A stretch of 64,000 nt of DNA. Source: a virus. The position numbers were made by a program, and so were the translations under genes. This document shows positions 1 through 64,000 of the stretch, in pieces (within the stretch, counting starts at the first letter, position 1; each line of letters opens with the position of its first letter). Location of the stretch: UHGV virus genome UHGV-0468246; one strand, given 5' to 3'. A model generated the notes under the pieces. The model worked only from the letters and a program-made list of their open reading frames with translations. It was not told the DNA's origin and did no database searches.

Positions 1-80
1 CCGTCGCCGAAAGGCGGAAAGCCGATCTCCTGCGCGATCTGGATGAAGCCCTTGGGGTAGTGGAACGATGCGAACACCAT
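1..80 (-). CDS. hypothetical protein, N-terminal fragment (gene continues past the left edge of the window)
   Basis: Minus-strand ATG at 78-80 opens a frame (MVFASFHYPKGFIQIAQEIGF...) that runs to the window edge; same strand as all neighbouring genes. Confidence 0.3.
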   Translation of the reverse strand, partial: MVFASFHYPKGFIQIAQEIGFPPFGD

Positions 81-93
81 TGTCCGTTCGCGG

Positions 94-414
94 CTAGGCC
101 GTTGCCTTCGCCGCTTCCCCCTTCCCGGCCTTCGGAAGCGTCACCAGAGCCAGCGCCTCGTCCTGCCGGATGCTCACCTTCACGTCGATGCCCAGAGCCT
201 CGGCGGCGGCGTTCAGGCGGTACCGGAAGGTGTGCCAGTTCTCGCGCTCCTTGTCGTCGGCCATGGGAATCTTCACGGCCTCCGCGCCCTGCTTCATCGC
301 GATCTGGTAGGCCTCTATGATCTTCAGCACGCGCTCGCTGCGCTTCTTGCCGCGACCGTCCCCCTTGTTGACGCACTCCTCCTTGTCGAAGACAAGCTCA
401 AAGTCAGCAGTCAT
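94..414 (-). CDS. small hypothetical phage protein
   Basis: Track ORF 94..426. Internal ATG at 414 is preceded by GGAGGA 5 nt upstream; product MTADFELVFDKEEC... Confidence 0.5.
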   Translation of the reverse strand: MTADFELVFDKEECVNKGDGRGKKRSERVLKIIEAYQIAMKQGAEAVKIPMADDKERENWHTFRYRLNAAAEALGIDVKVSIRQDEALALVTLPKAGKGEAAKATA

Positions 415-520
415 CTTTTCCTCCATCGTTTTTCATAGTCCGTCGTTCTCGCAAGGTGGATTGCCTTTGACAGCATACCACTTCCCCGTGCTTTTGTAAA
501 ATAAGAAATTAAGAGAACAG

Positions 521-1168
521 TTAAGACTTCCGTTCCGCCATCCGTTCCAGCTCGGCCATGCGCATGCGCCGGTCGTAGATGCGCTCGACGCGCCGCACCA
601 TAGCGTCCATCCTGTCCACCAAGTCCTTGGCCTTCTTCCAGTAGTGCGAGCAGAACTGCGCGCGCCAGCGCTCACGCTGCGCCATGAGCGTGGCCGTGGC
701 GGCCCTTGCGTCCACCGTGCCGGAAAGCGGCTCGTTGTACGCCTTGCTGTACACCTCGTTGTAGAACATGGTGGCGTAGGCGGCCTCGGCCTGCGCGTTG
801 ATCGACTGCTGGCTGTCGAACACGATGTACTGCGTCGCCGCAAGCACGAACTCCTCCATGTCCTTCAGCGTGAGCTGCGTCCAGTCCTCGACGTAGCTGC
901 CGTTCGCGTTGCGCGCGTACCCTCCGCCAGCCGCGACGGGGAGGCGCTGGCGCACCTTGGAGATGAACTGCGCCTCGATCTCGAACAGCTGGGCGTACTC
1001 GCTCGCCAGCCTCTCGTCAGCCGCCTTCAGCAGCATGTCCATCATGCGCCTGTCCTCCGGCTCGAACTTCAAGACGGAATCGAGCGGCATTGATGCCATC
1101 CCCGTCTCGTCGAGCCTCGGCTTCTCGTCCACTATCTCGTCGATGGGCGGCGCTTCCCTCTCCGTCAT
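521..1168 (-). CDS. hypothetical protein
   Basis: Track ORF 521..1312. The likely start MTEREAPP gives an ATGA stop/start overlap with the upstream gene; no recognisable motifs. Confidence 0.5.
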   Translation of the reverse strand: MTEREAPPIDEIVDEKPRLDETGMASMPLDSVLKFEPEDRRMMDMLLKAADERLASEYAQLFEIEAQFISKVRQRLPVAAGGGYARNANGSYVEDWTQLTLKDMEEFVLAATQYIVFDSQQSINAQAEAAYATMFYNEVYSKAYNEPLSGTVDARAATATLMAQRERWRAQFCSHYWKKAKDLVDRMDAMVRRVERIYDRRMRMAELERMAERKS

Positions 1169-1674
1169 AGCATTGCCTCCTTCAGCCCGTCGGTGTCGTA
1201 CATCTGTCCTTTGATTCGCGGGCACTTTATCACGCTCGGCTCGTCGTCGAACGCCGCGTAGGGTATCGACTTGCGACCGAGCGCCGCCATGGTCTCCTCG
1301 AAGCGAACCCACGTCCCTATGGGGACGAGGAACGCCGTGTTGAAGCTGCGCTTGTCGTCCTTGTCGTAGAAGTTGACGGCGACGAAGCCGTGAGCGTCCT
1401 CGTGGAAGCCGTCGAAGTCCACCAGAGCGGCCCTCTGATGCTCCTGTAGGCGGTCTAAGGGCAAAGACCGTGCTGACACCGCCTTTGCCTCAACCAAGGC
1501 CGCAGAAAGGCTCTCCGCCGCTCCGAACACCCAGAAGTCCGCCTCGCTCTCCGAACTCATCGGTCGGTTGCCCGACCAGAACATCTTGTCGCTTATGCGG
1601 TGCGCCCTGAAGCCGCTGCGCTTGAAGCTCGCCAGCAGCTCGCGCTCGAACACCTTACCGTTGTCCCTCGGCAT
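1165..1674 (-). CDS. putative PD-(D/E)XK-fold nuclease (Holliday-junction-resolvase-like)
   Basis: 169 aa. D...VEAK motif (ADFWVF...ALVEAKAV) resembles a PD-(D/E)XK active site; it sits in the recombination module next to RecA. Confidence 0.4.
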   Translation of the reverse strand: MPRDNGKVFERELLASFKRSGFRAHRISDKMFWSGNRPMSSESEADFWVFGAAESLSAALVEAKAVSARSLPLDRLQEHQRAALVDFDGFHEDAHGFVAVNFYDKDDKRSFNTAFLVPIGTWVRFEETMAALGRKSIPYAAFDDEPSVIKCPRIKGQMYDTDGLKEAML

Positions 1675-1987
1675 CGTCGGTCACCTCCACGTTCAGCCGG
1701 ATGTCCGGGTTCAGCCCTAGATGCCCCATCATCGCCGCCGCGCCGGAGAACTCCGCAAGCGCCAGCCGCATGTTGATGGACGCTTGCAGCAGCGCGTCGG
1801 CATCGGCGCGCTCGAACGCCTGCTGCGCCTCGCGCTGGAACATCTCGGCGTTCGCGGATGCCTCGCCCACGGCGTTGGCGTACGCCTCGTAGACCTCGAC
1901 GACGGGTATGCTCGCGCCCTCGTCCTCCTCCACGATGAACTCGCCGTCACCGTCTATGATTATCACATCGTCGTCGGCGGTTGCCAT
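1655..1987 (-). CDS. small acidic hypothetical protein
   Basis: Track ORF 1655..2077. Internal start MATADDDVIIIDG is preferred because it shortens the overlap with the next gene. Confidence 0.4.
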   Translation of the reverse strand: MATADDDVIIIDGDGEFIVEEDEGASIPVVEVYEAYANAVGEASANAEMFQREAQQAFERADADALLQASINMRLALAEFSGAAAMMGHLGLNPDIRLNVEVTDDAEGQR

Positions 1988-2784
1988 ATCGGTATCCCTC
2001 CTCCTCGTATCACGCCCTCGCGGCGGCAGAAGCCACGGCACGGGCAGCTCTTGAACTTCGACGTGTCGCACTCGCATTCGTAGGGAAGGAGGCTCGGGCT
2101 TCCCGCGTCAAGCGCGTCCTTGACCTGCTGCCAACGGCGCAGCGTAGGCCCCATGTCCATCTGCTCCACCACGAACTCCTTGAAGCTGTGGGGCCTGTCC
2201 TTGCTTATGTAGAGCAGGATGCCGTACGGCAGGCCGGTCAGCATGAGGTACATGCCGAGTTGGAGGCGGTGGGCAGCGTCGGGGGCGGACAGCGACTTGA
2301 ACAGGTCGGCGGTCTTGGTCTTGATCTCGATGGGCACCGGCTCCTCCACGTCGGGGAATTTCAGGATGCTGTCGATTGAACCGGCGACGCGCAGGGCCTC
2401 GTCCGTCACCTTGGCCTCGTTCTCCACGAGGTCGGGAAGCCCCTCTATGTCGGTCATGTTCTCGAACCAGTGCTGAATCATGCCGTGCAGCGCGTGCCCG
2501 ATCTTGAACGTCACCTGAAGCTCCGTGTCGATCTTCTCCACCATCTGGTCGGCGTACTTCGGGTTCTTCTCGAAGTACAGGCGGCGCATGCACATAAGGC
2601 ACTCGCTCGACGGGTGGAGGTTATCGTAGTCCTTCGGCTTGTACAGGTCGTCAACCGTGTAGCTGCCGGAGTTCGGCACGAGCGCCAAGTACCGCTCGAC
2701 GTACGGCACGAGGCGGGCGAACCCGTCGGATGCCTTCGGCGGCGCTGACAGCGCGAACAGCTTTGAGCCTTCCCTAATCCTCAT
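1963..2784 (-). CDS. Cas4/RecB-like PD-(D/E)XK exonuclease with C-terminal cysteine cluster
   Basis: 273 aa. IEIKTK (ExK-like), N-terminal CxxC (ECLMCM) and C-terminal CECDx8CPCx3C cluster, typical of the Fe-S Cas4/AddB nuclease family. Confidence 0.5.
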   Translation of the reverse strand: MRIREGSKLFALSAPPKASDGFARLVPYVERYLALVPNSGSYTVDDLYKPKDYDNLHPSSECLMCMRRLYFEKNPKYADQMVEKIDTELQVTFKIGHALHGMIQHWFENMTDIEGLPDLVENEAKVTDEALRVAGSIDSILKFPDVEEPVPIEIKTKTADLFKSLSAPDAAHRLQLGMYLMLTGLPYGILLYISKDRPHSFKEFVVEQMDMGPTLRRWQQVKDALDAGSPSLLPYECECDTSKFKSCPCRGFCRREGVIRGGGIPIWQPPTTM

Positions 2785-3256
2785 GCACGCCCACCAGCTT
2801 CAGCATTCGCCCCAGCTCCATCGCCAAGACCTCCTCGCTCCAAGCGCCGTCGGCCATCGAGGCGACGAGCGGCAGCGCGGTCTTCTCCGATATTCCCAGC
2901 GACATCCGCACGCCCTTCTCGCACACGGCGTAGCTGTCCCAGTTCGCCTCGTTCGCCTCCCACATCTCGCGGAAGTCGCGATGCCGCATGATTCCCACCT
3001 CGCGCCCGCTCGACAGCTTGACCGCGACCATGGGCACGCGCATCTCGTTCATGGCCCACTCCGAGACGCTGCGCCACATCTTCGACGAGAGCGTGTACCG
3101 CTGCGTCTCGGTGTACTTGCAGTCCACGAGGAGGCGGGAGGTCTTCACGTCGCCTTTGTACCCCGTGAGGCGGCCAGACGCTTTAACGAGGTCGCCGCCT
3201 ATGCGCCCGGCCATCTCCTCTTCCCAGAGCTGCCAGCCCGGTTTGCCGTAAGACAT
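2774..3256 (-). CDS. hypothetical protein (possible nuclease)
   Basis: Start MSYGKPGWQ sits directly after a G9 run (sense) that acts as a Shine-Dalgarno-like leader. Confidence 0.45.
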   Translation of the reverse strand: MSYGKPGWQLWEEEMAGRIGGDLVKASGRLTGYKGDVKTSRLLVDCKYTETQRYTLSSKMWRSVSEWAMNEMRVPMVAVKLSSGREVGIMRHRDFREMWEANEANWDSYAVCEKGVRMSLGISEKTALPLVASMADGAWSEEVLAMELGRMLKLVGVHED

Positions 3257-3259
3257 TTG

Positions 3260-3268
3260 CCCCCCCCC
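3260..3268 (-). repeat. G9 homopolymer (sense) in the 5' leader, 3 nt upstream of the ATG
   Basis: Plus-strand CCCCCCCCC; same G9-CA leader type as at 7668 and 52353. Confidence 0.8.
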
Positions 3269-4431
3269 TATTCCTTGAACTCGCCAGCGCCAGCGTCGGC
3301 GGTCTTCAGGTAGCTTTCCGATTCTCCGATGACGACGGCCATGGTGTCGTCGTGCACGGCCTTGGCGAACTCCGGGTTGTCGCGCAGAAGGCCAACCATC
3401 TTCGCCTTGCCCTGCGCCTTCACGAAGCCCTTCTCGCCCTCGGTGCCGTAGGACATCCACGAGCCGGACGTTTTCAGAACGCCGTAGGATACCGCCAAGT
3501 CCACGAGGCTGTCGGCGCTGTCAACGCCGAACGGATGGTCTGGCGTTTCGGTGTAGTAGAACATGTACCCGGCCTCGCGGTACGGCGTTGCCAGCTTGTT
3601 CTTCCGGTTGCGCGTGATGATGCGCGTGCCGATCTTGACGCGCTCGCCGTGGATGTCGGCCCACTTGATGTCGTCGGCCTTGCCGGATGCCCTGATCTCC
3701 GTGATGGTCTTGCACATGTGCTTCAGGCCCTCTCCGCCGGAGATGATGAGGCCTCCGTGGGGCGACTTCAGGTTGATGCGGGCTTGGCCTATGTAGATGA
3801 TGACGGGCAGCACAACGTCCGCACCGGCGCGCTTGGCGTTGCTTATGCGGGTAAGCTCCGCGTTCACGCGGTTCACCATGCGCGTGATGACCCCGGCGCT
3901 ACCGGCGACCTGCATGGCGTTAGCGTCGCCGCCGTCGCCCTTCTTGCCATCGACCTCAACGCCGCGCGCGACCGCGCCCAAGCTGTCAACCACGATCACG
4001 TCGAAGATGCCCTCGCGGATGATCGCGCAGAGGCTGTTGGCGGCGTTCTCAACGGTGTCGGGGGTCGAGACCCACACGCGGTTCTTGCGCGGGTTGTCGT
4101 AGTCGAACTCTATCCCGTCGAACTTCTCCAACCATTGCGGGGTTACGCTTCCCTCGATGTCCACGATACACGCAAGCGCCTTCGGGTCGAACGACAGGAG
4201 ACGGCCTATGGCGCAGTTGATGAGCGACGACTTGCCAGCCGAGTACTCGCCCATCACCATGTGCTGGTGCCCTCGCATCCACCCTCCGCCCAGCGCCGCA
4301 TCGAGCGTGTCCGCGCCGGTCGATATTACGCCGACCGAGTAGTCTATCTGCTGGGTCGGCACGAAGAACGAGCCGGGAGCCTCGTTCTTCAGAAGGTTGT
4401 CCAAACCTTTCTCCCTGTTCAGTCCCATCAC
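3268..4431 (-). CDS. RecA-family recombinase (RecA/RadA/UvsX-like)
   Basis: 387 aa. Walker A GEYSAGKSSL, RecA-like length and core, within the recombination module. Confidence 0.8.
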   Translation of the reverse strand: MMGLNREKGLDNLLKNEAPGSFFVPTQQIDYSVGVISTGADTLDAALGGGWMRGHQHMVMGEYSAGKSSLINCAIGRLLSFDPKALACIVDIEGSVTPQWLEKFDGIEFDYDNPRKNRVWVSTPDTVENAANSLCAIIREGIFDVIVVDSLGAVARGVEVDGKKGDGGDANAMQVAGSAGVITRMVNRVNAELTRISNAKRAGADVVLPVIIYIGQARINLKSPHGGLIISGGEGLKHMCKTITEIRASGKADDIKWADIHGERVKIGTRIITRNRKNKLATPYREAGYMFYYTETPDHPFGVDSADSLVDLAVSYGVLKTSGSWMSYGTEGEKGFVKAQGKAKMVGLLRDNPEFAKAVHDDTMAVVIGESESYLKTADAGAGEFKE

Positions 4432-7400
4432 ATTGCCTCTCTTTCTCTTTGCGGGACAACCGGCATGAAGTGCTCTAGCACGTAGTTGTCCTCGTCGTTT
4501 CTAAGCTGCTTCTTCACCTGCATCAGGAAGTAGCAGTCCTGATCGCCGCGTATGTGGCGCTCGATCATCTCCCACATGTCCGTGAAGCACGTCACGTCGA
4601 TCTGCGTGCCGTCCATGTCGCATTTGAGGAACGCCATCGGCCTGCCCTTCTTGGTGACGATTCGCTTCACGTCCTCCAACAGCACGAGCACGTTTGCGCA
4701 CGCCTCGTACGCAACGTCGTCAAGCTCGTCGGCGGAGCAGATCGAGGCCGCGTAAGGCTCGACGGCCCGCAGAACGTCCTCGTACGGGTCGAAGGTCAAG
4801 GGCATGCCTATGGCGCTCTTCTCCATCTCTATGATCTCGTCCTTGGTGAAGTCCGGCTGCTCCTGCGTGAACCGCACGGTCGAAGCGTCGCCGAACAGGT
4901 TGGCGCTCATGTCGTTGTTCTCGAACCTGTGCAGCAGGTCTTTCGCGTTGGGATGCCACTCGCGGAAGAACCTGTTCTTGACGAGGATGCGGACGACACC
5001 GTTGTTCGCGCCGCTGCGCGACTTGAAGTCCTCGAAGTCGGCGTAGGGCGCTCCCGCGAAGATGCTGCGCACGGCCTTCTCCCCTATGCCCTTCAGCGAG
5101 CCGATGCCGATGGCGATGGTGCGGTCGTCGAGGATGGCCCAGTCGTCCGATATGTTCGTCACCGACGGCATCGTGATCTGGAAGCCCTTCTTGCGGGCCT
5201 CGCGCATGTACTTCGGAAGCGCCTTCGGGTCAACCGTCTGGAAGCAGGCGCAGTAGAACTCGACGGGGTACATGAACTTCATCCACGCCGTCCAGAAGGT
5301 GATCTTCGCGTAGCTGTAGCTGTGGGCCTTGTTGAAGGAGTAGAGGCCCGATGCCTTGATCTGGTTGAAGATCACGGTCGCGTCCTCCGCCGATATGCCG
5401 CTGTGCCGCACGCACCCCTCAACGAACTTCGGCTCCTCCGCCTCCATCTCGCGCAGCTTCTTCTTGCCGATGATCGAGCGCATGTGGTCTGCCTCCAAAG
5501 GCGTGTAGCCCGCCACCTGCTGGCATATCGCCATGGACTGCTCTTGGTAGACGATGACCCCGTACGTGTCCTTCAGGATAGGCTCTAGCTGCGGCACGAC
5601 GTACGACACCTGCTCCCGCCCCAGCTTGCGGTTGATGAACACCTGCAACATCCCCGCGAGGATAACGCCGGGGCGGTAAAGCGCCACGATTGTTGACAAG
5701 TCCATGACGGAGCGCGGGGCGAGCTGCTGCGCGCAGGCCGTGATGTCCTTGCCGCCCATCTGGAAGATGCCCAGCGTGTCGCCCTCGTCGAACAGCCTCC
5801 ACACCCCTTCGGGGGCCTGTGCGTCTTCGAGGGCGCGGAAGTCGATGCGCACGCCGTGGCGCTGCTCGACCATCGTCCGCGCGTTCGCGAGGGTGGACAG
5901 GTTGCGAAGCCCCAGAAGGTCGGCCTTCAGGAAGCCCAGCGCCTCGATTGCCACCTTGTCGAACTGCGCCACGATGTCGCCCGTCTTCAGGGACAGGCGC
6001 GTGGGCATCGCGCTCGAAAGCGGTATGGGGGAGACGACGTAGCCAGCCGCGTGCTGCCCCCACTGGCGCGGCACGCCGATGAGGCGCGAGACGTACTTGA
6101 AGACGTTGGGGAAGCGCTGCATCATCGTGTCCAGCTCGCGGCGCTCCTTGTCGGACAGTATGTCGAGATGGTCGAGCCATTCCTTCGGGTTCTTCAGGGC
6201 CTTGTCGAACCGTTCCAAGGTCGCCTTGCAGCGCAGGGCCTCTTGGTGCGGGAGGCGGTAGTAGCGCGCCAAGTCCTCGAAGGCGTTCTTTATGCCGAAC
6301 GTCCCGACGGTGCCCACCGCGCACACGTGGTCTTTGCCGTACTTCTCGTTCAGGTAATCGACGACGCTGTGGCGACCGGCCACGTCGAAGTCGAGGTCGA
6401 TGTCGGGAAGGCTGTCCAGCCGCCCTTCGTTGAGGAAGCGCGAGAAGATCAGGCCGCGCCCCATCGGGTCAACTTCGGTAATGCCGGTTGCCCAGCAGAG
6501 TATGGAGGCGGCGCACGACCCGCGCCCCGGCCCGACCTCCACGCCGTGCTCCTTCGCCCAGCGCGTGTAGTCCGAGACGATCAGGAAGTAGTCCGCCAGA
6601 CCGTTGTCAACGATGATCGGGAACTCGTTCTCCGCCACGTCCTTCAGGTACGGCACGAGCCGCGCCTTGTCGCCGCCCCTGTACTTGATCTTGTGGGGGT
6701 CGTCGTCGGGCAGCACCTCGCACCCACCGGCCTTCTCGAACAGCCCCTTCGCCGTGAGGTACTTCAGGTACTCCCCGCTGTCGTCCCATCCCTCCGGCAG
6801 GGGGAACTTCGGAACCTTGTGGGAGCGGTCGAGGTCGTATTCCTCGATCATCGAGAGAAGGTGGTCTACGCCGTCGAAGCAGCGCTCCAAGTCCTCGTCG
6901 CCGATGTAGGCGAGGCGCTGGCGCACCTCGGCCTCGTCCATCATGTAGTAGTCCTGCTTCATGTGCATGTGCGTCTCGTCGTAGTGCTTGCCCATGTTGC
7001 AGCCGAGCATGACGTTCTGCAAGTCGCAGTCCTGCGGGGTGACGTAATGGCTGTCGATTGCGTAGATCGTGCGGATGCCGTGCCGCTTCGCGAAGTCGAG
7101 CAGCCACATGTTGACGCTGCGCTGCTCCGGCTCGCTGTTCGTGTGAATCTCGATGAAGAACTCGTCGAAGATGGCCCGGAACCGCTCGGTGAACTCCAAC
7201 GCCATCTTCTCGTCGTCGGCCTTCGCGGCCCTCGACAGGGCACCGGCGAGGCATGCGGAGCCGCATATAACGCCCTCGCGGCGCTCTCCCAAGTCCTCCC
7301 ACAGCGCGTTGGTGTACGCGTCCTTCCCTTCCTCGTGCAGCCAAGCCTTCGACGAGATGTCCCAGAGGTTGTGAAGCCCCTCCAAGTTGCGCGCCCAAAG

Positions 7401-7661
7401 GGTCAGGTGGAAGCCCTTCTTGTTCGTGTTGTGGTACACGCCGTCCTTCAGGTACAGCTCGCTTCCGAGTATGGGCACGATGCCGTTGCGCTTCGCCGCC
7501 TCGAACATGGCGTAATGGCCCACGCAATGGCCGTGGTCGGTTATCGCCTGATAACGGCTCCCGACCTCGACCGCGCGCCTGCACATGTCCTCCGGGTCGG
7601 CGAGGCCGTCTAGGAAGCTGTAGTAGCTGTGCGCGTGAAGGTTCGCGAACTGATGAGGCAT
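4428..7661 (-). CDS. dnaE: DNA polymerase III alpha subunit (DnaE-type, with PHP domain)
   Basis: 1077 aa. N-terminal PHP motif HAHSYYSFLDG...ITDHG, polymerase core and OB-fold region typical of PolIIIalpha. Confidence 0.9.
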   Translation of the reverse strand: MPHQFANLHAHSYYSFLDGLADPEDMCRRAVEVGSRYQAITDHGHCVGHYAMFEAAKRNGIVPILGSELYLKDGVYHNTNKKGFHLTLWARNLEGLHNLWDISSKAWLHEEGKDAYTNALWEDLGERREGVICGSACLAGALSRAAKADDEKMALEFTERFRAIFDEFFIEIHTNSEPEQRSVNMWLLDFAKRHGIRTIYAIDSHYVTPQDCDLQNVMLGCNMGKHYDETHMHMKQDYYMMDEAEVRQRLAYIGDEDLERCFDGVDHLLSMIEEYDLDRSHKVPKFPLPEGWDDSGEYLKYLTAKGLFEKAGGCEVLPDDDPHKIKYRGGDKARLVPYLKDVAENEFPIIVDNGLADYFLIVSDYTRWAKEHGVEVGPGRGSCAASILCWATGITEVDPMGRGLIFSRFLNEGRLDSLPDIDLDFDVAGRHSVVDYLNEKYGKDHVCAVGTVGTFGIKNAFEDLARYYRLPHQEALRCKATLERFDKALKNPKEWLDHLDILSDKERRELDTMMQRFPNVFKYVSRLIGVPRQWGQHAAGYVVSPIPLSSAMPTRLSLKTGDIVAQFDKVAIEALGFLKADLLGLRNLSTLANARTMVEQRHGVRIDFRALEDAQAPEGVWRLFDEGDTLGIFQMGGKDITACAQQLAPRSVMDLSTIVALYRPGVILAGMLQVFINRKLGREQVSYVVPQLEPILKDTYGVIVYQEQSMAICQQVAGYTPLEADHMRSIIGKKKLREMEAEEPKFVEGCVRHSGISAEDATVIFNQIKASGLYSFNKAHSYSYAKITFWTAWMKFMYPVEFYCACFQTVDPKALPKYMREARKKGFQITMPSVTNISDDWAILDDRTIAIGIGSLKGIGEKAVRSIFAGAPYADFEDFKSRSGANNGVVRILVKNRFFREWHPNAKDLLHRFENNDMSANLFGDASTVRFTQEQPDFTKDEIIEMEKSAIGMPLTFDPYEDVLRAVEPYAASICSADELDDVAYEACANVLVLLEDVKRIVTKKGRPMAFLKCDMDGTQIDVTCFTDMWEMIERHIRGDQDCYFLMQVKKQLRNDEDNYVLEHFMPVVPQREREAM

Positions 7662-7667
7662 TCCGTG

Positions 7668-7676
7668 CCCCCCCCC
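7668..7676 (-). repeat. G9 homopolymer (sense) 6 nt upstream of the dnaE ATG
   Basis: Sense sequence ...TCGATTATTTAATCGAgagacatggataGGGGGGGGGcacggaATG. Confidence 0.8.
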
Positions 7677-7688
7677 TATCCATGTCTC

Positions 7689-7704
7689 TCGATTAAATAA
7701 TCGG
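7689..7704. promoter_or_regulatory. near-palindromic site TCGATTAAATAATCGG (family TCGATTAWWTAATCGA)
   Basis: Intergenic between the SSB stop and the dnaE start. One of six copies in the window; AT-rich 14-16-mer in a 65% GC genome. Confidence 0.45.
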
Positions 7705-7739
7705 GAGGGACTTCGCAGCCCCTCCCTAGAACGCGTCTG

Positions 7740-9092
7740 CTAAAAAGGGATATCCTCGTCGTAGACGGAAGCGCCGACGCTACCGGCAGCGTCAGTCCAC
7801 GGCACCGTAGCAGCCGGTTGCTGCGGCGCGGCCTGCGCGGGCTGCGGCGCGGGCTGGACTGGCTGCGGCTGCATGGGCTGCGAGCCGACCGGCTGCGGCA
7901 TGTACGCGCTTTGCACGGGTGCCGCTGCGGGCTGCTGTGGAGCCGTCTGCGGGGCGTACTGCTGCTGGGAGGGCATCGGTGCGGGCTGGGACGCAACCGG
8001 AGCCGCAGGGGCGCTCTGAACGCCTTGCGGGGCCATCGGGGGCTGCATGGGCACGGAAGCCGGAGCCTGCGCGAACTGCTGCGGCGCGGCCTGCGCGGGC
8101 TGCGAGAACTGCTGCGTCGGAGCGGCGTACCCCGGCTGCACGGGCGCTCCGTAGGCGGCTGCGGGCTGGGCGGCTGCTGCGAGCGTGCTCTGGGCGGCAC
8201 CGGCGAGCGTCGAGGGCGCATAGCCCGGAACCGCACCGTCTTCCGGCGTGAAGCCGGGGACGTAGATTCCCTTGCTCGTGTAGTACTGCGGCGTGCCCTT
8301 GAAGGAAACGTGCTCCGCGAGGGTGCGCGTCATGTACGGACGGTAGCGCTCGATGTCCACCACTTCGGCGGGGCGCTGAATCTTGGTCACGACGTAGGTG
8401 CGCATGTCGCTGCGGTACACCTCGTAGTCGTAGTACGTGATCGGGTCGCAGAAGTCGTCGTCCTTGCTGGTGAGCTGCGCCCAGAAGTTGGAGTACGCCT
8501 GATCGACGATCACGACGTTCGGCACCATCGCGCCGTTGCGCTCCACCATCTCGTCCTCGATGCTCACGATCTGCTCGACCGGCATGCCGCGCCCGTCGGT
8601 TCCGCGCTCGCGGTTCACCTTGCGGATGACGGCGTAGGCGCACATGCGGTCTTGCGGGACGTTGGCCCCCATGTACTTCGTGCCGTCGCGCTTCGTCTTC
8701 TCGACCTGCGTCTGGCACAGGGGGCACGCGTAGGGCTGGTTGTTGTCGATGTCGTCGAGGCACAGGACGTAGCCCCCGTTCGGGATGTAATGGAAGCCGC
8801 CGCCGCGCACGCCCTCCTTCACCGTGATAACGTCGGTGTCCGCGAAGGGGCGCTGGCAGATGGGGCACACGGGGTTCTGCCCCGTCTGCTCCTTCGTGCG
8901 GTTCCACATGTCCTGCGGAATCTCGATGTTGCACGAGCATCCGACCGACGCGTGGTTGACCACCACGTTGTCCACCATCGGGGACAGGAAGCGCAGCACC
9001 GCGCTCGAACCTATGTCCAGCTTGAAATAGCCGTAGCCCGAAGAACCCTTGTTCTCCGCGTTCTGCGCAAGGCGCTCTACCAATGAACTCAT
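7740..9092 (-). CDS. ssDNA-binding protein, atypical (zinc-ribbon core, long Q/P/A-rich linker, SSB-type DEDIPF C-terminal tip)
   Basis: 450 aa. Two Cys4-like clusters (CSC...CPIC; CPLC...C), ~150 aa low-complexity PQA linker, ends DEDIPF as bacterial SSB ends DDDIPF. Confidence 0.6.
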   Translation of the reverse strand: MSSLVERLAQNAENKGSSGYGYFKLDIGSSAVLRFLSPMVDNVVVNHASVGCSCNIEIPQDMWNRTKEQTGQNPVCPICQRPFADTDVITVKEGVRGGGFHYIPNGGYVLCLDDIDNNQPYACPLCQTQVEKTKRDGTKYMGANVPQDRMCAYAVIRKVNRERGTDGRGMPVEQIVSIEDEMVERNGAMVPNVVIVDQAYSNFWAQLTSKDDDFCDPITYYDYEVYRSDMRTYVVTKIQRPAEVVDIERYRPYMTRTLAEHVSFKGTPQYYTSKGIYVPGFTPEDGAVPGYAPSTLAGAAQSTLAAAAQPAAAYGAPVQPGYAAPTQQFSQPAQAAPQQFAQAPASVPMQPPMAPQGVQSAPAAPVASQPAPMPSQQQYAPQTAPQQPAAAPVQSAYMPQPVGSQPMQPQPVQPAPQPAQAAPQQPAATVPWTDAAGSVGASVYDEDIPF

Positions 9093-9664
9093 ATCGTTCC
9101 TCTTTCTCGTTGTTGTTTCTCGAACAATGCCATCAGGACGTGCGCCATGTACTTTTGGGCTTTTCGACCACTTTCGATCATGAAGATTCTTTCGGTCTCT
9201 ATCGCATATTGACGTTCGACGCGCTTCCTGATGCCCACCTCTACCTGCATTCGTATCCTGCGCACCTGCGCAGCTTCAAGAACGTACTGTGCCCAAGCAT
9301 CGACCTCCGTCTCGTCCTCGTCGGACATCACCATGTCCGGCTCCTTGTAATATGCCGTCCTCGCGCCGCGAGGCGGCGCGACAGGCCCTATCTCGACCCG
9401 CTCCGGCACCAGCGCCACTTCCACGCTGAACGCCGTCGCAGGCGGTCTCGCATCGTACTCCGCCCTAGCCGACGGGTCGGTGAGCGTCCGGTAGGCCCTG
9501 TACACCTCCACGAACTCGTCTTCCGAGCCTCCGTGGTCGGGGTGGGCCTCCATGAGGCGCTTCTTCGCCGCCTCCTTCAGCTCGGCATCGTCGGCATCGG
9601 GCGGCACGCCTATGAGGCGGTAGTAGCCCTCCGAATCGTGGCGCGCCCTCGGCACGTGCACCAT
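9089..9664 (-). CDS. J-domain (DnaJ-like) protein
   Basis: J-domain YYRLIGVPPDADDAELKEAAKKRLMEAHPDHGG with HPD motif. The start MVHVPR is an internal ATG of track ORF 9089..9808. Confidence 0.7.
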   Translation of the reverse strand: MVHVPRARHDSEGYYRLIGVPPDADDAELKEAAKKRLMEAHPDHGGSEDEFVEVYRAYRTLTDPSARAEYDARPPATAFSVEVALVPERVEIGPVAPPRGARTAYYKEPDMVMSDEDETEVDAWAQYVLEAAQVRRIRMQVEVGIRKRVERQYAIETERIFMIESGRKAQKYMAHVLMALFEKQQRERGTI

Positions 9665-9719
9665 CTCGGTGCCCGACCAGAAGAACGCGTCGCCGCCCGT
9701 CGCCGAGAGAACCAGCCCC

Positions 9720-9884
9720 CTAGGGACGGTCTTCGCCCTCTGGGGCTGCTTCGGGCGCGGCGCTTTCGTCAAGATCGACGACCTGTTCGGAACCCTCACC
9801 CTCACCATCGGCTCCCGCCTTCCGCTCCTCCTCGGCGACCTTCACCGCCGACGGCTTCTCCGCACTGTACTTCCTGAACGCCAT
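9720..9884 (-). CDS. small acidic hypothetical protein
   Basis: MAFRKYSAEKPSAVKVAEEE... with RBS AAAGGAGACGGAA directly before the ATG. Confidence 0.4.
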   Translation of the reverse strand: MAFRKYSAEKPSAVKVAEEERKAGADGEGEGSEQVVDLDESAAPEAAPEGEDRP

Positions 9885-9930
9885 TTCCGTCTCCTTTCGT
9901 CGGGGCGGCAATCATACCATGGCTGTAAGC

Positions 9931-9960
9931 CAAAAGTTAAAACAAAAAGTTAAGAATACG
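9931..9960 (-). promoter_or_regulatory. AT-rich TCTTAACTTTT direct-repeat island (candidate promoter)
   Basis: Sense cgtattCTTAACTTTTTGTTTTAACTTTTggcttacagccatggTATGAT: TTAACT -35-like box and TATGAT -10-like box before the 9884 gene. It overlaps the primase stop. Confidence 0.35.
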
Positions 9961-10882
9961 CCCATGACGGCACGACTTCCCTTCCGTACACCGCCTCCCA
10001 GCATTCGCGCTTCGTCATCGCCGCCGGGTCGTCCCGCGTCGGAAGGACGGAGAAGACCTTGCAGAACGGCTCCAACATGCGCATGGCACGCAGCGTACCG
10101 GCGTGGCCCGCCTCGTCCGGGTCGTAGAAGACCAGCACGCTGTCGAACTTCTGGCGTATCAGGCGGGCCTGACCGTCGGACAGCTGGCACCCGAACGATG
10201 CCACCGGGTTGGGGAAACCGTACTGATCGAGCATGATTGCCGAAAGCGGTGCCTCCACCAAGATGCAGCTGTCGCCCTGCGAAGCGTTGTCGTATCCGAA
10301 CAGGATGATCTCGCGAGCCATGTCCTTGCTGTGGAGCCACTTCGGGAACACGTCGTTCGTGAGGGCGCGGGCCGTCCACGCGACCAGCTTGCCGCCGAAG
10401 AAGACGGGCACGACGGCCCTGTTCATCGAAGGGTCGTAGCCGAGCCTCCACTTCGCCACCGTCTGGTCGTTGAAGCCGCGCTCGCGCCAGTACGGGCAAT
10501 CGTGCCTAGTCCACTCCTCAACGTCGCGCTCCAACGGCGTGAGCGTCACGGACTTGTATGAGCTTCCCGCCATGAGCTGCTGAATCTCCGAGAACGACAG
10601 GTCGCCGTACAGGAGCCGGAGCGCCTGCGAGCGCGAGCATGAACGCTGCCTCATCACCAAGCCCGCAGCGTCCCCGCTGAAGCCGCAGCTGAAGCAGTGG
10701 TGGCGCAGCGTGTTCAGGTTGATCGACCACGACGGCTTCTTGTCGCCGTGCCGATGGTTCTCCGGGCACGGGCACGATGCCCACAGCTCGTCCCCGCTGA
10801 TATATGAGTTCTTCAGCTCCAAAAGGTCTATCAGCTTAGACGAATGAACCGGTCGCACATCGCACCTCCTCTTATGCCGCAT
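9950..10882 (-). CDS. dnaG: DNA primase (DnaG-like; CHC2 zinc finger plus TOPRIM)
   Basis: CPCPENHRHGDKKPSWSINLNTLRHHCFSCG zinc-binding motif; TOPRIM-like EAPLSAIML...YDPDEAG. Confidence 0.8.
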   Translation of the reverse strand: MRHKRRCDVRPVHSSKLIDLLELKNSYISGDELWASCPCPENHRHGDKKPSWSINLNTLRHHCFSCGFSGDAAGLVMRQRSCSRSQALRLLYGDLSFSEIQQLMAGSSYKSVTLTPLERDVEEWTRHDCPYWRERGFNDQTVAKWRLGYDPSMNRAVVPVFFGGKLVAWTARALTNDVFPKWLHSKDMAREIILFGYDNASQGDSCILVEAPLSAIMLDQYGFPNPVASFGCQLSDGQARLIRQKFDSVLVFYDPDEAGHAGTLRAMRMLEPFCKVFSVLPTRDDPAAMTKRECWEAVYGREVVPSWAYS

Positions 10883-10884
10883 CG

Positions 10885-10900
10885 TCGATTATTTTATCGG
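10885..10900. promoter_or_regulatory. near-palindromic site TCGATTATTTTATCGG, 2 nt upstream of the primase ATG
   Basis: No Shine-Dalgarno; sense TTTACT-17nt-TAAAAT-cgacgATG suggests a promoter that yields a leaderless primase transcript. Confidence 0.35.
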
Positions 10901-10950
10901 ATGTTAAAGAAAAAGTAAAGCAAGAATTAAGACAATAATGAAGATTATCG
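10901..10950 (-). promoter_or_regulatory. AT-rich island with TCTTAA(T/C)T repeats between helicase stop and primase
   Basis: Sense cattattGTCTTAATTCTTGCTTTACTTTTTCTTTAAC; same motif family as 9931, 15876, 18046 and 58095. Confidence 0.35.
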
Positions 10951-13296
10951 GATGGTGCGCGGGTTGCCGTTGTCGTCCCTCATGAGGTCGATGAGGGCTT
11001 GGTACTTCAGCTCCCATCGCAGCTTGTAGCCCATCCTCCCGTAACGTCGGGTCTTCAGCGTGACGAGCTTCATCACGCTTATGTTCTCCTCCTCCTCGGT
11101 GCACCCCAGCGCCCAGATAACGTCCGCAAGCTGCTCGACAACCGACGAGTGCGCGATGTCCTGCGCGGTGCCTATGCCGTCCTTCGCGTTCTTAACGCCC
11201 TCTCGCGTCATCTGGTGGAGCAGCAGCACCGGCATCTTCTGGTTGTCCGAAGGCGACGCTATGAGGTTCTTCAGCGTGTAGATGCAGTCAGCCGTCTGCT
11301 CGTAAAGCGACTGAATCTTCGGGTTCTTCTTCACGAACTGAAGCTGGTCGATCACGACGAAGTTGCATCCGCACATCTTGGCGTTCTGGATGAGGGCGCT
11401 CGGCGTGCGCTCCGGCATGGGAGGCTGGTCGATGACGAGCTTTCCGGGCAGGCCGCCTATCTCGTCGCGCGCCCTGTCGAGGGCCTGAACGTAGCGCGGC
11501 ATCTCGATGCCCTTCAGGAACTTATCGACGGGAACCACGATCTGATCGCGGTTGACGTGCAGAAGCTCCGTGCGCCGCCCGATGTCGTAGGGGTCTAGCT
11601 CCAAGCTGGCGAAGTAGACGTTCCACCCTTGCCGCGCCGCCTCCAAGGCGGTCTTGGCGGCGAACCACGTGTTGTGCGTCACGATGTAATCGTCCGTCAG
11701 GTAAAGATGCTCCGGGTCGTCAACCATGATGCATTGCATCTCCGTGTCGAAGCCCAAGTCCTCGACATCGACTATCGAGACGTAGCGGTGAAGGAACTTG
11801 CGATTCGCAACGGCATCGTGCGCGCGCTCGCGACATTCGTGCTTGCCGGATGACGTGATGCTTTCGGCGGTCATCACCGACACAACCCATTCGTCCGACT
11901 TACCGGCACGGCGTTTCATTCGCGCCCGCGCGCACATTCCCAGCGAGCGGCACAACGACACGACATCATCAGCAAGCCTCTTTGAAGCCGTCGAGTAGGT
12001 CTTGCCTCCGTTGCCCATCATGCACCCGTCCGTGTCCATAAGGCCGCGAAGCAGGTCAAAACGCTGCTCTGCCGATGCTCCAAGGTAGTCGGCTGGAATG
12101 AACTTCTCATAAGATTTCACGTTCAGCCCAAGATCGACGACCGCGCTTGAAAGCGGGTTCATGTTCCACTTCGGCAGGTACGATATTCCATAAGAGCAGT
12201 TATCGGCGTTGACCTTCTTGACAGCGTAGTCTTCGCCCAGTCTCTCGCAAAGACTGTTCACCACATCGTCCTCGACGCTCGAAAACGCAAGCGAGCCTCC
12301 GGGAACCTGTGATAGGCATCCGTCGCCGATGAGCACGCCGAGCACGTAGGGGTCGATTGGAAGCTCCTTGCGCGACATCTCAACGGCATCATTGACCGGC
12401 ACCCTCCAACGATACGCCTTGCCGCTCATCAGGCCACGCGCGATCATCTCGCCGAGCGTCATGGTGCGCTCCGAAACGCAAGGAATGCCGTTCGCCTTCG
12501 TCTTGTACGCCGTCGTCCACAAATGGTCGATGCAGCAATCGGCATGTCGCCCGTCGGCAAGATGCACCCGGTACGCACGCTTTTTGCCCTGCGGGTACAC
12601 TCCTATAACCCGTGCAAGCGTGCCTCGGCGCGTTCGCACCTTGTCGCCTACGCGAATCTCGCCCATCGGCTTGAACCCATGCTCCGTGAGAACCTTCGAG
12701 TAAAGCGGCTGGGCCTTGCCCTTGCCCGTCGGGGCGACGAGAACCGCAAGCTCGCCGGGCTTGATGCCGCCCGTCTCCACGTTCAGCTCCTCGAAGGGGT
12801 ACGGCGCGCCGACCTCGGCCAGCTTCGCGTTCGCCATCTTCTTGTACAGCTCCATGCTCTCGCCGTCGCCGTACACGATCTTCTGCTGCCTCGGCGTTAC
12901 GTTGTCAACGATCACGGACAGGGTGTCGCGCAGCATCTTCACCTTCTGCTCCGCGTCAAGCCCCATGTTCTCAACGCCCATGCGCAGCGCGTCGGTAAGC
13001 TGGAACTCGCAGTACTGGTCTTTGAGCTTCTTCGACAGGTACGACGGCGCGGCACCTGCCGCCCCCTGCGTCAGCGCGTCGTAGTCGGGGAACCGCTCGC
13101 GCAGCACGTCGAGCGTGGGCGCTCCCCTCATGGCCGCGAAGTTCAGGAAGTAGTCGCTGGCGAAGCTGTACATCTCCGCCATCTTCGGGTCGGCGAACTG
13201 CGACGCGTCGATGCCCGACTGGTAGTAGACCATGAGGGCGTTCGGGTCGGTCAAGGTCGCGGCGATCTCCGTCTCTACGTCGAGGGCCATTACCAT
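10945..13296 (-). CDS. dnaB: replicative DnaB-like helicase, interrupted at the P-loop by an intein
   Basis: DnaB N-domain, then Walker A APTGKGK|[intein]|TWFAAK...; extein junction restores GKGKT; downstream RecA-like motor domain. RBS GGGAGGA precedes ATG 13296. Confidence 0.85.
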   Translation of the reverse strand: MVMALDVETEIAATLTDPNALMVYYQSGIDASQFADPKMAEMYSFASDYFLNFAAMRGAPTLDVLRERFPDYDALTQGAAGAAPSYLSKKLKDQYCEFQLTDALRMGVENMGLDAEQKVKMLRDTLSVIVDNVTPRQQKIVYGDGESMELYKKMANAKLAEVGAPYPFEELNVETGGIKPGELAVLVAPTGKGKAQPLYSKVLTEHGFKPMGEIRVGDKVRTRRGTLARVIGVYPQGKKRAYRVHLADGRHADCCIDHLWTTAYKTKANGIPCVSERTMTLGEMIARGLMSGKAYRWRVPVNDAVEMSRKELPIDPYVLGVLIGDGCLSQVPGGSLAFSSVEDDVVNSLCERLGEDYAVKKVNADNCSYGISYLPKWNMNPLSSAVVDLGLNVKSYEKFIPADYLGASAEQRFDLLRGLMDTDGCMMGNGGKTYSTASKRLADDVVSLCRSLGMCARARMKRRAGKSDEWVVSVMTAESITSSGKHECRERAHDAVANRKFLHRYVSIVDVEDLGFDTEMQCIMVDDPEHLYLTDDYIVTHNTWFAAKTALEAARQGWNVYFASLELDPYDIGRRTELLHVNRDQIVVPVDKFLKGIEMPRYVQALDRARDEIGGLPGKLVIDQPPMPERTPSALIQNAKMCGCNFVVIDQLQFVKKNPKIQSLYEQTADCIYTLKNLIASPSDNQKMPVLLLHQMTREGVKNAKDGIGTAQDIAHSSVVEQLADVIWALGCTEEEENISVMKLVTLKTRRYGRMGYKLRWELKYQALIDLMRDDNGNPRTIR
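11671..12714 (-). mobile_element. intein (Ala1 ... THN / Thr+1; class-3-like) with LAGLIDADG homing endonuclease, inside dnaB
   Basis: Starts AQPLYSKVLTEHGFKPMGEI, ends DDYIVTHN|T. Block-B DHLW, block-F Cys (EMQCIMV). LAGLIDADG motifs LGVLIGDGC and LLRGLMDTDGC. Local GC is lower than the flanks. Confidence 0.75.
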
Positions 13297-14114
13297 ATCC
13301 TCCCGCCGCGTCGGCGCTCGCGCGCTTTCTCGCGCATGTCCTCGCCGTCCACGCGCACGAGGTCGAAGCTCTCCGTGAACAACGATAGGACGTACTTGTT
13401 GTAGGCGGTCTCCAACCCCGAAGGGCACGACAGGTTCGTCGTGACGATGGTGGGCCGCGACTGCTGCGTGCGCACGCGCAGAAGGTTCTCGATCTGCCCT
13501 ATGGCGTAGTCGGTGCCCTTCGCGCCGAAGCCTCCCTCTATCTCCTTGCCGAGGTCGTCTAGGACGAGGACGCGGGCAGCGTCTATCTTGCGCTTGTACC
13601 ACTTCGCGTACTTCGCGTTGTTCCACCCCCGCTTCGTGTTCTCGATGTAGTCCTTGGCCGTGGTCATGTAGCACTCGATGCCGCGCCGCACGGCCTCCTT
13701 CAGGGCGAAGGAGGCGAGCATCGTCTTCCCCGTGCCAGCCTTGCCGAACATGACGAACCCGCGCCCTTCGAGCATGTTCACGTCGAGCGCGTCGATGTAT
13801 CCCTTCACGAACGCCTGCGCGTTCCGGTCTCCGAAATAGTCGTTCCAGTTCAAGCGCTGGTAGGTGAGGCCGATGCCCGCGTTCAGGTAGTGCTTGTAAC
13901 GCTGTAGCTGGTCGGCGCAGTTGCACCGCATCAGCGCGCCGTCAACGACCACCGTGCCGTCCACCCCCTCGCCGCAGTTCTTCATGCAGGTGGGGCAGAA
14001 GTACAGGTGGCTCGCTCCGAGGTCGGGGTAAACCTCGTACAGCTCGTCAGCGTCGTCCTGCGACAGCGCCATGTCCACGAGGGCCGAATCTTCGAGCCTC
14101 CCCGTCACATCCAT
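13290..14114 (-). CDS. DnaC/IstB-like helicase loader ATPase
   Basis: Walker A FVMFGKAGTGKT, Walker B LVLDDLG, N-terminal Cys cluster CPTC...CNC. RBS AAGGAGA precedes ATG 14114. Confidence 0.7.
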   Translation of the reverse strand: MDVTGRLEDSALVDMALSQDDADELYEVYPDLGASHLYFCPTCMKNCGEGVDGTVVVDGALMRCNCADQLQRYKHYLNAGIGLTYQRLNWNDYFGDRNAQAFVKGYIDALDVNMLEGRGFVMFGKAGTGKTMLASFALKEAVRRGIECYMTTAKDYIENTKRGWNNAKYAKWYKRKIDAARVLVLDDLGKEIEGGFGAKGTDYAIGQIENLLRVRTQQSRPTIVTTNLSCPSGLETAYNKYVLSLFTESFDLVRVDGEDMREKARERRRGGRIW

Positions 14115-14467
14115 AGGTTCTCCTTGCCCTCGTCCGCCTTCAGCTCCGTCAGCGCAAGATCGGTGAGCCACCGGAATCGCTTCGAGAACATTTCCTTGCC
14201 AACGGGGTTCCCGCGGTTGCGCCCCTTCCACTTCGAGAAGACGAACCGAGTTATCCTCGCCGCGTCCTCCGCGCCGTAGTCGCGGACGAACTGCTGCACG
14301 CTGCGCATCACCGGCGCGGTGAACATGGTGCGCTGCTGCATGGGGTCTACGTTGAAGAACTCGATGTAGCCCTTGCGGAAGATGTCGAACACCTTCCTCG
14401 CGTCGTCGTCCGTCGCGTATATGTTATGCGGTGTACCCGCTATCGCCGCCAAGTCCACTGGCATCAC
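14105..14467 (-). CDS. hypothetical protein (replication module)
   Basis: 120-aa track ORF; stop overlaps the loader start (ATGGATGTGA). Confidence 0.45.
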   Translation of the reverse strand: MMPVDLAAIAGTPHNIYATDDDARKVFDIFRKGYIEFFNVDPMQQRTMFTAPVMRSVQQFVRDYGAEDAARITRFVFSKWKGRNRGNPVGKEMFSKRFRWLTDLALTELKADEGKENLWM

Positions 14468-14915
14468 ACACCTTGCCTATAACGTCTGCGGCCTCCTCCG
14501 GCCCCAGCTCCAACACAACCCCTCCGAAAGGCCCCCACAGGCTCTCTCCGACCTTGAAAACGAAGTCCAGAGGGAAGGCACCGTAAACCGCCTCATGCTC
14601 CTCTAGCAGCGTCCTGTACGGCTCGCCGCCGTCCGTGAGGTCTGCAACGTCGAACGGCGTGTCCCGGTGCACGACCAGCTGCAACGGGCGGTACAGATGG
14701 GCGAGGCCGCGCACGGCCTCGTTGACCATCATCGCGTCGCATAGGAGCTGGTTCACCGAGAAGGCCGCTGCGGCCACGTCGCCCATGGCGAACGGGGTCT
14801 TCCTGCGGTACACCTCGAACACGCTGTTCGCATGCCTCACGCAGGGGACGAACCGGCGGGCGAACGCCGCGCGCTCCAACGCGTCCCCTCCCGTCACGGC
14901 CACGTTGAGAATCAT
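14424..14915 (-). CDS. hypothetical protein
   Basis: 163-aa track ORF; no recognisable motif. Confidence 0.45.
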   Translation of the reverse strand: MILNVAVTGGDALERAAFARRFVPCVRHANSVFEVYRRKTPFAMGDVAAAAFSVNQLLCDAMMVNEAVRGLAHLYRPLQLVVHRDTPFDVADLTDGGEPYRTLLEEHEAVYGAFPLDFVFKVGESLWGPFGGVVLELGPEEAADVIGKVCDASGLGGDSGYTA

Positions 14916-15223
14916 CGCCGCGCCGCCGCCTGCTGCTGCGCGAGCATCGCCTTGTTGGCGATCTTCTGCGCGATGCTGTCTATCTCCTCCTCGCAGATGG
15001 CCTCGCAGTCATGGTTCATCTGGTGCATGACGGCGGCGAGGTATTCCGTTGGCGGGTAGCCGGGGCCGATCTTGGCCGTCAGGGCCGCGCCCTTCTTTAT
15101 CCAGTCGCCGTTGGGGGACTGGATGGAGAAGTTCACGCTTATCTCCGCCTCGACATGGTACACGCCGAGCTGCGCCGTGGTCTGCGGCTGGCCCTGCTGC
15201 GGCGCGGTCTGCTGCCCCTCCAT
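14912..15223 (-). CDS. hypothetical protein
   Basis: 103-aa track ORF with Q-rich N-terminus; stop/start overlap with the downstream gene. Confidence 0.45.
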   Translation of the reverse strand: MEGQQTAPQQGQPQTTAQLGVYHVEAEISVNFSIQSPNGDWIKKGAALTAKIGPGYPPTEYLAAVMHQMNHDCEAICEEEIDSIAQKIANKAMLAQQQAAARR

Positions 15224-15224
15224 G

Positions 15225-15812
15225 CTACTTCACCACCAGAGACGATGCGATCTTGCCTTGCGCGGCGGCCTTCTCGTCGGCCTTGGAGAACTGGCGCAGC
15301 ATGGTCTTGAAGGTGGCGGGGACGCTCACGGAGACCTCCGGGTCGTCGAACAGCTCCTTCGGCACCTTCAGGTTCTGGCCGAGCATCGCCTGCTCCAACT
15401 TCGCCTCGTCGATCTCGCGGGGCATCGAGACGGGGCGCGTGACCGACTTGAAAGCGTCCCAAGCCCTGCCGCTGCGGTCGTTGATGTCCTCTTCGTAGAG
15501 GCGGCACAGACCGGCGAGAAGCCCCTGCTCGGTGATGTCAACGGCCTCCTTGCGCGCGAACTCGCGGCACACCTTCTTCTGCTCCTCCATGCCGTACACG
15601 GACACGGGGGTTCCGTTGTCGGTGTACTCCTCCGTGAGGCGCGCCGCCTCTTCCTTCATGGCCTCGTATTCGAGTTCGGCGATCTCCGCCGCCTTCTTCT
15701 TCTCGGCGTACAGCTTCACGAAGGCGTTTGCCTTCGCCGGGTCTGACAGGTCTTTGGGCTGGTAGTCTTGGATTGCGAGGACTTCCTTGCCGACCTTGAT
15801 GATCTCTGCCAT
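15225..15812 (-). CDS. hypothetical protein (predicted coiled-coil)
   Basis: Internal ATG at 15812 preceded by AAAGGAGATGGAACG; product MAEIIKVGKEV... Confidence 0.5.
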   Translation of the reverse strand: MAEIIKVGKEVLAIQDYQPKDLSDPAKANAFVKLYAEKKKAAEIAELEYEAMKEEAARLTEEYTDNGTPVSVYGMEEQKKVCREFARKEAVDITEQGLLAGLCRLYEEDINDRSGRAWDAFKSVTRPVSMPREIDEAKLEQAMLGQNLKVPKELFDDPEVSVSVPATFKTMLRQFSKADEKAAAQGKIASSLVVK

Positions 15813-15875
15813 CGTTCCATCTCCTTTTGTTGGTTGCAATGACAAGTCATATGTTAAACGGTCTCGCGACCGTTG

Positions 15876-15910
15876 TAAAGATAAAAGTTAAGAATAAAAG
15901 TTAAGACTTA
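15876..15910 (-). promoter_or_regulatory. AT-rich TCTTAACTTTT direct-repeat island followed by a small hairpin
   Basis: Sense taaGTCTTAACTTTTATTCTTAACTTTTatctttac, then aacggtcgcgagaccgtt (7-bp stem), ~55 nt upstream of ATG 15812. Confidence 0.35.
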
Positions 15911-16249
15911 CTGCACGACATCCCATGTCTCGCCGCCGTCTGCGGACTGCGTGATGAAGGTGCTCGGCGGGAAGTTCGCGACGGCGTAGTCAACCATCGC
16001 CTTCAGCTTGGACGGGTCTCGGTCGAATATCTCGAAGCCGATCTGCGGGGCGCTCCCCGACTGCGCCATCACGGCCAGAAGCTCCAAGCCGGTGCAGGTG
16101 ATGCAGTCCCACGAGAAGGCCAGCCAGCCGATGCCGTGGTTAAGCTCTACGGCGCGGGGGTCGTCCGTCCACACGTAGTTCGTCCTCATGTTCTCCGGCG
16201 TGCGCGCCAGCCACACGTTGATGCGCGCCGCTACGAATCTGCGTCCCAT
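15908..16249 (-). CDS. hypothetical protein
   Basis: 113-aa track ORF. Confidence 0.45.
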   Translation of the reverse strand: MGRRFVAARINVWLARTPENMRTNYVWTDDPRAVELNHGIGWLAFSWDCITCTGLELLAVMAQSGSAPQIGFEIFDRDPSKLKAMVDYAVANFPPSTFITQSADGGETWDVVQ

Positions 16250-16258
16250 TCCCGCTCC

Positions 16259-18019
16259 TTAAAAGCCGAGTAAGTATTCCATGTCGTTCATCATATCATT
16301 CTCGCCAGCCGCTTCATACTCGCCTATGCCCATCTCCTGCGCCAGCGCCTTGCGGCCCGCCATGGTCTCCTCTATGCGCTCCTCGATTGTGTCGCGCGTC
16401 ACGAAGCGGTATATGGTCACGCAGTCGTGCTTGGAGCTGATGCGGTGGATGCGGTCGCTGCGCTGCTGGTAGCGCGAATGCAGCGGCGGCGTGTCGTAGT
16501 GGAGCAGGTAGCGCCCCTCCGGAAGGTCTATGCCCTCGCGCCCAGCGTCGGACATGAGCATGAGGTTGTAGGTGCTCCCCTCTCGGAAAGACCGCTCGAT
16601 CACGCCGCGCTGCGCGTCCGTCTGCCCTCCCATGTACATGAGCGGGCGGTAGCGCTCCAAGTGCTTCGACAGCGGTATGAGGCAGTTGTGCGTGTGCTGG
16701 GCGAACACCACCATCTTCTCGCCGCCTCCCATGATCTGGTCTACCAGCTCCTCGGTCGCCTTCAGCTTCTCGCTGTTCTTAGACCCCGCAAGCTCCGGCG
16801 CGTGGCGCTGCACTATCCGGCGAATCTCGCGCAGCTGCTCGTCCCAGAACGGGTTGTCGCCTTCGTAGCGCCACACGTCCTCCATCAGAAGAACCTCCGG
16901 CATCCTGCACACGCGCTGAAGCATGAGCATGAACAGCGAGCGCTGCTTCTCGTCCCGGTCTACGCTGCCGCCGTACGCGGCGATCTCGTCGTACAGGGCG
17001 CGCTCCGGCGGCGACAGCTCCAAGTCAAGCACGATCTCCTGACGCTTGGGGAACTCCGCCGCTATCTCCGGGTTGGTCTTCTCCGCCATGAACACGCGGG
17101 GAGCCGAAAGCAGCCCCATAACGTCGAGGTTCTGGAAGCCGAGGTAGCGGTTCCACATGTCGCGCTCGCCGTTGCCGTACGTGAAGTAGTGCTCGAAGTC
17201 CTTCACGGTGCCGTAGATCGAGGCATCGAGGATGCGCCATTCGTTGTAGTAGTCCTCCGGGCTTTTCTCCAACGGCGTGGCGGTCAGGCCGCACTTGAAC
17301 CTGATGTCGAGCGTCTTTTCCAGCTTCTTGAACTTCTGGTGGCGGGGCCGCGCTCGGCTCTTCAACCGCTGAACCTCGTCGTACACGAAGAAAAGGTGCT
17401 TCCCGCGCAGGGCGCGCTCTATGAAGTTCCAGTCCTTCGTGTTGGTTCGGTCGTAGTTGACGACCCATATGTCGGAATCGTCGGTGTTGTACCACGCTTG
17501 GCGCTTCGCGGGCTTCGCGTTGCGGTTGACCGTGCCGACCGTCAGGCTCGTCGCCTTCTCCAACCACGGCACCCACTGCTTGACGAGCGGGGCCGGGCAG
17601 AACACCACGATCTTATCGACGGTGCCACGGTCGAACTCGCGCACGGCGAGCATCGTCCCCATGGCCGTCTTCCCCGTCCCGCACGAGCATATGAGCATGG
17701 TGTTGGGAACTCCGTCGAGCGCGTGGCCGCATCTGTTCTGAAACCTCTTCAGCTCGAACGGGAGCGTGAGGGACGGAGATTCGATGGGCGATTCGTCGCG
17801 CACCTGCCGCAAGCGCTCCGCCGCCCGCTCCGTGAACATGACCTCCATCGTCCTCGCCATGGTCTGGCACAGCTCGACGATGCGGTCGGAGTTCTTCAGC
17901 AGATGGTCGCGGGCGAGTATCCCGCTGTGGACGAACGGCATCAGCGCCGCCTCGTCGCCGTTGATCTTGAACTGCCCTCGGAACTCCTCGGACAGGTCAA
18001 CGCAGACCGTCTCTTTCAA
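16259..18019 (-). CDS. SNF2/Rad54-family helicase
   Basis: Helicase motifs I (CSCGTGKTAMG), II (VYDEVQ), III (TATPLEKS), VI (QQRSDRIHRIS); TTG start after an AAGGGAGATGGAGG RBS. Confidence 0.8.
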   Translation of the reverse strand: MKETVCVDLSEEFRGQFKINGDEAALMPFVHSGILARDHLLKNSDRIVELCQTMARTMEVMFTERAAERLRQVRDESPIESPSLTLPFELKRFQNRCGHALDGVPNTMLICSCGTGKTAMGTMLAVREFDRGTVDKIVVFCPAPLVKQWVPWLEKATSLTVGTVNRNAKPAKRQAWYNTDDSDIWVVNYDRTNTKDWNFIERALRGKHLFFVYDEVQRLKSRARPRHQKFKKLEKTLDIRFKCGLTATPLEKSPEDYYNEWRILDASIYGTVKDFEHYFTYGNGERDMWNRYLGFQNLDVMGLLSAPRVFMAEKTNPEIAAEFPKRQEIVLDLELSPPERALYDEIAAYGGSVDRDEKQRSLFMLMLQRVCRMPEVLLMEDVWRYEGDNPFWDEQLREIRRIVQRHAPELAGSKNSEKLKATEELVDQIMGGGEKMVVFAQHTHNCLIPLSKHLERYRPLMYMGGQTDAQRGVIERSFREGSTYNLMLMSDAGREGIDLPEGRYLLHYDTPPLHSRYQQRSDRIHRISSKHDCVTIYRFVTRDTIEERIEETMAGRKALAQEMGIGEYEAAGENDMMNDMEYLLGF

Positions 18020-18045
18020 CGCGCCTCCATCTCCCTTGGTTTTCC

Positions 18046-18084
18046 TCTAGTGTAAGACAAGAAGTTAAGAAAATCAAGTAAAAG
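18046..18084 (-). promoter_or_regulatory. AT-rich TTCTTAACTT island between terminator and SNF2 gene (candidate promoter)
   Basis: Sense TTGATTttcttaacttcttgtctTACACT: -35-like and -10-like boxes with 17-nt spacing, immediately after the 18070-18115 terminator. Confidence 0.4.
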
Positions 18085-18115
18085 AAGAACCCCCTCGGAT
18101 TGCCGTAGGGGGTTC
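18070..18115 (-). terminator. rho-independent terminator ending the structural-gene operon
   Basis: GC-rich hairpin gaaccccctacggcaatccgagggggttc followed by a T-rich run on the sense strand. Confidence 0.6.
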
Positions 18116-18168
18116 TCGGCGCTCATTCAAGCAAGGAGATGGAATCACGCCTCGCTCATTATACCTCA

Positions 18169-20055
18169 TCAGAAGAAGGAATACATGTAGTTTATCGTGT
18201 GCGTCGTGCTTCCCCCGACCGCGCTCTTGTACGTCACGACTATCTCGCCGTGCGAAAGGTCGATGGATGCCGGGAATGTCAGCGCTATGTCCTTCCCGAC
18301 CGTGGCCGTTATGCCCGTCTGGGCCGTCTCGGAGCCGGGGTAGAAGCCGTTCACCTTGACCGACGATATGAAGGCCGTCGGCAGGACGGAGGGGTCGTAG
18401 CTCGCCTCCCCTTCGTATATGACGTACGCGCTGACGTGTATGGTGCGCGCCTGCACGCCGATCATGTTGAGCTGGTCGGTGACGCGCAGCCCGTCGGGGC
18501 CGACGTAGTACACGTCCGCGTAGCTGGCGATGGCGTTGAACCTCGCGGTCTTCGCCGCCACTCCGGGGAAGGTGATTCCGAGCGTGTTGTTCGAGGTCGT
18601 CGCCGTCCCCTTCCAATGCACGAGGTAGTCGTTCCCCGCCACCGTCTCGAAGTCGGTGAGCGTCTTGGAGAACGTCGGCTTGTAGGCGCTCATGTACTTG
18701 TCGTGGACGCTCTTCACGTCCCCCGTTGACAGGCTCAAATGCGGGTTCAGCAGCACGTAGGAAGACGTGCTCCATATCGCCGCGCCGAAGCTGGCGCTCG
18801 GAAGGTAGAACTCGGCTCCGTCCATACTGCCCTGCGCGTCAGAATAGTAGAAGTAGCCGGGGTCGAACGCCGTGATGGCGGCCAGAGAGCTTGTTATGGC
18901 GAGCGTCGCCGTGCTCTGGTTCACCTTGACCGTGAGCGTCGCCGTGCCAGCGGCCACGTAATCGACGGAGCAGGTCTTGCCGACGGTCATGCGGAACGCC
19001 GTCGTGTTGCTTATCGTCCACGTCGCCGCCGACGAGCCGTTGCGCGTGTCGTACCGGATGTCGCCGATGACGTAGGTCGCGTAGAACTCGTTCGTATAGC
19101 TCACGTAGTCCGTCGCGCCGAGACGGTTGATCTTCAGCTCCTTTATGTGGGGGTCGAGCGCAACGCCGGAGCTGTCGATGGCGGAGACCGTGTACGTCTT
19201 GGAAGGGTCGTAGTTCTCCAACTGGTAGGAGGTGAGGCGCGTCTTGCCCACCAGCTCGTCGTCCGCGTAGATGTAGTAGACGAACACGCCGTTGCCGCCC
19301 TTCGCCTCCGTCCACGTCGCATAGCCGACAATCGACACGGCGAAGTCGCTCTCGCCGTCTGCGGTGTTCCACGTGAGCGCGTCAGGCGTTCCGAGCTGGT
19401 AGTCGGGCTGCGGTATGAGGGCGAACGCCTGAAGCCATTCCTCCGGGTTGTTGCTCATGACGCGCGCCTTCAGCGTGTTCGTCGGGCGCGGGAGCGTCAT
19501 CCGGGAGTAGGCCTTGTTCGGAAGGTCGTACCACTGGTACCACTTGTTGCCGCCGTCCGGGCTGAACTCCCACAGGAGGTTCGAGTAGAGGAACATCGAG
19601 TTGTCGAACCACGCGGTTCCCGCGCCGGTCGTGTACAGATCGAACGAGAGGCCCACGCTCTCCGTGGTGTCGTCGTTCTTGCCCCAGCTGCGCCCCTTCT
19701 CCATCTCCTGCGGGTAGTAGCCGAACGTCTGGCGCGTATGGTACTCCGGGCCTTCGCCCTGCGGGCCGATCTCGTCGAGGACGGCGAACATGTTAGCGCC
19801 CGTCGTCGCGCGCGGGTCGGTGGGCGGCTCGAACGTGGGTGTCCACGCCGACTTGGTGCGGGCGAAGAAGCGGGCGGCCTCGTCCACCGTCTTGCGCTCG
19901 CCGATGCCGGTCTCCACCGACGGGTCGAACACGTTGTAGGAGTATTCGCCGAGCCGCCTCTGCCCGTAGCGCACCATGCGCACGAAGCCCTTGGCGGGCT
20001 TCCCGTCCTCGAAGCAGTTTCCTATCCTCATCGTAGGGTTCACAGCGTCCTCCAT
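18169..20055 (-). CDS. tail fibre / receptor-binding-like structural protein
   Basis: ~630 aa, beta-rich and Ser/Thr/Gly-rich; last gene of the late operon before the terminator. Start uncertain (20055 or 20028). Confidence 0.45.
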   Translation of the reverse strand: MEDAVNPTMRIGNCFEDGKPAKGFVRMVRYGQRRLGEYSYNVFDPSVETGIGERKTVDEAARFFARTKSAWTPTFEPPTDPRATTGANMFAVLDEIGPQGEGPEYHTRQTFGYYPQEMEKGRSWGKNDDTTESVGLSFDLYTTGAGTAWFDNSMFLYSNLLWEFSPDGGNKWYQWYDLPNKAYSRMTLPRPTNTLKARVMSNNPEEWLQAFALIPQPDYQLGTPDALTWNTADGESDFAVSIVGYATWTEAKGGNGVFVYYIYADDELVGKTRLTSYQLENYDPSKTYTVSAIDSSGVALDPHIKELKINRLGATDYVSYTNEFYATYVIGDIRYDTRNGSSAATWTISNTTAFRMTVGKTCSVDYVAAGTATLTVKVNQSTATLAITSSLAAITAFDPGYFYYSDAQGSMDGAEFYLPSASFGAAIWSTSSYVLLNPHLSLSTGDVKSVHDKYMSAYKPTFSKTLTDFETVAGNDYLVHWKGTATTSNNTLGITFPGVAAKTARFNAIASYADVYYVGPDGLRVTDQLNMIGVQARTIHVSAYVIYEGEASYDPSVLPTAFISSVKVNGFYPGSETAQTGITATVGKDIALTFPASIDLSHGEIVVTYKSAVGGSTTHTINYMYSFF

Positions 20056-21422
20056 TTGCCGCGAGCGAAGACGTAGACCGCCTCCGATTCTCTCCACTTG
20101 CCGTTGACGTACACGCTCGCGAGGCCCTGATGCCATCTCGCGCCGTTCGGAACGTCGTAGCGCCATATCAGGCCGCCGTAGTAATCGACGACCGCCTGAA
20201 CGTCCGCGCCGTTGCGCATATGAACCGCGCGCCCCTTCGCGTCGTAGGAGCGCAGCGTGAACGTCTGGGAGGTGCGCGGCCTCTGCCGCTTCAAAGCCAC
20301 CTCGACCGACTTGATTCCGGCCTGCTCGCTTCGGGCATCGGATGCCTTCCACGAGCGCACGAGGCCGTCAACGCTCCCCACAAGCTCGTAGCGCGCCACG
20401 GGGTAGGAGCCGTCTTCCCAGCCGGAGTAGTAGAACCTCACGGTCTCCCCGGCGCACAGAACCTCGTTCCGCGTTCCCCTGCGACCGATGCACCAGAGCT
20501 GCGTCGGGCCGTAGCTGGGTATCTCGAAGTAGGACACCGCGTCAGACCAAGCGACCTGCTTGCTCCACGCCTGACCGTCGTAGGTGCGGATGCCGAAGAA
20601 CAGCTTGTCGCCCGTCTTGATGTCGAAGAACGACGACGGCTGCACGCTGGCCGACGTGCTGCCGATGCCCTCGACCGCCCGCACGAACTTCGCGTGCTGC
20701 GCAACGGTGTCGGGGTTGCGAGCGCCCGACGGCACCGAATCGCCACGGTAGACGAACAGGTCGTACCCCTTCGCGCCGTTGCAGCGGTTCCACGACACCG
20801 CCACGGGCTGCGTGGCGGCTTGGATTATCTCGATCTTCGGAGGCTCGGCCTTGACCTGCGACGGGGTTGCGGGGCGCGGGTACGCGCCCTCGTGCCACGT
20901 GACGGTGTACATGCCGTCCTTGTTGTTCATGAACGCGCCGTCCTGCGGGCACGGCCTGCTGGCGTAGTAGCCTTGGCCGTAGCGCCCTTCCCAGTTCGTG
21001 ATCTCGTTGTCCTCGAAGCTGCCCGTCCACGGGCGCACGATCATGGGGCATATCGTCAGGTTCTCGTCGTCGGTTCCTATGGGAACGTCCGCGTCGAAGA
21101 CGGTGTAGGGGCCGTGCCACATGGTGCCGTCCCGGTCTCCGGCCCACGAGCCGTTAAGCCCCCAGTCGGCGTACTGCCCCCAGAACTTCCGCCCGCTCTT
21201 GATGGTCGCGCTCTGGTACACGCCGTTCACCGTGCACTGGTGACCGATGGCGTAGCTGAAGAACGAGTTGTAGTACCTCATGCGAACCCAGCACTTTATG
21301 CGCACATGGGTGGAGCGCGCGGTGCGGCCCCACGTCTCCACGGTGTAGCTGTACATGGTGTTGGGCTGTCCGTTGCTCTGCGTCCAGCCCTCTAGCGGCA
21401 TACCTCCTGCGAACCATCCCAT
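20040..21422 (-). CDS. tail fibre-associated structural protein
   Basis: 460 aa, Trp/Gly-rich and beta-rich; lies between the large fibre protein and the last fibre gene. Confidence 0.4.
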   Translation of the reverse strand: MGWFAGGMPLEGWTQSNGQPNTMYSYTVETWGRTARSTHVRIKCWVRMRYYNSFFSYAIGHQCTVNGVYQSATIKSGRKFWGQYADWGLNGSWAGDRDGTMWHGPYTVFDADVPIGTDDENLTICPMIVRPWTGSFEDNEITNWEGRYGQGYYASRPCPQDGAFMNNKDGMYTVTWHEGAYPRPATPSQVKAEPPKIEIIQAATQPVAVSWNRCNGAKGYDLFVYRGDSVPSGARNPDTVAQHAKFVRAVEGIGSTSASVQPSSFFDIKTGDKLFFGIRTYDGQAWSKQVAWSDAVSYFEIPSYGPTQLWCIGRRGTRNEVLCAGETVRFYYSGWEDGSYPVARYELVGSVDGLVRSWKASDARSEQAGIKSVEVALKRQRPRTSQTFTLRSYDAKGRAVHMRNGADVQAVVDYYGGLIWRYDVPNGARWHQGLASVYVNGKWRESEAVYVFARGKWRTL

Positions 21423-21431
21423 GGCGCTCTC

Positions 21432-22028
21432 CTAGTCGATGTACTTGACGTACAAGTCGCCGTCGCGCAGGTCTTTCGGCAGCGATGCCCTGTCCGGGTC
21501 TGCGGTGCCGTAGAAGATGCGGTAGAGGTCGGTGATCTGGCTCATGGTGTGGGTGTGAACCTTGGCGGCGGCGGGAAGCGTAACGTCTTCAGCGCCGTCG
21601 ATGAACGTGTCGGCAGCGCCGTCTATCTTGATCGTGAAGCCGGGGTCGAGCTTCCCCGACGCGCTGGCGCTGTCGGCGTTGGGGACGTACTCCGGCGTTG
21701 GATGGTAGTGCTGGGTCGTGACCCATCGCGTCATGCCTCCGGGCTTGCCGTCGTCCGCGCGCTTCTGAAGGTAGGCATCGACCATGAAGGTGCCGTCGGC
21801 GGGAACGGTCGCCACCACGATGGGGTCGCCGTTCTCGTCCTTGCCGACGGTTATGTTCGCGCTGCCCCCGTTCGAGACGAGCTTGGCCTTCTCGATCTTG
21901 TCGAAGATCGCGCCGCCCACCTGTTTGCGGAACAGCGCCACGTCCTGCGCGGTGTCGGCCTCCCCCTGCTGCGGGGCCGGGAAGTCCCAATCTCGGTCGG
22001 CTGCGTCGATTTCGAGGGTGTAGGCCAT
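21432..22028 (-). CDS. small tail fibre-associated protein
   Basis: Start MAYTLEIDA with RBS AAGGAGAGG; 198 aa. Confidence 0.4.
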   Translation of the reverse strand: MAYTLEIDAADRDWDFPAPQQGEADTAQDVALFRKQVGGAIFDKIEKAKLVSNGGSANITVGKDENGDPIVVATVPADGTFMVDAYLQKRADDGKPGGMTRWVTTQHYHPTPEYVPNADSASASGKLDPGFTIKIDGAADTFIDGAEDVTLPAAAKVHTHTMSQITDLYRIFYGTADPDRASLPKDLRDGDLYVKYID

Positions 22029-22039
22029 CTTACCTCTCC

Positions 22040-25000
22040 TTAGTACACGCCGTTGTCGTAGACGGCTTCGTTGTACACGTTGTTTATGCACTCGCGCTGC
22101 ACGCCGTCAATCCACACGTCCATGCTGCGCCTGTTCTTGTCGTTCGGGTCGATGCGCCCCGGCGCGGAATGCACCGGCTCGCTGCCCTGCTCGCCCCATT
22201 GTATCAGCACGTAGGACTTCACGCCCGCCTTGAACGGCGCGGGGCTTTTGTCCGCGAAGGTGTTCACGAAGCCGTCAGGCTCGACTATGCGCACCATGAG
22301 CTGCTGTTCGTAGGTGTAGACGCTGAAGCGCCTGCTCTCGTCCATGTAGTCGATGATGTAGCGCTCCTCGGCGGTGCCGCGCTGCCCCGACGGCACGCGG
22401 GCCAATGCCTCGTCCGGGATGTACTCGAACGTCAGGAAGCCCGCGCCAGCGTCGATGCGGAACGCCTCCTCGATCTGAAGCGACGCTTCCGCGTCGTCGA
22501 TGTGAGCGCCCTTCTTCGCCTCGTAGGATATGGTTCCCCTCGGGTCGTTCACGGCCATCTCGTAGCACGGCTGCTCCAAGGGCTTGAACACCTTGTGGTA
22601 GTCCCTCATCGGCGCGCGCGTCTCGTTCGGGTTCCCGAAGTACACGTAGTACGCCCCCACGAACTGGTTGAGGTCGTAGTCGTAGTAGCCCTCCGCTTTT
22701 GTGCCTGCGGGAATCTCGTCCTGCACCCTGAACCACAGCTCCATGTTGTCCGTGATGTCGCAGTCGATCTCTTGGCACTCCACGCCGTTGTAGTAGATCA
22801 CGCGGAAGTCCTTCAGGTCTTGGCGCACCATGGGCGTTGTCTGCGCCCGCAGGATGGAGAAGTCGATGTTCGGCACGAACACCGTGGTTCCGGTCGGCAC
22901 GAAGCCCGACAGCGGTATGCGCAGGCGGTAGTCGTACGCGTTGCTCCACCACATGCCGCCGGTCTGGGGCGTGAACACCGTGCCGATGGTCGTCCACTTG
23001 CCGCCCTCGACTTCGTAGCGCATGTTGAACACTTCCTCGTCGGAGAGGTCTTTGCAGCGCAGGTTCCACGTCCGCGCCTCGACGCTGAACACGTCAACCT
23101 GAACCGACGCTATGGCCTGCGAGCGGACGAGCTTGCTCTGCGACTGTATGCCGATCTCGTCGCCGTCGTCGGGTGCCGGGGTGTACGGTGTCGCCTTGCT
23201 CCCCGATTCCAGCTTCAGGGTGCCCTTCCTCACCTCGACCCATTTGGTAGCGTCGTACGAAGCGAGCGAGTAGAACAGCAAGGCTTGGTAGTTCGTCCTG
23301 ACGTTCGCGTTCGCCATGCTGAACGTCCATTCGTACCTGTTCCACTCGGTCTCCGACATGGCGGACGGGTTCTTCGACGCTATCGACACGTTCGGTGCCG
23401 TCTTCTGCAAGAAGTAGAACAAGCCGAACGAATCTATGTTCCCACGGTACTCGAAGGACAGCGTTACCGTCTCGCCGTCCTGCACGCAGCCGGGGAACGC
23501 GAGCGGCACCGACATGCTCACGTTCGAGTTTCCGCCGAACGTCAGGCGCAGGGCCTCCCCCACGTCGGTCAGCTTGCCAACACTTGCGTTGTACAGGCTT
23601 ATCCCGTCCTGCCCGTTCGCCGTCGCCGTTATGGGCATCTCCTTGGTGAACTTCAGCAGGTTCGCCCCCGGCCCGCTGGCGGGAGCGTCCATCTTCAGCA
23701 CGGTTCCGGAAACGCCGAACTCGGTGCTCTCGACCTCGGCGTTCAGGCCGCTCCACTCCTCGATCATGTCGGAAGGGTGGTCGAACACCTCGCGCGGCGG
23801 GTTCTGGTTCACGGCGAAGTCGAAGCTCTTGAACGCCACCGCGCTGTTCACGTTGACGAACTCCAAGCTGTTCATCTCCTCGGTGGAGGGAACCATGCGC
23901 TCGTCGCGCGTCAGCTCGAAGCCCACGTTCTTGTCGATCACCGAAGCGTCGTTGGCGAACGCTAGGAACTCGCTGTCAGGCTCGACCGCCGCGCGGAGGC
24001 CCGACAGGCCGAACGACACCTCGCGTATGGCCGCGACGAACGCAAGCTCGTCGGAGCGCTCGCGGCGCACGGTCTTGTAGGCGTGCCGCCCGTCTTCGTA
24101 GAAGCGCATCTTCACCGTCTTGCCCTCGACCGGCTCGCGCGGCGACTGCGGAAGCTGCCGCTCGTAGCGCATGTTCTCCGCGAGGACGGAGCTGATCGCC
24201 CCGTTGTCCGTGAAGCGCCAGCTCGCCGGTGTCACCAGCGAGGGGAGGTACAGGGGATTGTAGCTCTGCGATATGATGTCCTCGATGCCGCGCTGGCGCT
24301 CGGCCTCTTGGTAGATGTTCGACGTTCCGATGGCATCGTACACCCCGAGCCGGTCTTCGTAGATCGGGCTGTCCTGCGTGGTGAGGAGCTGGCGGTACAG
24401 CTCGGTCGCGTAGGTGCTGGCGGGCTGCTGCTCGAAGTAGTGCTTCACCTCGTAGGGGTATTCCAGCTCCTCGACCTCGATGCCGTCCGACACAACCGTG
24501 TAGGGGATGGCCGACAGGCCGGTGAACTCCAACTTGACGAACGTGCACTTGCGCAGCGGCAGCGAGTAGTCGGCGCTCTGCAAGGAGTACACGGCGGGGT
24601 ACGGCTTCCACGATGCCGTCTCCCAGTCGCCGTCCTCCGTCGAGTAGACGTTCATCTGGCACCCGCCGTACACCGCGTCGATTCTCATGGAGTTCACGCG
24701 CGAGGCGTTGCCGCTCGCGTCCCTCAAATCGAACACGAGCCATTCTAAGGCGCTCTGCGTGACGTTCGGCTTGCTGCACCAGAACGTGGACGGCATGCCG
24801 TCGTGCAGCCTCTCCGGGCCGCTCACGGCCATCTCCGTCTCCACCTTGTTGCCGAACGGGTCGGAGAACACGGCGGGCGCGAAGTCCTCTGCGTCCATCA
24901 CGTCGTAATGGAGCGACAGACCGGCCATGTCTATGGAGAACGGGAAGTCGTCGGCCTTCAGAGCGCCGTCCGGCAGCGTCTTGTAGTAGGGCGCTTCGAG

Positions 25001-26434
25001 GCGCGTGAAGACGAGGCGGAAGCCGTAGGCCGTCGCGAGGTTGAAGCGGAACGTAACCGTCGCCATGTCGCCCGTCACCGAAGCGCCGCCCCACGAGCGC
25101 GAGGTGTAGGACAGCGGCGTGCCAAGCTCGTTGGTGAGCTGAAGCCACGTTCCGGCCTCCTCGTCCACGAGGACGTACGGGACGATCTCCACGGGCTTCT
25201 TCGACACCTCGAACTCCAAGCGGTTCACCGGCACGCCCTTCTGAAGGCGAACCTCGAACCACTCGTGCGGCCTGTCCGCCGGATAGGCCTCGTCGCTCGA
25301 CCAGATGCGCGAGCTGCGCGCGTCCTCGCTGAACTGGCACTGCACGACGGGGATGTACTCGACGGGGTACGACCAGTCCACCATGCCGTCGGAGCCGTAG
25401 TACGAAGCGCTGTAAAGGCGGCTCGCAACGTCGGACACGGCGTTCGCCGCCTTCTGCAAGTCCGTCCGCTCCGACGTGCCGAGCGACCTGAACGCCGCCG
25501 CATGGCGCACGTCGTACGCCCCTATGTGCTCCGTCGATGCCGTCGCGTCCTCGATGGTGTAGGTGAAGTCGAACGTCTCCTCCTGATGGTTCACGAGGGC
25601 CTGCGTGGGGGCCTCGCGCCGCTCGTTGGGGGAGACCCACAGGTTCAGGTCGTCGTCAACGTCGTACTCCCAGTCGGGCCGCCCCGTGACGTAGCGCTTG
25701 ATCTGCCACAGGGAGCTTGACGCGAAGACATCTGCCACGGGCACGTCGGAATCGGGCCTCGTCTCCAAGATGAGGCTGTTGAAGAACTCGTCGCGCTGCA
25801 CGACGGTTATGACCGCATCCTGCGGCCTTATCCTCTTCGTTACCTTGTTGATGTTGTAGCGCTCCGCCTCGGTCACCTCGTCGGCATCGACGACCACAAC
25901 GTACTCGTTGTAGTCGGCCTGCGGGTACACGCCGGGCCGAAGGCTCGCCTGATCGCCGTCGTCCACGTTGACGCTCTCGTAGAACTTCCACGCTTCGAGA
26001 ACCTTGCACGGCTTTCCGCACGCCGCCTCCGATGCGAGGCGTATGCCGAAGGCGGTGCCGCCGTACTGGAAGGCCGTCACGTACTTGTGGATGCGCGCGC
26101 GGTACTTGGCATCCTTCGCGTCGGCCTCGTCCTCCTGCTCCTTCGTGACGAGGCGCGTGCGCGGGTCGAACGCGTACGATTCGCTTTCGAGCCGCCTGAA
26201 GCCGAGCACGCGACCGTAGAACTCGTCGAGGTCGTTGTAGTGCGTCTCGTCGAGGCTCGTCTGCAAGCGCTTCAGCATGAGGTGGTTGCGCGCGGCCTCG
26301 ACACCAGCGCCGCCGCAGAGAGCGTCGAGCAGGCGCACCATGTGCGACGAGCGCTTCTTGCTGTAGACCTCCTCCGGGAGGCCGGAAAGGTACTCCGCCC
26401 TGTTCGTCGGGCGCAGCTTGTTCACGCCGCCCAT
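22040..26434 (-). CDS. large baseplate-wedge / tail fibre protein with discoidin-like (F5/8 type C) carbohydrate-binding region
   Basis: 1464 aa directly downstream of baseplate J. The segment FWCSKPNVTQSALEWLVFDLRDASGNASRVNSMRIDAVYGG resembles a discoidin domain. Confidence 0.5.
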   Translation of the reverse strand: MGGVNKLRPTNRAEYLSGLPEEVYSKKRSSHMVRLLDALCGGAGVEAARNHLMLKRLQTSLDETHYNDLDEFYGRVLGFRRLESESYAFDPRTRLVTKEQEDEADAKDAKYRARIHKYVTAFQYGGTAFGIRLASEAACGKPCKVLEAWKFYESVNVDDGDQASLRPGVYPQADYNEYVVVVDADEVTEAERYNINKVTKRIRPQDAVITVVQRDEFFNSLILETRPDSDVPVADVFASSSLWQIKRYVTGRPDWEYDVDDDLNLWVSPNERREAPTQALVNHQEETFDFTYTIEDATASTEHIGAYDVRHAAAFRSLGTSERTDLQKAANAVSDVASRLYSASYYGSDGMVDWSYPVEYIPVVQCQFSEDARSSRIWSSDEAYPADRPHEWFEVRLQKGVPVNRLEFEVSKKPVEIVPYVLVDEEAGTWLQLTNELGTPLSYTSRSWGGASVTGDMATVTFRFNLATAYGFRLVFTRLEAPYYKTLPDGALKADDFPFSIDMAGLSLHYDVMDAEDFAPAVFSDPFGNKVETEMAVSGPERLHDGMPSTFWCSKPNVTQSALEWLVFDLRDASGNASRVNSMRIDAVYGGCQMNVYSTEDGDWETASWKPYPAVYSLQSADYSLPLRKCTFVKLEFTGLSAIPYTVVSDGIEVEELEYPYEVKHYFEQQPASTYATELYRQLLTTQDSPIYEDRLGVYDAIGTSNIYQEAERQRGIEDIISQSYNPLYLPSLVTPASWRFTDNGAISSVLAENMRYERQLPQSPREPVEGKTVKMRFYEDGRHAYKTVRRERSDELAFVAAIREVSFGLSGLRAAVEPDSEFLAFANDASVIDKNVGFELTRDERMVPSTEEMNSLEFVNVNSAVAFKSFDFAVNQNPPREVFDHPSDMIEEWSGLNAEVESTEFGVSGTVLKMDAPASGPGANLLKFTKEMPITATANGQDGISLYNASVGKLTDVGEALRLTFGGNSNVSMSVPLAFPGCVQDGETVTLSFEYRGNIDSFGLFYFLQKTAPNVSIASKNPSAMSETEWNRYEWTFSMANANVRTNYQALLFYSLASYDATKWVEVRKGTLKLESGSKATPYTPAPDDGDEIGIQSQSKLVRSQAIASVQVDVFSVEARTWNLRCKDLSDEEVFNMRYEVEGGKWTTIGTVFTPQTGGMWWSNAYDYRLRIPLSGFVPTGTTVFVPNIDFSILRAQTTPMVRQDLKDFRVIYYNGVECQEIDCDITDNMELWFRVQDEIPAGTKAEGYYDYDLNQFVGAYYVYFGNPNETRAPMRDYHKVFKPLEQPCYEMAVNDPRGTISYEAKKGAHIDDAEASLQIEEAFRIDAGAGFLTFEYIPDEALARVPSGQRGTAEERYIIDYMDESRRFSVYTYEQQLMVRIVEPDGFVNTFADKSPAPFKAGVKSYVLIQWGEQGSEPVHSAPGRIDPNDKNRRSMDVWIDGVQRECINNVYNEAVYDNGVY

Positions 26435-26435
26435 G

Positions 26436-28430
26436 CTACATCCACCCCTGCTGCGTGCGGCTGTAGAAATGGACGTACTGGACGTAGAAGCATTCGTTGC
26501 CCTTCTGCCTGAAGTCGGTCGTGTACTGCGCCTTCTGCGTCTTCCCGTCGCGCTCGTACTCCACGATGCCGTACGCGCCGAAGGTGCCGGAGCCGTCGGC
26601 CACCTTACCGGCAGCGTCGGCCTGCGTCGAAACCCTCACGTTATCGACACCGGCGACGTTGGCCGCCACCGTCTCGATGTCGGAGAACTGGATTGTCTGG
26701 CCGAACGGGAGCGAGTTGGCCCAGTCTATCACGGCCTTCTCCACCGCCGCCTTTATCGCGTCCCGCGTGTACACGCTGAACATGAGCGTGAGGTGAACGC
26801 CGTACCTGCGTCGGCGCACCTCGTGAACCAGCGTGTTGGCCGTGACCACGCTCTGCTTCCCCACGAGCTTCTGCACCTCGGAGGGCACCGTGTTGTAGAC
26901 GAACGGGATGTTCAGCGGTGTCTCGTTGGTCAAGCTGATGTTCGTGCCAGCCGGAACGAAACTGTTCTTATCGCCGCTGTAGGTGCCCATAAGCTCCACA
27001 GCGTCCATGGCGCGCGAGCTGCCGTCTCGGTTCGCGTAGCCGGAATCGTACAGCATGCGGAACTGCTTGCCTTCTTGCAGGATGATGTCCGCGCCGACGT
27101 TTATCATGCCGTTGTAAGAGCGCATGACGGGCTGGTAGGACAGGGGTATGTACAGGTTGTTCTCGGTCGGCATCGTCCCGTCGTCGTGCCGCCAGTTCCC
27201 ACGGTTCTGCGCCGTGACGAGCTTGTTGAAGTCGATGAACTGAAGGTCGGCGACCGTCTGCCCGCTCTCGCCGTCCACGAACACCTCGACCGTCTTGATG
27301 CCGCCACGGTTCAGGTTGGACAGGTAGTCGTACTCGATGGTGATGAAGTCGCCGATGCTCGCCGCCTTGTAGACGTAGGACACCAGAACGGTCTGGCCCA
27401 CGTAGTCGGCGGGGAACGAGGACGTTATCGTGATCTGGTTCCCGGACACCGTGAAGCCCGTCGTGATCGGCGTAACGCCGTCGTTCGACGTGATGCCGGA
27501 CACGCGCAGGACGTTGGGCTGCGAAAGCGAGTAGGAGTTGCCCCGCATGACGGGGCCGATAAGCTCGGTCGTCGCCACGTCGTGGAAGGTTATCACGGCG
27601 TTCTCCGCGTCAACGTCGTACTCGCCGCGAGAGTACAGCTTGTCGGTGTCCGCGTTGCGCACCCAGAAGCGGTTCTGCACGTCGAGCATTTCGGCAACCT
27701 CGTCGATTGAGTACGTCGCCGTGTAGTTGCTCTGGACTGCCACCGTCTCCGTCCACGTGCTCTCCTGCCCGATGACCGATGCGCGGCTGTCGGCGGCATG
27801 CGCGAGCGCGAGGCCCAAGTACTGGTCTACGGTGCCGAACTCGCCACGGAATATCGTGTTCACGATTCGGGTGCGGAACTCCGCGTCCGTCTCCAAGTCG
27901 CGCCCGCCGGTCATGGGGAGGTCGTTCGTCACGCCGAAGTAGCCGGTGTAGCTCACGGAGTACGTGACGGTGTTGGCCGCGACGTTCGCCGCGCTGCCAG
28001 CGACGGTGGCGACCACCGGTATCTCCGCCTTGGTGACACCCTTCGCCATCTCCTGATAGCTCGTCGTCTGGAAGTACACGGCGGCCTGCGTCGCGGTCGC
28101 GGGCTTGTAGAACTGCGCGCCGTAGGCTATCGCCTGCACGCTGTCGGCGTTGTCGCGCGTGATGGAGATTGTGCCGCTCGCCGCCTGCGCCTGCTGGCGC
28201 GCGAAGCCGAACATCGCGCCGAAAGCGTCAAGCTCGGAGCCGCTGTAGGAATCGACCGACCACAGGGTGGTCGTTGTGTTCTCGTCAACCACGAGGCTCG
28301 CGAGCTGCGATGCCACGGCGGTGATGATCTTGCGCGTCGGGGTGCCGAGCGTCGTGCTCAACGTGGGGTCTACCGTCGCGAGCTGGTTTATGATGCTGGC
28401 CTCGAATTGCGCCTGCGTTTGTGCTGCCAT
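26436..28430 (-). CDS. baseplate J-like protein (gp6/gpJ family)
   Basis: 664 aa. The N-terminal region MAAQTQAQFEASIINQL...DPTLSTTLGTPTRKIITAVASQLA is typical of Baseplate_J; it follows the gp25-like gene. Confidence 0.65.
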   Translation of the reverse strand: MAAQTQAQFEASIINQLATVDPTLSTTLGTPTRKIITAVASQLASLVVDENTTTTLWSVDSYSGSELDAFGAMFGFARQQAQAASGTISITRDNADSVQAIAYGAQFYKPATATQAAVYFQTTSYQEMAKGVTKAEIPVVATVAGSAANVAANTVTYSVSYTGYFGVTNDLPMTGGRDLETDAEFRTRIVNTIFRGEFGTVDQYLGLALAHAADSRASVIGQESTWTETVAVQSNYTATYSIDEVAEMLDVQNRFWVRNADTDKLYSRGEYDVDAENAVITFHDVATTELIGPVMRGNSYSLSQPNVLRVSGITSNDGVTPITTGFTVSGNQITITSSFPADYVGQTVLVSYVYKAASIGDFITIEYDYLSNLNRGGIKTVEVFVDGESGQTVADLQFIDFNKLVTAQNRGNWRHDDGTMPTENNLYIPLSYQPVMRSYNGMINVGADIILQEGKQFRMLYDSGYANRDGSSRAMDAVELMGTYSGDKNSFVPAGTNISLTNETPLNIPFVYNTVPSEVQKLVGKQSVVTANTLVHEVRRRRYGVHLTLMFSVYTRDAIKAAVEKAVIDWANSLPFGQTIQFSDIETVAANVAGVDNVRVSTQADAAGKVADGSGTFGAYGIVEYERDGKTQKAQYTTDFRQKGNECFYVQYVHFYSRTQQGWM

Positions 28431-28439
28431 GCCTTCTCC

Positions 28440-28877
28440 TTAGAGCGTCTGCGCGACGGAGACCTGCGTGGCCGCCGCCGTGCTCACGATGACGAGGACG
28501 TTCACGTTCGTGCCGGTCGCGCTGACCGTTATGCTGTTGAGGGTGGAAACTATGTCGTCGTCCGTCCAGACCTGTAGGAACTCGTTGTCCGAGAGGCGCT
28601 GCTTGTCCCTTGCGATCTGCTCGTTCTGGGCCGCTATGTAGTTCGTCACGACGCGGTTGACCTCCGAGCGGATGGCCGTCAGGTTGTCGTCGAACGCGGG
28701 TGCCCCTATGTAGTTCCAGAGGTCGGAGCCGAACTTGGGGTAGACGGCATCCGTGCCGATAGGTTCGAGCAGCCAAAGCGCCATCTCCTGCTGGATGCGC
28801 GCGGCCCCCTCGACCATCACGGGCTTGCCGTCCCCTCCTATGACTATATCGCCATCCGCGACCTTGATGCACTTCAT
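28440..28877 (-). CDS. baseplate wedge gp25/gpW-like protein
   Basis: 145 aa, conserved position immediately upstream of baseplate J. Confidence 0.5.
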   Translation of the reverse strand: MKCIKVADGDIVIGGDGKPVMVEGAARIQQEMALWLLEPIGTDAVYPKFGSDLWNYIGAPAFDDNLTAIRSEVNRVVTNYIAAQNEQIARDKQRLSDNEFLQVWTDDDIVSTLNSITVSATGTNVNVLVIVSTAAATQVSVAQTL

Positions 28878-28945
28878 GCGGTCGTCTCCTTACCCTAGTC
28901 GTCTTACGGACATTCTAGCAGCAAGGGCGGTCGGCGGCGACGGCC

Positions 28946-30829
28946 TTACGCGTCGCGGGAAACGGAGAACACGAACAGCTCGCTCGCAAGCTCGGTGAGC
29001 ATGCTTTCCGCGAGAACGTCTATCCCCATGTACACGTGCCTGTCGCGGACGAGGACGGGTGCGTTCACGACCACATTGACGATGTTTTCAGCGCTCTGCA
29101 CCTGATCGTAGCCCGTCGCCCTCCCCTTTCCCATGACGGTGAGCAGCCCGGTTGCCCCAAGCCCTATGTAGAACGAGCGGTCGTAGTCCGAAACCAAGCC
29201 GCCGTCGAGCGTGACCGAGTAGATGTACTCGCGGATGTTCGCTGCGCTCTCGCCGAACAGGCCGACGAACGGGTACGGTCGCATCTCCACGGTGTCGTCC
29301 ACGTAGTATCCGCACCGACCGACGAGGCAGACGTACTTCCCGCCGCTCTCGATTATTTTATCGACAACCGCAATCGCGTCGGCCTCCATGTTCGACACCA
29401 TGAACAGGCATGTGGCGGCGTTCCGGCTGTACTTGTCCTCATGCTTCAGATCGTCATCGAAGAGAACCCTCATGCGGTTGCTCGTCTTGTCGATCATGAG
29501 CGATGCCATGGAGTACCACGCCTCCATGTACGACACGTTGGCCTCGGTCTGCCAGTTCGCCGCCTGAAGCGAGCGCATGGACAGCGCCATGCCGTTGTAA
29601 TCGGAGGCGTTGCGCTCCGATATGCGGTACTTGTCCATCGCGGCCCACAGCTCGATCACCTTCTCGTCCGATAGAAGGCGGTAGTCGGAGTAGTCGCCCA
29701 CGACGACCTGCGAGGCGTTGTACTTCGCGAGCACGGAGAACATTCCGTCGGGCTGCGTTATGTCGGGCACGTCGAGCACGAATACCGGCTTGCACGCCTC
29801 CCCGATGCGGCAGCACACGGCGGTCAACGCCTCGAAGCTGCGAAGCTCGCTCTGCTCGTCGGTGCTCTTCTGGTACTTCATGGGCATGCCCGCATAGGCC
29901 CAGCCGTACGTGCCGAAGTCGGACGCTATGCCGCTCCTCGCATACCCGGCACCGTCGGAATCGACTAGGCAGTAGGCGTAGTCGGGAACTATTGCCGTGA
30001 GGGCCGTCTGCCCTATCTTGGACTTGATCGAGACGCACAGCGCGCGCTGCTCCTCCGCGAGGAACGAGCGCCACAGCAGGTAGTCGTCGTCCACCCCGTT
30101 GATGACGTAGCGGTCGCTGGGCATGACGCGGTTCCGCTCGTAGAAGTTCCTGTCAGCCGTCGCGTTGCGGTCGTATCGCAGACCGGCAAGCCCGATGCCG
30201 TCGAGGCAGTACCCGTACACGTCGGTTCCGTGCATCGTGCGCAGCTCGTCGATGAGGGCGGTGAGCGCGTCCTTCGCCCCGGACGGCGAAAACATGCGCG
30301 AGTACTCGCCCGTGCTCGACCTCTGCTGGTACGGATGGAAGTCGGGGTTCGTCGTGTCGCTCCACAACTCTGACGACACGGCGCACGTCACGGCCACGTT
30401 GCGGTGCCTGAAACGGTCGAGCAGCTGCTTCAGAACCGGGTTCTTGCCCAGCCCGTAATCGGCGGCGACCTCGCTGTCCCAGTAAACCATGCCGTCCTTT
30501 GCGACGGTCAGAAGCACCTCGTCGAAGCCTGCGGACGCTATGTCCTCGACCACGACCCGCTCCTTGCCCACGCAGTCCGCCGCGTTCAGGCGGATGGCGT
30601 ACCGCATCACGTTCGTCTCGCCGTTGGTGACGCGGTTCCACAGCTTCCACTTGTTCGAGGCGATGCGCTGGATGAGCCACACTTCGTTGACCTTCGGCGG
30701 CTGGTCGAAGCCCGACAGGTCGAACGATATGGTGAGCTTGCCGGTCTGCGTCATGCATGTTATTCCGTCGCTGCCAACGTTGGTTATCATCGCGGGCAGC
30801 ATCTCGTTCTTGTTCATGTTCCTCTGCAT
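28946..30829 (-). CDS. baseplate spike-like protein (gpV-like N-terminal OB fold) with large C-terminal putative glycosidase/depolymerase domain
   Basis: 627 aa; N-terminal MITNVGSDGITCMTQTGKLTISFD...; its position after the hub matches P2 gpV / T4 gp5. Contains the palindromic motif at 29349. Confidence 0.4.
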   Translation of the reverse strand: MQRNMNKNEMLPAMITNVGSDGITCMTQTGKLTISFDLSGFDQPPKVNEVWLIQRIASNKWKLWNRVTNGETNVMRYAIRLNAADCVGKERVVVEDIASAGFDEVLLTVAKDGMVYWDSEVAADYGLGKNPVLKQLLDRFRHRNVAVTCAVSSELWSDTTNPDFHPYQQRSSTGEYSRMFSPSGAKDALTALIDELRTMHGTDVYGYCLDGIGLAGLRYDRNATADRNFYERNRVMPSDRYVINGVDDDYLLWRSFLAEEQRALCVSIKSKIGQTALTAIVPDYAYCLVDSDGAGYARSGIASDFGTYGWAYAGMPMKYQKSTDEQSELRSFEALTAVCCRIGEACKPVFVLDVPDITQPDGMFSVLAKYNASQVVVGDYSDYRLLSDEKVIELWAAMDKYRISERNASDYNGMALSMRSLQAANWQTEANVSYMEAWYSMASLMIDKTSNRMRVLFDDDLKHEDKYSRNAATCLFMVSNMEADAIAVVDKIIESGGKYVCLVGRCGYYVDDTVEMRPYPFVGLFGESAANIREYIYSVTLDGGLVSDYDRSFYIGLGATGLLTVMGKGRATGYDQVQSAENIVNVVVNAPVLVRDRHVYMGIDVLAESMLTELASELFVFSVSRDA

Positions 30830-30830
30830 G

Positions 30831-32249
30831 TCACTTCTCCCACGAGACCATGCCGGGGAACCGAGTGTCGCCCTTCTCGCACTGCGGGCACACGAGCGTC
30901 ACGCTCGTGCTGTACTGGCCCGCGTTCGGGCCTCCGCTGTGCTGCACGTTGGTGACGTACCCGGAAAGCCCCAAGCTCTTCACCTTCACGCGCATGCCGG
31001 GCCAGATGTTCGGCATCCACGTTATCTGCAAGCTCATCTGGTACTGGTTGGCCCAGTTTCGCATGAACTCGTACAGCGCGTAAAGGAACGGGAGGATGTA
31101 CTGCGGGTTCGCGTCCGTCCCTCCGCTCGTCCCGCTGTCGTTCGGCTTCTCGATGACGTGCTGAAGCTGCTTCTTGGCGGGCCTCGCCCCGTAGCGGCGG
31201 TACAGCTCGCGCGGCGTGAACCGCCACTCCTCGCCCTCCGGTATGTTGATGAGCTTCTTCAGCAGCTCGCTCGGCTCGTTCGATATGGCGTTCTCCCCGA
31301 CATCGTTCAAAACGCCCGACGACAAGGCGGCTGTGTTGCTCTCGATGGACACCACGCCCTGCGTGAGCGCCCATTGCATGTCGGAGGTCTGGCCGCTGCT
31401 TGTGAGGTACTGCCCGCCGGTGTTCACGCCTGCGCAGAACTGATGGCTCACGAACGTGTCGTCGGACTGGGTTATCTTCAGGTCGATCAGCTCGATGTCG
31501 TCGAGCAGAAGGCACGGCGTGTTGCCAGAAACGCCCCAGTAGTCGGGATACCACGCCATGAAGGTACCGTCCGGCCCGGCCATCACCGTGCGCATGGACG
31601 AGTTGAATATGTCCTTGACCGTGTTCCACACCGGCTCGTCGTTCGCCAGCGCGCGCTCGCCGACGAGCAGCTGGGATGCCGCCGCGTTCATCGTGTCGCC
31701 GAAGCTCGATGCGAAGAACCACGCCGTCGAGGCGAGGGAGCCTGACGAGGAGTTCGCCCCTCCGCCCTGCGCCTCGGCCTCCTCGGTGCTGTCAGCATCG
31801 CCGCCGTACTCGCTCGCCGTTATTCCGTCCTTGCTCTGAACGTACCTCGGCGTAACAAACAAGAAGCCGCCGCTGTCGTACACGTTCACCGACAAGTTGT
31901 ACTTCAGGGCATAGGACGATATTGCGTTGACGGCGTTCAACTTGGTTCGCTCGCCAACGTCGATAAGGGAGAACTCCCATGCAAGCCCGTAGCCGAAATA
32001 ATGTATGTACTGCAAGAACTTGACGTTGCCGTCCTCGGCCCACCTCTCGGCGCTCTCCTTTGACACGTAGCCTGAATAGCCGAAGTCTATGGTAAGCCCG
32101 TTGTAGTTCTTTTCGAGGTCTGCCGCAAACAGGCGACACGCCGCCTCGAACGCGCCTTGGAGGCCGTTCGTGCCCTCTCCGCGCGTTTCGGCCTCGTTAA
32201 CCCCCGCGTACTTGTCGTCGTCGGTTGGCACGAAGTACTTCCCTAGCAT
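30831..32249 (-). CDS. baseplate hub-like protein (gp27/gpD-like position)
   Basis: 472 aa; start MLGKYFVPT with RBS GGAGGA 5 nt upstream; lies between the lysin island and the spike. Confidence 0.35.
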   Translation of the reverse strand: MLGKYFVPTDDDKYAGVNEAETRGEGTNGLQGAFEAACRLFAADLEKNYNGLTIDFGYSGYVSKESAERWAEDGNVKFLQYIHYFGYGLAWEFSLIDVGERTKLNAVNAISSYALKYNLSVNVYDSGGFLFVTPRYVQSKDGITASEYGGDADSTEEAEAQGGGANSSSGSLASTAWFFASSFGDTMNAAASQLLVGERALANDEPVWNTVKDIFNSSMRTVMAGPDGTFMAWYPDYWGVSGNTPCLLLDDIELIDLKITQSDDTFVSHQFCAGVNTGGQYLTSSGQTSDMQWALTQGVVSIESNTAALSSGVLNDVGENAISNEPSELLKKLINIPEGEEWRFTPRELYRRYGARPAKKQLQHVIEKPNDSGTSGGTDANPQYILPFLYALYEFMRNWANQYQMSLQITWMPNIWPGMRVKVKSLGLSGYVTNVQHSGGPNAGQYSTSVTLVCPQCEKGDTRFPGMVSWEK

Positions 32250-32250
32250 C

Positions 32251-33396
32251 CTATCCTCCGAACTGGTCGTACGCCGACCGGGCATATGCGATGCGCTTCT
32301 CCATCATGGGGACGGAACCGCGCGTGTACACCCGCTCGAACGCCTCCGTTGCCCATGGCAGATCGGTGATCGCCTTGAACTGGTCGAACGTCATCTTCTC
32401 CGCTATCCACGCCTGCGCGCCGTTCGGATACGTGTAAACTCCGTTGCCGGTGAAAGCGTCGAACTGGGCGGGTGCCTCGCTGACGAAGAACAAGAGCTGC
32501 GCCTGTATGTCCGTCCATTCGGTGCCGCGCTCCGACGCGAAGGCGCACAGGTCGCTGAACCGGCCAGAACCCGCCTCCCACTGAAGCAGCCCGCGTCCGG
32601 GGCCTCCGCCTCCTTGGCACGCCGCCGGGTCTACGCCGCTCTCCTGCTGCATGTTCCCGATCACGCCAGCCGCCGCCTGCTTGCTGAAGCCTTGGCTCAT
32701 GCAGAAGTTCCACACCACCTCCGCGTTGCTGTTGCCGCTGAAGTCGGCAGCTCCGCCCGACGACGAGCCTTCGCTTGCCCCTCCTATGGCGGGGCCTGAC
32801 GTTTGCAGCATCTTGTAGATTTGATTCACCATGTCCGCACCTTGGGTGTCCGAGAGCTTCGCTTGGTACATGGATGTCGCCCACTCGATCACGTCGCTCG
32901 GTATCTGGCCCACGCTGATCTTCGACGCGGGCCAGTCCGCGACCGCTTGGAGCACCTTGACCCCGCTCTTCCAATAGCCGCCGTCCTGCTCCGTATCGTC
33001 CTGCCCACGATAGACGAGCCAGAAGCTCTCCTCCAAGCCCGCGTCCCAGTAGAGCTTCTGCAAGCGGTACAGGACATCGCGCCCCCTTATCTCAACCTCG
33101 TCGGTGTTGAGGTTGTAGTAAGGGGCCTTCGTGACGTAGCCCGCGAGGACTTGGTAGCGGTCTGCCTTGGAGAGGTATATGGCGATCTTGTCCATGGGCA
33201 TGAGAAGCCCGGTGTACTTTTCCCCCTCGTTCTTCAGGTGCAGGATGAAGTCGCTCGAATCGTCCGTCTTCAGGTTGACGGTGAACCGCGTGATGTCGTC
33301 CGAGAGGTCGTACGCAGTCGTCCTCCCGTCGCGCGTCAGCGACACGTTGGCCTCGACCATGGGGGTGTATGTAAGGATAGCCGTCATGGCTGACAT
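32251..33396 (-). CDS. tail-associated lysin paralog C: shared N-terminal domain plus lysozyme-like C-terminal domain
   Basis: N-terminus MTAILTYTPMVEANV... is paralogous to the 39055 and 40143 genes; C-terminus GVIGNMQQESGVDP...GRGLLQW fits the phage tail-tip lysozyme family. Confidence 0.6.
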   Translation of the reverse strand: MSAMTAILTYTPMVEANVSLTRDGRTTAYDLSDDITRFTVNLKTDDSSDFILHLKNEGEKYTGLLMPMDKIAIYLSKADRYQVLAGYVTKAPYYNLNTDEVEIRGRDVLYRLQKLYWDAGLEESFWLVYRGQDDTEQDGGYWKSGVKVLQAVADWPASKISVGQIPSDVIEWATSMYQAKLSDTQGADMVNQIYKMLQTSGPAIGGASEGSSSGGAADFSGNSNAEVVWNFCMSQGFSKQAAAGVIGNMQQESGVDPAACQGGGGPGRGLLQWEAGSGRFSDLCAFASERGTEWTDIQAQLLFFVSEAPAQFDAFTGNGVYTYPNGAQAWIAEKMTFDQFKAITDLPWATEAFERVYTRGSVPMMEKRIAYARSAYDQFGG

Positions 33397-33437
33397 TCTA
33401 CCATTCGCGGCGCTCCCCCTCCATGCAGCTCGGCACC

Positions 33438-33453
33438 TCGATTATTTAATCGA
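33438..33453. promoter_or_regulatory. near-palindromic site TCGATTATTTAATCGA overlapping the C39 gene stop codon
   Basis: Lies ~40 nt upstream of the lysin C ATG. Confidence 0.45.
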
Positions 33454-34149
33454 GCGGAGACTGTAGAAGTAGAGCCACTGCGTGGCGTTAAGCTCCTCAT
33501 CGGAATAAGGGCGCTGCGAGTTGTCGCCGCTCTTGGGGTCGCGGATGCGAACGTCGCCGTCGAAGCTCTGCCACAGCAGCACGACGTGGCCGCCGTAGCA
33601 GTTGCCCTGGCCGCCGAGCTGACCGGTCATACCGGCGAACACCACCGCGCCGTCCGCGCACTCCGCCAGCGCCTCGTCGAGCGTCCAGTAGATTTCGGAG
33701 CCGTCGAGGCCGTAGGCCTCCTCCGCGTACGCGCAGAACTTGCCGGGGTCGTTGACCCCATCGGTCAGGCACGTGTCGCCAACGACCGCCGCGAGGTCGC
33801 GCGGGTAGGTGATCTGGTTCGTAAGGTACTCTATCGCCATGGCGGCGCACACGAGGCCGCACCCGGCCTGCGAGATCGACGAGCCTGCGTACTCGATTCC
33901 TCCCCACTGCGGGTCGTCCTGAAGGTACAGCGGCATGTTGTAGCCCGTCGGTATGGCCCTCTGGGCCTCTGTGGCGGGCGCTGGGAGGTCGTTAGCGTCG
34001 AAGTCGAGATAGGGTTCATCTTCGAGCCAAACGGGGGTTCTGGGAGGCTCTGCGTCCGTCTGTGGCACATCGGAGAAAACCGAATAGCCGATGATCGCCG
34101 CGAACAGCGCGGCGACCGCCAGACATTTTATGTAGCCGTTTCGTCTCAT
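33442..34149 (-). CDS. secreted/membrane-anchored C39-like (papain-fold) peptidase
   Basis: N-terminal hydrophobic segment CLAVAALFAAIIGY; DPQWGGIEYAGS...QAGCGLVCAAMAIEY is typical of Peptidase_C39_2. Confidence 0.55.
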   Translation of the reverse strand: MRRNGYIKCLAVAALFAAIIGYSVFSDVPQTDAEPPRTPVWLEDEPYLDFDANDLPAPATEAQRAIPTGYNMPLYLQDDPQWGGIEYAGSSISQAGCGLVCAAMAIEYLTNQITYPRDLAAVVGDTCLTDGVNDPGKFCAYAEEAYGLDGSEIYWTLDEALAECADGAVVFAGMTGQLGGQGNCYGGHVVLLWQSFDGDVRIRDPKSGDNSQRPYSDEELNATQWLYFYSLRSIK

Positions 34150-34182
34150 GGCCGATGATTATACCCCAGCGGGAGCCAAGCG

Positions 34183-34602
34183 TCACCCGGTTCGCTCCCA
34201 CAGCGGCACCGCCACCGACAACGGCATGTTGTTGTGAGGCCGGTTCTGCGCCATGGGCACGTCGTCCCTGTGGTTCTCCTCGTCGTTGATGAAGCCCCAC
34301 CCGGAGGTACCGGTGCCTTGGAAGAACTCGACCCCCGACATGCTCGAACCAGAGGCTAGGTTGCACAGGAGCGCGTGCGCATGCCACGGAAGCTCCGCAG
34401 CGGTGAGCGCGTGCGCGTTCTCCCCGTACCTTCCGCCCGTCCGGTACGTGCCGCCAGCCGCCACGAGGTACACGCCCTCGTCGTGGCGCTCCCACGTGGT
34501 GCCGGGCCACTCCGCGTTCGGGTCGCCCTTGCAGAACACGAACTCGCCGACGGCGTGCGGGCAGTAAACGGAGCGCTTCGGCCCGAAGAGGATGCTAGTC
34601 AC
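34183..34602 (-). CDS. tail-collar-domain (MdpB-like) mini-protein, array member a
   Basis: GTG start after AAGGAGG. Motifs WPGTTW, GENAHALTAAELPWHAH, C-terminal HNNMPLSVAVPLWERTG. Confidence 0.6.
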   Translation of the reverse strand: MTSILFGPKRSVYCPHAVGEFVFCKGDPNAEWPGTTWERHDEGVYLVAAGGTYRTGGRYGENAHALTAAELPWHAHALLCNLASGSSMSGVEFFQGTGTSGWGFINDEENHRDDVPMAQNRPHNNMPLSVAVPLWERTG

Positions 34603-35074
34603 GATGCGCCTCCTTCAGAGCGAGAAGCCCCCCCCCCGACGTGCACTTCCACACGTAGGCTGCGATGTACGGCGGAACGTTGTTGTGAGGCTTGTCGCCG
34701 CCCGTGTAGTAAATCAGGTTCTGCACCCAGTTCGACCACGCCCCCTCCGTGTAGGCCACGGTGCCGTCGTCCACCCTGTAGTCCCCGGAAGCGCTCATGT
34801 TGAACTTCTTCCCGTTCGGATTGTCGGGGGAGTGCGTGTGCCGGGGCATCTCATCGACCGTGAGGACGTGCGCGGCCTCGCCGCCCGTGCTGCCGACTGC
34901 GTACGCTCCGGAGGCCGCGCCCGCGCACACGAACGTCCCGGCGGCCAAAAGCTCCCACTTCGTCCCCGGCCATCTTGCTGACGGGTCGGTGTCCGACAGC
35001 GTGAAGTACAGGTCTCCCGCGTCGTACGGGCACAAGACCGATTTACCGCCGCCGCTCTGAACCTTGACCGTCAT
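34595..35074 (-). CDS. tail-collar-domain mini-protein, array member b
   Basis: WPGTKW, GGEAAHVLTVDEMPRHTH, HNNVPPYIAAYVWK, then a G10 tract encoding the C-terminal GGG tail. Confidence 0.55.
   Translation of the reverse strand: MTVKVQSGGGKSVLCPYDAGDLYFTLSDTDPSARWPGTKWELLAAGTFVCAGAASGAYAVGSTGGEAAHVLTVDEMPRHTHSPDNPNGKKFNMSASGDYRVDDGTVAYTEGAWSNWVQNLIYYTGGDKPHNNVPPYIAAYVWKCTSGGGLLALKEAHRD
34628..34637 (-). repeat. poly-G tract 1 (G10 on sense strand) at the 3' end of array member b
   Basis: Plus-strand C10; sits 25 nt upstream of the GTG start of member a. Confidence 0.8.
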
Positions 35075-35095
35075 AGCGGCATCGCCCCGCACAGA

Positions 35096-35497
35096 TCACG
35101 CGGTGCGCCTCCACAGCGGGACGCATACGGAGTACGGCATGTTGTTGTGGGGCTGGCCTCCGCCCGTGTGGACGGAACTGCTGTCAATCCAGTTGTTGCC
35201 AGAAACAGCGGCGTACCTCCCCGTGTTGCCGCCCTTCGACAGCTCGACGTTCCAGTTGTTGCCGCCGTCGCCGGTGTGGCTGTGGCTCGGAATCTCCTCG
35301 ATGGTGAGGATGTGCGAGTTCTCCCCACGGTTCGTGAGCGTCTTGAAGTTGTCGCCGGAAGAGACGAGGTAGGTTGCCTCCTCGTATCTGGCCCATGTGG
35401 TGCCGGGCCACTCGCCGTTGGGGTCGAACTCGCAGTGCAGCCACGTTCCAACAGGATGCGGGCAGTAGTAGCCCTTCCCCTTGACGTTAAGCCGCAT
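35096..35497 (-). CDS. tail-collar-domain mini-protein, array member c
   Basis: WPGTTW, GENSHILTIEEIPSHSH, C-terminal HNNMPYSVCVPLWRRTA. Confidence 0.6.
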   Translation of the reverse strand: MRLNVKGKGYYCPHPVGTWLHCEFDPNGEWPGTTWARYEEATYLVSSGDNFKTLTNRGENSHILTIEEIPSHSHTGDGGNNWNVELSKGGNTGRYAAVSGNNWIDSSSVHTGGGQPHNNMPYSVCVPLWRRTA

Positions 35498-35930
35498 GGC
35501 GCATCACGGAGGCGGCTATGCCCCCCCCCCTGATCGTGCGCAGGTTTATCTTCACGGGCCAATTAGACCCGTTGCAGGTTCCGCCGACATCGGAGAACGT
35601 CACCTTCGTCCCGGATATGGCGGCCCTCGCGCGCCAAAGGCACGAGTTGCCCCCAATCGCGGTTCCGAAATGGAGGTCTACCGTCTTGCCGTTCGGTGAG
35701 TACACGCGGAAGGTCGGGAGCCAAACGCCGTCGTTGTACATGCAGTCAAATTCAAGCCACTGGTAGCTCGCGGCGCTCGCGCTCAACGCGTACACGTTGC
35801 CGTTGCTCAAAAGATGGCTGCCGCTCCACAAGGTCGCTACGCCCTGCTTCGAGTACGGGATGGTCGGTATCTGCGCGATGTTGAGCACGGGCGTTTGAAC
35901 GCCGGACGAGTTACGGTACTTCAGGTACAT
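35487..35930 (-). CDS. small beta-rich protein of a different family embedded in the collar array, array member d
   Basis: Start MYLKYRNSSGV with RBS GAGAGGAGG; no collar motifs; C-terminus runs through the G10 tract (…RTIRGGGIAASVMRHAA). Confidence 0.5.
   Translation of the reverse strand: MYLKYRNSSGVQTPVLNIAQIPTIPYSKQGVATLWSGSHLLSNGNVYALSASAASYQWLEFDCMYNDGVWLPTFRVYSPNGKTVDLHFGTAIGGNSCLWRARAAISGTKVTFSDVGGTCNGSNWPVKINLRTIRGGGIAASVMRHAA
35521..35530 (-). repeat. poly-G tract 2 (G10 on sense strand) at the 3' end of member d, 27 nt upstream of member c's ATG
   Basis: Plus-strand C10. G9 would give an immediate stop; G11 reads through ~150 codons. Confidence 0.8.
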
Positions 35931-35950
35931 CTCATGCCTCCTCTCGGAGG

Positions 35951-36379
35951 CTACGCGGTGCGCCTCCACATATCGACGGAAAGGTACGGGGGCCTGTTCT
36001 CATGCGGCTTGTTCCTTCCGGGGAGCCGAACGTACTTATCTTCCCACTTGACCTTACCGTATTCGCTCGTAATGCCCCAAGCGTCTGCTCCGCCGCTATT
36101 GTCGCGCTGCTTCGATTGCAGATAGATTTGCGGCAAAGCGTCTGCCGACAACGTGACGGAGGCTGCGCCGCCGGTATTGCCGACGGCGTAATCGCCGGTC
36201 GTCGCGCCTCCGCTCGACACGAGGAAGGTGCCCGCAGCGATGCGCGTCCAAGTCGTCCCCGGCCAGAGAGCGGACGGCGTGACGTTGGATGCGCTGATGT
36301 AAACCCCTCCCACCGGGAACGGGCAGAACTGCTGAACGGATGCTCCGTTGCGCCATTTGAGGACGGACAGGTTAGCCAT
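35951..36379 (-). CDS. tail-collar-domain mini-protein, array member e1
   Basis: WPGTTW, GGAASVTLSADALP, C-terminal HENRPPYLSVDMWRRTA. Confidence 0.55.
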   Translation of the reverse strand: MANLSVLKWRNGASVQQFCPFPVGGVYISASNVTPSALWPGTTWTRIAAGTFLVSSGGATTGDYAVGNTGGAASVTLSADALPQIYLQSKQRDNSGGADAWGITSEYGKVKWEDKYVRLPGRNKPHENRPPYLSVDMWRRTA

Positions 36380-36821
36380 GCAGACCACCGCCCGAAGATG
36401 CTACGCGGTGCGCTCCCACATGTACACGACGAGGTACGGGGGCATGTTGTTGTGCGACTGCCCCCCCCGCCAAATGCATGACATCGCTGTCAACCGGGTC
36501 GCCCGCCATCATGCCGCGCGATATGCACATTTGTTCTTGCGTTCCGCTGCCGGTGCGCCAATATCCCTGCGTGTCGTGGTTGTGGGGCGGCATCTCTGCC
36601 TTCGTCAAGGTATGCCTCTCCTCGCCGCCGGTCGAGCCTGCCGACTTGGAGCCTGCGGCGTACAGGAACACGTCCTGCAACCTTCTCCACGTCCCGCCCA
36701 TGAACGTTGACGGGTCGGTCGCCTTGGTCGAATGGTAGATGCTGCCCACCGGGAAGAACAGGTTCAGGAGCGAGACGGTCGAGCCGCCCGCCCTCGCCTT
36801 GAAGCCGAGCGCGGTGGTCAC
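36372..36821 (-). CDS. tail-collar-domain mini-protein, array member e2, frameshifted at a G8 tract
   Basis: GTG start. GGEERHTLTKAEMPPHNH is present. As sequenced the C-terminus is out of frame; G7 or G10 restores …HLAGG(G)QSHNNMPPYLVVYMWERTA-stop. Confidence 0.5.
   Translation of the reverse strand: MTTALGFKARAGGSTVSLLNLFFPVGSIYHSTKATDPSTFMGGTWRRLQDVFLYAAGSKSAGSTGGEERHTLTKAEMPPHNHDTQGYWRTGSGTQEQMCISRGMMAGDPVDSDVMHLAGGAVAQQHAPVPRRVHVGAHRVASSGGGLHG
36461..36468 (-). repeat. poly-G tract 3 (G8 on sense strand) inside member e2
   Basis: Plus-strand C8; the frame of the conserved C-terminal strand depends on tract length. Confidence 0.8.
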
Positions 36822-36842
36822 AAGATCACCGCCTCTCGCTCG

Positions 36843-37253
36843 TTACGAAACCCTCTTCCACATATCGACCGCGAGGTACGGAGGCCGGTTCTCGTGCGCG
36901 CCTCCTTCTCCCGTGTCGCCGGAGAAGGTGTTAGACCAGAACGTGTTGCTGCCGTTGATGAAGTACAGACATGGAGAGCTTCCGCCGCCCGCGTCGTACC
37001 CGTTGTATATGGAGTGCTGGTGGCTCGGAATCTGCGCCGTGGTGAGGGCGACGGAAGCCGCCCCTCCCGTCTTGCCTGCGGCATAGTCACCCGACGCGAC
37101 ACCGCCGCTCGACGCGAGGAACGTGCCGGAAGCGATGCGCTCCCAAACCGTCCCCGGCCAGAAGCCAGCCGGGTCGATGTTGGAGACGTTGAAGTAGACG
37201 CTGCCGACGGGCAGGGGGCAGTAATAGCCCGTGCCGACGACTTTAAGCCGCAT
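36843..37253 (-). CDS. tail-collar-domain mini-protein, array member e3
   Basis: WPGTVW, GGAASVALTTAQIPSHQH, C-terminal HENRPPYLAVDMWKRVS. Confidence 0.6.
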   Translation of the reverse strand: MRLKVVGTGYYCPLPVGSVYFNVSNIDPAGFWPGTVWERIASGTFLASSGGVASGDYAAGKTGGAASVALTTAQIPSHQHSIYNGYDAGGGSSPCLYFINGSNTFWSNTFSGDTGEGGAHENRPPYLAVDMWKRVS

Positions 37254-37265
37254 GGGGCACCTCCC

Positions 37266-37681
37266 CTACGCCGTGCGCCTCCAAACGAACACGGTTGCGT
37301 ACGATGGGTAGAACGGTGCCCCCCCCCGGTCGTGCCAGTGGTCGTGCCGGTCTTGGCATCTCCGTCTCCCCATGCGGGCGCGCTCGCCACTCCGCTCACG
37401 TTCCAGCAGAACTTGCCGGTGCTCACGTAGAGATGGCTGTGCGCTGGCATCTGCGACACGCTTATGGTGTCGCTGCCGCCGGTCGCCCCCGCCTTGGAGG
37501 ACGCGGAGCCGCCGCGAAGGTACCTGTCGGTCGCGTACAGCGCCCACGTCCCGCCGAGGAACGAGGATGGGTTCTTGTTCTCGTAGGTGAGGTACGCGCT
37601 CCCCACGGGAAAGAACATGTCAAGAAGGGTCACGGTCGCGCCGTTCGCCTTCAGCTTCACGCCATGGGCGGTAACGGTCAT
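37266..37681 (-). CDS. tail-collar-domain mini-protein, array member e4, frameshifted at a G9 tract
   Basis: N-terminal part is in track ORF 36818..37681 (…GGSDTISVSQMPAHSH…TGTTGGG); C-terminal part APFYPSYATVFVWRRTA is in track ORF 37266..37547. G10 would join them. Confidence 0.5.
37319..37327 (-). repeat. poly-G tract 4 (G9 on sense strand) inside member e4
   Basis: Plus-strand C9; a +1 G restores the conserved C-terminus. Confidence 0.8.
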
Positions 37682-37699
37682 GCCATCACCGCCTTTCGG

Positions 37700-38104
37700 T
37701 CATGAGATTCTGCGCCAGAAGTACACCGCAACGTACGGCGGCATGTTGTTGTGGGCGGCATTGCCGCCGACGCTGACGAGCCTTCCCAGATTGCCGCTCG
37801 GGGCGTATCCGTACTCTCCCTGCGCGAACGCCCTGTTCCCGAGGTCTCCGACGATGAGCATGTCGGCTGATGGGTTGTGGTTGTGAGATGGCATCTCCGA
37901 GACGGAGAGCTTATGGGCCGCCTCGCCACCGGTCGCCCCTCCGGCGTACGACGAACCTGCGCCGAGCAGGAACCGGTCTTTCCCGTAAAGGCTCCACGAG
38001 GTTCCGGGCCAATAGGACGACGGGTTGACGTTCTCCGTCGAGATGTAGATGCCGTTCGGCTGGACGGGGCAGTAGCAGCCGTGTCCGGGGACGTTAAGCC
38101 GCAT
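37700..38104 (-). CDS. tail-collar-domain mini-protein, array member e5
   Basis: WPGTSW, GGEAAHKLSVSEMPSHNH, C-terminal HNNMPPYVAVYFWRRIS. Confidence 0.6.
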   Translation of the reverse strand: MRLNVPGHGCYCPVQPNGIYISTENVNPSSYWPGTSWSLYGKDRFLLGAGSSYAGGATGGEAAHKLSVSEMPSHNHNPSADMLIVGDLGNRAFAQGEYGYAPSGNLGRLVSVGGNAAHNNMPPYVAVYFWRRIS

Positions 38105-38128
38105 AGGGCACCGCCTCCCCGCACGGGG

Positions 38129-38556
38129 CTACATTGCGGTTGCCCCCCCCCGGTTCGCTTCCACATGTACACGGCGAGCCAAGGCGGCATGTTGTTGTGC
38201 GCGGCATTGCCGCCGACGCTCGCCGACGCGACGATTGCCGTGTTGCCGGTGTACGCGAAGCCGTTGCCGGGAGAGCCGTCCGTTCCAGTCCATTGCGGCC
38301 ACTCGACGTTGTGCGCATGGCTCGGCATCTCGTTCACGGTGAGCTTATGGGCCGCCTCGCCGCCGGTGTTCCCGACCTTGTAGGTGCCCGAGGCCGCACC
38401 GGCCACGAGGAACGTACCGGCTGCGACCAGCTCCCACGTCGTGTCGCCCCAGCGCGTCGCCGGGTTGACCGCCGACATGGTTACGTACACGTCTCCGACC
38501 GCGTACGGGCACAGGTTCTTCTTAGCGCCGTTCTGGCTGTATGAGAGGGCGGTCAT
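38129..38556 (-). CDS. tail-collar-domain mini-protein, array member f; the 3' end is set by a G9 tract (as sequenced the frame reads through to ~37678)
   Basis: Start MTALSYSQNG after GGGGGTGG. GGEAAHKLTVNEMPSHAH, HNNMPPWLAVYMWKRT, then a G tract. G10 gives …GGGATAM-stop at ~38129. Confidence 0.5.
38143..38151 (-). repeat. poly-G tract 5 (G9 on sense strand) at the 3' end of member f
   Basis: Plus-strand C9, directly upstream of the RBS of member e5. Confidence 0.8.
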
Positions 38557-38572
38557 GCGACCACCCCCCGCG

Positions 38573-39000
38573 CTACGCCGTCCTCTTCCAGACGTTGACG
38601 GAGATGTGGAGCGGGTAGTAGTCCGCCCCCCCCCTGTTGCGTTCGTCCATGCGTCGAACGTGTATAGCGAATCTTCGACAACGCCGGAAAGGGCGAAGTT
38701 CTCGCTGCCTTCCACGTTCTCCCTCAACGTGGTCGTGACAGACCTTGTTCCCGAATGGATGTGCGACGGCATCTGGCCGACGCTTATCTTCTTCGAGCCG
38801 CCTACGGCACCAGCCGCAGCGTACCCAGCCGTCCCGGCGCACGCGAGCACGCCGCCCGTCAGCTTCACCCACGTGCCGCCGAAGACGGTGTTCGGGTCTT
38901 CCGAGCCGACGGTGAGGTAAAGGCTGTTCACCGGGCGCACGAGGTCGAGCATCGTCTTGTCGATGCCGCCCTCCAGATGGAACCCGCTCAATCTTGCCAT
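38573..39000 (-). CDS. tail-collar-domain mini-protein, array member g, frameshifted at a G9 tract (reads in frame into member f as sequenced)
   Basis: RBS AGGAGG before ATG 39000. GGSKKISVGQMPSHIH…NATGGG, then the frame is lost; G10 restores ADYYPLHISVNVWKRTA-stop at 38573. As sequenced, track ORF 37678..39000 fuses g and f. Confidence 0.5.
38626..38634 (-). repeat. poly-G tract 6 (G9 on sense strand) inside member g
   Basis: Plus-strand C9. Confidence 0.8.
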
Positions 39001-39054
39001 TGCCGCCTCCTGTGTGTCTGACGCTGAAATGATAGCACAGGGCCGGGCGCTCGG

Positions 39055-40146
39055 CTACGCCGCCTTCTCGTAGCGGAAGAAGTGCGTCCAGCCGCCGGAG
39101 ATTTTCACCACGGAGATTTCATCGCCCGTCTGGTCTCCGCCCTGCCCGTATATGCCGCCGTCCTCCGCGCTGTGAGCGCCCGCCGTCTCTCCGTTGCCGA
39201 TGTACCATTCCGTGTGCGCTGCGCGCCACATGATGTCGCCGCGCTTCAGCGAGCCGACGTTGCCGTCGTACGGGTACATCTTCCATCCGATGGGCGGAAG
39301 AACCTCCTGCATGCGCGTCGTGTTGAACGTCCAGCTTCCAAGCTCCTCGCGCGTCCATCCACCGGCGAGGAGCGAGTAGAAGACCAATGACGAGCAGTCG
39401 TAATCGGGGTTCCCGTCGCGGTTCCCCTGACTGTACCCGTGGCTGTCGTCGTTGCATATCTGTATGGCCCACTGCACGGCCTTCTCGACCGCCTCGTACG
39501 AAGCGGTTCCCCCTCCGGCTGACGACGAGCCGCCGGAGCCTATGGCGGGGCCTGACGTTTGCAGCATCTTGTAAATCTGGTTCACCATGTCCGCGCCTTG
39601 GGTGTCGGCCAGCTTGACGCGGTACATCGACGTTGCGAACTCGATCACGTCGTCGGGCAGCTGCCCTATGGCGATCTTCGACGCGTCCCAGTTGGCGACG
39701 TTGGTGAGCACGTTCGCCCCCACGCGCCAGTACTCCTCGTGCGTCTTCCACGTCGAGCTGTTCGTGAACAGGAGCTGCTGCGATTCGTACAGCCCCGCGT
39801 CCCAGTAGAGCGCTTGGAGGCGGTAGAGCGCGCACTTCCCGGACATCTCGAAGTCGGCGTTGTAGAGCCGCCAGAAGTCGCACTTGGTGATGTACCCGGC
39901 GAAGACCGGGTACTCGTCGCCCTTGGACAGGCGTATGACGATTCTGTCCATGGGCGTGAACGCCCCGTTGTACTTGCCGCCCTTGTTCTGAAGTGACAGG
40001 GAGAACGTGGAGCAGCTATCGACGTTCAGGTTTATCTTGAAGCCGGTGATGTCGTCGGTGAGGTCGTACGCGCGCACGGAGCCGTCCTGCTGGCGCACCG
40101 CCACCTCGGCCTTGACCATCGGCGTGTAGGTGAGTATGGCCGTCAT
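39055..40146 (-). CDS. tail-associated lysin paralog B: shared N-terminal domain plus NlpC/P60- or CHAP-like Cys/His peptidase domain
   Basis: Start MTAILTYTPMVKAEV (internal ATG of track ORF 39055..40422); C-terminal YDCSSLVFYS…HTEWYIGNG papain-like Cys/His motifs. Confidence 0.6.
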   Translation of the reverse strand: MTAILTYTPMVKAEVAVRQQDGSVRAYDLTDDITGFKINLNVDSCSTFSLSLQNKGGKYNGAFTPMDRIVIRLSKGDEYPVFAGYITKCDFWRLYNADFEMSGKCALYRLQALYWDAGLYESQQLLFTNSSTWKTHEEYWRVGANVLTNVANWDASKIAIGQLPDDVIEFATSMYRVKLADTQGADMVNQIYKMLQTSGPAIGSGGSSSAGGGTASYEAVEKAVQWAIQICNDDSHGYSQGNRDGNPDYDCSSLVFYSLLAGGWTREELGSWTFNTTRMQEVLPPIGWKMYPYDGNVGSLKRGDIMWRAAHTEWYIGNGETAGAHSAEDGGIYGQGGDQTGDEISVVKISGGWTHFFRYEKAA

Positions 40147-41243
40147 GGCAGAAGCCCCGGCCTGCACGGATAGGCCTCGTCGAGTATAACGCCGCCGTTC
40201 CAGCCCCACCCGGTGCCCTGCGGCACGTAGGTGTTGCCGGAGTTCACCCATTCCGTCAGCGACCACTCGTGCACGTACCCTATGTTGTCGAGAACCACGC
40301 CGTTGCCGACGTAGATTCCCACATGGCCGTACACGCATCCGGGGTTGCCGGAGTTGTCCCAGCCGTAGCCGAACACGGCTGCTCCGACCTTGACCTTGCT
40401 CCAATCCGTCGATGCGCCCCACGCCCGCGCCGCCTCGCGCGCCGAAGACTTGCGGGGTATCTTGATTCCGGCAGCGTCGAACACGTCGTCAACCCACTTC
40501 TGGCAGAAGCCGCCCTGCGTGGTTATGCCGTACCTCTCGGAGTTCTTCGCGACCTCGACGATCTTCTTCTGCGCCTCGGTCACGTCGCCGTCGAACACGT
40601 CCCCGCCGAGGCCCCCGATGTCCCCCGTCGCCTCCGTGAAGGTAGGCCCCGACACCTGCAACATCGAGTAGATTTGATTCACCATGTCGGCTCCCTGCGT
40701 GTCGGCCAGCCTCGCATCGTACATCGACAGCGCCCACTCGATGACCTCGGTCGGTATCTGGCCCACGCTGATGCGCTCGGCGGGCCAACCGGCGACGCTC
40801 ATCAGGACGTTGGCTGCGGCGCGCCAGTAGCCGCCGTCCTGATCGGAGCTTTCGGCGCTCTGGAAAGTGACAAGCTCGCGAGACGCGAGAAGGCCGCTGT
40901 CCCAGTAAAGGGCCTGCAAGCGCCATAGAACGTCCTTGCCCGTTATGGTGACGGGCTGCGAGTTCAGCATGAACATGGGAACCTTCGTGACGTAGCCCGC
41001 GAGGACTTGGTAGCGGTTCGCCTTGGAGAGGTATATGGCTATCGCGTCCATGGGCTTGAACGCCCCGTCGTACTTGCCGCCGACGTTCTGAAGCGTGAGC
41101 GAGAACGTGGAGCAGCCGTCGGTGTTCAGCGTCACGGAGAAGTCGGTGATGTCGTCGGTGAGGTCGTAGTACTTGTAGCCGTTCGCCGTCTGCGCCCTCA
41201 CCTGCGCGCTCACCATCGGCGTGTAGGCGAGTATGGCCGTCAT
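40143..41243 (-). CDS. tail-associated lysin paralog A: shared N-terminal domain plus CHAP peptidase domain
   Basis: MTAILAYTPMVSAQV…; C-terminal GGFCQKWVDDVF…GHVGIYVGNG CHAP-like Cys/His motifs. Confidence 0.65.
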   Translation of the reverse strand: MTAILAYTPMVSAQVRAQTANGYKYYDLTDDITDFSVTLNTDGCSTFSLTLQNVGGKYDGAFKPMDAIAIYLSKANRYQVLAGYVTKVPMFMLNSQPVTITGKDVLWRLQALYWDSGLLASRELVTFQSAESSDQDGGYWRAAANVLMSVAGWPAERISVGQIPTEVIEWALSMYDARLADTQGADMVNQIYSMLQVSGPTFTEATGDIGGLGGDVFDGDVTEAQKKIVEVAKNSERYGITTQGGFCQKWVDDVFDAAGIKIPRKSSAREAARAWGASTDWSKVKVGAAVFGYGWDNSGNPGCVYGHVGIYVGNGVVLDNIGYVHEWSLTEWVNSGNTYVPQGTGWGWNGGVILDEAYPCRPGLLP

Positions 41244-41752
41244 GCCCCGGTCGCCTCCCCACGGAACGCAGCGTCGCCCTGCGCCTTGATATCGTCCTGC
41301 TCAACCTTGTCGGCGGGGATGTCGCCAACGCCTCCGGTGTTCTCGCTCTCGTTGCCCTCCTCGCCCGTCTCGTCCTTGACGATGACGCACTGGTAGGAGT
41401 TTTGGTAGACGGAATCGCCGAACTTCACGTCAACCGGGAAGCTGGTGAACGCGATGGAGTAGGACTTCTTTATGACGGGTATGGAGAGCACCATGTGGCT
41501 CGGCTTGGTCATCGAGGTGAGGTACATGTGGTACTCGGCTATCCAGCGCGAGAACTCCAAGTACTCCTCCCGGCTCCTGAACGCGAGGCCGAGCGTTATG
41601 TCGCTCTTGCGCCAGTTGCGGGGGTACGCCGTCTGCCCCTGCCGCGCGTACGACGTTGCCGTGAGGCCGAGCGACATGCCGAAGGCGAAGTCCTCGACTA
41701 TGACATCCTTGCTCCTGCCGTTGTACGTCAGCGTCCCGTTGAACGTTCCCAT
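41240..41752 (-). CDS. tail/baseplate assembly protein (hypothetical)
   Basis: 170-aa track ORF between TMP-proximal genes and lysin A. Confidence 0.4.
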   Translation of the reverse strand: MGTFNGTLTYNGRSKDVIVEDFAFGMSLGLTATSYARQGQTAYPRNWRKSDITLGLAFRSREEYLEFSRWIAEYHMYLTSMTKPSHMVLSIPVIKKSYSIAFTSFPVDVKFGDSVYQNSYQCVIVKDETGEEGNESENTGGVGDIPADKVEQDDIKAQGDAAFRGEATGA

Positions 41753-41753
41753 G

Positions 41754-42467
41754 TCAGCTCACCCTGTTGTAGGAGCCGTCTTCGTTCCACACGTAGCGAA
41801 CCATCTCCGACGTGCCGCCCGACACTTCGAGGCGCACCACGCCGTCGTCGGTCGTGACCTCCCCGTCGTCGTTCTGCCTGATCTTCTCGTACTGCTCGTA
41901 GAGGCTCGCGCCGTAAGCGTCGTAGCTCCCGCTGTTCTCCACGACCTGCTTCAGCGCCTTCAGCATGTCTTCCCAGTTGTTCGTGTCGGGCGTGTTGTAC
42001 ACGCTGCGCGTCCACCCAACGCCGTCGGGGATGGCGTTGAGCGCGTCGGTCGCCACGATCTCCTTGATGGTGTCGAAGCCGGTATCGACGAAGAACGTGA
42101 GCTGGTAGCTTATGGCCGCGACCTTCGGGCTGTAGCTGAACTTCGACACGTCCTTCAGGAACACCTTCCCGTTCCATCCGAGCACCGGGAAGTAGAACGT
42201 GACCGGGTTGCCGGTGTCCACATGGTACTGCATGATGTCGGCCATCTTCTGCTGGAACTCCTCCATGCGCTGGTAGCGGTTCTCGTTCGTGAGGCCGCGC
42301 GCCGAGAGGTAGCCGGTGATGGTGAGGTCGCCGATGTTGCGCGCGATGATCTGGACGACGGTGCCGCCCTTCGTCTGAATCTTGTTCGTCTTCAGCTCGT
42401 AGCCCCATTTCGCCGTGCTGGGGTCGATGCCGAACGCGTAGTTGCCGAGCCTCGCCGTAGCCATCAC
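41754..42467 (-). CDS. tail protein immediately downstream of the tape measure (XkdP/gpX-like position)
   Basis: 237-aa track ORF; start overlaps the TMP stop. Confidence 0.4.
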   Translation of the reverse strand: MMATARLGNYAFGIDPSTAKWGYELKTNKIQTKGGTVVQIIARNIGDLTITGYLSARGLTNENRYQRMEEFQQKMADIMQYHVDTGNPVTFYFPVLGWNGKVFLKDVSKFSYSPKVAAISYQLTFFVDTGFDTIKEIVATDALNAIPDGVGWTRSVYNTPDTNNWEDMLKALKQVVENSGSYDAYGASLYEQYEKIRQNDDGEVTTDDGVVRLEVSGGTSEMVRYVWNEDGSYNRVS

Positions 42468-44674
42468 ATGCCCCCGTTGTCCGATTGCATCTGCTCGCGC
42501 CCGTTCTCGACCATGATGGCGAGCACCTTTTCAGCGTCGTCCTGCCACCTCACGGTCAGCGCCACGGGCGTTTCTCCCGTGTCGGAATCGGAGTAGCCGT
42601 ACCACGCGCCCTTGTCCTGCCAGTCGAACTTGCCCGACAGGAACGACGCAGCGCCCGTCTGGTTGCCGAGCCAGTCCTTGCCGTACTCGCCGTAAGACCA
42701 CGCGGTGTCGCTGAACATGCGGGCCATGCCCTCGTCGGTCATCCCCGCCATGTCCTCTGCGGTCACTTCGCCGGAAAGCTCCATGGCCTGCATGAAGATG
42801 GCCTTCTCGTCGTCCGACAGGCTCGCGTAGTCCTTCGACAGGATGTCCTTCAGAACCGCGTCGCCCTTCTTGTCGCCCATGCTAAGGCCGCTCACGTAGT
42901 TGGACATCCCGCTGACCTCGATGATGCCCGCCTCGGAGTACGTGTTGATGCTCGATGCCTCGGTGCTTCCGCCAAGCTCCTTCGCGCGTTCGAGCATGGA
43001 GTTCACGCCGTCGCCGCCCACCGATTCCTGCTGGGCGCGGTTCGCGCCGCCCACGAGAACGTCGGACAGCATGTCGAACACCCCGTCGGGGTCTTCTATG
43101 AGGCTCATTGGAAGCTGCTTCATGCCGAACAGGGACGCGAGCTGCTGCTGCACGCTTATCTGCTTCGCCATGCCGTCGATGCCGAGGCCGCTTGCGTTCT
43201 TCAGCTCGCCCACCACGCTGTTGAACTTGTCCCGGTCGCCGCTCATGACCGCGCCGATGAGCGCTTCCACGTCGCCGCCCTTCGTCTGCGCGGCGTACCC
43301 GACCGTCTGCTGTATGGCCGCTGCGTACGCCTGACCGGTGTCCATGCCCTGCGCGATGTTCTGCGACACGTTGTTCTGGAACATGGGGTTGCTCCCGTAC
43401 GCGCTTATGAAGCCGTTGGCGGCGCTGTAGGTGTTGCCGCTCGCGTCGCCGAAGAAGCGGGTGAGGTCAACGCCGACCTCCTGCGCCTCGACCGACGAGC
43501 CGGTAAGCCCCTCCATGGTCTTCGCGAAGCCCTCCTGCTGCTCCTGTATGGACGACAGGGACGCGCCCGTGCTCTCCGCCACCTGCGCGAGCGTGTCGAA
43601 CTTCTCGTTCAGGTAATCGACGCTCTTGCCGCCCTTCACGACGGCCTTCACGTACTCGTCGGTCGCCTTCGATGCGGACAGGCCGCGCTCCTGCGTCGCG
43701 TTCACGACCCAATCGTAGCCCTGTCCGTACGTCTCGCTGCCGTAGGTCGCGCCGCCCGACATGAGGCCCTGCTGAATCGTCTGCACGTCCTTGTCCGAGA
43801 GGTTGGTCGTGAACTCCGTGAGCTTCGACTGGATGCCCTGCTCCACGCCGACGTTGAGGTTGCCGGTGCCGCCGGTCGCCTCCAACGAGGCGTTCTTCAG
43901 ACCTTGGAACTGGTCGATGCCGCTCTCCACGAGGTTGAGGCCCGCAACGGCGGTGCCGAGCACCGCGCCCACGGGGCCGAGGAACTTCAGCACGCCGCCC
44001 GCCTTGGAAAGGACGTTGGCGATGGTGCCCATGCCGCGCGTGCCGCCAGCCCCCAGAGCGCCTATGACGGACGTAGCGCCCTGCGCGACCTCCGCTGCGG
44101 TTCCCGCACCCTGCATGACGCGATCTGCCGTGCTAGGCCCCTCGTAGCTCTCCACAAGCCTATCGAAGGAGCTTTGCTGCGCAGACGCGCTGCCCTGACG
44201 CACGACGTTCGAGTACAGCTTGTCCATGAACTCGTCGTCGCGCGCCCGCATGTCCTCCGCCATCTGTCGGCGGTCGTCGTCGAGGGCGCGTATGAACTCA
44301 TCGACCTTCTTGGTTCGCTCCGCCTGCTCCTTGTCGATCTTCTCCTGAAGACTGGCGAACGTCTCCCTCGTCTCGCGAGCGGCATCCGTCTGCTCCTCAA
44401 CCGCCTTGGTGAGTTCGGGGGTTTCGAGAACCATGGCCGCGCCGGTGCCGTTGCCGTCGATGCCGACGCTGCCGCCTAGGTCGCGTATCTCCTCAATGTA
44501 GTCTTGGAACACCCCTATCTGCTTGGTCATCTTATCGACCTCGGAGACGAGGGAGGTTGCCGCCTCCTCGACAACGCTCTTCGACGCGTCGGCGCGCTGC
44601 ACCAGCTCGCCCATGCGCTGCGCAACGTCCGTGGAGGACGTTACGGGCCTGCGTACCACGTTGTCTTCGGCCAT
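42464..44674 (-). CDS. tail tape measure protein
   Basis: 736 aa, alpha-helical with Gly/Ala/Ser-rich repeats, located after the G/GT chaperone pair. Confidence 0.75.
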   Translation of the reverse strand: MAEDNVVRRPVTSSTDVAQRMGELVQRADASKSVVEEAATSLVSEVDKMTKQIGVFQDYIEEIRDLGGSVGIDGNGTGAAMVLETPELTKAVEEQTDAARETRETFASLQEKIDKEQAERTKKVDEFIRALDDDRRQMAEDMRARDDEFMDKLYSNVVRQGSASAQQSSFDRLVESYEGPSTADRVMQGAGTAAEVAQGATSVIGALGAGGTRGMGTIANVLSKAGGVLKFLGPVGAVLGTAVAGLNLVESGIDQFQGLKNASLEATGGTGNLNVGVEQGIQSKLTEFTTNLSDKDVQTIQQGLMSGGATYGSETYGQGYDWVVNATQERGLSASKATDEYVKAVVKGGKSVDYLNEKFDTLAQVAESTGASLSSIQEQQEGFAKTMEGLTGSSVEAQEVGVDLTRFFGDASGNTYSAANGFISAYGSNPMFQNNVSQNIAQGMDTGQAYAAAIQQTVGYAAQTKGGDVEALIGAVMSGDRDKFNSVVGELKNASGLGIDGMAKQISVQQQLASLFGMKQLPMSLIEDPDGVFDMLSDVLVGGANRAQQESVGGDGVNSMLERAKELGGSTEASSINTYSEAGIIEVSGMSNYVSGLSMGDKKGDAVLKDILSKDYASLSDDEKAIFMQAMELSGEVTAEDMAGMTDEGMARMFSDTAWSYGEYGKDWLGNQTGAASFLSGKFDWQDKGAWYGYSDSDTGETPVALTVRWQDDAEKVLAIMVENGREQMQSDNGGM

Positions 44675-44675
44675 G

Positions 44676-45017
44676 CTACACTCCCTGCTGCTCCATCATC
44701 CGCATAAGGCCCTCCATGGTGTCGGACGTGATGCACACGTCGTCCGCCTCCTGCGACTTGCGCCATTGGCGCATCTCAATCGACTTCTGGTAGCTGTCCG
44801 GGTGCTCGTAGGAAAGCCAGAAGTCCTTGTCCTCCCTATTATCGAGGAGTTCGCGCGCCCGTTCAAGACGCTTGGCGATGTCGAGCGCCGTGATCTGCAC
44901 GACGTTCAGGTCTCCTTCGAGCATCCGCCGATGATAGGCCTGCTGGCACTGCGAGAAGGCGAGCGCGACACCTCGCGGCAGCTCGTCCTCGCTGCCAGTC
45001 AGGCCGATTATTTTTTT
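44676..45017 (-). CDS. tail assembly chaperone GT extension (-1 frame), made by programmed frameshifting from the upstream chaperone
   Basis: Track ORF 44676..45041 is in the -1 frame relative to 45008..45412 and overlaps its last 11 codons; the shared slippery A-AAA-AAA is at 45011-45017. Confidence 0.6.
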   Translation of the reverse strand, partial: KKIIGLTGSEDELPRGVALAFSQCQQAYHRRMLEGDLNVVQITALDIAKRLERARELLDNREDKDFWLSYEHPDSYQKSIEMRQWRKSQEADDVCITSDTMEGLMRMMEQQGV

Positions 45018-45412
45018 AGCGCGCCCGCCACCTCGGCGCACGACCTGCTCATGACCTTGTACTCGTCGTAAAGGAACTCGACGACCGTGGCGTACCAGTT
45101 CTTCATCTGCTCCGCCTTGGTCGCGATGGGGTCTACCTCCGGCTGTATGCCGCCGAGCATCGACTGGCCGTCAACGCTCTGCACCGCCGCCGCGACGGTG
45201 TAAAGCTTCAGAGCGCTTATCTCGTTGCGGCAACCCACGTACTCGCGCGTGAGCTGCCCCACGCGCAGCTCCTCGCCCTGCGTGAGCGTCTTCAGCGCGA
45301 TCTTGTGCCCCGCGTACTCAACGGTCTTCGTCATGGCCCCGACGTAAAGCAGCCCTAGGAAGGGCTGCTTGTATTCTTCGGGGAAGACCTCGCCGATAGC
45401 TTTCTCGGCCAT
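45008..45412 (-). CDS. tail assembly chaperone (gpG-like)
   Basis: Start MAEKAIGEV with RBS GGGAGGACGAACA; 134 aa ending …AGALKK-TAA on the slippery run. Confidence 0.65.
   Translation of the reverse strand: MAEKAIGEVFPEEYKQPFLGLLYVGAMTKTVEYAGHKIALKTLTQGEELRVGQLTREYVGCRNEISALKLYTVAAAVQSVDGQSMLGGIQPEVDPIATKAEQMKNWYATVVEFLYDEYKVMSRSCAEVAGALKK
45011..45017 (-). promoter_or_regulatory. -1 programmed ribosomal frameshift slippery heptamer A-AAA-AAA
   Basis: Sense gcg cta aaa aaa TAA: zero frame ALKK-stop; -1 frame RAKKIIGLTGSED… continues for 110 codons. Canonical G/GT arrangement upstream of the TMP. Confidence 0.7.
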
Positions 45413-45432
45413 TGTTCGTCCTCCCTGTCGCG

Positions 45433-46008
45433 TTAGTATGTGATGCCGCCTGCGGTGTCGCGCTCGGCGACGGTGAGCGTCTGCACGAGGCGGCGGGTGT
45501 ACTTGATCTCGATGTCCACGGTCATCTCCATGGTGCGGCTCTCGAACGTCTCCGGCTGGATGCAGTTCGTGATGACCGCGCCTTCGTAGGTGATGACCCT
45601 CCAAAGGTTGTCGCTCGCTCCGCTACCGGCCCGCTCGAACTTCTTCACGAGGATGCGGTTGCCCGCCTTGCGCTGCGCCTCGAACACCTCGTAGATGTTC
45701 ACGAGGCGGTTGGCCTCCGTGGGGCCGCCGAGCACGTTGGTGTTCTCCAACGCCGTCGCGATGCCCTCCTTTCCCCAGAGCTGCCATACGCGGCAGCGGA
45801 TGGTGCCGGAGCCTTGCACGACGGGCGGAACGATCTCGACGGGGCAGAACGAGCCTACCGGGATGATGTCAACGGCGCTCGTGACGGCGGTGCCGGGGGT
45901 GTCGGTCGCCTGCGCCATGAAGCGCATGGGCTTGGTGGAACCCCCTTCGTCGCCGATGGCGATGAACGTGTTGCCGCCGCCTGCGACGCGTACTTGGGAA
46001 TCAGGCAT
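45433..46008 (-). CDS. tail tube protein
   Basis: 191 aa immediately downstream of the sheath gene, as in a conserved myovirus tail gene arrangement. Confidence 0.55.
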   Translation of the reverse strand: MPDSQVRVAGGGNTFIAIGDEGGSTKPMRFMAQATDTPGTAVTSAVDIIPVGSFCPVEIVPPVVQGSGTIRCRVWQLWGKEGIATALENTNVLGGPTEANRLVNIYEVFEAQRKAGNRILVKKFERAGSGASDNLWRVITYEGAVITNCIQPETFESRTMEMTVDIEIKYTRRLVQTLTVAERDTAGGITY

Positions 46009-46021
46009 TTCTCACTCCTTC

Positions 46022-47953
46022 CTAGACTGCGGTGGTGCCGTTGATGGAGAACTTGATGTAGATGCGGTTGATGCCGTAGGTCGGCGTGTACCCCAAGCTG
46101 ATGTTCACCTGCGTGGGGTCGGTCGCATCCTGCTCCACCGACGGGTCGGTGTACTCGGTCAGGTACCCGTCGGTCTGCATGCGCGACAGGAGCGCGGCGG
46201 TGCTGGACTTGATGTCGAGGAGCACCTGCGCGGTGGCGACAGAGCCGATGAAGCCCGACGCGAACGCGCGGCGCAGCGACTTCACGATGTAGAGCTTGCA
46301 CATCTGGATGTTCAGCTCGCGCTTGACGACGGACGCGGTGGACGTGGTGATTCCTTGGATGACCGTCATGGCCGCGTTGATGTAGTCGATGAACAGAAGG
46401 CCGTTGTTCACTTGGTTCGTCTTGACCGTGGTGGTGAACGTCTCGTTCGGGCCGTACAGCCCGAGCACCTTCTTGTGCGTGAGCGGGTTGTACTGCGCCA
46501 TGGATGACGCGAGACCGGCGACCGCCGCCGCGCCGTAGAAACCGGCGATTGCCTCGACCACGTTGGTCTGGCGGTTGCGGAACTGGAACGTCGCGGGCGA
46601 GACCAGAACGCAGTCCTCGCTCGCGATGGACTTCGCGTAGGCGATCATCTGGTCGGAGGTCACGGCCTCCTCGGTGCCGTCAGCGCCCATGAACGCTATG
46701 CGCTCGTCCGCGTTCTCCTTCATGGTGCGGATGTGCGCCTGCGCGGCGTTCCACACCTCCGGTGAGCCGGACACGGGGACAACGATGTCGATTCCCGAGA
46801 CCTTGGTAAGCTGCTCGAACGCGTCCTCGAACGACTGGACGGTGTAGGTCGCGGCGCTGCCGCCCTGCGTGGCCGGGTTGCACGCAGCCGCGTAGAAGCC
46901 CGACAGGCCGCACAGGGACGCGATGTAGATCGCGAGGGACAGCGGGGACTGCACGTTGCCCGCAGCGTCCCACGGCACGCCGTACACGTCGATGCACTCG
47001 TTGTAGGACGCGAAGTACTGCGGTGCGGTGTAAGCGTCCCCCTTGTAGTTGTACGAAACGACAACGCGGTCGCCGCTGCGGATGCCGCAATAGGCGTACG
47101 CGGCGTACATGTAGTTGCCCTTCGATTCGTCGAACGTCGGGATGCGGCTCGACGGCGTGCGCGATATGCGCCCCGTCTGGTAGTCCACAACGAAGTCGAT
47201 GCCCTCGACGTATCCGCCCTCGACCTGACCGCTGCCGTTGCCGTCCGGGGTGTCGCCGTAGGCGTTGCCGTCGGTCGCGCTGGACACGATGACCACGGTG
47301 CTCTCGCCCGATTCGTCCTTCGACACGTAGGGGTGGGAGAGCGTGTAGGCCGCCTCGCCGTTGAGCTGGACAGGCTCCGCCGTCGCCCAGTCGAACGATA
47401 TGGACAGATTGGTGTTGTTCGCCAGCGCCCCGCCGATCTTGGACGAGAACGTGCCCGTCTGGTAGTTGATGATGTAGTCGGTTCCCTCCACGTAGGTCTT
47501 AGACTGGTCGTCCTTGACCACGACCGTACCGGCGATGACGAAGCCCGCGATGGGGTTGTTCTCGCCGTCGAAGAGGATGGAGAAGCTGGGCTGCGCGGAG
47601 AAATAGGTGTACTGCTTCTCCGTCACGGTATTCTTCGTGGTTGTGCTGCGCAGCAGCTTTCGCGCGATTGTCGCCTTCTGGTCTGCGCCCTGCACGACGG
47701 TGTAGTCCTGCTCGTTCACGAACTGAACGCCGCTGGACGCACTTGTGACGGTGTAGCTGTCGGCTATAACGCCCGCGTTGTTCAGCGGCACAGCGGTCAC
47801 GCCTTCGAGCGTGATCTGCTGCGTGGCCGTGCGGAAGCCGATTGCGGGGCCGACGAAAGCGACCACGGCGTTCCCACCCACTGTGGTATTCAGACGGGGG
47901 CCTTCTACTTCCTCCGTGTAGATACCCGGCAGCGAGTTGTTCAAATCAGCCAT
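46022..47953 (-). CDS. contractile tail sheath protein
   Basis: Start MADLNNSLPGIYTEEV (sheath-like N-terminus) with RBS GAAGGAGAG; 643 aa. Confidence 0.8.
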   Translation of the reverse strand: MADLNNSLPGIYTEEVEGPRLNTTVGGNAVVAFVGPAIGFRTATQQITLEGVTAVPLNNAGVIADSYTVTSASSGVQFVNEQDYTVVQGADQKATIARKLLRSTTTKNTVTEKQYTYFSAQPSFSILFDGENNPIAGFVIAGTVVVKDDQSKTYVEGTDYIINYQTGTFSSKIGGALANNTNLSISFDWATAEPVQLNGEAAYTLSHPYVSKDESGESTVVIVSSATDGNAYGDTPDGNGSGQVEGGYVEGIDFVVDYQTGRISRTPSSRIPTFDESKGNYMYAAYAYCGIRSGDRVVVSYNYKGDAYTAPQYFASYNECIDVYGVPWDAAGNVQSPLSLAIYIASLCGLSGFYAAACNPATQGGSAATYTVQSFEDAFEQLTKVSGIDIVVPVSGSPEVWNAAQAHIRTMKENADERIAFMGADGTEEAVTSDQMIAYAKSIASEDCVLVSPATFQFRNRQTNVVEAIAGFYGAAAVAGLASSMAQYNPLTHKKVLGLYGPNETFTTTVKTNQVNNGLLFIDYINAAMTVIQGITTSTASVVKRELNIQMCKLYIVKSLRRAFASGFIGSVATAQVLLDIKSSTAALLSRMQTDGYLTEYTDPSVEQDATDPTQVNISLGYTPTYGINRIYIKFSINGTTAV

Positions 47954-48027
47954 GGGTACTCTCCTTCGATTGCTCGACATTGACAATGACCCCATTTTAG
48001 ACGAGAAAGATGCCCTCCGCCATGCCC

Positions 48028-48717
48028 TTAGATCGCAGGCTCGACGAACATGCCCTCCTCCGCCTGCTTCTCGCCCGTGATTATCACGTCAAGCTCGTCG
48101 GCGTCTATCATGAGATGCAGCTTGATCTTCTCGATGAACGTGGGGTTCACGCGGTCGATGTAGTAGAACTCGCCGCGCACCTTGAACGAGAACTGCTTGA
48201 ACACCGTCACCAAATCGTCGTCCCACGGAGTGCCCTTGCTGTCGTTGTTCGTGGTGTTCGATAGCGTCGCCATGTTAGGCTCTATGTTCACGTACGGGTT
48301 GTCCCGCAGGCACTGGCGGTACTTCGGGTCGATTCCGATTCCGCTCACGATGCAGTCGGCGAGGATGGCACCCTCGACGGGGGAGTTCGCGTACACGTCG
48401 ATGGTGACCCTGCCGCTGAAAACGTAGGCCGCGACATCGACCCTGCCGCCGGTGCTCTTGTCGGTCACCATGACCCACTCGTTCGGGGCGGCTGGCTGGA
48501 AGTCCTCGTTCACGTAGCCCACGCGGACGTAGGGCCACGCCTCGGCCACGATGGGGTAGTCCGATTCGACCTTCAGGTCTTTGTAGCCGTGGACGGCCAC
48601 CATCTCGGGGGATTGCAGGAACTTCCTGATGCTGTCGGTCGCAGCCGTAAGGCAGCTGTAGAAGTACCCCACGTGCTTCGGCTCGTGCCATACCATGTGC
48701 CCGTCGTTACTCATCAA
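48028..48717 (-). CDS. neck/tail-completion region protein (hypothetical)
   Basis: 229-aa track ORF upstream of the sheath gene. Confidence 0.4.
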   Translation of the reverse strand: MMSNDGHMVWHEPKHVGYFYSCLTAATDSIRKFLQSPEMVAVHGYKDLKVESDYPIVAEAWPYVRVGYVNEDFQPAAPNEWVMVTDKSTGGRVDVAAYVFSGRVTIDVYANSPVEGAILADCIVSGIGIDPKYRQCLRDNPYVNIEPNMATLSNTTNNDSKGTPWDDDLVTVFKQFSFKVRGEFYYIDRVNPTFIEKIKLHLMIDADELDVIITGEKQAEEGMFVEPAI

Positions 48718-50326
48718 TCCACTCCATCATCCCGCCGACGAAGGCGTAGTCTATGTCCTCGCTGTGCATCGCTATCGCGTCGTCTATCGCGTCGGCGATG
48801 AACTGCACGGGGCCGTGGCCCGGATGCACCCAGCTCCTCGATTGGCGCGTCTCCGGCATAAGCTCGCCGTCCTGACCGCGCACCCAGTACGTCTTCTCGC
48901 CCTTGCGCCACTGGTTGATGTTCGTCACCTTGCGGAACACGAGCTGGCCGCCGATCACCATGGGGACGGTGTTGTGCGTGACTATGTAATCGTTCGTGAC
49001 GTACAACCCGTCCGCGCTATCGACGAGGATGCAACGGCACTCCTCGCGTCCGGAAAAGGAAACGCTCTTGAATCTCCTGCACCAACACTTTGCGCTCTGA
49101 TGCGCAACGTTGTCAAGATAGCGCTTCAGCTTCTTTTCGTAAGGGGCGAGGAACGGCACAACGCCGTTGTCGAACCTCATCTCGACGATGTACGCCACAC
49201 CGTTTCGATATTTGCCGCTGCGCCTGTCCTCGTGAATATACGCATGGCCTCCGAGCGAAAGCGCTAGGCTCCGCACCTGCACCGCGAGGTCGCGGCACAC
49301 CGTGGTGTACTGGCATATCGCACCGCGAGCGGCGCACGAGCCGTCCGTGTCCATGAGGCCCTGCAATAGAAGGACGCGATCTTCGACGCACGAAAGCATG
49401 TACTCTTCTGGGATGGTCTTGCCGTATGCGTCATGCCCCCATAGTCCGAGCGACCTGAACGCATCTATGAGCGGCGATGTCGAATTGCCGCCGCGCCCCC
49501 AACGCGACGGCGCGGCATTGTAGCCGGGAGCGCCGCACGCCAACGCTATTCTAGCTCCATCTTCAGCGACCGCATGGGGGGTGACGCACTCCGGCACGAA
49601 CCTCATGAACGTGTCGATGCCAGCCCCGTCATAACAGCAGAAGTACGGATACGGCCCCCGGAGGCATCCATCGCCTATCATCGCTCCGACAAAATATGGA
49701 TGCAATGGAAGATCGCGCTTGTCGAACATGATCTTCGGGGCAAGACGGATGCGCCAGCTATCGCCGTGCGTCCTCCCTATCCTTCCCATGAAGTCTTCTA
49801 ACGGCATCACCCGATCATCGACCCATGCCCCGTTGCGCCTGACAGACCATAAGTGCTCTTTCGTGCATCTTGTATGGCCGCCGTCCGTGAACTCGACATC
49901 GTAAACGTCGCACATGCCCTGATCGTAAACATCGATCACCTTCACAGGCGCTCCGTCCGAGCCGATGACCAAGCATCCCGGCTCTATCTCCCCCATCGGC
50001 TTGAAGCCGTCGGGCGTGAGCACCGGCTCCGAGAGCGGCTGCGCCTTCCCGTACAGGCTCTTCATCGGGAACGTCTGGAAGCCGTTCTCTTGGTAGATGA
50101 GGTAGTGGTGCTCCGGCACGATGCCGACACCCGCGTAGCCAGCCGCGTAGTCGGGCGACGGGTAGAACGCCATCCTGCCGCCCTTGAACGTGGCGAATAT
50201 GCCGCTTCCGTACTCCGCCGCGAGGTCGCATGCGGTCTCCGAAACCATGTCGAGCACGCGGTTCGCCAGACTTGTCCCGGTTAGGGGCATGTCGGCGTAA
50301 ACGTCCTCGATCACTCGCTCGTCCAC
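48707..50326 (-). CDS. virion neck/tail-terminator region protein interrupted by an intein
   Basis: N-extein 94 aa (…FPMKSLYGK) and C-extein 87 aa (TVPMVIGGQLVF…) flank a 358-aa intein. Confidence 0.6.
   Translation of the reverse strand: MDERVIEDVYADMPLTGTSLANRVLDMVSETACDLAAEYGSGIFATFKGGRMAFYPSPDYAAGYAGVGIVPEHHYLIYQENGFQTFPMKSLYGKAQPLSEPVLTPDGFKPMGEIEPGCLVIGSDGAPVKVIDVYDQGMCDVYDVEFTDGGHTRCTKEHLWSVRRNGAWVDDRVMPLEDFMGRIGRTHGDSWRIRLAPKIMFDKRDLPLHPYFVGAMIGDGCLRGPYPYFCCYDGAGIDTFMRFVPECVTPHAVAEDGARIALACGAPGYNAAPSRWGRGGNSTSPLIDAFRSLGLWGHDAYGKTIPEEYMLSCVEDRVLLLQGLMDTDGSCAARGAICQYTTVCRDLAVQVRSLALSLGGHAYIHEDRRSGKYRNGVAYIVEMRFDNGVVPFLAPYEKKLKRYLDNVAHQSAKCWCRRFKSVSFSGREECRCILVDSADGLYVTNDYIVTHNTVPMVIGGQLVFRKVTNINQWRKGEKTYWVRGQDGELMPETRQSRSWVHPGHGPVQFIADAIDDAIAMHSEDIDYAFVGGMMEWIDE
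48971..50044 (-). mobile_element. intein (Ala1 ... THN / Thr+1; class-3-like) with LAGLIDADG homing endonuclease, paralog of the dnaB intein
   Basis: Starts AQPLSEPVLTPDGFKPMGEI, ends NDYIVTHN|T. EHLW and block-F Cys (EECRCILV). LAGLIDADG motifs FVGAMIGDGC and LLQGLMDTDGS. The boundary blocks align closely with the dnaB intein. Confidence 0.7.
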
Positions 50327-50336
50327 GGGGAGCCTC

Positions 50337-51050
50337 CTACGGCCAAGACGGCTCGGACTGCCACTTGCCGCCGCTCTGGTTGTCGGAGTTCATGAGCTGC
50401 GGCGGGTCGCACACGTGGTCGCGCGACACCGTGAGCGAGTGCGGAGCGCCGCCCCACAGCTCGTCGGAATAGCGGAAGTCGGTAGGGAGCAGCAGCTTCG
50501 CCGTCCCGCTCTGCGACACGAGCATGCGCTGCAAGTTGGTCGTCATCTCGGTGTTGTTCGACGACACAACGCCCTGAATCGTCTGGTACTTCACGGGGCC
50601 GTCCAGCTGGAAGATGCGACCGCGAAGCGTCACGAGCGTGCCGGTCATCTCCAACACCTCGCACAGCAGGTCGCCGTCGTGGTAGATCGGCTCGACCGCC
50701 ATCTTCACCGTAACGTCGAACTTCTCGCGCGTGCCGTGGTTGTCGTACTCGGTGTTGTCGCTGCCGTTCTCGTTCACCACCATGCGGCGCATCTCCAAAG
50801 GGCGGTAGCCTCCGTCGAACGTCGTGCCGTAGCAGTTCGGGCAGTCGTTCGGTCGCTTCGACTGGTGGTTCACCTCGTCCCAGCAGACCGGGCAGCGCTT
50901 CACGAGGCCGTCCGCTAGGTCTTGCAGCGTCCACATGCGGCGCACGAGCCACGTTGAGCCGCACAGCCTCATGCCGTCCTCGACGGCCTTCCTCGTGTAG
51001 AGGACTTCGCGGGAGACGTGCCCCGCATCCCAGTAGGCGACCCGTCCCAT
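50337..51050 (-). CDS. head-tail joining region protein with zinc ribbon (hypothetical)
   Basis: 237 aa; CPVCWDEV…CPNCYG zinc-ribbon motif. Confidence 0.4.
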   Translation of the reverse strand: MGRVAYWDAGHVSREVLYTRKAVEDGMRLCGSTWLVRRMWTLQDLADGLVKRCPVCWDEVNHQSKRPNDCPNCYGTTFDGGYRPLEMRRMVVNENGSDNTEYDNHGTREKFDVTVKMAVEPIYHDGDLLCEVLEMTGTLVTLRGRIFQLDGPVKYQTIQGVVSSNNTEMTTNLQRMLVSQSGTAKLLLPTDFRYSDELWGGAPHSLTVSRDHVCDPPQLMNSDNQSGGKWQSEPSWP

Positions 51051-51051
51051 C

Positions 51052-51624
51052 CTAGCGCCCCCACCAAGGCAGGGCCTTCTCGTAGGAGCGGAAGAAGGGC
51101 CATCCCAGAGAGGCGTAGGGGGTGGATGCCCAGTCGATGAGCGCGATGGTGTTGTGCGCCGCGCTCATGTCCTGAAGGACGGTGGACAGCTTCTTGCCCG
51201 CCTCCTTCAGCTGGTTCTGGTAGTCGGTCAGCACGGACTGCCAGCGGTTGAGGTAGTCGCGGCGCACCACGTCCGGCGCGCCGACGCGGGACGTGTCCGG
51301 TATCTCGACGTAGCCGATTATGTACTGGCGTATTATCTCGATCTTCAAGGCGACCTCGAACGCCGCCGACAGGAATGGAACCGCCCACGGGAACGACTGC
51401 ATGTCCCAGTTCGCGCTGGGGTGCATGCAGTACGTCATGAGGGTGCCGAGCGCCGCCGGGACGAGCGCAGCGTCAGCGTCGATGCTGTACGGCGTTACCT
51501 CTTCCAGAAACGGCCCCCAGTCGTTGTTGTCGAACTGCATGGTGAAGTAGGCGGCGACGTTGCGCACCGCCGACTGCGCGCCCTCCGGCAGGTCTGCGAA
51601 CTTTATGCTTCCCTCTATCTCCAT
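51052..51624 (-). CDS. head-tail connector/adaptor-like protein (hypothetical)
   Basis: 190-aa track ORF downstream of the capsid genes. Confidence 0.4.
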   Translation of the reverse strand: MEIEGSIKFADLPEGAQSAVRNVAAYFTMQFDNNDWGPFLEEVTPYSIDADAALVPAALGTLMTYCMHPSANWDMQSFPWAVPFLSAAFEVALKIEIIRQYIIGYVEIPDTSRVGAPDVVRRDYLNRWQSVLTDYQNQLKEAGKKLSTVLQDMSAAHNTIALIDWASTPYASLGWPFFRSYEKALPWWGR

Positions 51625-51654
51625 GGTGCAGGCTCCTTCCCGCCGCGCCCAGAA

Positions 51655-52236
51655 CTACTCGTTGTCGAACACGGGACGCGCGTCTGCGGGCGCGAGGGGC
51701 GACGTGGCGGCCTCTGCGGGCTTGGAAGCGTCCGAACCCTCTCCTTCTGCGTTCCCCGCCTCTGCGGGCTTCACAGGTGCCTCTGCGGGCTTCTTGGCGG
51801 CCTTCTCGTCGGCCTTCTTCGCCGCCGCGCCGGTCTTCGTCCACTTCCCGTCGATCAGCTCGTAGTCGTCGGGGTTCTCGTCCTTGTGGCGACCGCAGAA
51901 GCGCGGAGCGTCCTCGTACCTCTCGCCCTCCGCGAGCTGCACGACGGCGTTGCACGGGTTGCCGTTCTTGAACACTCCGGGGCAGTGCACGGTGGTAAGA
52001 ACCTCGGTGTCGCCCGCGTCGATGAGGTCGGCGACGGTCTCCTGCTCCTTCGCGGCCTTCGGCTTCTCGCCGTCCACGATCTCGACGTAGCCGAGCGACA
52101 CGAGCGTTCTGATCGCAGTGTCGTCCTCCTTCGCGTCGATCAGCGCCACGGTCTCGCCGGGTGCGATCTGGCGCTGGCGCTTGCCGTCGTTGTAGGCGAA
52201 GTTCTGGAATGTCTTGGACACGTTCTTCAAAAACAT
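51655..52236 (-). CDS. hypothetical protein with A/K/P/E-rich low-complexity C-terminal tail
   Basis: Start MFLKNVSKT with RBS GTAAGGAGAAAGCC; first gene after the capsid terminator. Confidence 0.45.
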   Translation of the reverse strand: MFLKNVSKTFQNFAYNDGKRQRQIAPGETVALIDAKEDDTAIRTLVSLGYVEIVDGEKPKAAKEQETVADLIDAGDTEVLTTVHCPGVFKNGNPCNAVVQLAEGERYEDAPRFCGRHKDENPDDYELIDGKWTKTGAAAKKADEKAAKKPAEAPVKPAEAGNAEGEGSDASKPAEAATSPLAPADARPVFDNE

Positions 52237-52318
52237 GGCTTTCTCCTTACTTGCGGGTTGACTTTCCCTTGGTTGCAAAGTCTACCTCAAAACGGGAAGA
52301 CGTGCGACATGCGCGGTG

Positions 52319-52334
52319 TCGATTAAATAATCGA
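52319..52334. promoter_or_regulatory. near-palindromic site TCGATTAAATAATCGA in the post-capsid intergenic region
   Basis: Lies next to a G9-CACGG element (52353-52361) and ~85 nt upstream of ATG 52236. Confidence 0.45.
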
Positions 52335-52352
52335 GGCCCTTGACAGGCCGTG

Positions 52353-52361
52353 CCCCCCCCC
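52353..52361 (-). repeat. G9 homopolymer (sense) in an intergenic leader, followed by CACGG as upstream of dnaE
   Basis: Sense ttatGGGGGGGGGcacggcctg, compared with ataGGGGGGGGGcacggaATG upstream of dnaE. Confidence 0.8.
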
Positions 52362-52416
52362 ATAACGGTTCCTTCGGGCGGCCAGATCAACATAGTCAGG
52401 CTCCCGACACCGGCGT

Positions 52417-52447
52417 AAAAAAAAAGAACCCCTCTCGCGAGGGGTTC
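52417..52447 (-). terminator. strong rho-independent terminator after the major capsid gene
   Basis: Sense hairpin gaacccctcgcgagaggggttc followed by T9. Confidence 0.8.
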
Positions 52448-52461
52448 TTCTCTTGCTGCGG

Positions 52462-53415
52462 TTAAGCTCCATTCAAGTCCATGCGGACGACACCGTAGGA
52501 GTTGGCGATGATCTCGTTGATGAGTTCGCTGTACACCCAGCCGATGGTGAAGTTCTCGGCCTTGGGGTTGTCCACGCCGTCGAGCTGCTTCAGAATCGGC
52601 ATCCAGCCAAGATACTCCGGCTCCGGAACGAGGTAAATCTTGTTCATCGGGCAGATGATCGAGGTCATGATGGAGAAGCGGCCCATCTTGGTGATCGGCT
52701 TGCCGTCCATCACGTCGTCGAGGAACTTAACGCCCGTGGTGTCGAGCTTCCACTTGTACAGGTCGTTCGCCGTCGCCGGGTTCATGATGACGCGGTTGGA
52801 CTGCAAGCGGTTCTGGATGGCGATCTTCTCGGCATCGTAGAACGCGCCGGGGTTGATCTCGCCGGTGACCGTGGTCACATGCGAGGTGAGGCCCGCCCAG
52901 TCCGGGTTTTCGGAGGTGATCTTGGACACGGCAGCGTCGAGCGAGGAGAACAGGTAGCCGTCCTCCTGCTCCATGATGCGCTGCTCGGCCTCGCCCTTGG
53001 CGTAGTCCACCATGTTGATGGCGAGCTTGTAGATGTCCTCCTCGGCGATCTGGGGGAACGCCGCGATGCGGATGACCTCGTAGCGTACGCGGTTGCCCTC
53101 GTACTGCGCGATCTTCACTTCGTTGTCGTGCGGTTGCAGCTTGTAGGCCGCGCCGAACTCGGTGGTGATGTCGTAGAACAGGCCAGCGCCCTGCGGCAGC
53201 GGGTCTTCCATCAGAACGGAGCGCACGATGCCCTCGTAGCGGAGACGCATGATGATCGGGCCTACCACGCCCTGCGCGACCTTGGTGGACGCGAGACGCA
53301 TGTCGTGGCGGTTGTCCGTCAGAATCTTGTTGAGCGCCGCCTGACGCTTCGCGGGGGACGACGGGTTCGCACCCATCTCCGCGACGATCTCGGCGGAAGT
53401 CTTAGGCATTGCCAT
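52462..53415 (-). CDS. major capsid protein (HK97-fold candidate)
   Basis: 317 aa, last gene before a strong terminator, preceded by scaffold-like genes. Confidence 0.6.
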   Translation of the reverse strand: MAMPKTSAEIVAEMGANPSSPAKRQAALNKILTDNRHDMRLASTKVAQGVVGPIIMRLRYEGIVRSVLMEDPLPQGAGLFYDITTEFGAAYKLQPHDNEVKIAQYEGNRVRYEVIRIAAFPQIAEEDIYKLAINMVDYAKGEAEQRIMEQEDGYLFSSLDAAVSKITSENPDWAGLTSHVTTVTGEINPGAFYDAEKIAIQNRLQSNRVIMNPATANDLYKWKLDTTGVKFLDDVMDGKPITKMGRFSIMTSIICPMNKIYLVPEPEYLGWMPILKQLDGVDNPKAENFTIGWVYSELINEIIANSYGVVRMDLNGA

Positions 53416-53439
53416 TTCTCTGCACCTTCCCTTCTTGTC

Positions 53440-53949
53440 TTAGCGGGCGAACGTGACGATGAGGGTGGAACCCTCCATGCCGAGCAGTTCGCAGATGGTG
53501 TTCTCGGTCTTGGTCTGCGGCGCGGTTTCGAGCGTGAGCAGGCCCTTGGCGTTGGACTTCAGGTAGACGTTCTTGCCAGCCTTCAGGTTGGCGATCTGCG
53601 CCGTCCAACCAGCGCCCGTGTCGTACGCCGGGGGATAGATGGCGAACTGGCTGTCTTCGCCGCCGACCCACACGCCCATCAGGTTGAGGCCGTTTTCGCG
53701 CACCTCGTCGATGTTCATGCCGGGAGCGCAGAAGCTGTCTGCGAGGCCGTAAGGGGCCTTCGTGCCGTCGCACAGGGTCACAACGCCGTTGCCGAGATAG
53801 GACATGACGCAGCCGGGGAGGATGTCTCCGGATGCGGCGGTGAACGTCGGGTCGAGCGTCATGGACTGGTTGGTGGCTTGGGTCTTCGCGTACAGCGGCT
53901 TGATGGTGCGGTGCTGCAAGGGGTTGTTGGCAGGAACCATGAGTGCCAT
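53440..53949 (-). CDS. capsid-associated small protein (decoration/auxiliary), paralog of 59488..60399
   Basis: Start MALMVPANNPLQHRTIKPLYAKTQATNQS with RBS AAAGGAG; its N-terminal motif is shared with MAIVSNFATQEHRTLKPLFTKTQATFQ of the 59488 gene. Confidence 0.4.
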   Translation of the reverse strand: MALMVPANNPLQHRTIKPLYAKTQATNQSMTLDPTFTAASGDILPGCVMSYLGNGVVTLCDGTKAPYGLADSFCAPGMNIDEVRENGLNLMGVWVGGEDSQFAIYPPAYDTGAGWTAQIANLKAGKNVYLKSNAKGLLTLETAPQTKTENTICELLGMEGSTLIVTFAR

Positions 53950-53972
53950 AGTAACCACTCCTTTCTTTCGTC

Positions 53973-54920
53973 TTAGTAGAGCGCACCGAGTTCGGTGCGG
54001 GTTGCGGATACGGCCTTGCTCGCGGTCTTCGCCGCGACGTGTCGGGCCGGTGCGACACCGGCGACGCGCTGGGCGCTGCCCACGGCGCGCAGCTTCTCGG
54101 TCGCCAGCTTCATGGCCTCGACGGAGTAGCGGTTGGCGTACTCCTCGCACACGGCGGCATCGCGCACCGTCGGGGCGAGGACACCTGCGGCCTTCTCGAC
54201 CTTCACGAGGTCGAGCGCGGCGCAGAACGTCGCCTTGGCGGCCTCCACGGACGCGGGCGGCTTAACGCCCTCGCCGTTGTCCTTGGTGGTGCCGTCGGGG
54301 GCGATGGACTTCTCTTCGAGGTCGTCGGAAACGGCGACCTCGGTTGCCGTGTCCTTCTGCGGAAGATCGGGGGCCTCTGCGGTGTCCTTCACGAGGTCGT
54401 CGGAGATTTCGCCGTCGGCGGTCTCCGCCTTCTTGCCGCGAGAGGCCACGCGCGCCCTGCGCGCCAGCTTCTTCTTCGACGCGCTGCGCTTGACAGCCGC
54501 TTCCACGGCATCCTCCACAGCGTCCTCGATGATCTCGGCCAGCTCCTCCTCCGGCAGCGCTGCGGCTTCCGGTATCGCATCGACGATGGCCTGCACGGCC
54601 TCGTCGGAAACGGCATCGGCAACGTCGTCTGCCACGTCCTCTTCCTCGTCATCCACGATGCGCTCGATCTCCTCGGCGTGCTCGTCCTGCGCGATCTTGT
54701 AGGCGCGGCGCTTCAGCTTGCGGGCGAATCGCTTTGCCTCCTTGTCGTCGTCGGTCACGTCCTTGGTCTCGGTCTCCGTGACTTCCTTGGTCTCGTCGTA
54801 ATCCTCTTGGGAAGTCTTGGCCGTGGGGCGAGCGGACTTGGGCATGGCGGATGCGTTCTTGCGCTTGGCAGCGATGGAGGCCAGCATAGACCTGCGCTGC
54901 TCTGCATTGAGCTTACCCAT
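53973..54920 (-). CDS. scaffolding-like protein (acidic, alpha-helical)
   Basis: Start MGKLNAEQRR; highly charged D/E/K-rich sequence typical of scaffold proteins; lies upstream of the capsid gene. Confidence 0.5.
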   Translation of the reverse strand: MGKLNAEQRRSMLASIAAKRKNASAMPKSARPTAKTSQEDYDETKEVTETETKDVTDDDKEAKRFARKLKRRAYKIAQDEHAEEIERIVDDEEEDVADDVADAVSDEAVQAIVDAIPEAAALPEEELAEIIEDAVEDAVEAAVKRSASKKKLARRARVASRGKKAETADGEISDDLVKDTAEAPDLPQKDTATEVAVSDDLEEKSIAPDGTTKDNGEGVKPPASVEAAKATFCAALDLVKVEKAAGVLAPTVRDAAVCEEYANRYSVEAMKLATEKLRAVGSAQRVAGVAPARHVAAKTASKAVSATRTELGALY

Positions 54921-55009
54921 GTAACGCTCCTTTCGTGAAACTAGTGTCTCCTGAACGTGCACGCATGGTGCACGGCTCCATTTTGACACATACAGAAAAT
55001 CGCGCAACA

Positions 55010-55040
55010 TAGAAAGCGCCCCTCCGAAGAGGGGCGCTGC
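55010..55040 (-). terminator. candidate rho-independent terminator
   Basis: Sense hairpin agcgcccctcttcggaggggcgct followed by a T-rich stretch, between the 55101 gene and the scaffold gene. Confidence 0.4.
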
Positions 55041-55100
55041 CGGTCTACCACTGGCCGTTCGGCTTATCAGGCTCGTTTCAACCCACGTCCTCACGGGCGA

Positions 55101-55349
55101 CTAATCGTAGAAGTACAGTATGCTGCTGTCGTCGGTCACCATCGACGGGCTTACGCCGCCCCTATCGACGAACGGGTCGAGCACGGGCGTTGTGAACACC
55201 GCGTCGCCCTTCACGAAGTAATGCTCGCCGTCGGCGTAGAACGTGTCGTCCCACCTCGTCGATTCGAGCGCGCGGACGAACGCGTTGTCCGCCGGGGTGC
55301 TCCTGTCCCAAGCATCACGCAGAAAATTGTAAAGTTCAAGGCTCGTCAT
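55101..55349 (-). CDS. small hypothetical protein
   Basis: 82-aa track ORF. Confidence 0.4.
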   Translation of the reverse strand: MTSLELYNFLRDAWDRSTPADNAFVRALESTRWDDTFYADGEHYFVKGDAVFTTPVLDPFVDRGGVSPSMVTDDSSILYFYD

Positions 55350-55361
55350 CGCAAGACCTCC

Positions 55362-57764
55362 CTATGCACCCAATGCCGCATTGGAGCCGGTGCGCCTGCC
55401 GACCTCCTCGGTTACGGCGCTCTTCGCGCCCTCCAACGTGTCCTCGTCGCCCTCGGCCATCTTCTCGCCGGACGCGCCGCCGCTCGTCATGTCGATCAGC
55501 TCCCAGTGGTACTTTCCGGGCGTGGAGTAGTCGTAATCGACCTCCATCTCGTACGGGTGCTCGAACTTGGCCCACACGCCGTCCTCCTCTTCCCAGCCGT
55601 CGTCGGCGGTCTTCGCGGAGGCCGTGCGGCCCAGAGCGTCGTCGATGGCGGCCTGCGCGCTCGGGAAGTAGCCTTGGCGCGGATAGCCCTTCACGCCCAC
55701 GTCTTCGGTGACCCAGTACCAGTTGTAGGTTCCGTCCGCCTCGACTTCGGCGTTCACGATCTTGCCGTCGCCCGTGAAGCGCCACGGACTGCCGAGAGCG
55801 CCGCCGCCCATGGTCTCGAACTTCGTCCAGCCGTCGGGCGCGGGCGTTGAGCGCCCGGTGTCGTGCCCGTCGCTCGCCGCCGTCTTGGCGGGGAGGCGCT
55901 GGGCGTTCTGCGCCAGCCACTCGTCCGCGAGCTTCGCGCAGTACTCCATGGCAGGCTCGATCATGCAGAAGCCGTCCTCCGGGTTGTCGTACTTCGCCAG
56001 CAGCTGGTCGTACGGCATGCTCTCGACCTCGGCGTAGGGCAGGCCGTCGATTGAGACGGTCTTGACGCGGGCGATCTCCAAGCTCGGCTCGTACGCGCCG
56101 TCCAGCGTTCCGTCGTAATAGGCGTAGCAGCCCTTCGCGTCGTAGTAGAGGTTTCCGGGAAGGTTCGTCCAGCCAGCCCACGACACGTTGACGGTGGAGC
56201 CATCGCTTCCGACGTACTTGTACCAGTAGTCTTCGCCCGCATGCTCCCATCCTCCCATCTGCGCGGCCTTTTCAGCCGTGGTGACGCGCACGGTCTTGGG
56301 AGGCGCTGCGGAAACGACCTCGTTGTACGTCATCTTCTCGAACCGCTCCGCCTGACGCAGGGCGTAGTCCATGTTCGGCATCATGCCGAACTCGTGCACC
56401 TGCCCCTTGTCGGAGATGACGGTGAGCTGCGGCTTGGAACCGATCTGCTGTTGGACGACACCGATGGTAGCCCTCTTGTCCTTCGTCTGGCCTTCGTAGA
56501 AGGCGTAGAACGGCAGCTCCTCGTCATGGTAGCTCACCTCCGGGGCGAGGCCGCCGCTGGCCGTCTTGCGGGAGCCGACGGAAGACCTGACGGAAACGTC
56601 GATGTCCTTCCCGTCGTTGTACTCCCTATCGAAGGAGACCGTGTATTCGTCCCAAATGGAAAAGTCGTCGAAAGGCGTTTCCTTGCCGGAGACCATCTGG
56701 GATATTTTGCGCGTCATCTCGCCGTCAAGCTCAACGTCGCTCCGCATGTGCACGTTGATGCCGTCAAACACCTGCCCGTAATTGAACTCGGACGACACCT
56801 TCCTCGATGCCGTGCGGCGCGCGGAGCGCTTGCGCCCTGCGGAGCGAACGGCCCTGTTCTCGGCGCTCTTCTTCTCCATGTCGTCGTCCTTTCCCTCGGT
56901 CTCCCGCTCGACCTCTCCGATGCCTTCGTTGAACTCGTCCTCCTCGGACGGGTCGAGGTCGATGAGCAGCTTGTGAAGCTCTCCGGCGTGCTCCTTCTCC
57001 TCGTCGCGTATGTCCTCCAAGCCCTTGCGCACGGGGTCGCCCTCGGGCAGGAGGTCGATGTAGGCGCTGTACATCAGGATAGCGTCGTTCTCCGCCTTCA
57101 TGTTGTCGCGGATGGCGCGCTTCTTCAGCTCCTCCTCCGAAAGCTCCTTGGGGTCAACCGGCATCTGCTGCGCGGTCTTCCCCTCCTTCCATTCGCCCTC
57201 GATGCCGTCGGCTTCGAGCTTCGCCACGACGGCATCGTACAGCTCGCCGCCGAGCGCGTCTTGGACGATCTGCCAGTAGCGGTTGTCGTGCTCCTCCATG
57301 GCGGTGCCGTGGTCGTATCCGGCCAAGTCCCCCGCCACGAGCCAGTCAACGACGGCCTGAACCGTGCGGTCGTCCGGCATGGACGCGCTCTTGGGCATCC
57401 TGCCGCTCCCTGAGACCTCCTGAAGCTCCTCGCCGTACTCTGGGAGGGTTATGGTCGTATCGCCCGTCAGATCGGCTCCTGCGGCCTCGGAGGCGGCGTT
57501 GCGCCCCATGCACAGGGGCAGCTTGCCGCTGCCCTCGATCAGCTTGCAGAACTCGCGGGCCTCGTCCTCGTCAGCGCACACCTTGAAGCGCGCGGCCTCG
57601 TTCGGCCTGTCCTTCTCGAAGACACCCGCCCAAACCGTGTCGCCGGTCTTGTCGATGGAGTAGTTGAACGCCTCGCCGCACGATGTCAGCACGCGGGGCA
57701 TCTCCTCCTTCCACCGCAGGGCGGTCTTCGTGCCCTGCTCGATTATTTTATCGGGTGTGCCCAT
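55362..57764 (-). CDS. large virion-module protein (portal candidate?) with a rubrerythrin/ferritin-like E-x-x-H helix pair
   Basis: 800 aa; the segment ENDAILMYSAYIDLL…LEDIRDEEKEHAGELHKLL resembles a diiron-site motif. The palindromic motif lies within codons 3-8 (PDKIIE). Confidence 0.4.
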   Translation of the reverse strand: MGTPDKIIEQGTKTALRWKEEMPRVLTSCGEAFNYSIDKTGDTVWAGVFEKDRPNEAARFKVCADEDEAREFCKLIEGSGKLPLCMGRNAASEAAGADLTGDTTITLPEYGEELQEVSGSGRMPKSASMPDDRTVQAVVDWLVAGDLAGYDHGTAMEEHDNRYWQIVQDALGGELYDAVVAKLEADGIEGEWKEGKTAQQMPVDPKELSEEELKKRAIRDNMKAENDAILMYSAYIDLLPEGDPVRKGLEDIRDEEKEHAGELHKLLIDLDPSEEDEFNEGIGEVERETEGKDDDMEKKSAENRAVRSAGRKRSARRTASRKVSSEFNYGQVFDGINVHMRSDVELDGEMTRKISQMVSGKETPFDDFSIWDEYTVSFDREYNDGKDIDVSVRSSVGSRKTASGGLAPEVSYHDEELPFYAFYEGQTKDKRATIGVVQQQIGSKPQLTVISDKGQVHEFGMMPNMDYALRQAERFEKMTYNEVVSAAPPKTVRVTTAEKAAQMGGWEHAGEDYWYKYVGSDGSTVNVSWAGWTNLPGNLYYDAKGCYAYYDGTLDGAYEPSLEIARVKTVSIDGLPYAEVESMPYDQLLAKYDNPEDGFCMIEPAMEYCAKLADEWLAQNAQRLPAKTAASDGHDTGRSTPAPDGWTKFETMGGGALGSPWRFTGDGKIVNAEVEADGTYNWYWVTEDVGVKGYPRQGYFPSAQAAIDDALGRTASAKTADDGWEEEDGVWAKFEHPYEMEVDYDYSTPGKYHWELIDMTSGGASGEKMAEGDEDTLEGAKSAVTEEVGRRTGSNAALGA

Positions 57765-57821
57765 CGCACTTTTCCTTCCAACGTCCGAGGGAGGGCGCTC
57801 GCCCTCCCTTTGATTTCCGAT

Positions 57822-59479
57822 CTAGCGCACATGCTCCCATTCGGGGTCGTAGGCGAACGGGATGTCGTACCACACGTCGCCGTCGATCTCGTCTACGAAC
57901 GTGGTGACTTGGTTCTTGTACTCATAGCCGTCGATCAGCGTCTCCGTCTCCGGGGTCTTGCGCAGGTACAGGTCGGAGTTCCAGTGGTCGATATCGCTGT
58001 CCGGGATGTTCACGGTCTGCTCGTACAGGCTCTGGGCCTTCTTCACGCTCGCGGTCATGGCTGCGGCCTTCCTCTTGGGGTTCTTCCTGCCGCCCATCTT
58101 ACCACAAGTCTTAACTTTTGTCTTAACTTTTCCCTCAACTTTTTCTTTTACACTTTCGGCGGCCTTGATGTTCCTCTCGGCCAGCGCCACCAGCATGCGG
58201 TCGTGGATGTCGCACGCGAGCTTCGAGCGCGATGCCACGCGGAAGGCGAAGCCGTTTTCGATGGTGTACCCGTCGTTGATAACGATGTCGCGGCCGAAGC
58301 CCTCGTAGTCGAAGTACATCTCCTTCTCGTCGTCGCTGATGCCGTCGAAGCCAAGCTCATCGACGATGCGGTACCCCAAGTCGCGCTCGTCGTACACGTC
58401 GCTCCAATAGTCAACGTCGTCGATGTGCTCGGCGACGTATTCAAGGCTTTCGTAGTCGAGCAGCGCGTCGAGCAGATCGTCGTCGAGGTCTGCGTCCTCT
58501 ATGGCCTCCACCCACTCGTTCACGCTGTATATGTCGTCGTACTCGCCGACGCTGCTGCCAAGCCCGTCGGTGTCGGCGATCATTACCTCTTCGTAGAACT
58601 CGCCGTCGGGGCCGGTCTGCGCGCGCTCTATCGCCTCGTCTATCTCGCTGTCGCTCGCGGGGAGGGACAGCCAGTCGCCGTTGGTCGGGTTGGACACAGC
58701 GCCTATGAAGATCGCAACGTCGCCGCCGAACGCGACCTTGCGCGCCGCCCAAGCCTTGTAGCGCGCCTCCTTGGTCTTCAGGCGCGGCTTGCGGTTGCCA
58801 ACGTGCTTGGCGGACTTCACGGCCTCCGCCTTGTACTCCGCGTAGGCCTTCTTCTCCGTCAGCTTCGCGCAAGCGATCAGGCCGACGGTGCAGCCCATGC
58901 CAGCGAGGTGGTGGCGCACGTCGTCGTCGATCTTGCGGGCCATATGGCGCTCGGCCATGCGGGATGCCACCCATTCCGCCTTGGCGATCTCCCCTGCGGG
59001 CACGCCGTCGGGGTCTCCGTCCATGAGGTCGTCAGCCGCGTCGGTAAGCTCGTCGATGTCCTGCGCGACCCTGAACGCGGCGCTCTCCTTCTCGTGCGCC
59101 TTCAGGTGCTCTTCCAAAGCGTCGTCGGCATCGTTCTTGGCATCCTCGATGCTGTCGGAATGCCCGCTGTCCACGGTGCGGTCGTCGGTGTCCAGCACGT
59201 CCCAGCGGTAGCGCTTCTCGCCGCCGTCGTCCCACTTGACGGTCGCCTGATAGCCGCCGTCGTGCTTGCGCCACGTGGTGTCCTTCTCGTCCGGGTTCCC
59301 CTCGTTGTCTGCCTTCCATTCAGCGGCCATCTTGCGGCCTCCTTCCATGCGCTTCAGGCGCTTCAGCTCGTCTCGCTGGTGGTCTGTCTCGTCGTAGTCG
59401 TAAGGCAGCGCGAAGTCCGTCACGCAGTCGCCGTCGCCCTCGCGAGCCTTGCGGCTCATACCCTTAACAAGCTCCATCT
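57822..59479 (-). CDS. highly acidic protein (scaffold/internal protein or DNA-mimic candidate) containing an in-frame AT-rich insertion
   Basis: Start MELVKGMSRK with RBS AAGGAGAGAAAG; ~550 aa, strongly D/E-rich. The AT-rich island (58095-58150) is translated as K/V-rich ESVKEKVEGKVKTKVKT with atypical codon usage. Confidence 0.45.
58095..58150 (+). promoter_or_regulatory. AT-rich TCTTAACTTTT direct repeats (x2-3) in inverted orientation relative to the other copies, lying inside an ORF
   Basis: Plus strand caagTCTTAACTTTTGTCTTAACTTTTCCCTCAACTTTTTCTTTTACACT; may be an antisense promoter or a protein-binding site. Confidence 0.3.
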
Positions 59480-59487
59480 TTCTCTCC

Positions 59488-60399
59488 TTACTCGCCGAAG
59501 ACGCAGGCGGTAAAATCGAACGTGTATTCCGTGCCGTCCGTCTTGCTCTCGGCATCCTCGGCGCTCGCGTACAGCGTCGCCGTGAACTTCTTCACATCCT
59601 TCTGAATGGCGGCGACGAGAATGATGGCTCCCGGCCCGTCGCCCGTCTGGCCGAACACAAGCGTCTTCTCGCCGCTGCCGAGCGTCTGGCGGACGAACGC
59701 GGAGCCGTCAGCCGCCTTCATCTCGAACGCGGCGTAGTAGCCCGTTCTGTCCTCCTCTGCGGCGGAGAACTCCGTCCAGTCGGGAACGTGGTTGACGGTT
59801 CCACCGAAGACGACGTTCGTGCCTTCGACTCTCGCGGTGAGGCCGCTCGTCAGCTCGCCTAGGTTCTTACCGGCGAAGTTCGTTCCGGCGAAGTCCGTCT
59901 TCCCTATCGTCAGCGCCGCTGGCTGCGGCGGCTCCGCGACGAGGGCTTCCGGCGCTTCTGAAACGGTTATCTTCGCCTGACCGACCGACATCAGCATGCA
60001 CACCGGGTTCCCGTCGCCGACCGTCAAGCGACCGTTGGCATCCGATTCGAGCAGCACGCGGCCTCCCGACTTCAACGTCGCCTCCGCCGCCTCCCAGTCA
60101 GCATCCTTGTCGATGACGGAGCGCGACACGTCCGCCATCGCCCCGCCTCCGAAGACGAGAACGCCAGCGCTGGGAACCTCCCAGACATTGTGCGTCCTGT
60201 ACGTCGAGAACAGCCCCAAGGGGCGCTCCGCCCCGGTTGACGGCCTCACCCCGTCAGGCCCCATGCAGGCGACCATGCCCGGCATGATGTCGTGCCTCGA
60301 AGGGTCAACGGGCCAATCTTGGAACGTCGCCTGCGTCTTCGTGAACAATGGTTTCAGGGTTCGATGCTCCTGCGTTGCGAAATTTGACACTATAGCCAT
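59488..60399 (-). CDS. capsid-associated protein, larger paralog of 53440..53949
   Basis: 303 aa; N-terminus shared with the smaller paralog; predicted beta-rich. Confidence 0.4.
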   Translation of the reverse strand: MAIVSNFATQEHRTLKPLFTKTQATFQDWPVDPSRHDIMPGMVACMGPDGVRPSTGAERPLGLFSTYRTHNVWEVPSAGVLVFGGGAMADVSRSVIDKDADWEAAEATLKSGGRVLLESDANGRLTVGDGNPVCMLMSVGQAKITVSEAPEALVAEPPQPAALTIGKTDFAGTNFAGKNLGELTSGLTARVEGTNVVFGGTVNHVPDWTEFSAAEEDRTGYYAAFEMKAADGSAFVRQTLGSGEKTLVFGQTGDGPGAIILVAAIQKDVKKFTATLYASAEDAESKTDGTEYTFDFTACVFGE

Positions 60400-63300
60400 C
60401 TGCTTTCCTTTCCGATAACTCCGCCGCGCATCAATTCGTCAAGCGATGCGGAGTAAGAGGCGATCTTACCTCCGCTCGCAAGATCGTAGTCTATGCCCTC
60501 TGCGTACCCGGCATCGGCGAGCGCCGCGAGCACGGTGCCCTGATCGTCCGGAACGTCGAACAGGCGGGCCGCGACGCGGGCATCGTCGGTGTCCTCCGCG
60601 TACTCCTCCTCGGCATCTTCGGTCACCTCCGCGTCAGGCTCCTCCGCGTCGTCCAAGTCCTTGCGCAGCTCCTTGTTCTCCTGCGCCTCCTCCGTGTCGA
60701 TGTCGCCGAAGCCCTCGGCGTACTCGACGTACTCGCACACGTCGCAGTAGATGCCGTCGAAGTCTGGGCTTCCGCATATCGGGCACACGCGGTCGGAGTT
60801 CTGCATGTCCACCTCTTCGGGGATGCGCAGCTTGTTCACCATGTTGTCGGCCAGCTTGTAGTGACCGGCGATCTCTTGGAGGGCATCGGCGTAGAACTCC
60901 TCGTCGGCATCGGCGGCCTCCTCGACGGCGCTCCACACCTCTGCGGCAAGCTCGTCGTAGCTGTCGAAGGACAGGCCGAGGCTGTCGTACTCCTCGATGA
61001 AGTCGCTGGCGAAGCCGCTTGCGTCGTCTGCGGAGCCTTCCTTGCCCTCGCCGAACGGCTCGATGCCGAACCTCCTGCACGCGGCGTTCACCTTGTCGAT
61101 GACGGCCTGCCTGTCATCGGACGGTATCTCGACCTTGTTCCCGCGATAGCCCTTGCCGAGCGCGGCCTTCGCCGCAGCGGCGTGGTCTTTGTCCGAGATG
61201 TCCAGCTTCCAATCGCTCGGATTGTCGGTCGGAGTGTACGCATAGTCCGACTTGCTCTTCTCCGCCGCCGTCACCCGAAGCAGCGTCCGCGCCTCGTCGT
61301 ATACCTCATCGTTCATGTCGGTGTGCCTCCATTGCATCGTCCCGAACATATGGTCGGCAAGCGTCCCGTCTGCTCCGCTGCCCACGTAGCTCTCCACCAC
61401 GTCGTTCAATTTCTTGTCGAAGATGTAGTCGTAGTTCTCCGTGTTCTCGAAGTCAGACCACCTCGCATAGCCGTACAGCTCGCCGCCGTACATCTGCCTG
61501 TTGATGCCGTCGAGGTACCAGTTGCACCCGCCAACGCCGTAGCCCCAATGGTCGGAGCCGCGAATAACGCCGTCAGGGAAGTACCAGTACTCGGAGCCTG
61601 ATTCGCTCGTGTAGTCGGGAGCGCCCTGCGGCCTGTCCTCCACCTCCGCGAAGTTCGCCTCGGTCTCTATGTAGAAGTTGTCGGGGCCGAACTCCCTTTC
61701 CTTCGCGGCGACCTTGGCGGTCTTCGCCTCGGCCTCCAACGCCTGCACGGTGGCCGTCGGGTCTGCCGGGTCGTACACCCAGCTCTCCTCGAAGAACGCT
61801 ATGCCGTTGCATATCTCGAACGCGAGAACGCCGTCGAACTCGCGCCCCTTCTGCTTGATGTGGTTGCAGAACTGGGCGGGCTGCTCTGCCACGTTCCCGC
61901 ACACCGAGCACGTCGTGGTCTCGCAGTTATGAACGGCATACCCCTCGGCAATATAACTATGATCTTCCTCAACTTCAAAGTTATACACCATCCCCGTGTA
62001 CGGAAGAACCCTTATGCGGTCTATGCGCCTCCAAGTGCCTTGTTCGTCAACATAGCACATCGCCATTTTCTTCTGTTCTTCGGAGCGATCTCCATAAGAG
62101 ACGTAACGTGTGTGTTTGGCAATATCGGATATTCTCTCGGAAGACCTAGCGATTGGTTTGGACATCTTGATGCCAAGTTGAGTGCATATTGAAAATATCT
62201 GATATGCAAGGTCTTTTGAAACGGTGGAATATGCGACCCTGTGATCATCAATGTAATGTCCGTCTCCATTAAGATACGCTTCGACAAGATCGCCAAGACA
62301 CTCATCATCCCAGCGCATTGCTTCGTCGCTTATTCTTTTCCCATGGGAATACTTCCCACCATGCTCTAACATCATATTTGCAAGTTCCGGTGAATTGCAC
62401 CTTATCGTAGCAGCTCCACGCTTGATATATGGCCCAACCGCCTTATATCCGAGTTCAGAGCAAAGCGCCATGACTTCATCGTGATAATCAGTCTCGCTAT
62501 CGCAAAACGTCCACTCGACAAACGCTGGTGCGCCAACACCAATGTTCAGCTTTTTGTCATATCCGAAGTTTCCCTCTGCGAGATAGTATCCAAGGAGCCT
62601 TGCGAACACGCGATTCCCGCCACGCGATGTGCGAACGGGCTTCGGGTCGAGAACGTAATCTCCAACCTCCAAGTCACTCGCAATGACCCATCCTTCAAAA
62701 TCGGGCTGGTATCCATGGCCGTCAACGCCGTTCTTCGCGGCCTCGCGCACATGCGCCGCAAGGCTTCTATGGCTCTTGAACGAGCGCCCGCAAATGCAAG
62801 AATGCTCTGCATTGTCGCCATCATGAGCTATCCTGCTTTCACGTATGGTTCGCATCGCGTCGTTCTTCATTCGACGCACCCAGACGGGATGCTCGTCGGT
62901 AAGAACCATCGGACGTTTGCTTCCATAAGATCGCACCTCATACACGATTCCGGAATGCAAGCTCGCCATCGTGTCGGCAACCCTTCGCACGTTCCCAAGA
63001 TGCGTTATAACCTCATCGCCGACCGCAACGTCTTCGATGTTTTTGACGGTGCCGTTTGACATAGTTATATGCGTTCCGGGAACAAAGCAGTTGAGGCCCA
63101 TGGAAACGGTGTCGATGTCGCCGCTGCGGATGAGCGCGCACAGCCTCGGGAACGTAACCTCGTCCATCTCCATCAGAATCTCTATCCAACGGTCTTCCGG
63201 GTCTTCGTCGTGGTACACCGCGTCGATGATGTAGCCGCGCGCCCTGTCGAGGTTCGTGTTCGAGTGGTTCACGTACACCGGCTTGCCGACGAACGTGCGG

Positions 63301-63503
63301 TACGCGGTCTTCAGCTCCTCGTGCGGCAGCATGTCGAAGTTCAGGTTCGGAACGTCTGCGGTGCATGCGCGGACGGAGACGTACAGGAACCCGTCGCCGC
63401 GATCATCGTACTCGAACGAGCCGAGGGCCTTGCGCGCGGCGACGCGCCCGGTCGTCCCGAAGCTCGTTCCGATTATGGAGCAGTTGGAGAACTTAACGAA
63501 CAT
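60390..63503 (-). CDS. intein-containing head-module protein; N-extein resembles a prohead serine protease, and the long acidic C-extein carries two zinc ribbons (possible protease-scaffold fusion)
   Basis: N-extein VYVNHSNTNLDRARGYIIDA resembles the S78 protease His motif; the intein is inserted after VSMGLN; C-extein CSVCGN…FCNH and CPICGSPDFDGIYCDVC. Confidence 0.5.
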   Translation of the reverse strand: MFVKFSNCSIIGTSFGTTGRVAARKALGSFEYDDRGDGFLYVSVRACTADVPNLNFDMLPHEELKTAYRTFVGKPVYVNHSNTNLDRARGYIIDAVYHDEDPEDRWIEILMEMDEVTFPRLCALIRSGDIDTVSMGLNCFVPGTHITMSNGTVKNIEDVAVGDEVITHLGNVRRVADTMASLHSGIVYEVRSYGSKRPMVLTDEHPVWVRRMKNDAMRTIRESRIAHDGDNAEHSCICGRSFKSHRSLAAHVREAAKNGVDGHGYQPDFEGWVIASDLEVGDYVLDPKPVRTSRGGNRVFARLLGYYLAEGNFGYDKKLNIGVGAPAFVEWTFCDSETDYHDEVMALCSELGYKAVGPYIKRGAATIRCNSPELANMMLEHGGKYSHGKRISDEAMRWDDECLGDLVEAYLNGDGHYIDDHRVAYSTVSKDLAYQIFSICTQLGIKMSKPIARSSERISDIAKHTRYVSYGDRSEEQKKMAMCYVDEQGTWRRIDRIRVLPYTGMVYNFEVEEDHSYIAEGYAVHNCETTTCSVCGNVAEQPAQFCNHIKQKGREFDGVLAFEICNGIAFFEESWVYDPADPTATVQALEAEAKTAKVAAKEREFGPDNFYIETEANFAEVEDRPQGAPDYTSESGSEYWYFPDGVIRGSDHWGYGVGGCNWYLDGINRQMYGGELYGYARWSDFENTENYDYIFDKKLNDVVESYVGSGADGTLADHMFGTMQWRHTDMNDEVYDEARTLLRVTAAEKSKSDYAYTPTDNPSDWKLDISDKDHAAAAKAALGKGYRGNKVEIPSDDRQAVIDKVNAACRRFGIEPFGEGKEGSADDASGFASDFIEEYDSLGLSFDSYDELAAEVWSAVEEAADADEEFYADALQEIAGHYKLADNMVNKLRIPEEVDMQNSDRVCPICGSPDFDGIYCDVCEYVEYAEGFGDIDTEEAQENKELRKDLDDAEEPDAEVTEDAEEEYAEDTDDARVAARLFDVPDDQGTVLAALADAGYAEGIDYDLASGGKIASYSASLDELMRGGVIGKESRWL
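61926..63089 (-). mobile_element. intein (Cys1 ... HN / Cys+1) with LAGLIDADG homing endonuclease and an internal C2H2-like zinc-finger insert
   Basis: Starts CFVPGTHITMSNG, ends GYAVHN|C. LAGLIDADG motifs LLGYYLAEGNF and LVEAYLNGDG. Insert HSCICGRSFKSHRSLAAH. 61.95-62.9 kb has clearly lower GC than the flanks. Confidence 0.75.
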
Positions 63504-64000
63504 GCTTGCCCTTCTTCCTCGCCTTATACGCCATGTAGCAGTTCACGATCAAAGCGGCCTCCATGAGCGCCACCAGAGCCATTTTGACGACGAGAAGCGC
63601 GTTCGGGCCCGGCAGGCCTATGAACGCGCTGTCGGCCAGCGTCACGACCGCGAGAACGCCCATTATGAGCGCTATGAGCATCTTGTCGTTCGCATAGTAG
63701 CGGATTGCCATGACGGCGAAGCCCGCGAAGACGACGAACGCCGACGGCATGACGACCGAGTGCGGCGCTCGCGTGAAGAAGCCGCCGATGACCGACGACA
63801 TGAAGACGAACACGACGAGCAGCAGCATGTCTATCGAACGCCAGCTCTTGTCGGTCGCCCCCGCGAACATGAAGACACCCGCCATGCCGTAGGCTGCGAG
63901 CGAGAAGAAGCGGGCGAACATGTCGTGCTCGCCCACCGATGCGATGATCGAGGCGGAGAGCGCCATCGAGGCGAGCGCTGCGGCCATGTAGGGCATGCTC
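63493..64000 (-). CDS. integral membrane protein (4-5 TM helices), 5' end possibly beyond the window
   Basis: 167+ aa, strongly hydrophobic; product ends …YKARKKGKHVR. Confidence 0.45.
   Translation of the reverse strand, partial: SMPYMAAALASMALSASIIASVGEHDMFARFFSLAAYGMAGVFMFAGATDKSWRSIDMLLLVVFVFMSSVIGGFFTRAPHSVVMPSAFVVFAGFAVMAIRYYANDKMLIALIMGVLAVVTLADSAFIGLPGPNALLVVKMALVALMEAALIVNCYMAYKARKKGKHVR

Follow-up and report, generated by a model that had tools for sequence, protein, structure and literature searches.

A dispersed near-palindromic repeat under DNA-level selection in an Eggerthella phage, and its possible role as the operator of a dimeric regulator

The gut virus genome UHGV-0468246 carries an AT-rich near-palindrome of 16–18 bp that is non-random, symmetric, positionally conserved and under selection at the DNA level. 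The stretch analysed here (the window, 64,000 nucleotides) represents, in reverse complement, a ~99.4% relative of Eggerthella phage LE2-3 (MW679026), and the genes are therefore on the minus strand. We consider the chances about even that the repeat is a dispersed operator, that is, a double-stranded DNA site for a sequence-specific dimeric DNA-binding regulator, which would most probably be encoded by the phage. Such an element would be of a familiar kind in phage control, here in a large Eggerthella phage and its relatives, an unstudied gut-phage group. The core promoter, transcript hairpin, replication or nucleoid-protein site and mobile-element readings of the repeat are weighed below against this one.

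Results and Discussion

The repeat was originally predicted as a 14–16-mer with six copies in the window. All six are present where they had been placed (Table 1), and they are well above chance, since 0.00–0.02 matches are expected from dinucleotide-preserving shuffles, and six was not reached in any of 100. The repeat is thus real, but it is both larger and more numerous than was supposed: the full element spans 18 bp, and the whole LE2-3 genome has 16 copies, dispersed and mostly single. Twelve of these lie in or straddle intergenic DNA, which makes up 5.7% of the genome (binomial P about 1.6e-12), and the other four are intragenic. Four or five of the 16 adjoin a Shine-Dalgarno sequence, and copies are also found in the structural region.

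Table 1. Copies of the repeat in the window and the promoter-like and terminator-like features beside them. Sequences are in gene sense; L numbers designate related genomes.
Feature	Position (strand)	Sequence	Location	In relatives
Copy 1	7689..7704 (-)	CCGATTATTTAATCGA	27 nt upstream of dnaE ATG (7661)	Syntenic in L243 (13036) and L245 (12991)
G+C-rich hairpin	7704..7726 (-)	GGGAGGGGCTGCGAAGTCCCTCC	Adjoins copy 1 upstream; terminator-like, T-rich tail supplied by the motif	Same hairpin and motif layout in L243
Copy 2	10885..10900 (-)	CCGATAAAATAATCGA	Between helicase and primase	Syntenic in L243 (9960)
Sigma-70-like geometry	10891..10919 (-)	TTTACT (10914-10919), 17 bp, TAAAAT (10891-10896)	Over copy 2	TTTACT-17-TAAAAT kept in L243
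Copy 3	29349..29364 (-)	TCGATAAAATAATCGA	Inside gene 106; GAT AAA ATA ATC GAG = D-K-I-I-E	Identical in L246; TCAATAAAATAATTGA in L247, with Asp-to-Asn change
-10-like hexamer	33395..33400 (-)	TAGAAT, preceded by TG	37 nt downstream of copy 4	
Copy 4	33438..33453 (-)	TCGATTAAATAATCGA	Includes gene 103 TAA stop; 50 nt upstream of gene 104 ATG (33387)	Absent from equivalent junction in L247
-10-like hexamer	52279..52284 (-)	TAGACT	34 nt downstream of copy 5	
Copy 5	52319..52334 (-)	TCGATTATTTAATCGA	Between capsid-gene terminator and gene 79 (ATG 52236), 82 nt upstream of gene 79, the first gene after the capsid gene	Syntenic in L074/L075 and L077/L078/L255
Intrinsic terminator	52417..52447 (-)	GAACCCCTCGCGAGAGGGGTTC, then T9	After the capsid gene; upstream of copy 5	
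Copy 6	57739..57754 (-)	CCGATAAAATAATCGA	Codons 4–9 of gene 74 (start 57764); encodes D-K-I-I-E	Present in L074, missing in L076
G+C-rich hairpin	57789..57808 (-)		Upstream of copy 6 and of gene 74 start	

Conservation and selection

Positional conservation in relatives, on which the original prediction was to stand or fall, is clear. In relatives with a GC content of 38–59%, five of the window's six sites are found again in syntenic places, and sites at dnaE, at primase, between the capsid gene and gene 79, and at the 49|50 and 54|55 junctions are common to relatives. The core of the motif is constant while the GC3 of the capsid gene ranges from 90% to 40%. In relatives, tandem or paired copies spaced by 24–36 bp also occur.

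The intragenic copies point in the same direction. The two coding copies of the window, in genes 106 and 74, do encode the D-K-I-I-E that had been read from them, and every DKIIE (3/3) and DYLIE (2/2) peptide in the proteome comes from a copy of the motif, with rare codons (GAT 13%, AAA 8%, ATA 29%, TAT 9%, TTA 0.8%). The DKIIE frame is forced, since this variant has TAA stops in its other frames. The gene 106 copy is retained in relatives whose protein is 84% and 70% identical; the AT-rich lineage has the form TCAAT..ATTGA there, at the cost of the Asp-to-Asn change. Syntenic copies, one of them intragenic, thus persist despite near-saturating synonymous change, and we conclude that they are under purifying selection.

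This persistence largely refutes the proposal that the repeat is the target of a homing endonuclease, a terminase or a recombinase, or a selfish small palindromic repeat without a function for the phage, and we find that reading scarcely credible. Two pairs of copies in LE2-3 (13430/109207 and 1893/111607) do share an extended identity that includes the Shine-Dalgarno sequence and suggests spread as a cassette, and in L074 and L075 a copy borders an inserted gene that is variable. However, the 16 copies are dispersed and syntenic in diverged relatives, they are not near HNH, GIY-YIG or terminase genes, and they have neither conserved flanks nor target duplications. The homing or packaging site of the original prediction is consequently abandoned.

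Symmetry and polarity

Written in gene sense, the sites give the consensus (C)YCRATWAWWTAATYGAG, with the conserved blocks CRAT (positions 2–5) and ATYG (positions 12–15), whose centres are 10 bp apart, on either side of an AT-rich spacer. Over 40 aligned sites, positions 4, 5, 7, 10, 12, 13 and 15 are invariant, and C2 and A16 are each found in 39. Positions 3 and 14 change jointly from G:C to A:T by lineage, which turns TCGAT..ATCGA into TCAAT..ATTGA. Flanking sequences outside the motif have no more complementarity than controls, and lone half-sites are not enriched. It is this combination of block spacing, joint change of the arms, absence of outer complementarity and lack of half-site enrichment that makes the operator of a dimeric protein, as first suggested, the best fit.

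It is important to point out that the site is polar, which counts against an operator, as a symmetric dimer needs no polarity. Read in the sense direction, 36 of the 40 sites have A at position 11, but only 19 have T at the mirror position 6, and the imperfect half in LE2-3 is the upstream one in 10 of 10 cases. Since nearly all genes are on one strand, polarity relative to transcription is inseparable from polarity relative to the genome.

A palindrome alone cannot tell recognition of DNA from recognition of an RNA hairpin. We therefore also considered that the motif acts in the transcript, as an AU-rich hairpin that would be a translational operator near the ribosome-binding site, a 5' stabiliser or a processing site. 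The asymmetric features are always in the sense orientation, and several copies are joined to a Shine-Dalgarno sequence (four LE2-3 sites have TAATCGAGAA(A)GGAG, and L247 has ATTGAGAAGGAG). Positions 3 and 14 would covary from G:C to A:U, L074 having a single G:U instance, and folding energies of -4.9 to -8.8 kcal/mol (z-scores -2.2 to -4.5) are obtained for five of the six copies in the window. Copy 6, on the other hand, folds at only -2.5 kcal/mol (z = -0.5). A6 is opposite A11 in half of the copies and C1 opposite A16 in eight, which leaves a 4-bp stem; nothing makes up for these mismatches, and the flanks pair no better than controls. The orientation of the loop is variable, the central part being found both ways round (TTATTTAA and TTAAATAA), and Rfam 15 gives no match at gathering score in the whole window. 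Moreover, several copies are upstream of the likely -10 of the gene that they precede, and would therefore be outside the mRNA of that gene. A role in RNA is, on balance, quite unlikely.

Promoters and terminators

We now turn our attention to the surroundings of the motif. Its placement relative to promoter-like hexamers varies: it lies over the -10/+1 region at primase, near -55 at other sites, next to a Shine-Dalgarno sequence, or inside a gene. At primase, the TAAAAT hexamer corresponds to motif positions 5–10. At four intergenic sites, which belong to two lineages, an extended -10 sequence TGnTANNNT begins 33–38 nt past the motif, and the promoters at the copies near -55 are without a -35 element. 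The hexamer between copy 4 and gene 104 ends 7 nt before the ATG, giving the start a leaderless look, and at copy 5 the block GTTTTGA(G/T)GTAGAC is kept in L074 together with its spacing. The motif is also found just after TGaTACAAT and just after TGaTAGTCT. Neither an upstream element nor a -35 is conserved across the LE2-3 copies.

The term operon boundaries, used originally for the location of the copies, is only partly appropriate. Some copies do follow terminators or precede genes, but others are within operons before a Shine-Dalgarno sequence, in addition to the intragenic quarter. At primase, there is indeed an in-frame ATG (10882-10880) 2 nt downstream of copy 2, as had been noted, but the site does not clearly replace the Shine-Dalgarno sequence, because the start annotated in LE2-3, a GTG at 10858 that is 26 nt downstream of the copy, has a strong GAGGAGG (10865-10871) before it. 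The possibility that the motif is itself an intrinsic terminator, with a G+C-rich hairpin and a T run, was discarded: a hairpin adjoins it at 7704-7726 and 52335-52349 in the window and at 27443 in LE2-3, and most copies are without one.

Another option considered was that the motif is a core promoter, namely the -10/discriminator of a phage-specific class, used by the host RNA polymerase with possibly a phage factor and starting transcription a few bases downstream. The 17-bp distance of TAAAAT from TTTACT at primase, in both the window and L243, speaks for it, as do the presence of sense TAAAAT in 21 of the 40 sites and the polarity of the element relative to transcription. In the AT-rich lineage, several copies are found after a terminator and 17–23 nt from the start codon, with no other promoter visible (dnaE in L245, and 85|86); these would fit a promoter role and are counted against the operator. 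In addition, relatives of only 45–49% capsid identity lack the motif, and a canonical sigma-70 promoter takes its place in the syntenic gap after the capsid gene.

A core promoter nevertheless seems rather doubtful. A hexamer with A at -11 and T at -7 cannot be had in one register for every variant, but has to be taken at 3–8, 5–10 or 8–13, and a -35 accompanies only the primase copy and the one at LE2-3 109207, so that the sequences fall short of a sigma-70 type. Two-fold symmetry and joint change of the arms are unexpected for recognition by sigma. Copies 14–15 nt from the start codon would put the 5' end of the transcript inside the Shine-Dalgarno sequence, other copies precede a separate -10 hexamer by about 35 nt, L244 has three tandem copies within a coding region, and one conserved copy is 470 nt from the next gene. 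Finally, neither a phage RNA polymerase nor a phage sigma factor was detected in the proteins scanned.

For the operator, we can propose the following scenario, in which we infer both that a protein binds and in which direction it acts at each site. Each monomer would read one outer block, CRAT or ATYG, across the easily deformed AT-rich spacer. Where a sigma-70-like promoter of the early or replication class has the site over its -10/+1 region (as at primase and at LE2-3 genes 55 and 135), the dimer would block initiation. Inside a gene, or in an operon directly before a Shine-Dalgarno sequence, it could act as a roadblock. Centred near -55 of extended -10 promoters without a -35 (genes 50, 79 and 104), it might instead recruit RNA polymerase. 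Taken together, block, roadblock and recruitment could constitute an early-to-late switch.

Candidate regulators

A small helix-turn-helix protein, which the original prediction had suggested looking for nearby, was not found. About 100 LE2-3 proteins were scanned against Pfam and PHROGs and gave no Cro/CI-type helix-turn-helix, sigma factor, ParB or RNA polymerase, and no repressor-like helix-turn-helix protein or integrase was detected among them or in the annotation of the record; the phage has no sign of lysogeny. The only candidates from the scans are the winged-helix replication-initiator-like gp53 and gp54, both encoded outside the window. A LexA (Cheo) box, GAAC-N4-GTTC, was also considered and rejected; its palindrome is missing from the motif, and no box is present at any LE2-3 motif site. 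In the AT-rich relatives, GAACAWWTGTTC lies at a distance of 4 nt from the motif.

The two candidates raise the alternative that the motif is the site of a gp54-like winged-helix replication initiator, or the nucleation site of a nucleoid-associated or xenogeneic-silencing protein, with a role mainly in replication or genome organisation. Both gp53 and gp54 match PHROG replication-initiator families, gp54 with a weak MarR-like winged helix. The closest pair of LE2-3 copies is inside gene 54 and just after it, and in the AT-rich lineage two copies are directly behind the gene 54 homologue. One arm with the spacer (TCGATAAAAT, TCAATAAATT) resembles the H-NS high-affinity motif tCGATAAATT, with its central T-A step (PMC2094087), a likeness that we take as a lead only; H-NS sites are degenerate and non-palindromic, and H-NS is a proteobacterial protein. 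Sixteen dispersed, mostly single copies are unlike an origin, however, and the sequence is much more strictly conserved than a nucleoid protein would require. An Lsr2 domain was not found in the phage proteins scanned. Furthermore, the perfect 18-mer is absent from Eggerthella and other Coriobacteriia, and its 40 scattered matches in 185,579 species genomes are at about the chance level for this perfect form, a count that bears also on whether a host transcription factor might use the site as its operator. We thus judge this alternative very unlikely.

Comparison with known systems

An operator of this type would have several precedents. In the P1 C1 operators, the inverted repeats of Streptomyces phage phiC31 and the RK2 KorB operators, one regulator has a dozen or more dispersed sites of 13–17 bp, which are at variable distances from promoters and control replication as well as other operons. 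These systems differ from the present one in their sequences and hosts, in having identified binding proteins, and in serving lysogeny or plasmid maintenance.

The stoperators of Cluster A mycobacteriophages (L5 gp71 type) have more than 20 copies, at promoters and in short intergenic spaces, with an orientation that tracks transcription (PMC9283540). The 16 LE2-3 copies are likewise dispersed, mostly intergenic and polar relative to transcription. Stoperators are, however, asymmetric 13-bp sites bound by the monomeric immunity repressor of temperate phages, whereas the LE2-3 site is a near-palindrome of 16–18 bp with arms that change jointly.

The SAS and ESAS repeats of Cluster K are conserved at translation starts, in a single orientation and with unknown function (PMC3203893, PMC12699233). 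Both are restricted to the non-structural arm. SAS is the 13-bp GGGATAGGAGCCC. ESAS are imperfect inverted repeats just upstream of a subset of these, with arms of 17 bp, a variable spacer, one arm nearer the consensus and a subcluster-specific consensus (PMC3203893, PMC12699233). Unlike these repeats, the motif is also located in structural modules and inside genes, and its sequence is unrelated; it resembles them in that some copies adjoin a Shine-Dalgarno sequence, the two arms are unequally conserved and each lineage has a consensus of its own.

Identity and distribution of the motif

The AT-rich near-palindrome of the window is a real and strongly selected element, specific to one clade of phages. 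It is of a kind already familiar; for its specific binder and its exact role the sequences offer candidates only.

A 5-kb piece of the window matches, at 99.9%, the opposite strand of the Eggerthella phage LE2-3 genome (MW679026; host E. lenta DSM 2243; 111,961 bp), and the window's genes are therefore on the minus strand of the window. At full length the window aligns to positions 44,725-108,552 of that record at ~99.4%, with a few divergent stretches. The whole record was used for the genome-wide motif count, and gene numbers are those of LE2-3. We found no literature on LE2-3; the E. lenta phage that has been published, KL11 (44 kb), is unrelated.

The 18-bp duplex form of the motif is CTCGATTATTTAATCGAG. 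All six copies were recovered exactly where the original prediction had placed them (see the table), while dinucleotide-preserving shuffles of the window give 0.00-0.02 matches. Copy 1 is adjoined upstream by a G+C-rich hairpin and followed by a G9 run. The complete LE2-3 genome contains 16 copies, of which 9 are fully intergenic, 3 straddle stop codons and 4 are intragenic. Intergenic DNA makes up only 5.7% of this genome, and the intergenic excess has a binomial P of ~1.6e-12.

A gene-sense alignment of the LE2-3 copies has TAATCGA as the downstream arm in 16/16, with G as the next base in 13 of them; imperfect arms are the upstream one in 10 cases out of 10. Conservation in this alignment is confined to the 18 bp, and isolated half-sites are not enriched. 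Across 40 pooled sites in sense orientation there is no variation at positions 4, 5, 7, 10, 12, 13 and 15; C2 and A16 are each shared by 39, and positions 3 and 14 are G:C or A:T depending on the lineage. Position 11 is A in 36 sites, but only 19 have T at the mirror position, 6.

These data weaken the idea that the motif acts as an RNA hairpin. The A6/A11 and C1/A16 mismatches are uncompensated, one copy folds at only -2.5 kcal/mol, the orientation of the loop varies, and some copies lie upstream of the likely -10 element of the gene that they precede. Pairing of the flanks in the 40 sites is not above shuffled controls, so that an extension of the hairpin into them is unsupported. Rfam holds no family that matches the motif.

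Coordinates of the motif copies and of other features
Feature	Record	Position	Strand	Gene-sense sequence	Context
Motif copy 1	window	7689	-	CCGATTATTTAATCGA	27 nt before dnaE ATG
Motif copy 2	window	10885	-	CCGATAAAATAATCGA	between helicase and primase
Motif copy 3	window	29349	-	TCGATAAAATAATCGA	inside gene 106
Motif copy 4	window	33438	-	TCGATTAAATAATCGA	includes gene 103 stop codon; 50 nt before gene 104
Motif copy 5	window	52319	-	TCGATTATTTAATCGA	between capsid-gene terminator and gene 79
Motif copy 6	window	57739	-	CCGATAAAATAATCGA	codons 4-9 of gene 74
Tandem motif copies	L244	11422-11497			DnaJ-domain gene
AT-rich promoter family	window	10901-10945, 9885-9950, 15815-15910, 18020-18170 and elsewhere		CTTAATTTCTTTTCTTAA..TTTACT-17-TAGAAT
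AT-rich promoter family	LE2-3	8057-8330, 11225-11452, 12740-12842, 22730-22838, 108030-108135
Capsid-gene terminator	window	52417-52447		GAACCCCTCGCGAGAGGGGTTC + T run	~50 nt
Shared capsid/GH25 lysin terminator	LE2-3	16703-16753, 56919-56968
LexA-like boxes	L106	5567-5591, 11527-11578, 14124-14148
LexA-like boxes	L079	5895-5946
LexA-like box	L108	2388-2412
LexA-like boxes	L245	12970-13006
Gene starts probably mis-set	LE2-3	111638-111823			gene 141
Gene start probably mis-set	L243	13023-13080			dnaE
C8-C10 runs	window	3260-3268, 7668-7676, 34628-34637, 35521-35530, 36461-36468	+
C8-C10 runs	window	37319-37327, 38143-38151, 38626-38634, 52353-52361	+
Gene 71	window	60393-63503			annotated tRNA synthetase; 1037 aa

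Selection on the DNA

It had been predicted that the copies inside coding sequence encode D-K-I-I-E in frame, and this holds for window copies 3 and 6. Throughout LE2-3 the intragenic copies spell D-K-I-I-E or D-Y-L-I-E, a frame that is forced because the others contain TAA stops. Conversely, all three DKIIE and both DYLIE peptides of the LE2-3 proteome are spelled by the motif, with codons that are rare in the phage (GAT 13%, AAA 8%, ATA 29%, TAT 9%, TTA 0.8%). The chance of such a spelling is ~1.6e-3 per DKIIE peptide and 4.7e-5 per DYLIE peptide. At the equivalent of copy 3 in L247, a contig of a 41% GC relative, the sequence is TCAATAAAATAATTGA and VVDKIIE has become AVNKIIE. Judged from these sequences, selection acts on the motif DNA itself, and within genes this DNA signal appears able to override codon usage and even protein sequence. 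The DnaJ-domain gene of the 39% GC relative L244 carries three tandem copies, spaced by 36 and 24 bp, that encode N-K-I-I-E/G three times.

Conservation in related phages

Contigs of relatives were reached via proteins homologous to the capsid, the primase and the gene 105 product. They comprise L074/L075 (59% GC), L243/L246 (51-53%), L076 (47%), L077/L078 and L247 (41%), and L244, L245 and the IMG/VR contig 3300045988_115635 (38-39%). The motif is present in all of these lineages. At 47% GC or less both arms read TCAAT..ATTGA, whereas they are TCGAT..ATCGA otherwise, and L074 has one arm of each type. The capsid protein of L077 (2273-3238) is 87% identical to that of LE2-3 (window 52465-53415), GC3 of the capsid gene falls from 90% in LE2-3 to 40% in L077, and the whole loci range from 38% to 63% GC.

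Five of the six window sites occur at syntenic places in relatives. The dnaE site is found in L243, where the hairpin and the G run are kept too, and in L245 and L257; the primase site in L243, with identical TTTACT-17-TAAAAT geometry; and the site between the capsid gene and gene 79 in L074/L075 and L077/L078/L255. The site at the N terminus of gene 74 is kept in L074, and the copy within gene 106 is identical in L246. For copy 4 none was found at the corresponding junction in L247. Sites beyond the window, at the 49|50 and 54|55 gene junctions, are also shared with relatives. Paired or triple copies, spaced by 24-36 bp, occur in relatives.

The motif is absent from relatives with only 45-49% capsid identity. 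In the gap equivalent to that of copy 5, two of four of these (L201 and L202) have a terminator and then a canonical sigma-70 promoter, L199 has a terminator only, and L200 has a hairpin followed by TATAAT. A primase-based search of IMG/VR gave relatives at 26-29% identity only, without a comparable repeat. An exact scan of IMG/VR with the GC-type site is silent on conservation, since only contigs of the same phage (92-99.6%) have several copies.

Some annotated gene starts beside motif copies are probably mis-set. For LE2-3 gene 141, a GTG that follows the copy at 111607 by 15 nt, in frame and 62 codons upstream of the annotated start, may be the true one if the intervening frame is open. In L243 the called dnaE start is upstream of the motif and the conserved MPH.. 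start downstream of it. The capsid-gene terminator is also present after the GH25 lysin gene.

Among the relatives of 38-41% GC, a palindrome resembling the LexA/Cheo box, GAACAWWTGTTC, accompanies nearly all motif copies at a distance of exactly 4 nt. Single copies invariably have it upstream in gene sense, and some boxes lie between two motif copies. Further examples are found in L251, L252 and L256.

Position relative to promoters and ribosome-binding sites

At least two further kinds of promoter recur in LE2-3. The first, in the early and replication regions, is AT-rich and sigma-70-like, TTTACT-17-TAGAAT with an upstream CTTAATT-rich tract. This family has about a dozen members, and three copies of AAGAAAAAGTTAAGACAA..TGTGGTAAGAT were noted with it. 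The second, before late genes, is an extended -10 element, TGnTAGAATg, without a -35 element; some late-gene mRNAs appear leaderless, because this element sits 7 nt from the ATG.

At the primase gene, the motif spans -16 to -1 of a sigma-70-like promoter in which TAAAAT is the -10 element, an arrangement kept in L243. There is doubt about the claim that the motif replaces the primase Shine-Dalgarno sequence. The sense strand does have an in-frame ATG 2 nt downstream of the site, but the primase of LE2-3 is annotated to start at a GTG another 24 nt along, which a strong GAGGAGG precedes. Elsewhere in LE2-3 the motif begins 1 nt after TGaTACAAT (30752) or 8 nt after TGaTAGTCT (109207). A different arrangement is seen at window copies 4 and 5, LE2-3 27443, L106 14124 and L245 3446, where a -10 hexamer starts 33-38 nt downstream, which centres the motif at about -55. 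The TG extension is present in four of the five hexamers; that of copy 5, TAGACT, is without it and thus falls outside a scan for TGnTANNNT, in which six of the ten downstream matches lie in that 7-nt window, two of the six within coding sequence. Finally, four LE2-3 copies, 14-15 nt from the start codon, run straight into a Shine-Dalgarno sequence, TAATCGAGAA(A)GGAG, and L247 has the same layout at 1666.

The alternative that the motif is itself a promoter element is kept alive by the AT-rich lineage, in which several copies lie between a terminator and a start codon close by, with nothing else conserved in that gap.

Proposed interpretation as an operator

The reading that appears to fit best, as originally predicted, is an operator for a dimeric DNA-binding protein. 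A putative dimeric binder would select such a site because of its two-fold symmetry, with the centres of the conserved blocks one helical turn apart across an AT-rich spacer, and because both arms change jointly between lineages. The occurrence of the central bases in both orientations, the lack of selected pairing beyond the site, the tandem arrays and the variable position relative to promoters argue for the same. Among the weak points of the dimeric-operator reading are the polarity of the site, the negative scans of ~100 proteins for a regulator, and the promoter-like setting of copies in the AT-rich lineage. Judging by position, an operator overlapping -10/+1 suggests repression and one within an operon suggests a roadblock to elongation, while at about -55 of late promoters without a -35 element it would possibly activate.

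A broader proposal, which we regard as unlikely, is that a presumably virulent ~110 kb myovirus family of gut Coriobacteriia uses one polar palindromic operator network as a temporal programme, combining repression of early and replication genes, roadblocks in operons and, from about -55, activation of late promoters without a -35 element. If true, the intragenic copies would be important enough to force amino-acid changes. In the AT-rich sister lineage, LexA-type boxes coupled to every copy at a fixed 4 bp would link the network to the SOS response of the host and would be a hint of P1-like life as a carrier or plasmid prophage.

The suggested search for a small helix-turn-helix protein encoded nearby gave no regulator in Pfam and PHROGs scans of ~100 LE2-3 proteins, which detected only the winged-helix replication-initiator-like gp53 and gp54. 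Small proteins were scanned concatenated with GS spacers, and Serglycin matches are false and spacer-derived. Gene 54 has one motif copy inside and another after it. PDB sequence searches with gp54 and gp55 were uninformative. The sequence of gp55 looked Lsr2-like by eye; Pfam gives only a non-significant RHH_9 match, and this candidate was dropped.

Several other identities were rejected. The predicted alternative of a homing or packaging site is implausible for 16 dispersed, positionally conserved copies that are unrelated to the HNH, GIY-YIG and terminase genes. The motif is not a LexA box, LE2-3 and the window being without such a box, nor a general terminator, with an adjoining hairpin at only 2-3 copies. 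As a host-genome operator, the perfect 18-mer gave 40 scattered matches in 185,579 species genomes, about as expected by chance, and 0 in Coriobacteriia.

Relation to known systems

The motif is reminiscent of the dispersed operators of P1 C1, phiC31 and RK2 KorB. In distribution and polarity it is nearest to the operator/stoperator networks of Cluster A mycobacteriophages (PMC9283540). Those are defined by an asymmetric site of 13 bp, an immunity repressor that is monomeric, and temperate phages; the motif fails the first of these features and probably the other two. Its layout also recalls the SAS and ESAS repeats of Cluster K phages, the function of which is unresolved (PMC3203893, PMC12699233). 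One arm resembles the H-NS nucleation motif tCGATAAATT (PMC2094087), which is a lead only.

An 18-bp site with ~16 copies per genome, conserved across relatives of 38% to 63% GC, provides a direct experimental handle. It could be used to fish out the regulator, to define the regulon and to build switchable expression parts for Coriobacteriia hosts. Phages of Eggerthella and other gut Coriobacteriia are under consideration for microbiome editing, and to our knowledge next to nothing has been learned of how their genes are regulated. Should the network prove stoperator-like in a non-temperate phage, or LexA-linked in the sister lineage, this would extend such networks beyond their known range.

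Other observations

The plus strand of the window has nine C8-C10 runs, which are G runs on the sense strand. Those at 3260-3268 and 7668-7676 take the place of a Shine-Dalgarno sequence, with the form (g/a)ATA-G9-CA..ATG and a distance of 3-6 nt to the start codon; the genes are gene 127 and dnaE, and primase in L243 has the same. Six of the nine are within a cluster of paralogous tail-fibre-like genes, 96-102. Beyond the window, at 16.8-18.9 kb of the LE2-3 record, four minus-strand tail-fibre-like genes each have an upstream TTGAC..C8-9..TGTTACG. Expression may be phase-variable, because homopolymer runs of this length are prone to slippage.

Gene 71 may carry an intein, since it has Hint and intein-splicing matches below the Pfam gathering cut-off; a faint intein match is found at the equivalent position in the distant relative L199.

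Follow-up and report, generated by a model that had tools for sequence, protein, structure and literature searches.

The question raised by this locus is what short AT-rich islands of direct repeats do in an otherwise GC-rich phage DNA, and why one of them lies inverted within an open reading frame. The DNA analysed (the window, a 64,000-nucleotide stretch of the virus genome UHGV-0468246) has a base composition of 63% GC, carries its genes on the minus strand and has the Eggerthella phage LE2-3 as a close relative. Eggerthella is a gut actinobacterium that metabolises drugs and for which few genetic tools exist. Promoters of its phages have not been described so far, and no transcription or transcription start data were found for LE2-3 in the literature; KL11, an Eggerthella phage described recently, is another phage, of 44 kb. 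The analysis reported below indicates that the islands are likely to be ordinary promoter cassettes for early and replication genes of an LE2-3-like phage, at which host RNA polymerase with its primary sigma factor would start transcription in the gene direction, the 58.1-kb copy being a forward-firing one that is read through by an anti-restriction (ArdA) gene.

The original prediction listed five AT-rich islands with two to three direct repeats each. Matches to the unit TCTTAACTTTT with up to one mismatch were found eight times in the window, compared with 0.09 expected, and matches with up to two mismatches 12 times (2.9 expected), all 12 inside AT-rich islands, which confirms that the islands are real. 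The unit family was recovered independently by a repeat finder in a 13-bp register (family D14); its consensus is TCTTAAyTTyT and its period 12-13 bp, or about 1.2 helical turns. Ten stretches of at least 30 bp with 30% GC or less occur in the window and six of them are the islands considered here, that is, all five of the original list and a sixth, at 482-531 on the minus strand, which that list had missed. The quality of the copies varies. The islands at 9931-9960, 15876-15910 and 58095-58150 have two good copies each, 12-13 bp apart, 10901-10950 has two-mismatch copies only (TCTTAATTCTT and GCTTTACTTTT), and 18046-18084 a single one-mismatch copy accompanied by degenerate ones. The core TCTTAAC occurs unaltered in arrays of either orientation. 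In LE2-3, 14 arrays were catalogued, or about 15-19 with further degenerate islands, and they lie scattered through its early, tRNA and replication regions.

Comparisons were made with the syntenic relatives L014-L017 (SNF2 identity 54-85%, GC 40-61%) and by wider searches. When viral contigs were scanned by exact pattern for two units side by side, five loci came up, only one belonging to a relative (L009, at the ArdA island) and the other four being unrelated and of different composition. The corresponding scan of genome contigs gave chance matches in AT-rich genomes, with Eggerthellaceae absent among the matches listed. A search of viral contigs based on SNF2 returned no match, and no Rfam family matched anywhere in the window.

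Each island can be resolved into a candidate promoter on the minus strand. In the sixth island (472..531), units TCTTAACTGTT (526-516) and TCTTAATTTCT (514-504) and a terminal TTTTACA accompany a promoter called by the promoter scan, with -35 TTTACA at 500-495 and -10 TATGCT at 477-472 preceded by TGG; the downstream ORF starts at 426, and the LE2-3 counterpart of the island lies at 108019-108062. The forward array that follows the primase gene (9911..9967, units at 9955-9945 and 9942-9932) has -35 TTAACT at 9940-9935, an 18-nt spacer, TGG and -10 TATGAT at 9916-9911, ahead of the RBS AAGGAGA and an ATG at 9884 that opens a gene of 54 aa in LE2-3. At this position an array is present in L016 and absent in L015. 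The putative promoter of the primase gene itself is also of the forward type (10886..10956), with degenerate units at 10932-10922 and 10921-10911, -35 TTTACT (10919-10914), a 17-nt spacer and -10 TAAAAT (10896-10891), the latter within a palindrome-like CGATAAAATAATCG (10899-10886). The RBS AGGAGG and a GTG start near 10858 come next, and L015 has kept both boxes as well as the palindrome.

In the forward array at 15851..15918, two perfect units (15906-15896 and 15893-15883) are followed by a third, TCTTTACA, which provides -35 TTTACA at 15879-15874, and the 17-nt spacer leading to -10 TAACAT (15856-15851) contains the 16-bp palindrome ACGGTCGCGAGACCGT. The combination TTTAC(A/T)-17-TAACAT is invariant at this site in L014, L015 and L016, and spacer and leader diverge. 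Ahead of the SNF2 gene (18042..18117), a hairpin at 18117-18085 that folds at -23.5 kcal/mol (z = -3.95) is followed by its U-rich tail, then by -35 TTGATT (18077-18072), a 17-nt spacer and -10 TACACT (18054-18049), the RBS GGGAGATGG and a TTG start at 18019, which bears out the terminator-then-promoter arrangement proposed for this gene. The spacer contains the unit TCTTAACTTCT (18070-18060) and another unit forms the -10. L014 and L015 keep the -35 TTG, 17 nt and the -10 TACA(C/A)T; TACACT is also found in L016, and L017 has a different -10, TATCTT. Spacers and leaders are scrambled at this site and the RBS is kept except in L017, with the spacer unit being conserved across L014, L015 and L017; L016 and L017 retain the combination of boxes and unit in part. 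Unit conservation at the SNF2 promoter exceeds what polymerase contacts alone account for.

Taken together, all six window islands have a sigma-70-like -35/-10 pair (TAnnnT) with the boxes 16-18 nt apart on the gene strand. The sense-strand boxes of the first four (TTAACT-18-TATGAT, TTTACT-17-TAAAAT, TTTACA-17-TAACAT and TTGATT-17-TACACT) agree with their original designation as promoter candidates, and in relatives of 40-61% GC the hexamers are conserved at orthologous sites with diverged spacers and leaders. When scored against a general bacterial consensus, assumed to be alike for Eggerthella sigma-A, 12 of the 14 LE2-3 arrays reached clearly higher sigma-70-like values (8.5-11) on the strand of the genes than on the other (6-8), and the six window islands showed the same preference; only 1.4% of random 125-nt genome windows scored at least 9.5. 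An independent consensus scan of window positions 1-20000 placed four of its five hits on islands. In LE2-3, 11 of the 23 strongest gene-strand predictions fell on islands (ten by automatic flagging, the eleventh being the primase promoter, whose units are degenerate), compared with none of six on the opposite strand. The arrays are placed past stop codons or terminators, about 12-45 nt ahead of an RBS and start codon, and where relatives have gained or lost an array at an orthologous position, the promoter has come or gone with it. Against the promoter reading stands that the register of the units relative to the -35 and -10 boxes varies between promoters. Pfam searches of 76 early or unknown LE2-3 proteins and ten unknown window proteins revealed neither a sigma factor nor an RNA polymerase nor a clear regulator.

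The 58.1-kb copy had been described as inverted and translated in frame with foreign codon usage, and this description proved accurate: the island is translated as SVKEKVEGKVKTKVKTCGKM, with a GC3 of 0.25 compared to 0.87 in the rest of the ORF. Its inverted array (58096..58157, minus strand) consists of TGTAAAAG, then degenerate and perfect inverted units, and presents -35 AAGACA at 58124-58119, a 17-nt spacer, TGTGG at 58106-58102 and -10 TAAGAT at 58101-58096, with a predicted minus-strand start site near 58089. This combination scored 10.0 on the gene strand against 6.5 for the best antisense one. Against it, AAGACA has only four of the six consensus positions, and the standard scan gave no call there. 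An identical architecture was found in the four inverted arrays of LE2-3 (at 1650, 9482, 50820 and 111409), which all read AAGACA-17/18-TGTGG-TAA(G/C)AT on the gene strand; three of the four are intergenic, and one LE2-3 inverted array lies between tRNA-Cys and tRNA-Arg.

The promoter DNA of this copy is unchanged in all four of the relatives L138, L139, L140 and L143. L143 has a TGA ahead of the -35 box, L140 a frameshift and a stop within a unit, and L139 a stop five codons past the -10 box; L138 retains the cassette and the ATG with a different downstream module, and in a distant low-GC relative the ArdA gene ends exactly at the beginning of the island. At identical residues in the island core the same codon is used at 10/10 and 11/11 sites, compared with 147/290 and 176/254 (51-69%) in the flanks, and the RBS and ATG stand at a fixed 37 nt past the -10 box in relatives. 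Since the promoter DNA and the synonymous codons are unchanged while the ArdA stop or the downstream module varies, the island is most likely a promoter cassette captured in frame, and it lies within an ORF only because in this lineage the upstream ArdA gene lacks a stop. The proposal of an in-frame insertion stands insofar as an intergenic-type promoter, RBS and ATG cassette is now in frame, but not as a recent event, as relatives with about 64-76% ArdA identity carry the cassette.

The maximal ORF concerned (57822..59555, minus strand, 577 codons) has its likely start, MELVKG, at 59477. An ArdA anti-restriction domain occupies aa 292-437 (PF07275, 80.8 bits for a cut-off of 27), and a PHROG anti-restriction family is matched with E = 1.7e-12. 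The ORF continues through the promoter island and is thereby joined in frame to a small gene of 78 codons on the same strand, with the RBS GAGGAAGG at 58074-58067, an ATG at 58058-58056 and a stop at 57822, whose product begins MTASVKKAQSLYEQT. The C-terminal 78 aa have 41 free-standing homologues of 67-125 aa, nearly all of 67-95 aa and with proteins of 67-82 aa, or about 70 aa, among them, and the Met of these aligns at or near the 58058-58056 ATG; in L140 the small frame is called as a separate 62-aa gene. The predicted structure of the 78-aa protein reached a pLDDT of 80, with no significant match in a PDB fold search and nothing in PHROGs. Relatives include both fused and unfused ArdA variants and, because they carry a stop before, inside or after the cassette, the ArdA fusion is dispensable. 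The neighbour of the ArdA ORF is an LPD11-domain gene, and the locus lies among head genes.

Other explanations were weighed against the promoter reading. If the units were operators for a sequence-specific DNA-binding protein, phage-encoded or delivered by the virion, the repeats would serve a regulator and not RNA polymerase, and about 15-19 real promoters would be switched on and off together. This is a possible but doubtful account. The TCTTAAC core is preserved whichever way the array points, a hint of a specific binding factor, and also in upstream copies needing no sigma contact; the conservation of the SNF2 spacer unit in three relatives points the same way. The units moreover persist in relatives of 40-61% GC and are absent from more distant ones of 58-64% GC that have promoters at the same places, and the motif therefore follows the phage lineage and not base composition. 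Common descent of duplicated promoter cassettes could, however, also preserve the core, the variable register and the 12-13-bp period misfit the usual activator geometry, and no DNA-binding regulator was detected (E <= 0.001) in the 76 LE2-3 proteins, bar one marginal MarR_2 hit. Replication-origin iterons, or tails of terminators and 3' UTRs, are very improbable. Short direct repeats in AT-rich DNA would suit either, three arrays flank helicase, loader and primase genes, and one array follows a terminator, but the 15-19 or so arrays are each tied to a -10 box and RBS, are gained and lost with the promoter, and are dispersed in LE2-3, unlike an iteron-type origin with one or a few clusters by an initiator gene and an AT-rich unwinding region alongside. 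As for tails, a hairpin stands upstream of only one of the six window arrays, the 18.05-kb one.

Concerning the 58.1-kb island, the antisense promoter of the original prediction, a plus-strand one firing into the ArdA gene, can hardly be maintained. The orientation of the units on that strand does equal the one in forward-array promoters, but the best plus-strand pair has the lower score given above, no usable -10 (TAnnnT) lies at the right distance past the terminal TTTTACA, and the array varies at its plus-strand end when the window is compared with LE2-3, in contrast to the invariant minus-strand -10 end. Read that way, each of the three inverted arrays that lie between genes in LE2-3 would direct transcription into the 3' end of an upstream gene or a tRNA. 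It is also improbable, if less so, that the island is a mere K/V-rich interdomain linker of a multi-domain anti-restriction protein, with the promoter likeness as a relic devoid of any present role. Several lineages do keep the frame open across the island, among them one whose C-terminal module is another, the indels that separate the window from LE2-3 have lengths divisible by three, two 1-nt indels in the leader apparently compensate each other, and polyvalent fusion proteins put together from solo domains include phage ArdA domains (PMC5512222). Against a linker, the island DNA is conserved where it is untranslated or out of that frame (L143, L140 and L139), synonymous sites are frozen with AT-ending codons kept in an ORF of high GC3, and the distance from the -10 to the RBS and ATG is fixed.

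In the reading of the islands as promoter cassettes, their sequence layout, conservation, position in the genome and natural variants have been shown, and from these we infer a start of transcription at the islands, the polymerase used and the timing. The host primary-sigma RNA polymerase would read the cassettes in the gene direction (the minus strand of the window), each cassette being composed of two to four tandem units of 12-13 bp. In the common forward form, the last unit would have mutated towards TCTTTACA or TCTTTACT and provide the -35, with a TAnnnT -10 box 17-18 nt further on, often with TG before it, and the earlier units would lie at about -40 to -65. The inverted form is rarer; here the same array is turned round, and the inverted units would supply both the -35 (GTTAAGACA) and the -10 (TGTGG-TAAGAT), 24 bp apart, and the promoter would therefore still fire in the gene direction. 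The 58.1-kb promoter would then drive the 78-codon gene and probably also the large LPD11/ferritin-like gene behind it, and the ArdA gene, without a stop, would read the cassette as an open frame (KVKTKVKTCGKM). The upstream units may offer UP-like or extra polymerase contacts or be sites for a specific factor; it could be either. A more elaborate scheme, which must be called unlikely, would make the TCTTAAC units an orientation-independent array for a phage factor coordinating the 15-19 or so promoters and the cassette a recombination joint for swapping downstream anti-defence modules. At ArdA it would act as both promoter and translated K/V linker, with transcription from upstream yielding the fused protein and the internal promoter the free downstream one.

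The cassettes make up a set of candidate promoters that can be tested, with start sites already predicted and with natural variants in strength. The 58.1-kb locus is a clear case in which gene calling conceals a probable promoter and a small gene within one long ORF. The anti-restriction gene and its neighbour are fused or unfused there by single mutations at a promoter cassette, which bears on the assembly of multi-domain anti-defence proteins.

Several known systems resemble the arrays in part. LytTR (AgrA-type) sites consist of two 9-bp repeats (such as ACAGTTAAG) set 12-13 bp apart, for a period of about 21-22 bp, and go with a LytTR protein. The core AGTTAAG is common to both, but the period here is 12-13 bp and the proteins scanned with Pfam contained no LytTR domain. 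The stoperators of cluster A mycobacteriophages are dispersed 13-bp asymmetric repressor sites, single and in one orientation, in temperate phages with a known repressor. An actinobacterial phage, an asymmetric site of about 13 bp and many copies in short intergenic regions are shared features; the present sites, in contrast, stand in tandem, point either way and coincide with promoters, and neither an integrase nor a repressor was found here, one marginal MarR_2 hit aside. UP elements are contact sites for the C-terminal domain of the alpha subunit at about -40 to -60, and the extra units of most forward arrays, AT-rich with T or A tracts and at about -40 to -65, would fit in position. They differ in having a specific core with conserved C positions (TCTTAAC) in place of the UP consensus and, at the SNF2 promoter, in lying also within the spacer and at the -10, one array thus being inside the core promoter.

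The early promoters of T4 and those of T5 and T7 (A promoters) depend on host sigma-70 and are conserved beyond the hexamers. The cassettes share with such lytic-phage promoters boxes 17-18 nt apart, a frequent TG extension, AT-rich upstream DNA and many near-identical copies in early and replication regions, all in the gene direction. They differ in the tandem array of a defined 12-13-bp unit, also flipped into a second form, and their recognition by host polymerase is putative. In-frame nested genes whose shorter product shares the C-terminus are known in T7 (4A/4B), phiX174 (A/A*) and lambda (C/Nu3). The long ArdA ORF likewise contains the in-frame start of a shorter product with a shared C-terminus, but here the internal signal is a full intergenic-type cassette of promoter, RBS and ATG, and the fusion is dispensable. 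Polyvalent anti-defence proteins of phages and conjugative elements (PMC5512222) unite several conflict-related domains that also have solo versions elsewhere, and are delivered with the DNA. Compared with them, only two or three modules are joined here, ArdA is the sole recognised domain and the joint is a promoter cassette, a type of joint not described in the accessible part of that paper. What is common to both is an ArdA domain joined to modules that also exist solo, with an LPD11 gene adjoining.

The repeat unit TCTTAACTTTT was found eight times in the window with at most one mismatch (0.09 expected) and 12 times with at most two (2.9 expected), all 12 copies falling within six AT-rich islands. 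The five AT-rich repeat islands of the original prediction were thus all recovered by motif enrichment, together with a sixth at 482-531 which had been overlooked, and the unit family was independently found by a repeat finder (D14) in a 13-bp register. Apart from these islands, the AT-rich stretches of the window are two gene 3' ends and two islands within a low-GC segment (GC 0.505; about 61.9-62.3 kb). The latter two are unrelated to the motif and belong to a 1037-aa ORF (60390-63503, minus strand, especially 61.9-63.0 kb) annotated as a 'tRNA synthetase' in the Eggerthella phage LE2-3, with weak, below-cut-off matches to Hint/intein domains.

LE2-3 (MW679026.1, 111,961 bp, host E. lenta DSM 2243) is 99.9% identical to the window over a 7-kb stretch and 92.8% identical, with indels, over 56.5-60.5 kb. 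The window (GC about 63%), whose genes lie almost all on the minus strand corresponding to the LE2-3 plus strand, covers the head, tail and replication modules, the early small-gene region of LE2-3 being mostly outside it. Tandem paralogous tail or tail-fibre-like genes account for several diverged direct-repeat families (60-186 nt, 61-86% identity) at 32.8-41.2 kb. The whole LE2-3 genome holds 22 AT-rich islands, and its unit clusters were catalogued as ten forward and four inverted arrays, to which the primase array and some degenerate islands have to be added. These arrays occupy the early and tRNA regions and the replication module; the 56-kb head and tail region has a single array, located within the ArdA gene. 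The unit has the consensus T-C-T-T-A-A-(C/T)-T-(T/C)-(T/C)-T with a period of 12 or 13 bp, and 13 of the 15 TCTTAAC occurrences in LE2-3 are inside arrays.

In forward arrays the final unit drifts to TCTTTACT, TCTTTACA or TTTTACA, and 17-18 nt beyond TTTAC(A/T) stands a TAnnnT hexamer (TAGAAT, TAACAT, TAAAAT, TATGAT, TATGCT, TAGGAT or TAGACT), often preceded by TG. All four inverted arrays of LE2-3 display, on the gene strand, GTTAAGACA followed after 17-18 nt by TGTGG-TAAGAT or TGTGG-TAACAT. Three of the four are intergenic: one behind a terminator about 30 nt upstream of the LE23_5 RBS and start, one behind a terminator between tRNA-Cys and tRNA-Arg, and one about 35 nt upstream of LE23_140. 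The promoter score counted agreement with TTGACA and TATAAT, a consensus that may not be that of the host, and rewarded TG and a 17-nt spacer. Gene-strand scores of 8.5-11 versus 6-8 on the opposite strand were obtained for 12 of the 14 LE2-3 arrays, and the six window islands scored 8.5-11 on the minus strand versus 6.5-8 on the plus strand; a score of 9.5 or more is found in just 1.4% of random windows. A separate consensus scan of window positions 1-20000 returned five sites, four of them repeat islands. Among the best LE2-3 predictions, 11 of 23 on the gene strand fall on islands (ten flagged automatically, plus the primase promoter), versus none of six on the opposite strand. The terminator proposed ahead of the 18.05-kb island was also borne out, as a hairpin of -23.5 kcal/mol (z = -3.95) with a U-rich tail. 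The gene-strand scores and the boxes conserved in relatives support the islands as promoter candidates, which probably fire in the direction of the genes.

SNF2 homologues led to four syntenic loci, L014-L017 (85, 80, 63 and 54% protein identity; GC 61, 52, 40 and 45%). Ahead of the gene that follows a 113-aa ORF, TTTAC(A/T)-17-TAACAT and the RBS AAGGAGATGG are kept in all three relatives covering the site (L014-L016), where the 17-nt spacer and the leader are without sequence relatedness and one or two TCTTAA-type units remain upstream. For the SNF2 promoter, a -35 TTG and a -10 TACA(C/A)T are conserved in L014 and L015; in L016 TACACT is accompanied by a weak -35 and in L017 the -10 reads TATCTT, and the unit TCTTAACTTTT in the spacer is retained in L014, L015 and L017. 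The primase promoter is present in L015 and missing in L016, the post-primase promoter the reverse, so that gain and loss affect whole cassettes. Two more distant loci, L141 and L142 (42-45% identity, 58-64% GC), have AT-rich promoters at the same places without TCTTAAC units; as units are kept elsewhere across the GC range, the unit is a trait of the LE2-3 clade and not an effect of base composition. The orthologous promoter of L141 (12084-12155) carries a different long palindrome, ATTACGATATAA-T-AG-TTATATCGTAAT, over a TATAAT box; operator-like elements seem to be particular to each lineage. In the 15.9-kb promoter the spacer is taken up by a perfect 16-bp palindrome, ACGGTCGCGAGACCGT (15858-15873, minus strand), which is not conserved in L014-L016.

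Forward units clearly supply -35-like boxes, and inverted units both -35-like and -10-like boxes: with a period of 12 bp, a run of three inverted units brings AAGACA and TAAGAT to a distance of 17 nt. Units further upstream, at about -40 to -65, could act as UP-like elements or extra polymerase contacts. Less probably, the units are instead sites for a specific binding factor, as suggested by the conserved core in both orientations, the conserved unit in the SNF2 spacer and the restriction of the motif to one clade. Among 76 early or unknown LE2-3 proteins no sigma factor, polymerase or clear regulator domain was found, and the single marginal MarR_2 match (E = 0.001) lies outside the ten unknown window proteins.

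Translated in frame as SVKEKVEGKVKTKVKTCGKM, the 58.1-kb island has the inverted orientation. The foreign codon usage ascribed to it held when codons were checked (GC3 0.25 versus 0.87 in the rest of the ORF), and an antisense promoter was rejected, the score being 10.0 on the minus strand versus 6.5 on the plus strand. On the minus strand, TGTAAAAG, GAAAAAGTTGAGG, GAAAAGTTAAGAC, AAAAGTTAAGAC, TTGTGG and TAAGAT are followed by a 37-nt leader with GAGGAAGG 8 nt upstream of an ATG at 58058. For the 78 codons that run from this ATG to a stop at 57822, 41 matching proteins were found, nearly all of them free-standing (67-95 aa), with a first Met that aligns with the ATG or a few residues beyond; the ArdA domain (aa 292-437) lies further upstream in the ORF. 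A distant low-GC relative has its ArdA stop codon exactly at the island start, and a large ferritin-like gene comes next.

The cassette was present in the four relatives compared, with the same promoter DNA. In L143 the ArdA frame ends at a TGA two codons ahead of the first perfect unit (GTT GAG TGA versus GGA in the window), which leaves the promoter fully intergenic, ahead of an LPD11 gene; in L140 an extra A in an A-run creates a stop inside a unit and the small gene is called separately; in L139 the stop lies five codons after the -10 box, and the cassette is directly followed by the large gene. L138 (53% GC) is fused in frame, with a -10 TAATAT and the same 37-nt leader, RBS and ATG before an unrelated 98-aa module. 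Among identical residues, core codons are identical at 10/10 (L138) and 11/11 (L139) positions versus 147/290 and 176/254 in the flanks; the conserved entity is therefore the DNA cassette and not the peptide. The proposed in-frame insertion is refined to read-through of a promoter cassette, which lies inside the ORF because the ArdA frame, where the units read K-V-K-T, happens to be open through it. The fusion of ArdA with the small gene may itself be useful: several lineages preserve the open frame, window and LE2-3 differ here by indels in multiples of three, the leader by our own reading seems to differ by two compensating 1-nt indels, and ArdA domains are known from phage polyvalent proteins assembled from solo domains (PMC5512222). 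The three unfused variants speak against it. A few genes past this locus, L139 encodes an AcrIC5 (anti-CRISPR) Pfam match (14600-14833), suggesting an anti-defence island between the cement and capsid genes.

Other elements were observed beside the promoters. The near-palindrome (T)CGAT(A/T)AAATAATCGA(G) occurs six times in the window (7690-7703, 10886-10899, 29350-29363, 33439-33452, 52320-52333 and 57740-57753; 0.07 expected) and 15 times in LE2-3, and is conserved in L015, L139 and L143. Copies overlapping a -10 box or following closely on predicted promoters or terminators occur beside copies within ORFs, which encode D-K-I-I-E; the motif has the look of an operator for a dimeric regulator. 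A conserved CCATCTCCTT element (about 18125-18140, minus strand), placed after the stop of a 625-aa tail-region gene and before the terminator, resembles the 16S rRNA 3' end and is complementary to the SNF2 RBS AAGGAGATGG. This complementarity shows co-variation in L016 (TCATCTCCTTGC with GCAAGGAGATGA), and on read-through transcripts the element might mask this RBS. Directly after a strong terminator hairpin in the head-gene region, TTTCTATGTTGCG (window about 55005-55040, minus strand; L138 14540-14687; L139 14834-14959; L012 about 6090-6110) is conserved among relatives of 63% to 40% GC without TCTTAAC units, and could be a late promoter or a processing signal. Short intergenic gaps of the tail module (window about 28934 and 33417, LE2-3 79616 and 75133; also LE2-3 15471) contain TG-n-TAGAAT extended -10 boxes that lack both a good -35 and arrays; these boxes may form a separate promoter class.

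Iterons, terminator tails, stoperators and LytTR sites were each rejected, a defining feature failing for each class. A search of the available literature found no description of a tandem unit used in both orientations or of a promoter cassette translated in frame, and the defined unit in both orientations and the cassette translated at a gene junction appear to be new. The cassettes carry the sequence features of host-dependent phage promoters and would work like members of that class.

Follow-up and report, generated by a model that had tools for sequence, protein, structure and literature searches.

Analysis of a 64,000-nucleotide stretch of viral DNA (the window), whose source is Eggerthella phage LE2-3 (MW679026), points, with a probability of roughly 0.88, to two mobile class 3 inteins, one in the gene encoding a DnaB-like replicative helicase (LE23_120) and one in the virion gene LE23_82, which would splice out to leave functional forms of the helicase and of the probable tail-completion protein. 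Sequence comparison indicates that both inteins are genuine and only distantly related, neither being a copy of the other. The 112-kb LE2-3 genome contains at least four inteins, and the GenBank record is without any intein annotation. The features concerned are listed in Table 1; in the motifs given here and below an arrow marks the insertion point.

Table 1. Positions of the intein-bearing genes, their parts and the unoccupied SNF2-family site in the window.
Feature	Position	Strand	Remarks
DnaB-like replicative helicase precursor gene LE23_120	10945..13296	minus	ORF and translation; Pfam DnaB_C; 99.9% identity to MW679026
DnaB N-extein	12715..13296	minus	Ends ...VLVAPTGKGK, Walker A Lys at -1; protein identical in intein-free allele P0136
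Intein 1, 348-aa class 3 intein with LAGLIDADG homing endonuclease domain, aa 195-542	11671..12714	minus	Flanks APTGKGK / TWFAAK
Intein 1 block B, DHLW	12517..12528	minus	His64 (B:10) 12523..12525; Trp66 (B:12) 12517..12519
Intein 1 first LAGLIDADG motif, LGVLIGDGC	12316..12342	minus	Acidic residue conserved: D 193, E 9 of 211
Intein 1 second LAGLIDADG motif, LLRGLMDTDGC	12022..12054	minus	Pfam LAGLIDADG_3 E 1e-8; Asp in 209/211
Intein 1 block F, EMQCIMV	11722..11742	minus	Cys328 (F:4), predicted initiating nucleophile, 11731..11733
Intein 1 block G, VTHN (Thr346, His347, Asn348), and Thr+1	11668..11682	minus	Thr+1 11668..11670; T, H, N each 211/211
DnaB C-extein	10945..11670	minus	TWFAAK... 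through stop codon
SNF2-family helicase gene LE23_113	16262..18019	minus	Walker A CGTGK↓TAMG unoccupied
LE23_82 precursor gene	48707..50326	minus	GenBank 'PhoH family protein'; spliced product 181 aa, phrog_2819
LE23_82 N-extein	50045..50326	minus	Ends ...FPMKSLYGK
Intein 2, 358-aa class 3 LAGLIDADG intein, aa 95-452	48971..50044	minus	Splits LE23_82 at SLYGK↓TVPM
Intein 2 block B	His64 49853..49855; Trp66 49847..49849	minus	
Intein 2 LAGLIDADG motifs	49664..49690 and 49337..49369	minus	
Intein 2 Cys338 (F:4) and VTHN	49031..49033; 48971..48982	minus	
LE23_82 C-extein	48707..48970	minus	Starts at Thr+1 (TVPMVIGG...)

The helicase precursor is encoded by a single ORF of 783 aa, for which the start in GenBank and in metagenomic orthologues is at 13290 (MALDV), two codons downstream of the ORF start at 13296; the gene is labelled 'DNA helicase' in the record and adjoins genes encoding an IstB-like loader and a primase. 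A preliminary description of this DNA had the Walker A motif split by the insert between APTGKGK and TWFAAK, with removal recreating GKGKT, and the reading frame, the insert boundaries and the profile evidence all agree with it. The insert separates the invariant Lys of Walker A from the Thr, excision restores GKGKT, and the Pfam DnaB_C match improves from profile positions 33-251 (E 1.4e-10) with the insert in place to positions 3-251 of 255 (E 3.3e-17) in the spliced sequence, where it is continuous across the junction. The spliced product has the DnaB_C RecA-type domain and an intact Walker A motif, as expected of a DnaB-like helicase.

Regarding class 3 membership (as defined by Tori et al. 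2010; PMC2807308), both inteins begin with Ala, which is a non-nucleophilic residue (neither Cys, Ser nor Thr) and is found at this position in 163 of 211 relatives. Both have the WCT triplet (Trp66/Cys328/Thr346 in intein 1 and Trp66/Cys338/Thr356 in intein 2) and both end in VTHN↓T, intein 1 running from AQPLYSKV to VTHN before the Thr. The Ala1, the Trp of DHLW, the Cys of EMQCIMV, the THN end and the Thr+1, which had been singled out earlier as a class 3 signature, were thus all located. In the alignment of the family the block B His and the block F Cys are present in all 211 members and the block B Trp in 207. Of the 210 retrieved relatives with complete boundaries, 189 have Thr and 20 have Ser at +1, and 191 have Lys at -1. 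The Trp, Cys and Thr of the WCT triplet align residue by residue to their counterparts in the solved structures 6rix and 6bs8, which are class 3 inteins (PMC7664689), and the block B His aligns to that of 6rix.

Profile searches were expected to recognize intein and LAGLIDADG domains alike, and this was the case for the endonuclease but not for the splicing domain. The two-motif LAGLIDADG domain read in the DnaB insert (LGVLIGDGC and LLRGLMDTDGC) has its counterpart in intein 2, with GDG and DTDG in both and Asp at these two positions in 193 and 209 of the 211 members, and Pfam LAGLIDADG_3 is above its cut-off in both inserts (E 7e-7 in intein 2). Further matches were to PI-SceI (E 8e-5) and to Pfam Hom_end (E 4e-4), the latter, with 20.9 bits, slightly under the cut-off of 21.1 bits. 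Neither insert was reported by the Pfam HINT/intein models at E <= 0.1, and NCBIfam intein_Cterm gave 14.6 bits, under its cut-off of 15.6. Because these intein models fell short, the splicing domain was established from the family alignment and from phmmer matches to solved inteins, namely gp41-1 (3e-11), MchDnaB1 of M. chimaera (6rix, 1e-6) and MsmDnaB1 of M. smegmatis (6bs8, 6e-6).

The claim of a second intein with the same boundary blocks after SLYGK in a neck-region gene was also substantiated: the homologue in LE23_82 shows AQPLSEPV, EHLW, ECRCILV and VTHN↓T together with two LAGLIDADG motifs, and once it is removed the phrog_2819 profile match of LE23_82 is continuous across the junction. 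The GK↓T junction in this neck or tail-completion gene is not a P-loop, as there is no GxxxxGK motif and Met stands where Walker A has Gly. The host protein carries the name 'PhoH family protein' because intein 2 resembles inteins carried by PhoH proteins, so that it has been mis-named after its intein; we reject the name, since the PhoH P-loop ATPase domain is missing from the extein, and Pfam gave no PhoH match in either the precursor or the spliced extein. The spliced LE23_82 and five spliced orthologues had no Pfam matches, and PF04883 was not detected in LE23_82 itself; the protein probably belongs with the HK97 gp10-like tail completion proteins.

We infer the splicing steps from the class 3 mechanism, and mobility likewise by inference. 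Each gene would be translated as one precursor, in which the block F Cys (Cys328 or Cys338) would attack the Lys(-1) peptide bond, assisted by the block B His and Trp, because the first intein residue, Ala, is not a nucleophile; the N-extein would shift onto the Thr+1 side chain, and the terminal Asn would cyclise, freeing the intein and restoring GK-T. The predicted products are a helicase with an intact Walker A motif and an intact 181-aa virion protein. During co-infection, alleles lacking the intein would be cleaved by the LAGLIDADG endonuclease that it contains, and repair would then copy the intein into them.

Intein-free alleles were found for both genes and identify the inserts as in-frame insertions. 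The protein of the intein-free DnaB allele P0136 is 100% identical to spliced LE23_120, and contigs L010/L011, with 99.7% DNA identity over 7.3 kb, precisely lack intein 1. Intein 2 is missing from 13 LE23_82 homologues, one of which is 98% identical to the spliced product, while its site is occupied in P0016-P0021 and P0023. Signs of mobility come from the mismatch patterns at both junctions, from codon usage and from synonymous divergence. Around the DnaB junction no mismatch occurs from -272 to +1276, which is marginally significant (p about 0.03-0.045); in the 97-98%-identical intein-free allele of LE23_82, 9 of 35 mismatches are located no further than 28 bp from the junction (p = 7e-8), and these junction substitutions include Thr+1 to Val. 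The codon composition of both inteins is foreign, with a GC3 of 0.73 against 0.88-0.93 in the DnaB exteins and 0.86-0.93 in phage genes. Between LE2-3 and L013, synonymous divergence (pS) is 0.84 in the DnaB intein, well above the 0.43 of the N-extein. Values of pN are far below pS, at 0.05-0.08 for the splicing domains and 0.21 (vs a pS of 0.78) for the endonuclease domain.

These data bear on the possibility that one or both inserts are decayed inteins, dead for splicing or for the endonuclease and tolerated as internal domains or partly rescued. Inteins often go on splicing once the endonuclease is dead. Decayed class 3 inteins do exist (PMC3196547), an example being the class 3 pseudo-intein of Arthrobacter (Arth_1007), but in LE2-3 all catalytic positions are intact in both inteins and the low pN extends over splicing and endonuclease domains alike. 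Furthermore, an essential helicase has its Walker A GK↓T interrupted by the first insert, and LE2-3 must make a working helicase because it is a cultured isolate. The coexistence of near-identical empty and occupied alleles, with mismatch patterns centred on the insertion points, also speaks against decay, which we consider improbable. The intact LAGLIDADG acidic residues, the purifying selection and the cultured phage suggest instead that the inserts are likely functional.

The preliminary description had further proposed that intein 2 is a paralogue made inside the genome, the DnaB intein having moved, by homing or transposition, to a GK↓T-like site in a non-homologous sequence. Both inteins do belong to one class 3 family with near-identical terminal blocks (AQPL..VLT..GFKPMGEI and DYIVTHN↓T), both junctions read AAG↓AC (Lys↓Thr), the two share the same GC3, and there is published evidence of extein switching between short-motif sites among class 3 phage inteins (10.1101/2025.01.02.630785). 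The terminal blocks, however, are family-wide and not peculiar to the LE2-3 pair. The two inteins are about 35% identical (BLASTP E 5e-46, 33% over the full length, range 33-37%), the distance between them being no smaller than that from either to hundreds of inteins of other phages, and many of the latter outscore intein 1 in searches with intein 2 (182 and 165 vs 148 bits). At the nucleotide level, at which the preliminary description had proposed to compare the inteins and their flanks, similarity is confined to the terminal blocks, so there has been no recent DNA-level copy. The target sites have only a GGx-AAG↓AC core in common, with 11 matches among the 30 bases that surround the junction (+-15).

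In a neighbour-joining tree (corrected p-distances, 211 family members, 200 bootstrap replicates; deep nodes are unresolved) the two inteins never group, the smallest clade with both comprising at least 80 taxa in all 200 replicates. Intein 2 clusters with the inteins at the GK↓T[IV]PM site of seven phrog_2819 orthologues, with support of 98.5, 93.5 and 73.5 for ever wider groups, the last being the 8-member phrog_2819 intein clade (73.5%); these same-site relatives are 45-53% identical to intein 2, and intein identity tracks extein identity. The nearest relatives of intein 1 are in DnaB and SNF2 proteins: its grouping with an intein that a related phage carries at the Walker A of its SNF2 protein has 100% support. 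The host gene in that phage is an 85%-identical orthologue of LE23_113, in which the closest known relative of intein 1 occupies the site that is empty in LE2-3. The DnaB and SNF2 inteins are 58% identical overall, with 83-90% in the splicing blocks and 17-40% in the endonuclease segments, and the extein switch supported by these data is that of the DnaB/SNF2 pair. An origin of intein 2 from intein 1 within the genome is accordingly very unlikely. The sequence relationships indicate instead that the two LE2-3 inteins, which are members of a single large clade (AQP...THN↓T) carried by phages and located for the most part at GK↓T sites of P-loops, were acquired independently, the lineage of intein 2 appearing to be resident in tail-completion-protein genes and intein 1 to represent a DnaB/SNF2 lineage circulating among LE2-3-like phages.

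That the inserts are not inteins at all, but free-standing LAGLIDADG genes fused in frame or intron-encoded ORFs excised from the RNA, would fit the Pfam scan, in which only LAGLIDADG models were above cut-off, but has a negligible likelihood given the HINT-type N- and C-terminal blocks around the endonuclease domain that match solved inteins, the reading frame unbroken through both junctions, the boundaries falling exactly at codon boundaries (...THN↓T) and the same architecture in 210 relatives inside unrelated proteins.

Accepting both inserts as mobile class 3 inteins, the distribution of the family allows a more tentative proposal, to which we give somewhat less than even odds. About 165 of the 210 retrieved relatives reside at GK↓T/S sites of terminase, PhoH, DnaB and SF1/SF2 helicases, and DxK↓T/S and RGR↓T sites are also occupied in this family. 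One class 3 lineage may have moved away from nucleotide-binding enzymes and become a long-term resident of a virion protein that is non-enzymatic and low in copy number, the HK97 gp10-like tail completion protein, where it occupies the conserved GK↓T[IV]PM motif. From this and from the DxK↓T/S and RGR↓T sites it would follow that these inteins take from host to host a requirement for a Lys/Arg↓Thr/Ser junction and not for a P-loop as such, imposed by the chemistry of splicing or by endonuclease recognition of an AAG↓AC core. The substitutions clustered at the junction would represent either a natural escape allele or a pre-invasion state outside the co-conversion tract. If true, an arms race would be under way in a phage population of the human gut.

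The coexistence of empty and occupied alleles in phages that are 99.7% identical and belong to an Actinobacterium of the human gut offers a natural system for intein mobility, and the DnaB/SNF2 pair, in which splicing blocks are conserved and endonuclease segments have diverged, is a clean example of class 3 retargeting between P-loops. The lineage in the probable tail completion protein takes class 3 inteins beyond NTPases and nucleases. In the literature searched, no report was found of an intein in tail completion or neck proteins, nor of an Eggerthella phage together with inteins, and the tail completion protein is probably unreported as an intein host. Knowledge of the splicing mechanism is unchanged, and the findings are relevant to specialists in inteins, phage evolution and protein engineering.

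Compared with known class 3 inteins, those of LE2-3 have in common with Bethlehem, MchDnaB1 and MsmDnaB1 the non-nucleophilic residue 1, the WCT triplet, the His-Asn end and Thr+1, and the LAGLIDADG domain, helicase host and phage setting are also alike. The class was indeed first described in a mycobacteriophage DnaB, as stated previously, but the prototype, the Bethlehem DnaB intein, has Pro1 after Gln-1 (PMC2807308), unlike the Ala1 after Lys-1 of the LE2-3 inteins. Their sequences resemble those of the solved class 3 inteins only weakly (E 1e-6); in the PDB the top match is gp41-1, a class 1, cyanophage-like intein of a DnaB-type helicase, together with its engineered WCT variant 6riz. Intein 1, at the Walker A Lys↓Thr, resembles the 'classic' P-loop Lys↓Thr insertions known from NTPases of phages and bacteria (TerL1-a, PhoH, DnaB, SNF2; Kelley et al. 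2016, PMC5050341), while intein 2 also has a K↓T junction but a host without an NTPase fold. Regarding that host, the structure model of spliced LE23_82 resembles HK97 gp10, lambda gpZ, SPP1 gp16.1 and 80alpha gp51 in its long N-terminal helix, beta region and C-terminal helices, and its gene lies two genes upstream of the sheath gene, although LE23_82, with 181 aa, is larger than the HK97 gp10-type proteins of about 110 aa. In the survey of Gosselin et al. (2025 bioRxiv, 10.1101/2025.01.02.630785) class 3 inteins occur in four host proteins only and the 19 host types include no tail completion protein; the extein switching between short-motif sites reported there for class 3 actinophage inteins, from terminase to Cas4 exonuclease, resembles the LE2-3-type DnaB/SNF2 pair in involving non-homologous genes with a common short motif at the insertion, whereas the switch supported here lies within one phage lineage, between DnaB and SNF2 and not from DnaB to LE23_82.

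Both interrupted genes belong to a genome closely matching Eggerthella phage LE2-3 (MW679026.1; 111,961 bp; host Eggerthella lenta DSM 2243; isolated from activated sludge, Ireland), to which the helicase gene LE23_120 and the virion gene LE23_82 are 99.9% and 100% identical, respectively, in reverse complement. The Pfam DnaB_C profile matched the unspliced helicase at profile positions 33-251 only (E 1.4e-10) and, after removal of the insert, at positions 3-251 through the junction (E 3.3e-17), confirming the interruption of the Walker A motif put forward in the preliminary description. The second insert, after ...SLYGK, is equally borne out, the match of phrog_2819 to the spliced 181-aa LE23_82 being a single stretch through the junction. 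From end to end the two inserts align as homologues, at 33% identity (E 5e-46).

Interrupted genes, inserts and related features in the window (a slash marks an insertion point)
Feature	Position	Strand	Details
DnaB-like helicase precursor ORF (LE23_120)	10945..13296	-	783 aa, translation
DnaB insert	11671..12714	-	aa 195-542, 348 aa; flanks ...VLVAPTGKGK / TWFAAK...
LE23_82 precursor ORF	48707..50326	-	539 aa
LE23_82 insert	48971..50044	-	aa 95-452, 358 aa; flanks ...FPMKSLYGK / TVPMVIGG...
SNF2-family helicase LE23_113	16262..18019	-	Walker A CGTGK/TAMG, empty in LE2-3
ORF of LE23_74	60390..63503	-	
Third intein, in LE23_74	61926..63089	-	388 aa, class 1 (Cys1 ... AVHN/Cys+1), LAGLIDADG domain

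Class 3 inteins are defined by a non-nucleophilic first residue, by the WCT signature (Trp at block B:12, Cys at block F:4, Thr at block G:5) and by Thr or Ser at +1, the block F Cys starting the splicing pathway (Tori et al., PMC2807308). Ala1, His64 and Trp66 (D/EHLW) occur in both inserts, as do a block F Cys (EMQ-C-IMV in the DnaB insert, ECR-C-ILV in the LE23_82 insert) and VTHN/T. A mini-intein query, in which the two splicing halves were joined, matched the solved inteins MchDnaB1 (6rix, E 1e-6) and MsmDnaB1 (6bs8, E 6e-6), both assigned to class 3 (PMC7664689), with His, Trp, Cys and THN in register; the top PDB match was the DnaB-helicase intein gp41-1 with its engineered WCT variant 6riz (3e-11). 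Database searches yielded 210 relatives with complete boundaries, and in the 211-row family alignment the block F Cys, Thr, His and Asn are present in all rows, Trp in 207 and Ala1 in 163. Position +1 of the 210 retrieved relatives is Thr in 189 and Ser in 20, and position -1 is Lys in 191 and Arg in 10. The LAGLIDADG motifs of both inserts passed the Pfam LAGLIDADG_3 cut-off with their acidic residues kept, and the nearest solved endonuclease domain is that of PI-SceI. Neither insert was reported by the HINT models in the Pfam scan, so a check by Pfam only would have missed the splicing domain. Judged by sequence, both inserts are class 3 inteins, and both would be predicted to splice and to home.

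GenBank names LE23_120 "DNA helicase" and LE23_82 "PhoH family protein"; the features of record MW679026.1 include no intein annotation, and a full-text search of the literature for Eggerthella phages together with inteins gave no paper. Identification of LE23_82 as PhoH was rejected, neither precursor nor extein having a PhoH match; PhoH proteins host many of the closest relatives of its intein, and the name is an annotation artefact of this similarity. The extein family comprises 111 representatives at 50% clustering, mostly of 150-200 aa, and Pfam HK97-gp10_like was matched by 2 of 75 members. On the genome map, LE23_82 comes between the genes for major capsid and tail sheath, and an AF2 model of the spliced protein from a 75-sequence alignment reached pLDDT 94; Foldseek returned no match to this model. 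Spliced LE23_82 is probably, though not certainly, an HK97 gp10-like tail completion protein. Nowhere is the family more conserved than at this insertion point (M88, G93 and P97 nearly invariant), which is not a Walker A motif.

Each insert shows clean natural presence/absence polymorphism. An intein-free helicase of 433 aa (P0136) matches the spliced helicase at 100% identity, and its contigs (L010, L011) align with intein-deleted LE2-3 in one 7,308-bp block at 99.7% identity. Their homing site is identical to that of LE2-3, with zero mismatches from -272 to +1276 of the DnaB junction; for so long a mismatch-free gap about a given point, p is roughly 0.03-0.045, a weak hint of recent gene conversion. 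No intein is present in DnaB orthologues of 80-85% identity either, and in three at ~45% identity the same site is occupied by one. Regarding LE23_82, 13 intein-free homologues were found, the nearest 98% identical in protein. The 1,217-bp contig of this nearest homologue (L005) differs from spliced LE2-3 at 35 bases, nine of which are packed into 28 bp at the point of insertion (p = 7e-8); this patch changes Thr+1 to Val and a Val to Leu, the remaining changes being synonymous. The patch occupies about bases 473..500 of the contig (logan ERR10101914), which matches window positions of about 48945..50049 minus the intein. Since the more distant intein-free contigs L006-L009 (82% identical) share AAG/ACC GTC CC with LE2-3, the patch is either a derived target-site variant or a state outside the co-conversion tract, and the L005 allele could be an endonuclease-escape allele or mark the tract edge.

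The preliminary description, whose sequence finding is real and well described, was wrong in its evolutionary interpretation, transposition of the DnaB intein into LE23_82 within the genome. In a neighbour-joining tree of 211 inteins (200 bootstraps), the smallest clade holding both LE2-3 class 3 inteins never had fewer than 80 taxa, and each has separate closest relatives by extein; these placements do not support such a transposition. Relatives of the LE23_82 intein, 53% (P0016), 48% (P0017) and 37-44% (P0018-P0021 and P0023) identical in global alignment, all lie in phrog_2819 proteins (7/7) split at the same ...GK/T[IV]PM site, and intein identity declines in step with extein identity; bootstrap values are 98.5% for LE23_82 with P0016, 93.5% with P0017 added and 73.5% for all eight. 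The DnaB intein of LE2-3 pairs with that of contig L013 (75% identity, 98% bootstrap), and the pair is joined at 100% by the intein of P0143, an 85%-identical orthologue of the LE2-3 SNF2 gene split at its Walker A GTGK/T. L013 carries inteins in both SNF2 and DnaB. Between SNF2 and DnaB inteins the splicing blocks are 83-90% identical and parts of the endonuclease domain only 17-40%, the pattern that retargeting would be expected to leave, and these comparisons support an extein switch linking the P-loops of DnaB and SNF2 in the LE2-3-like phage lineage. The SNF2 intein of P0143 (contigs L012/L013) and the DnaB intein of LE2-3 share 58% identity.

Both class 3 inteins look foreign and under selection. 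Their GC3 is 0.73 versus 0.86-0.93 in the exteins and seven other phage genes. Between LE2-3 and L013, pS of the DnaB intein (L013 6481..7524) is 0.84 (saturated), about twice the 0.43 of the N-extein; the intein copies thus predate the host-gene divergence and have no shared history with the host gene, as expected from repeated homing from a diverse pool. Values of pN are far below pS (0.05-0.08 in the splicing halves; 0.21 versus a pS of 0.78 in the endonuclease domain), compatible with maintenance of both functions.

Regarding other mobile elements, the third intein splits LE23_74 (GenBank 'ferritin-like superfamily protein'), which gave no Pfam match when spliced; the intein matches Pfam Hint, Hom_end_hint and Intein_splicing just below their cut-offs, with GC3 of 0.52 versus 0.86-0.89 in the exteins. 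A fourth, also class 1 (MRA/CHPAG ... FASHN/CLEV) and 26% identical to the third, lies outside the window in the portal gene LE23_67 (MW679026.1 40373..41566). An extra 253-aa NUMOD4-type gene (free-standing homing endonuclease-like; L012 2129..2890) between genes adjacent in L010 is a further mobile-endonuclease polymorphism in this phage group.

The Walker A position between Lys and Thr is known as the "classic" site of P-loop inteins (PMC5050341), and class 3 inteins, for which a phage origin was proposed, were first seen solely in helicase-like proteins (PMC2807308). Among the 210 relatives about 165 insertions are at GK/T or GK/S and eight in phrog_2819, with others at DxK/T, DxK/S and MRGR/T, making a Lys or Arg/Thr or Ser junction the common denominator. 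The LE23_82-type protein is probably an unreported intein host; together with the clean natural polymorphism and the DnaB/SNF2 switch it adds moderate interest. For class 3 inteins of actinophages, extein switching by way of nucleotide-binding motifs that the exteins share has been put forward in a survey that found class 3 inteins in four host proteins only (Gosselin et al., 2025, bioRxiv, 10.1101/2025.01.02.630785); the survey's 19 intein hosts include no tail completion protein.
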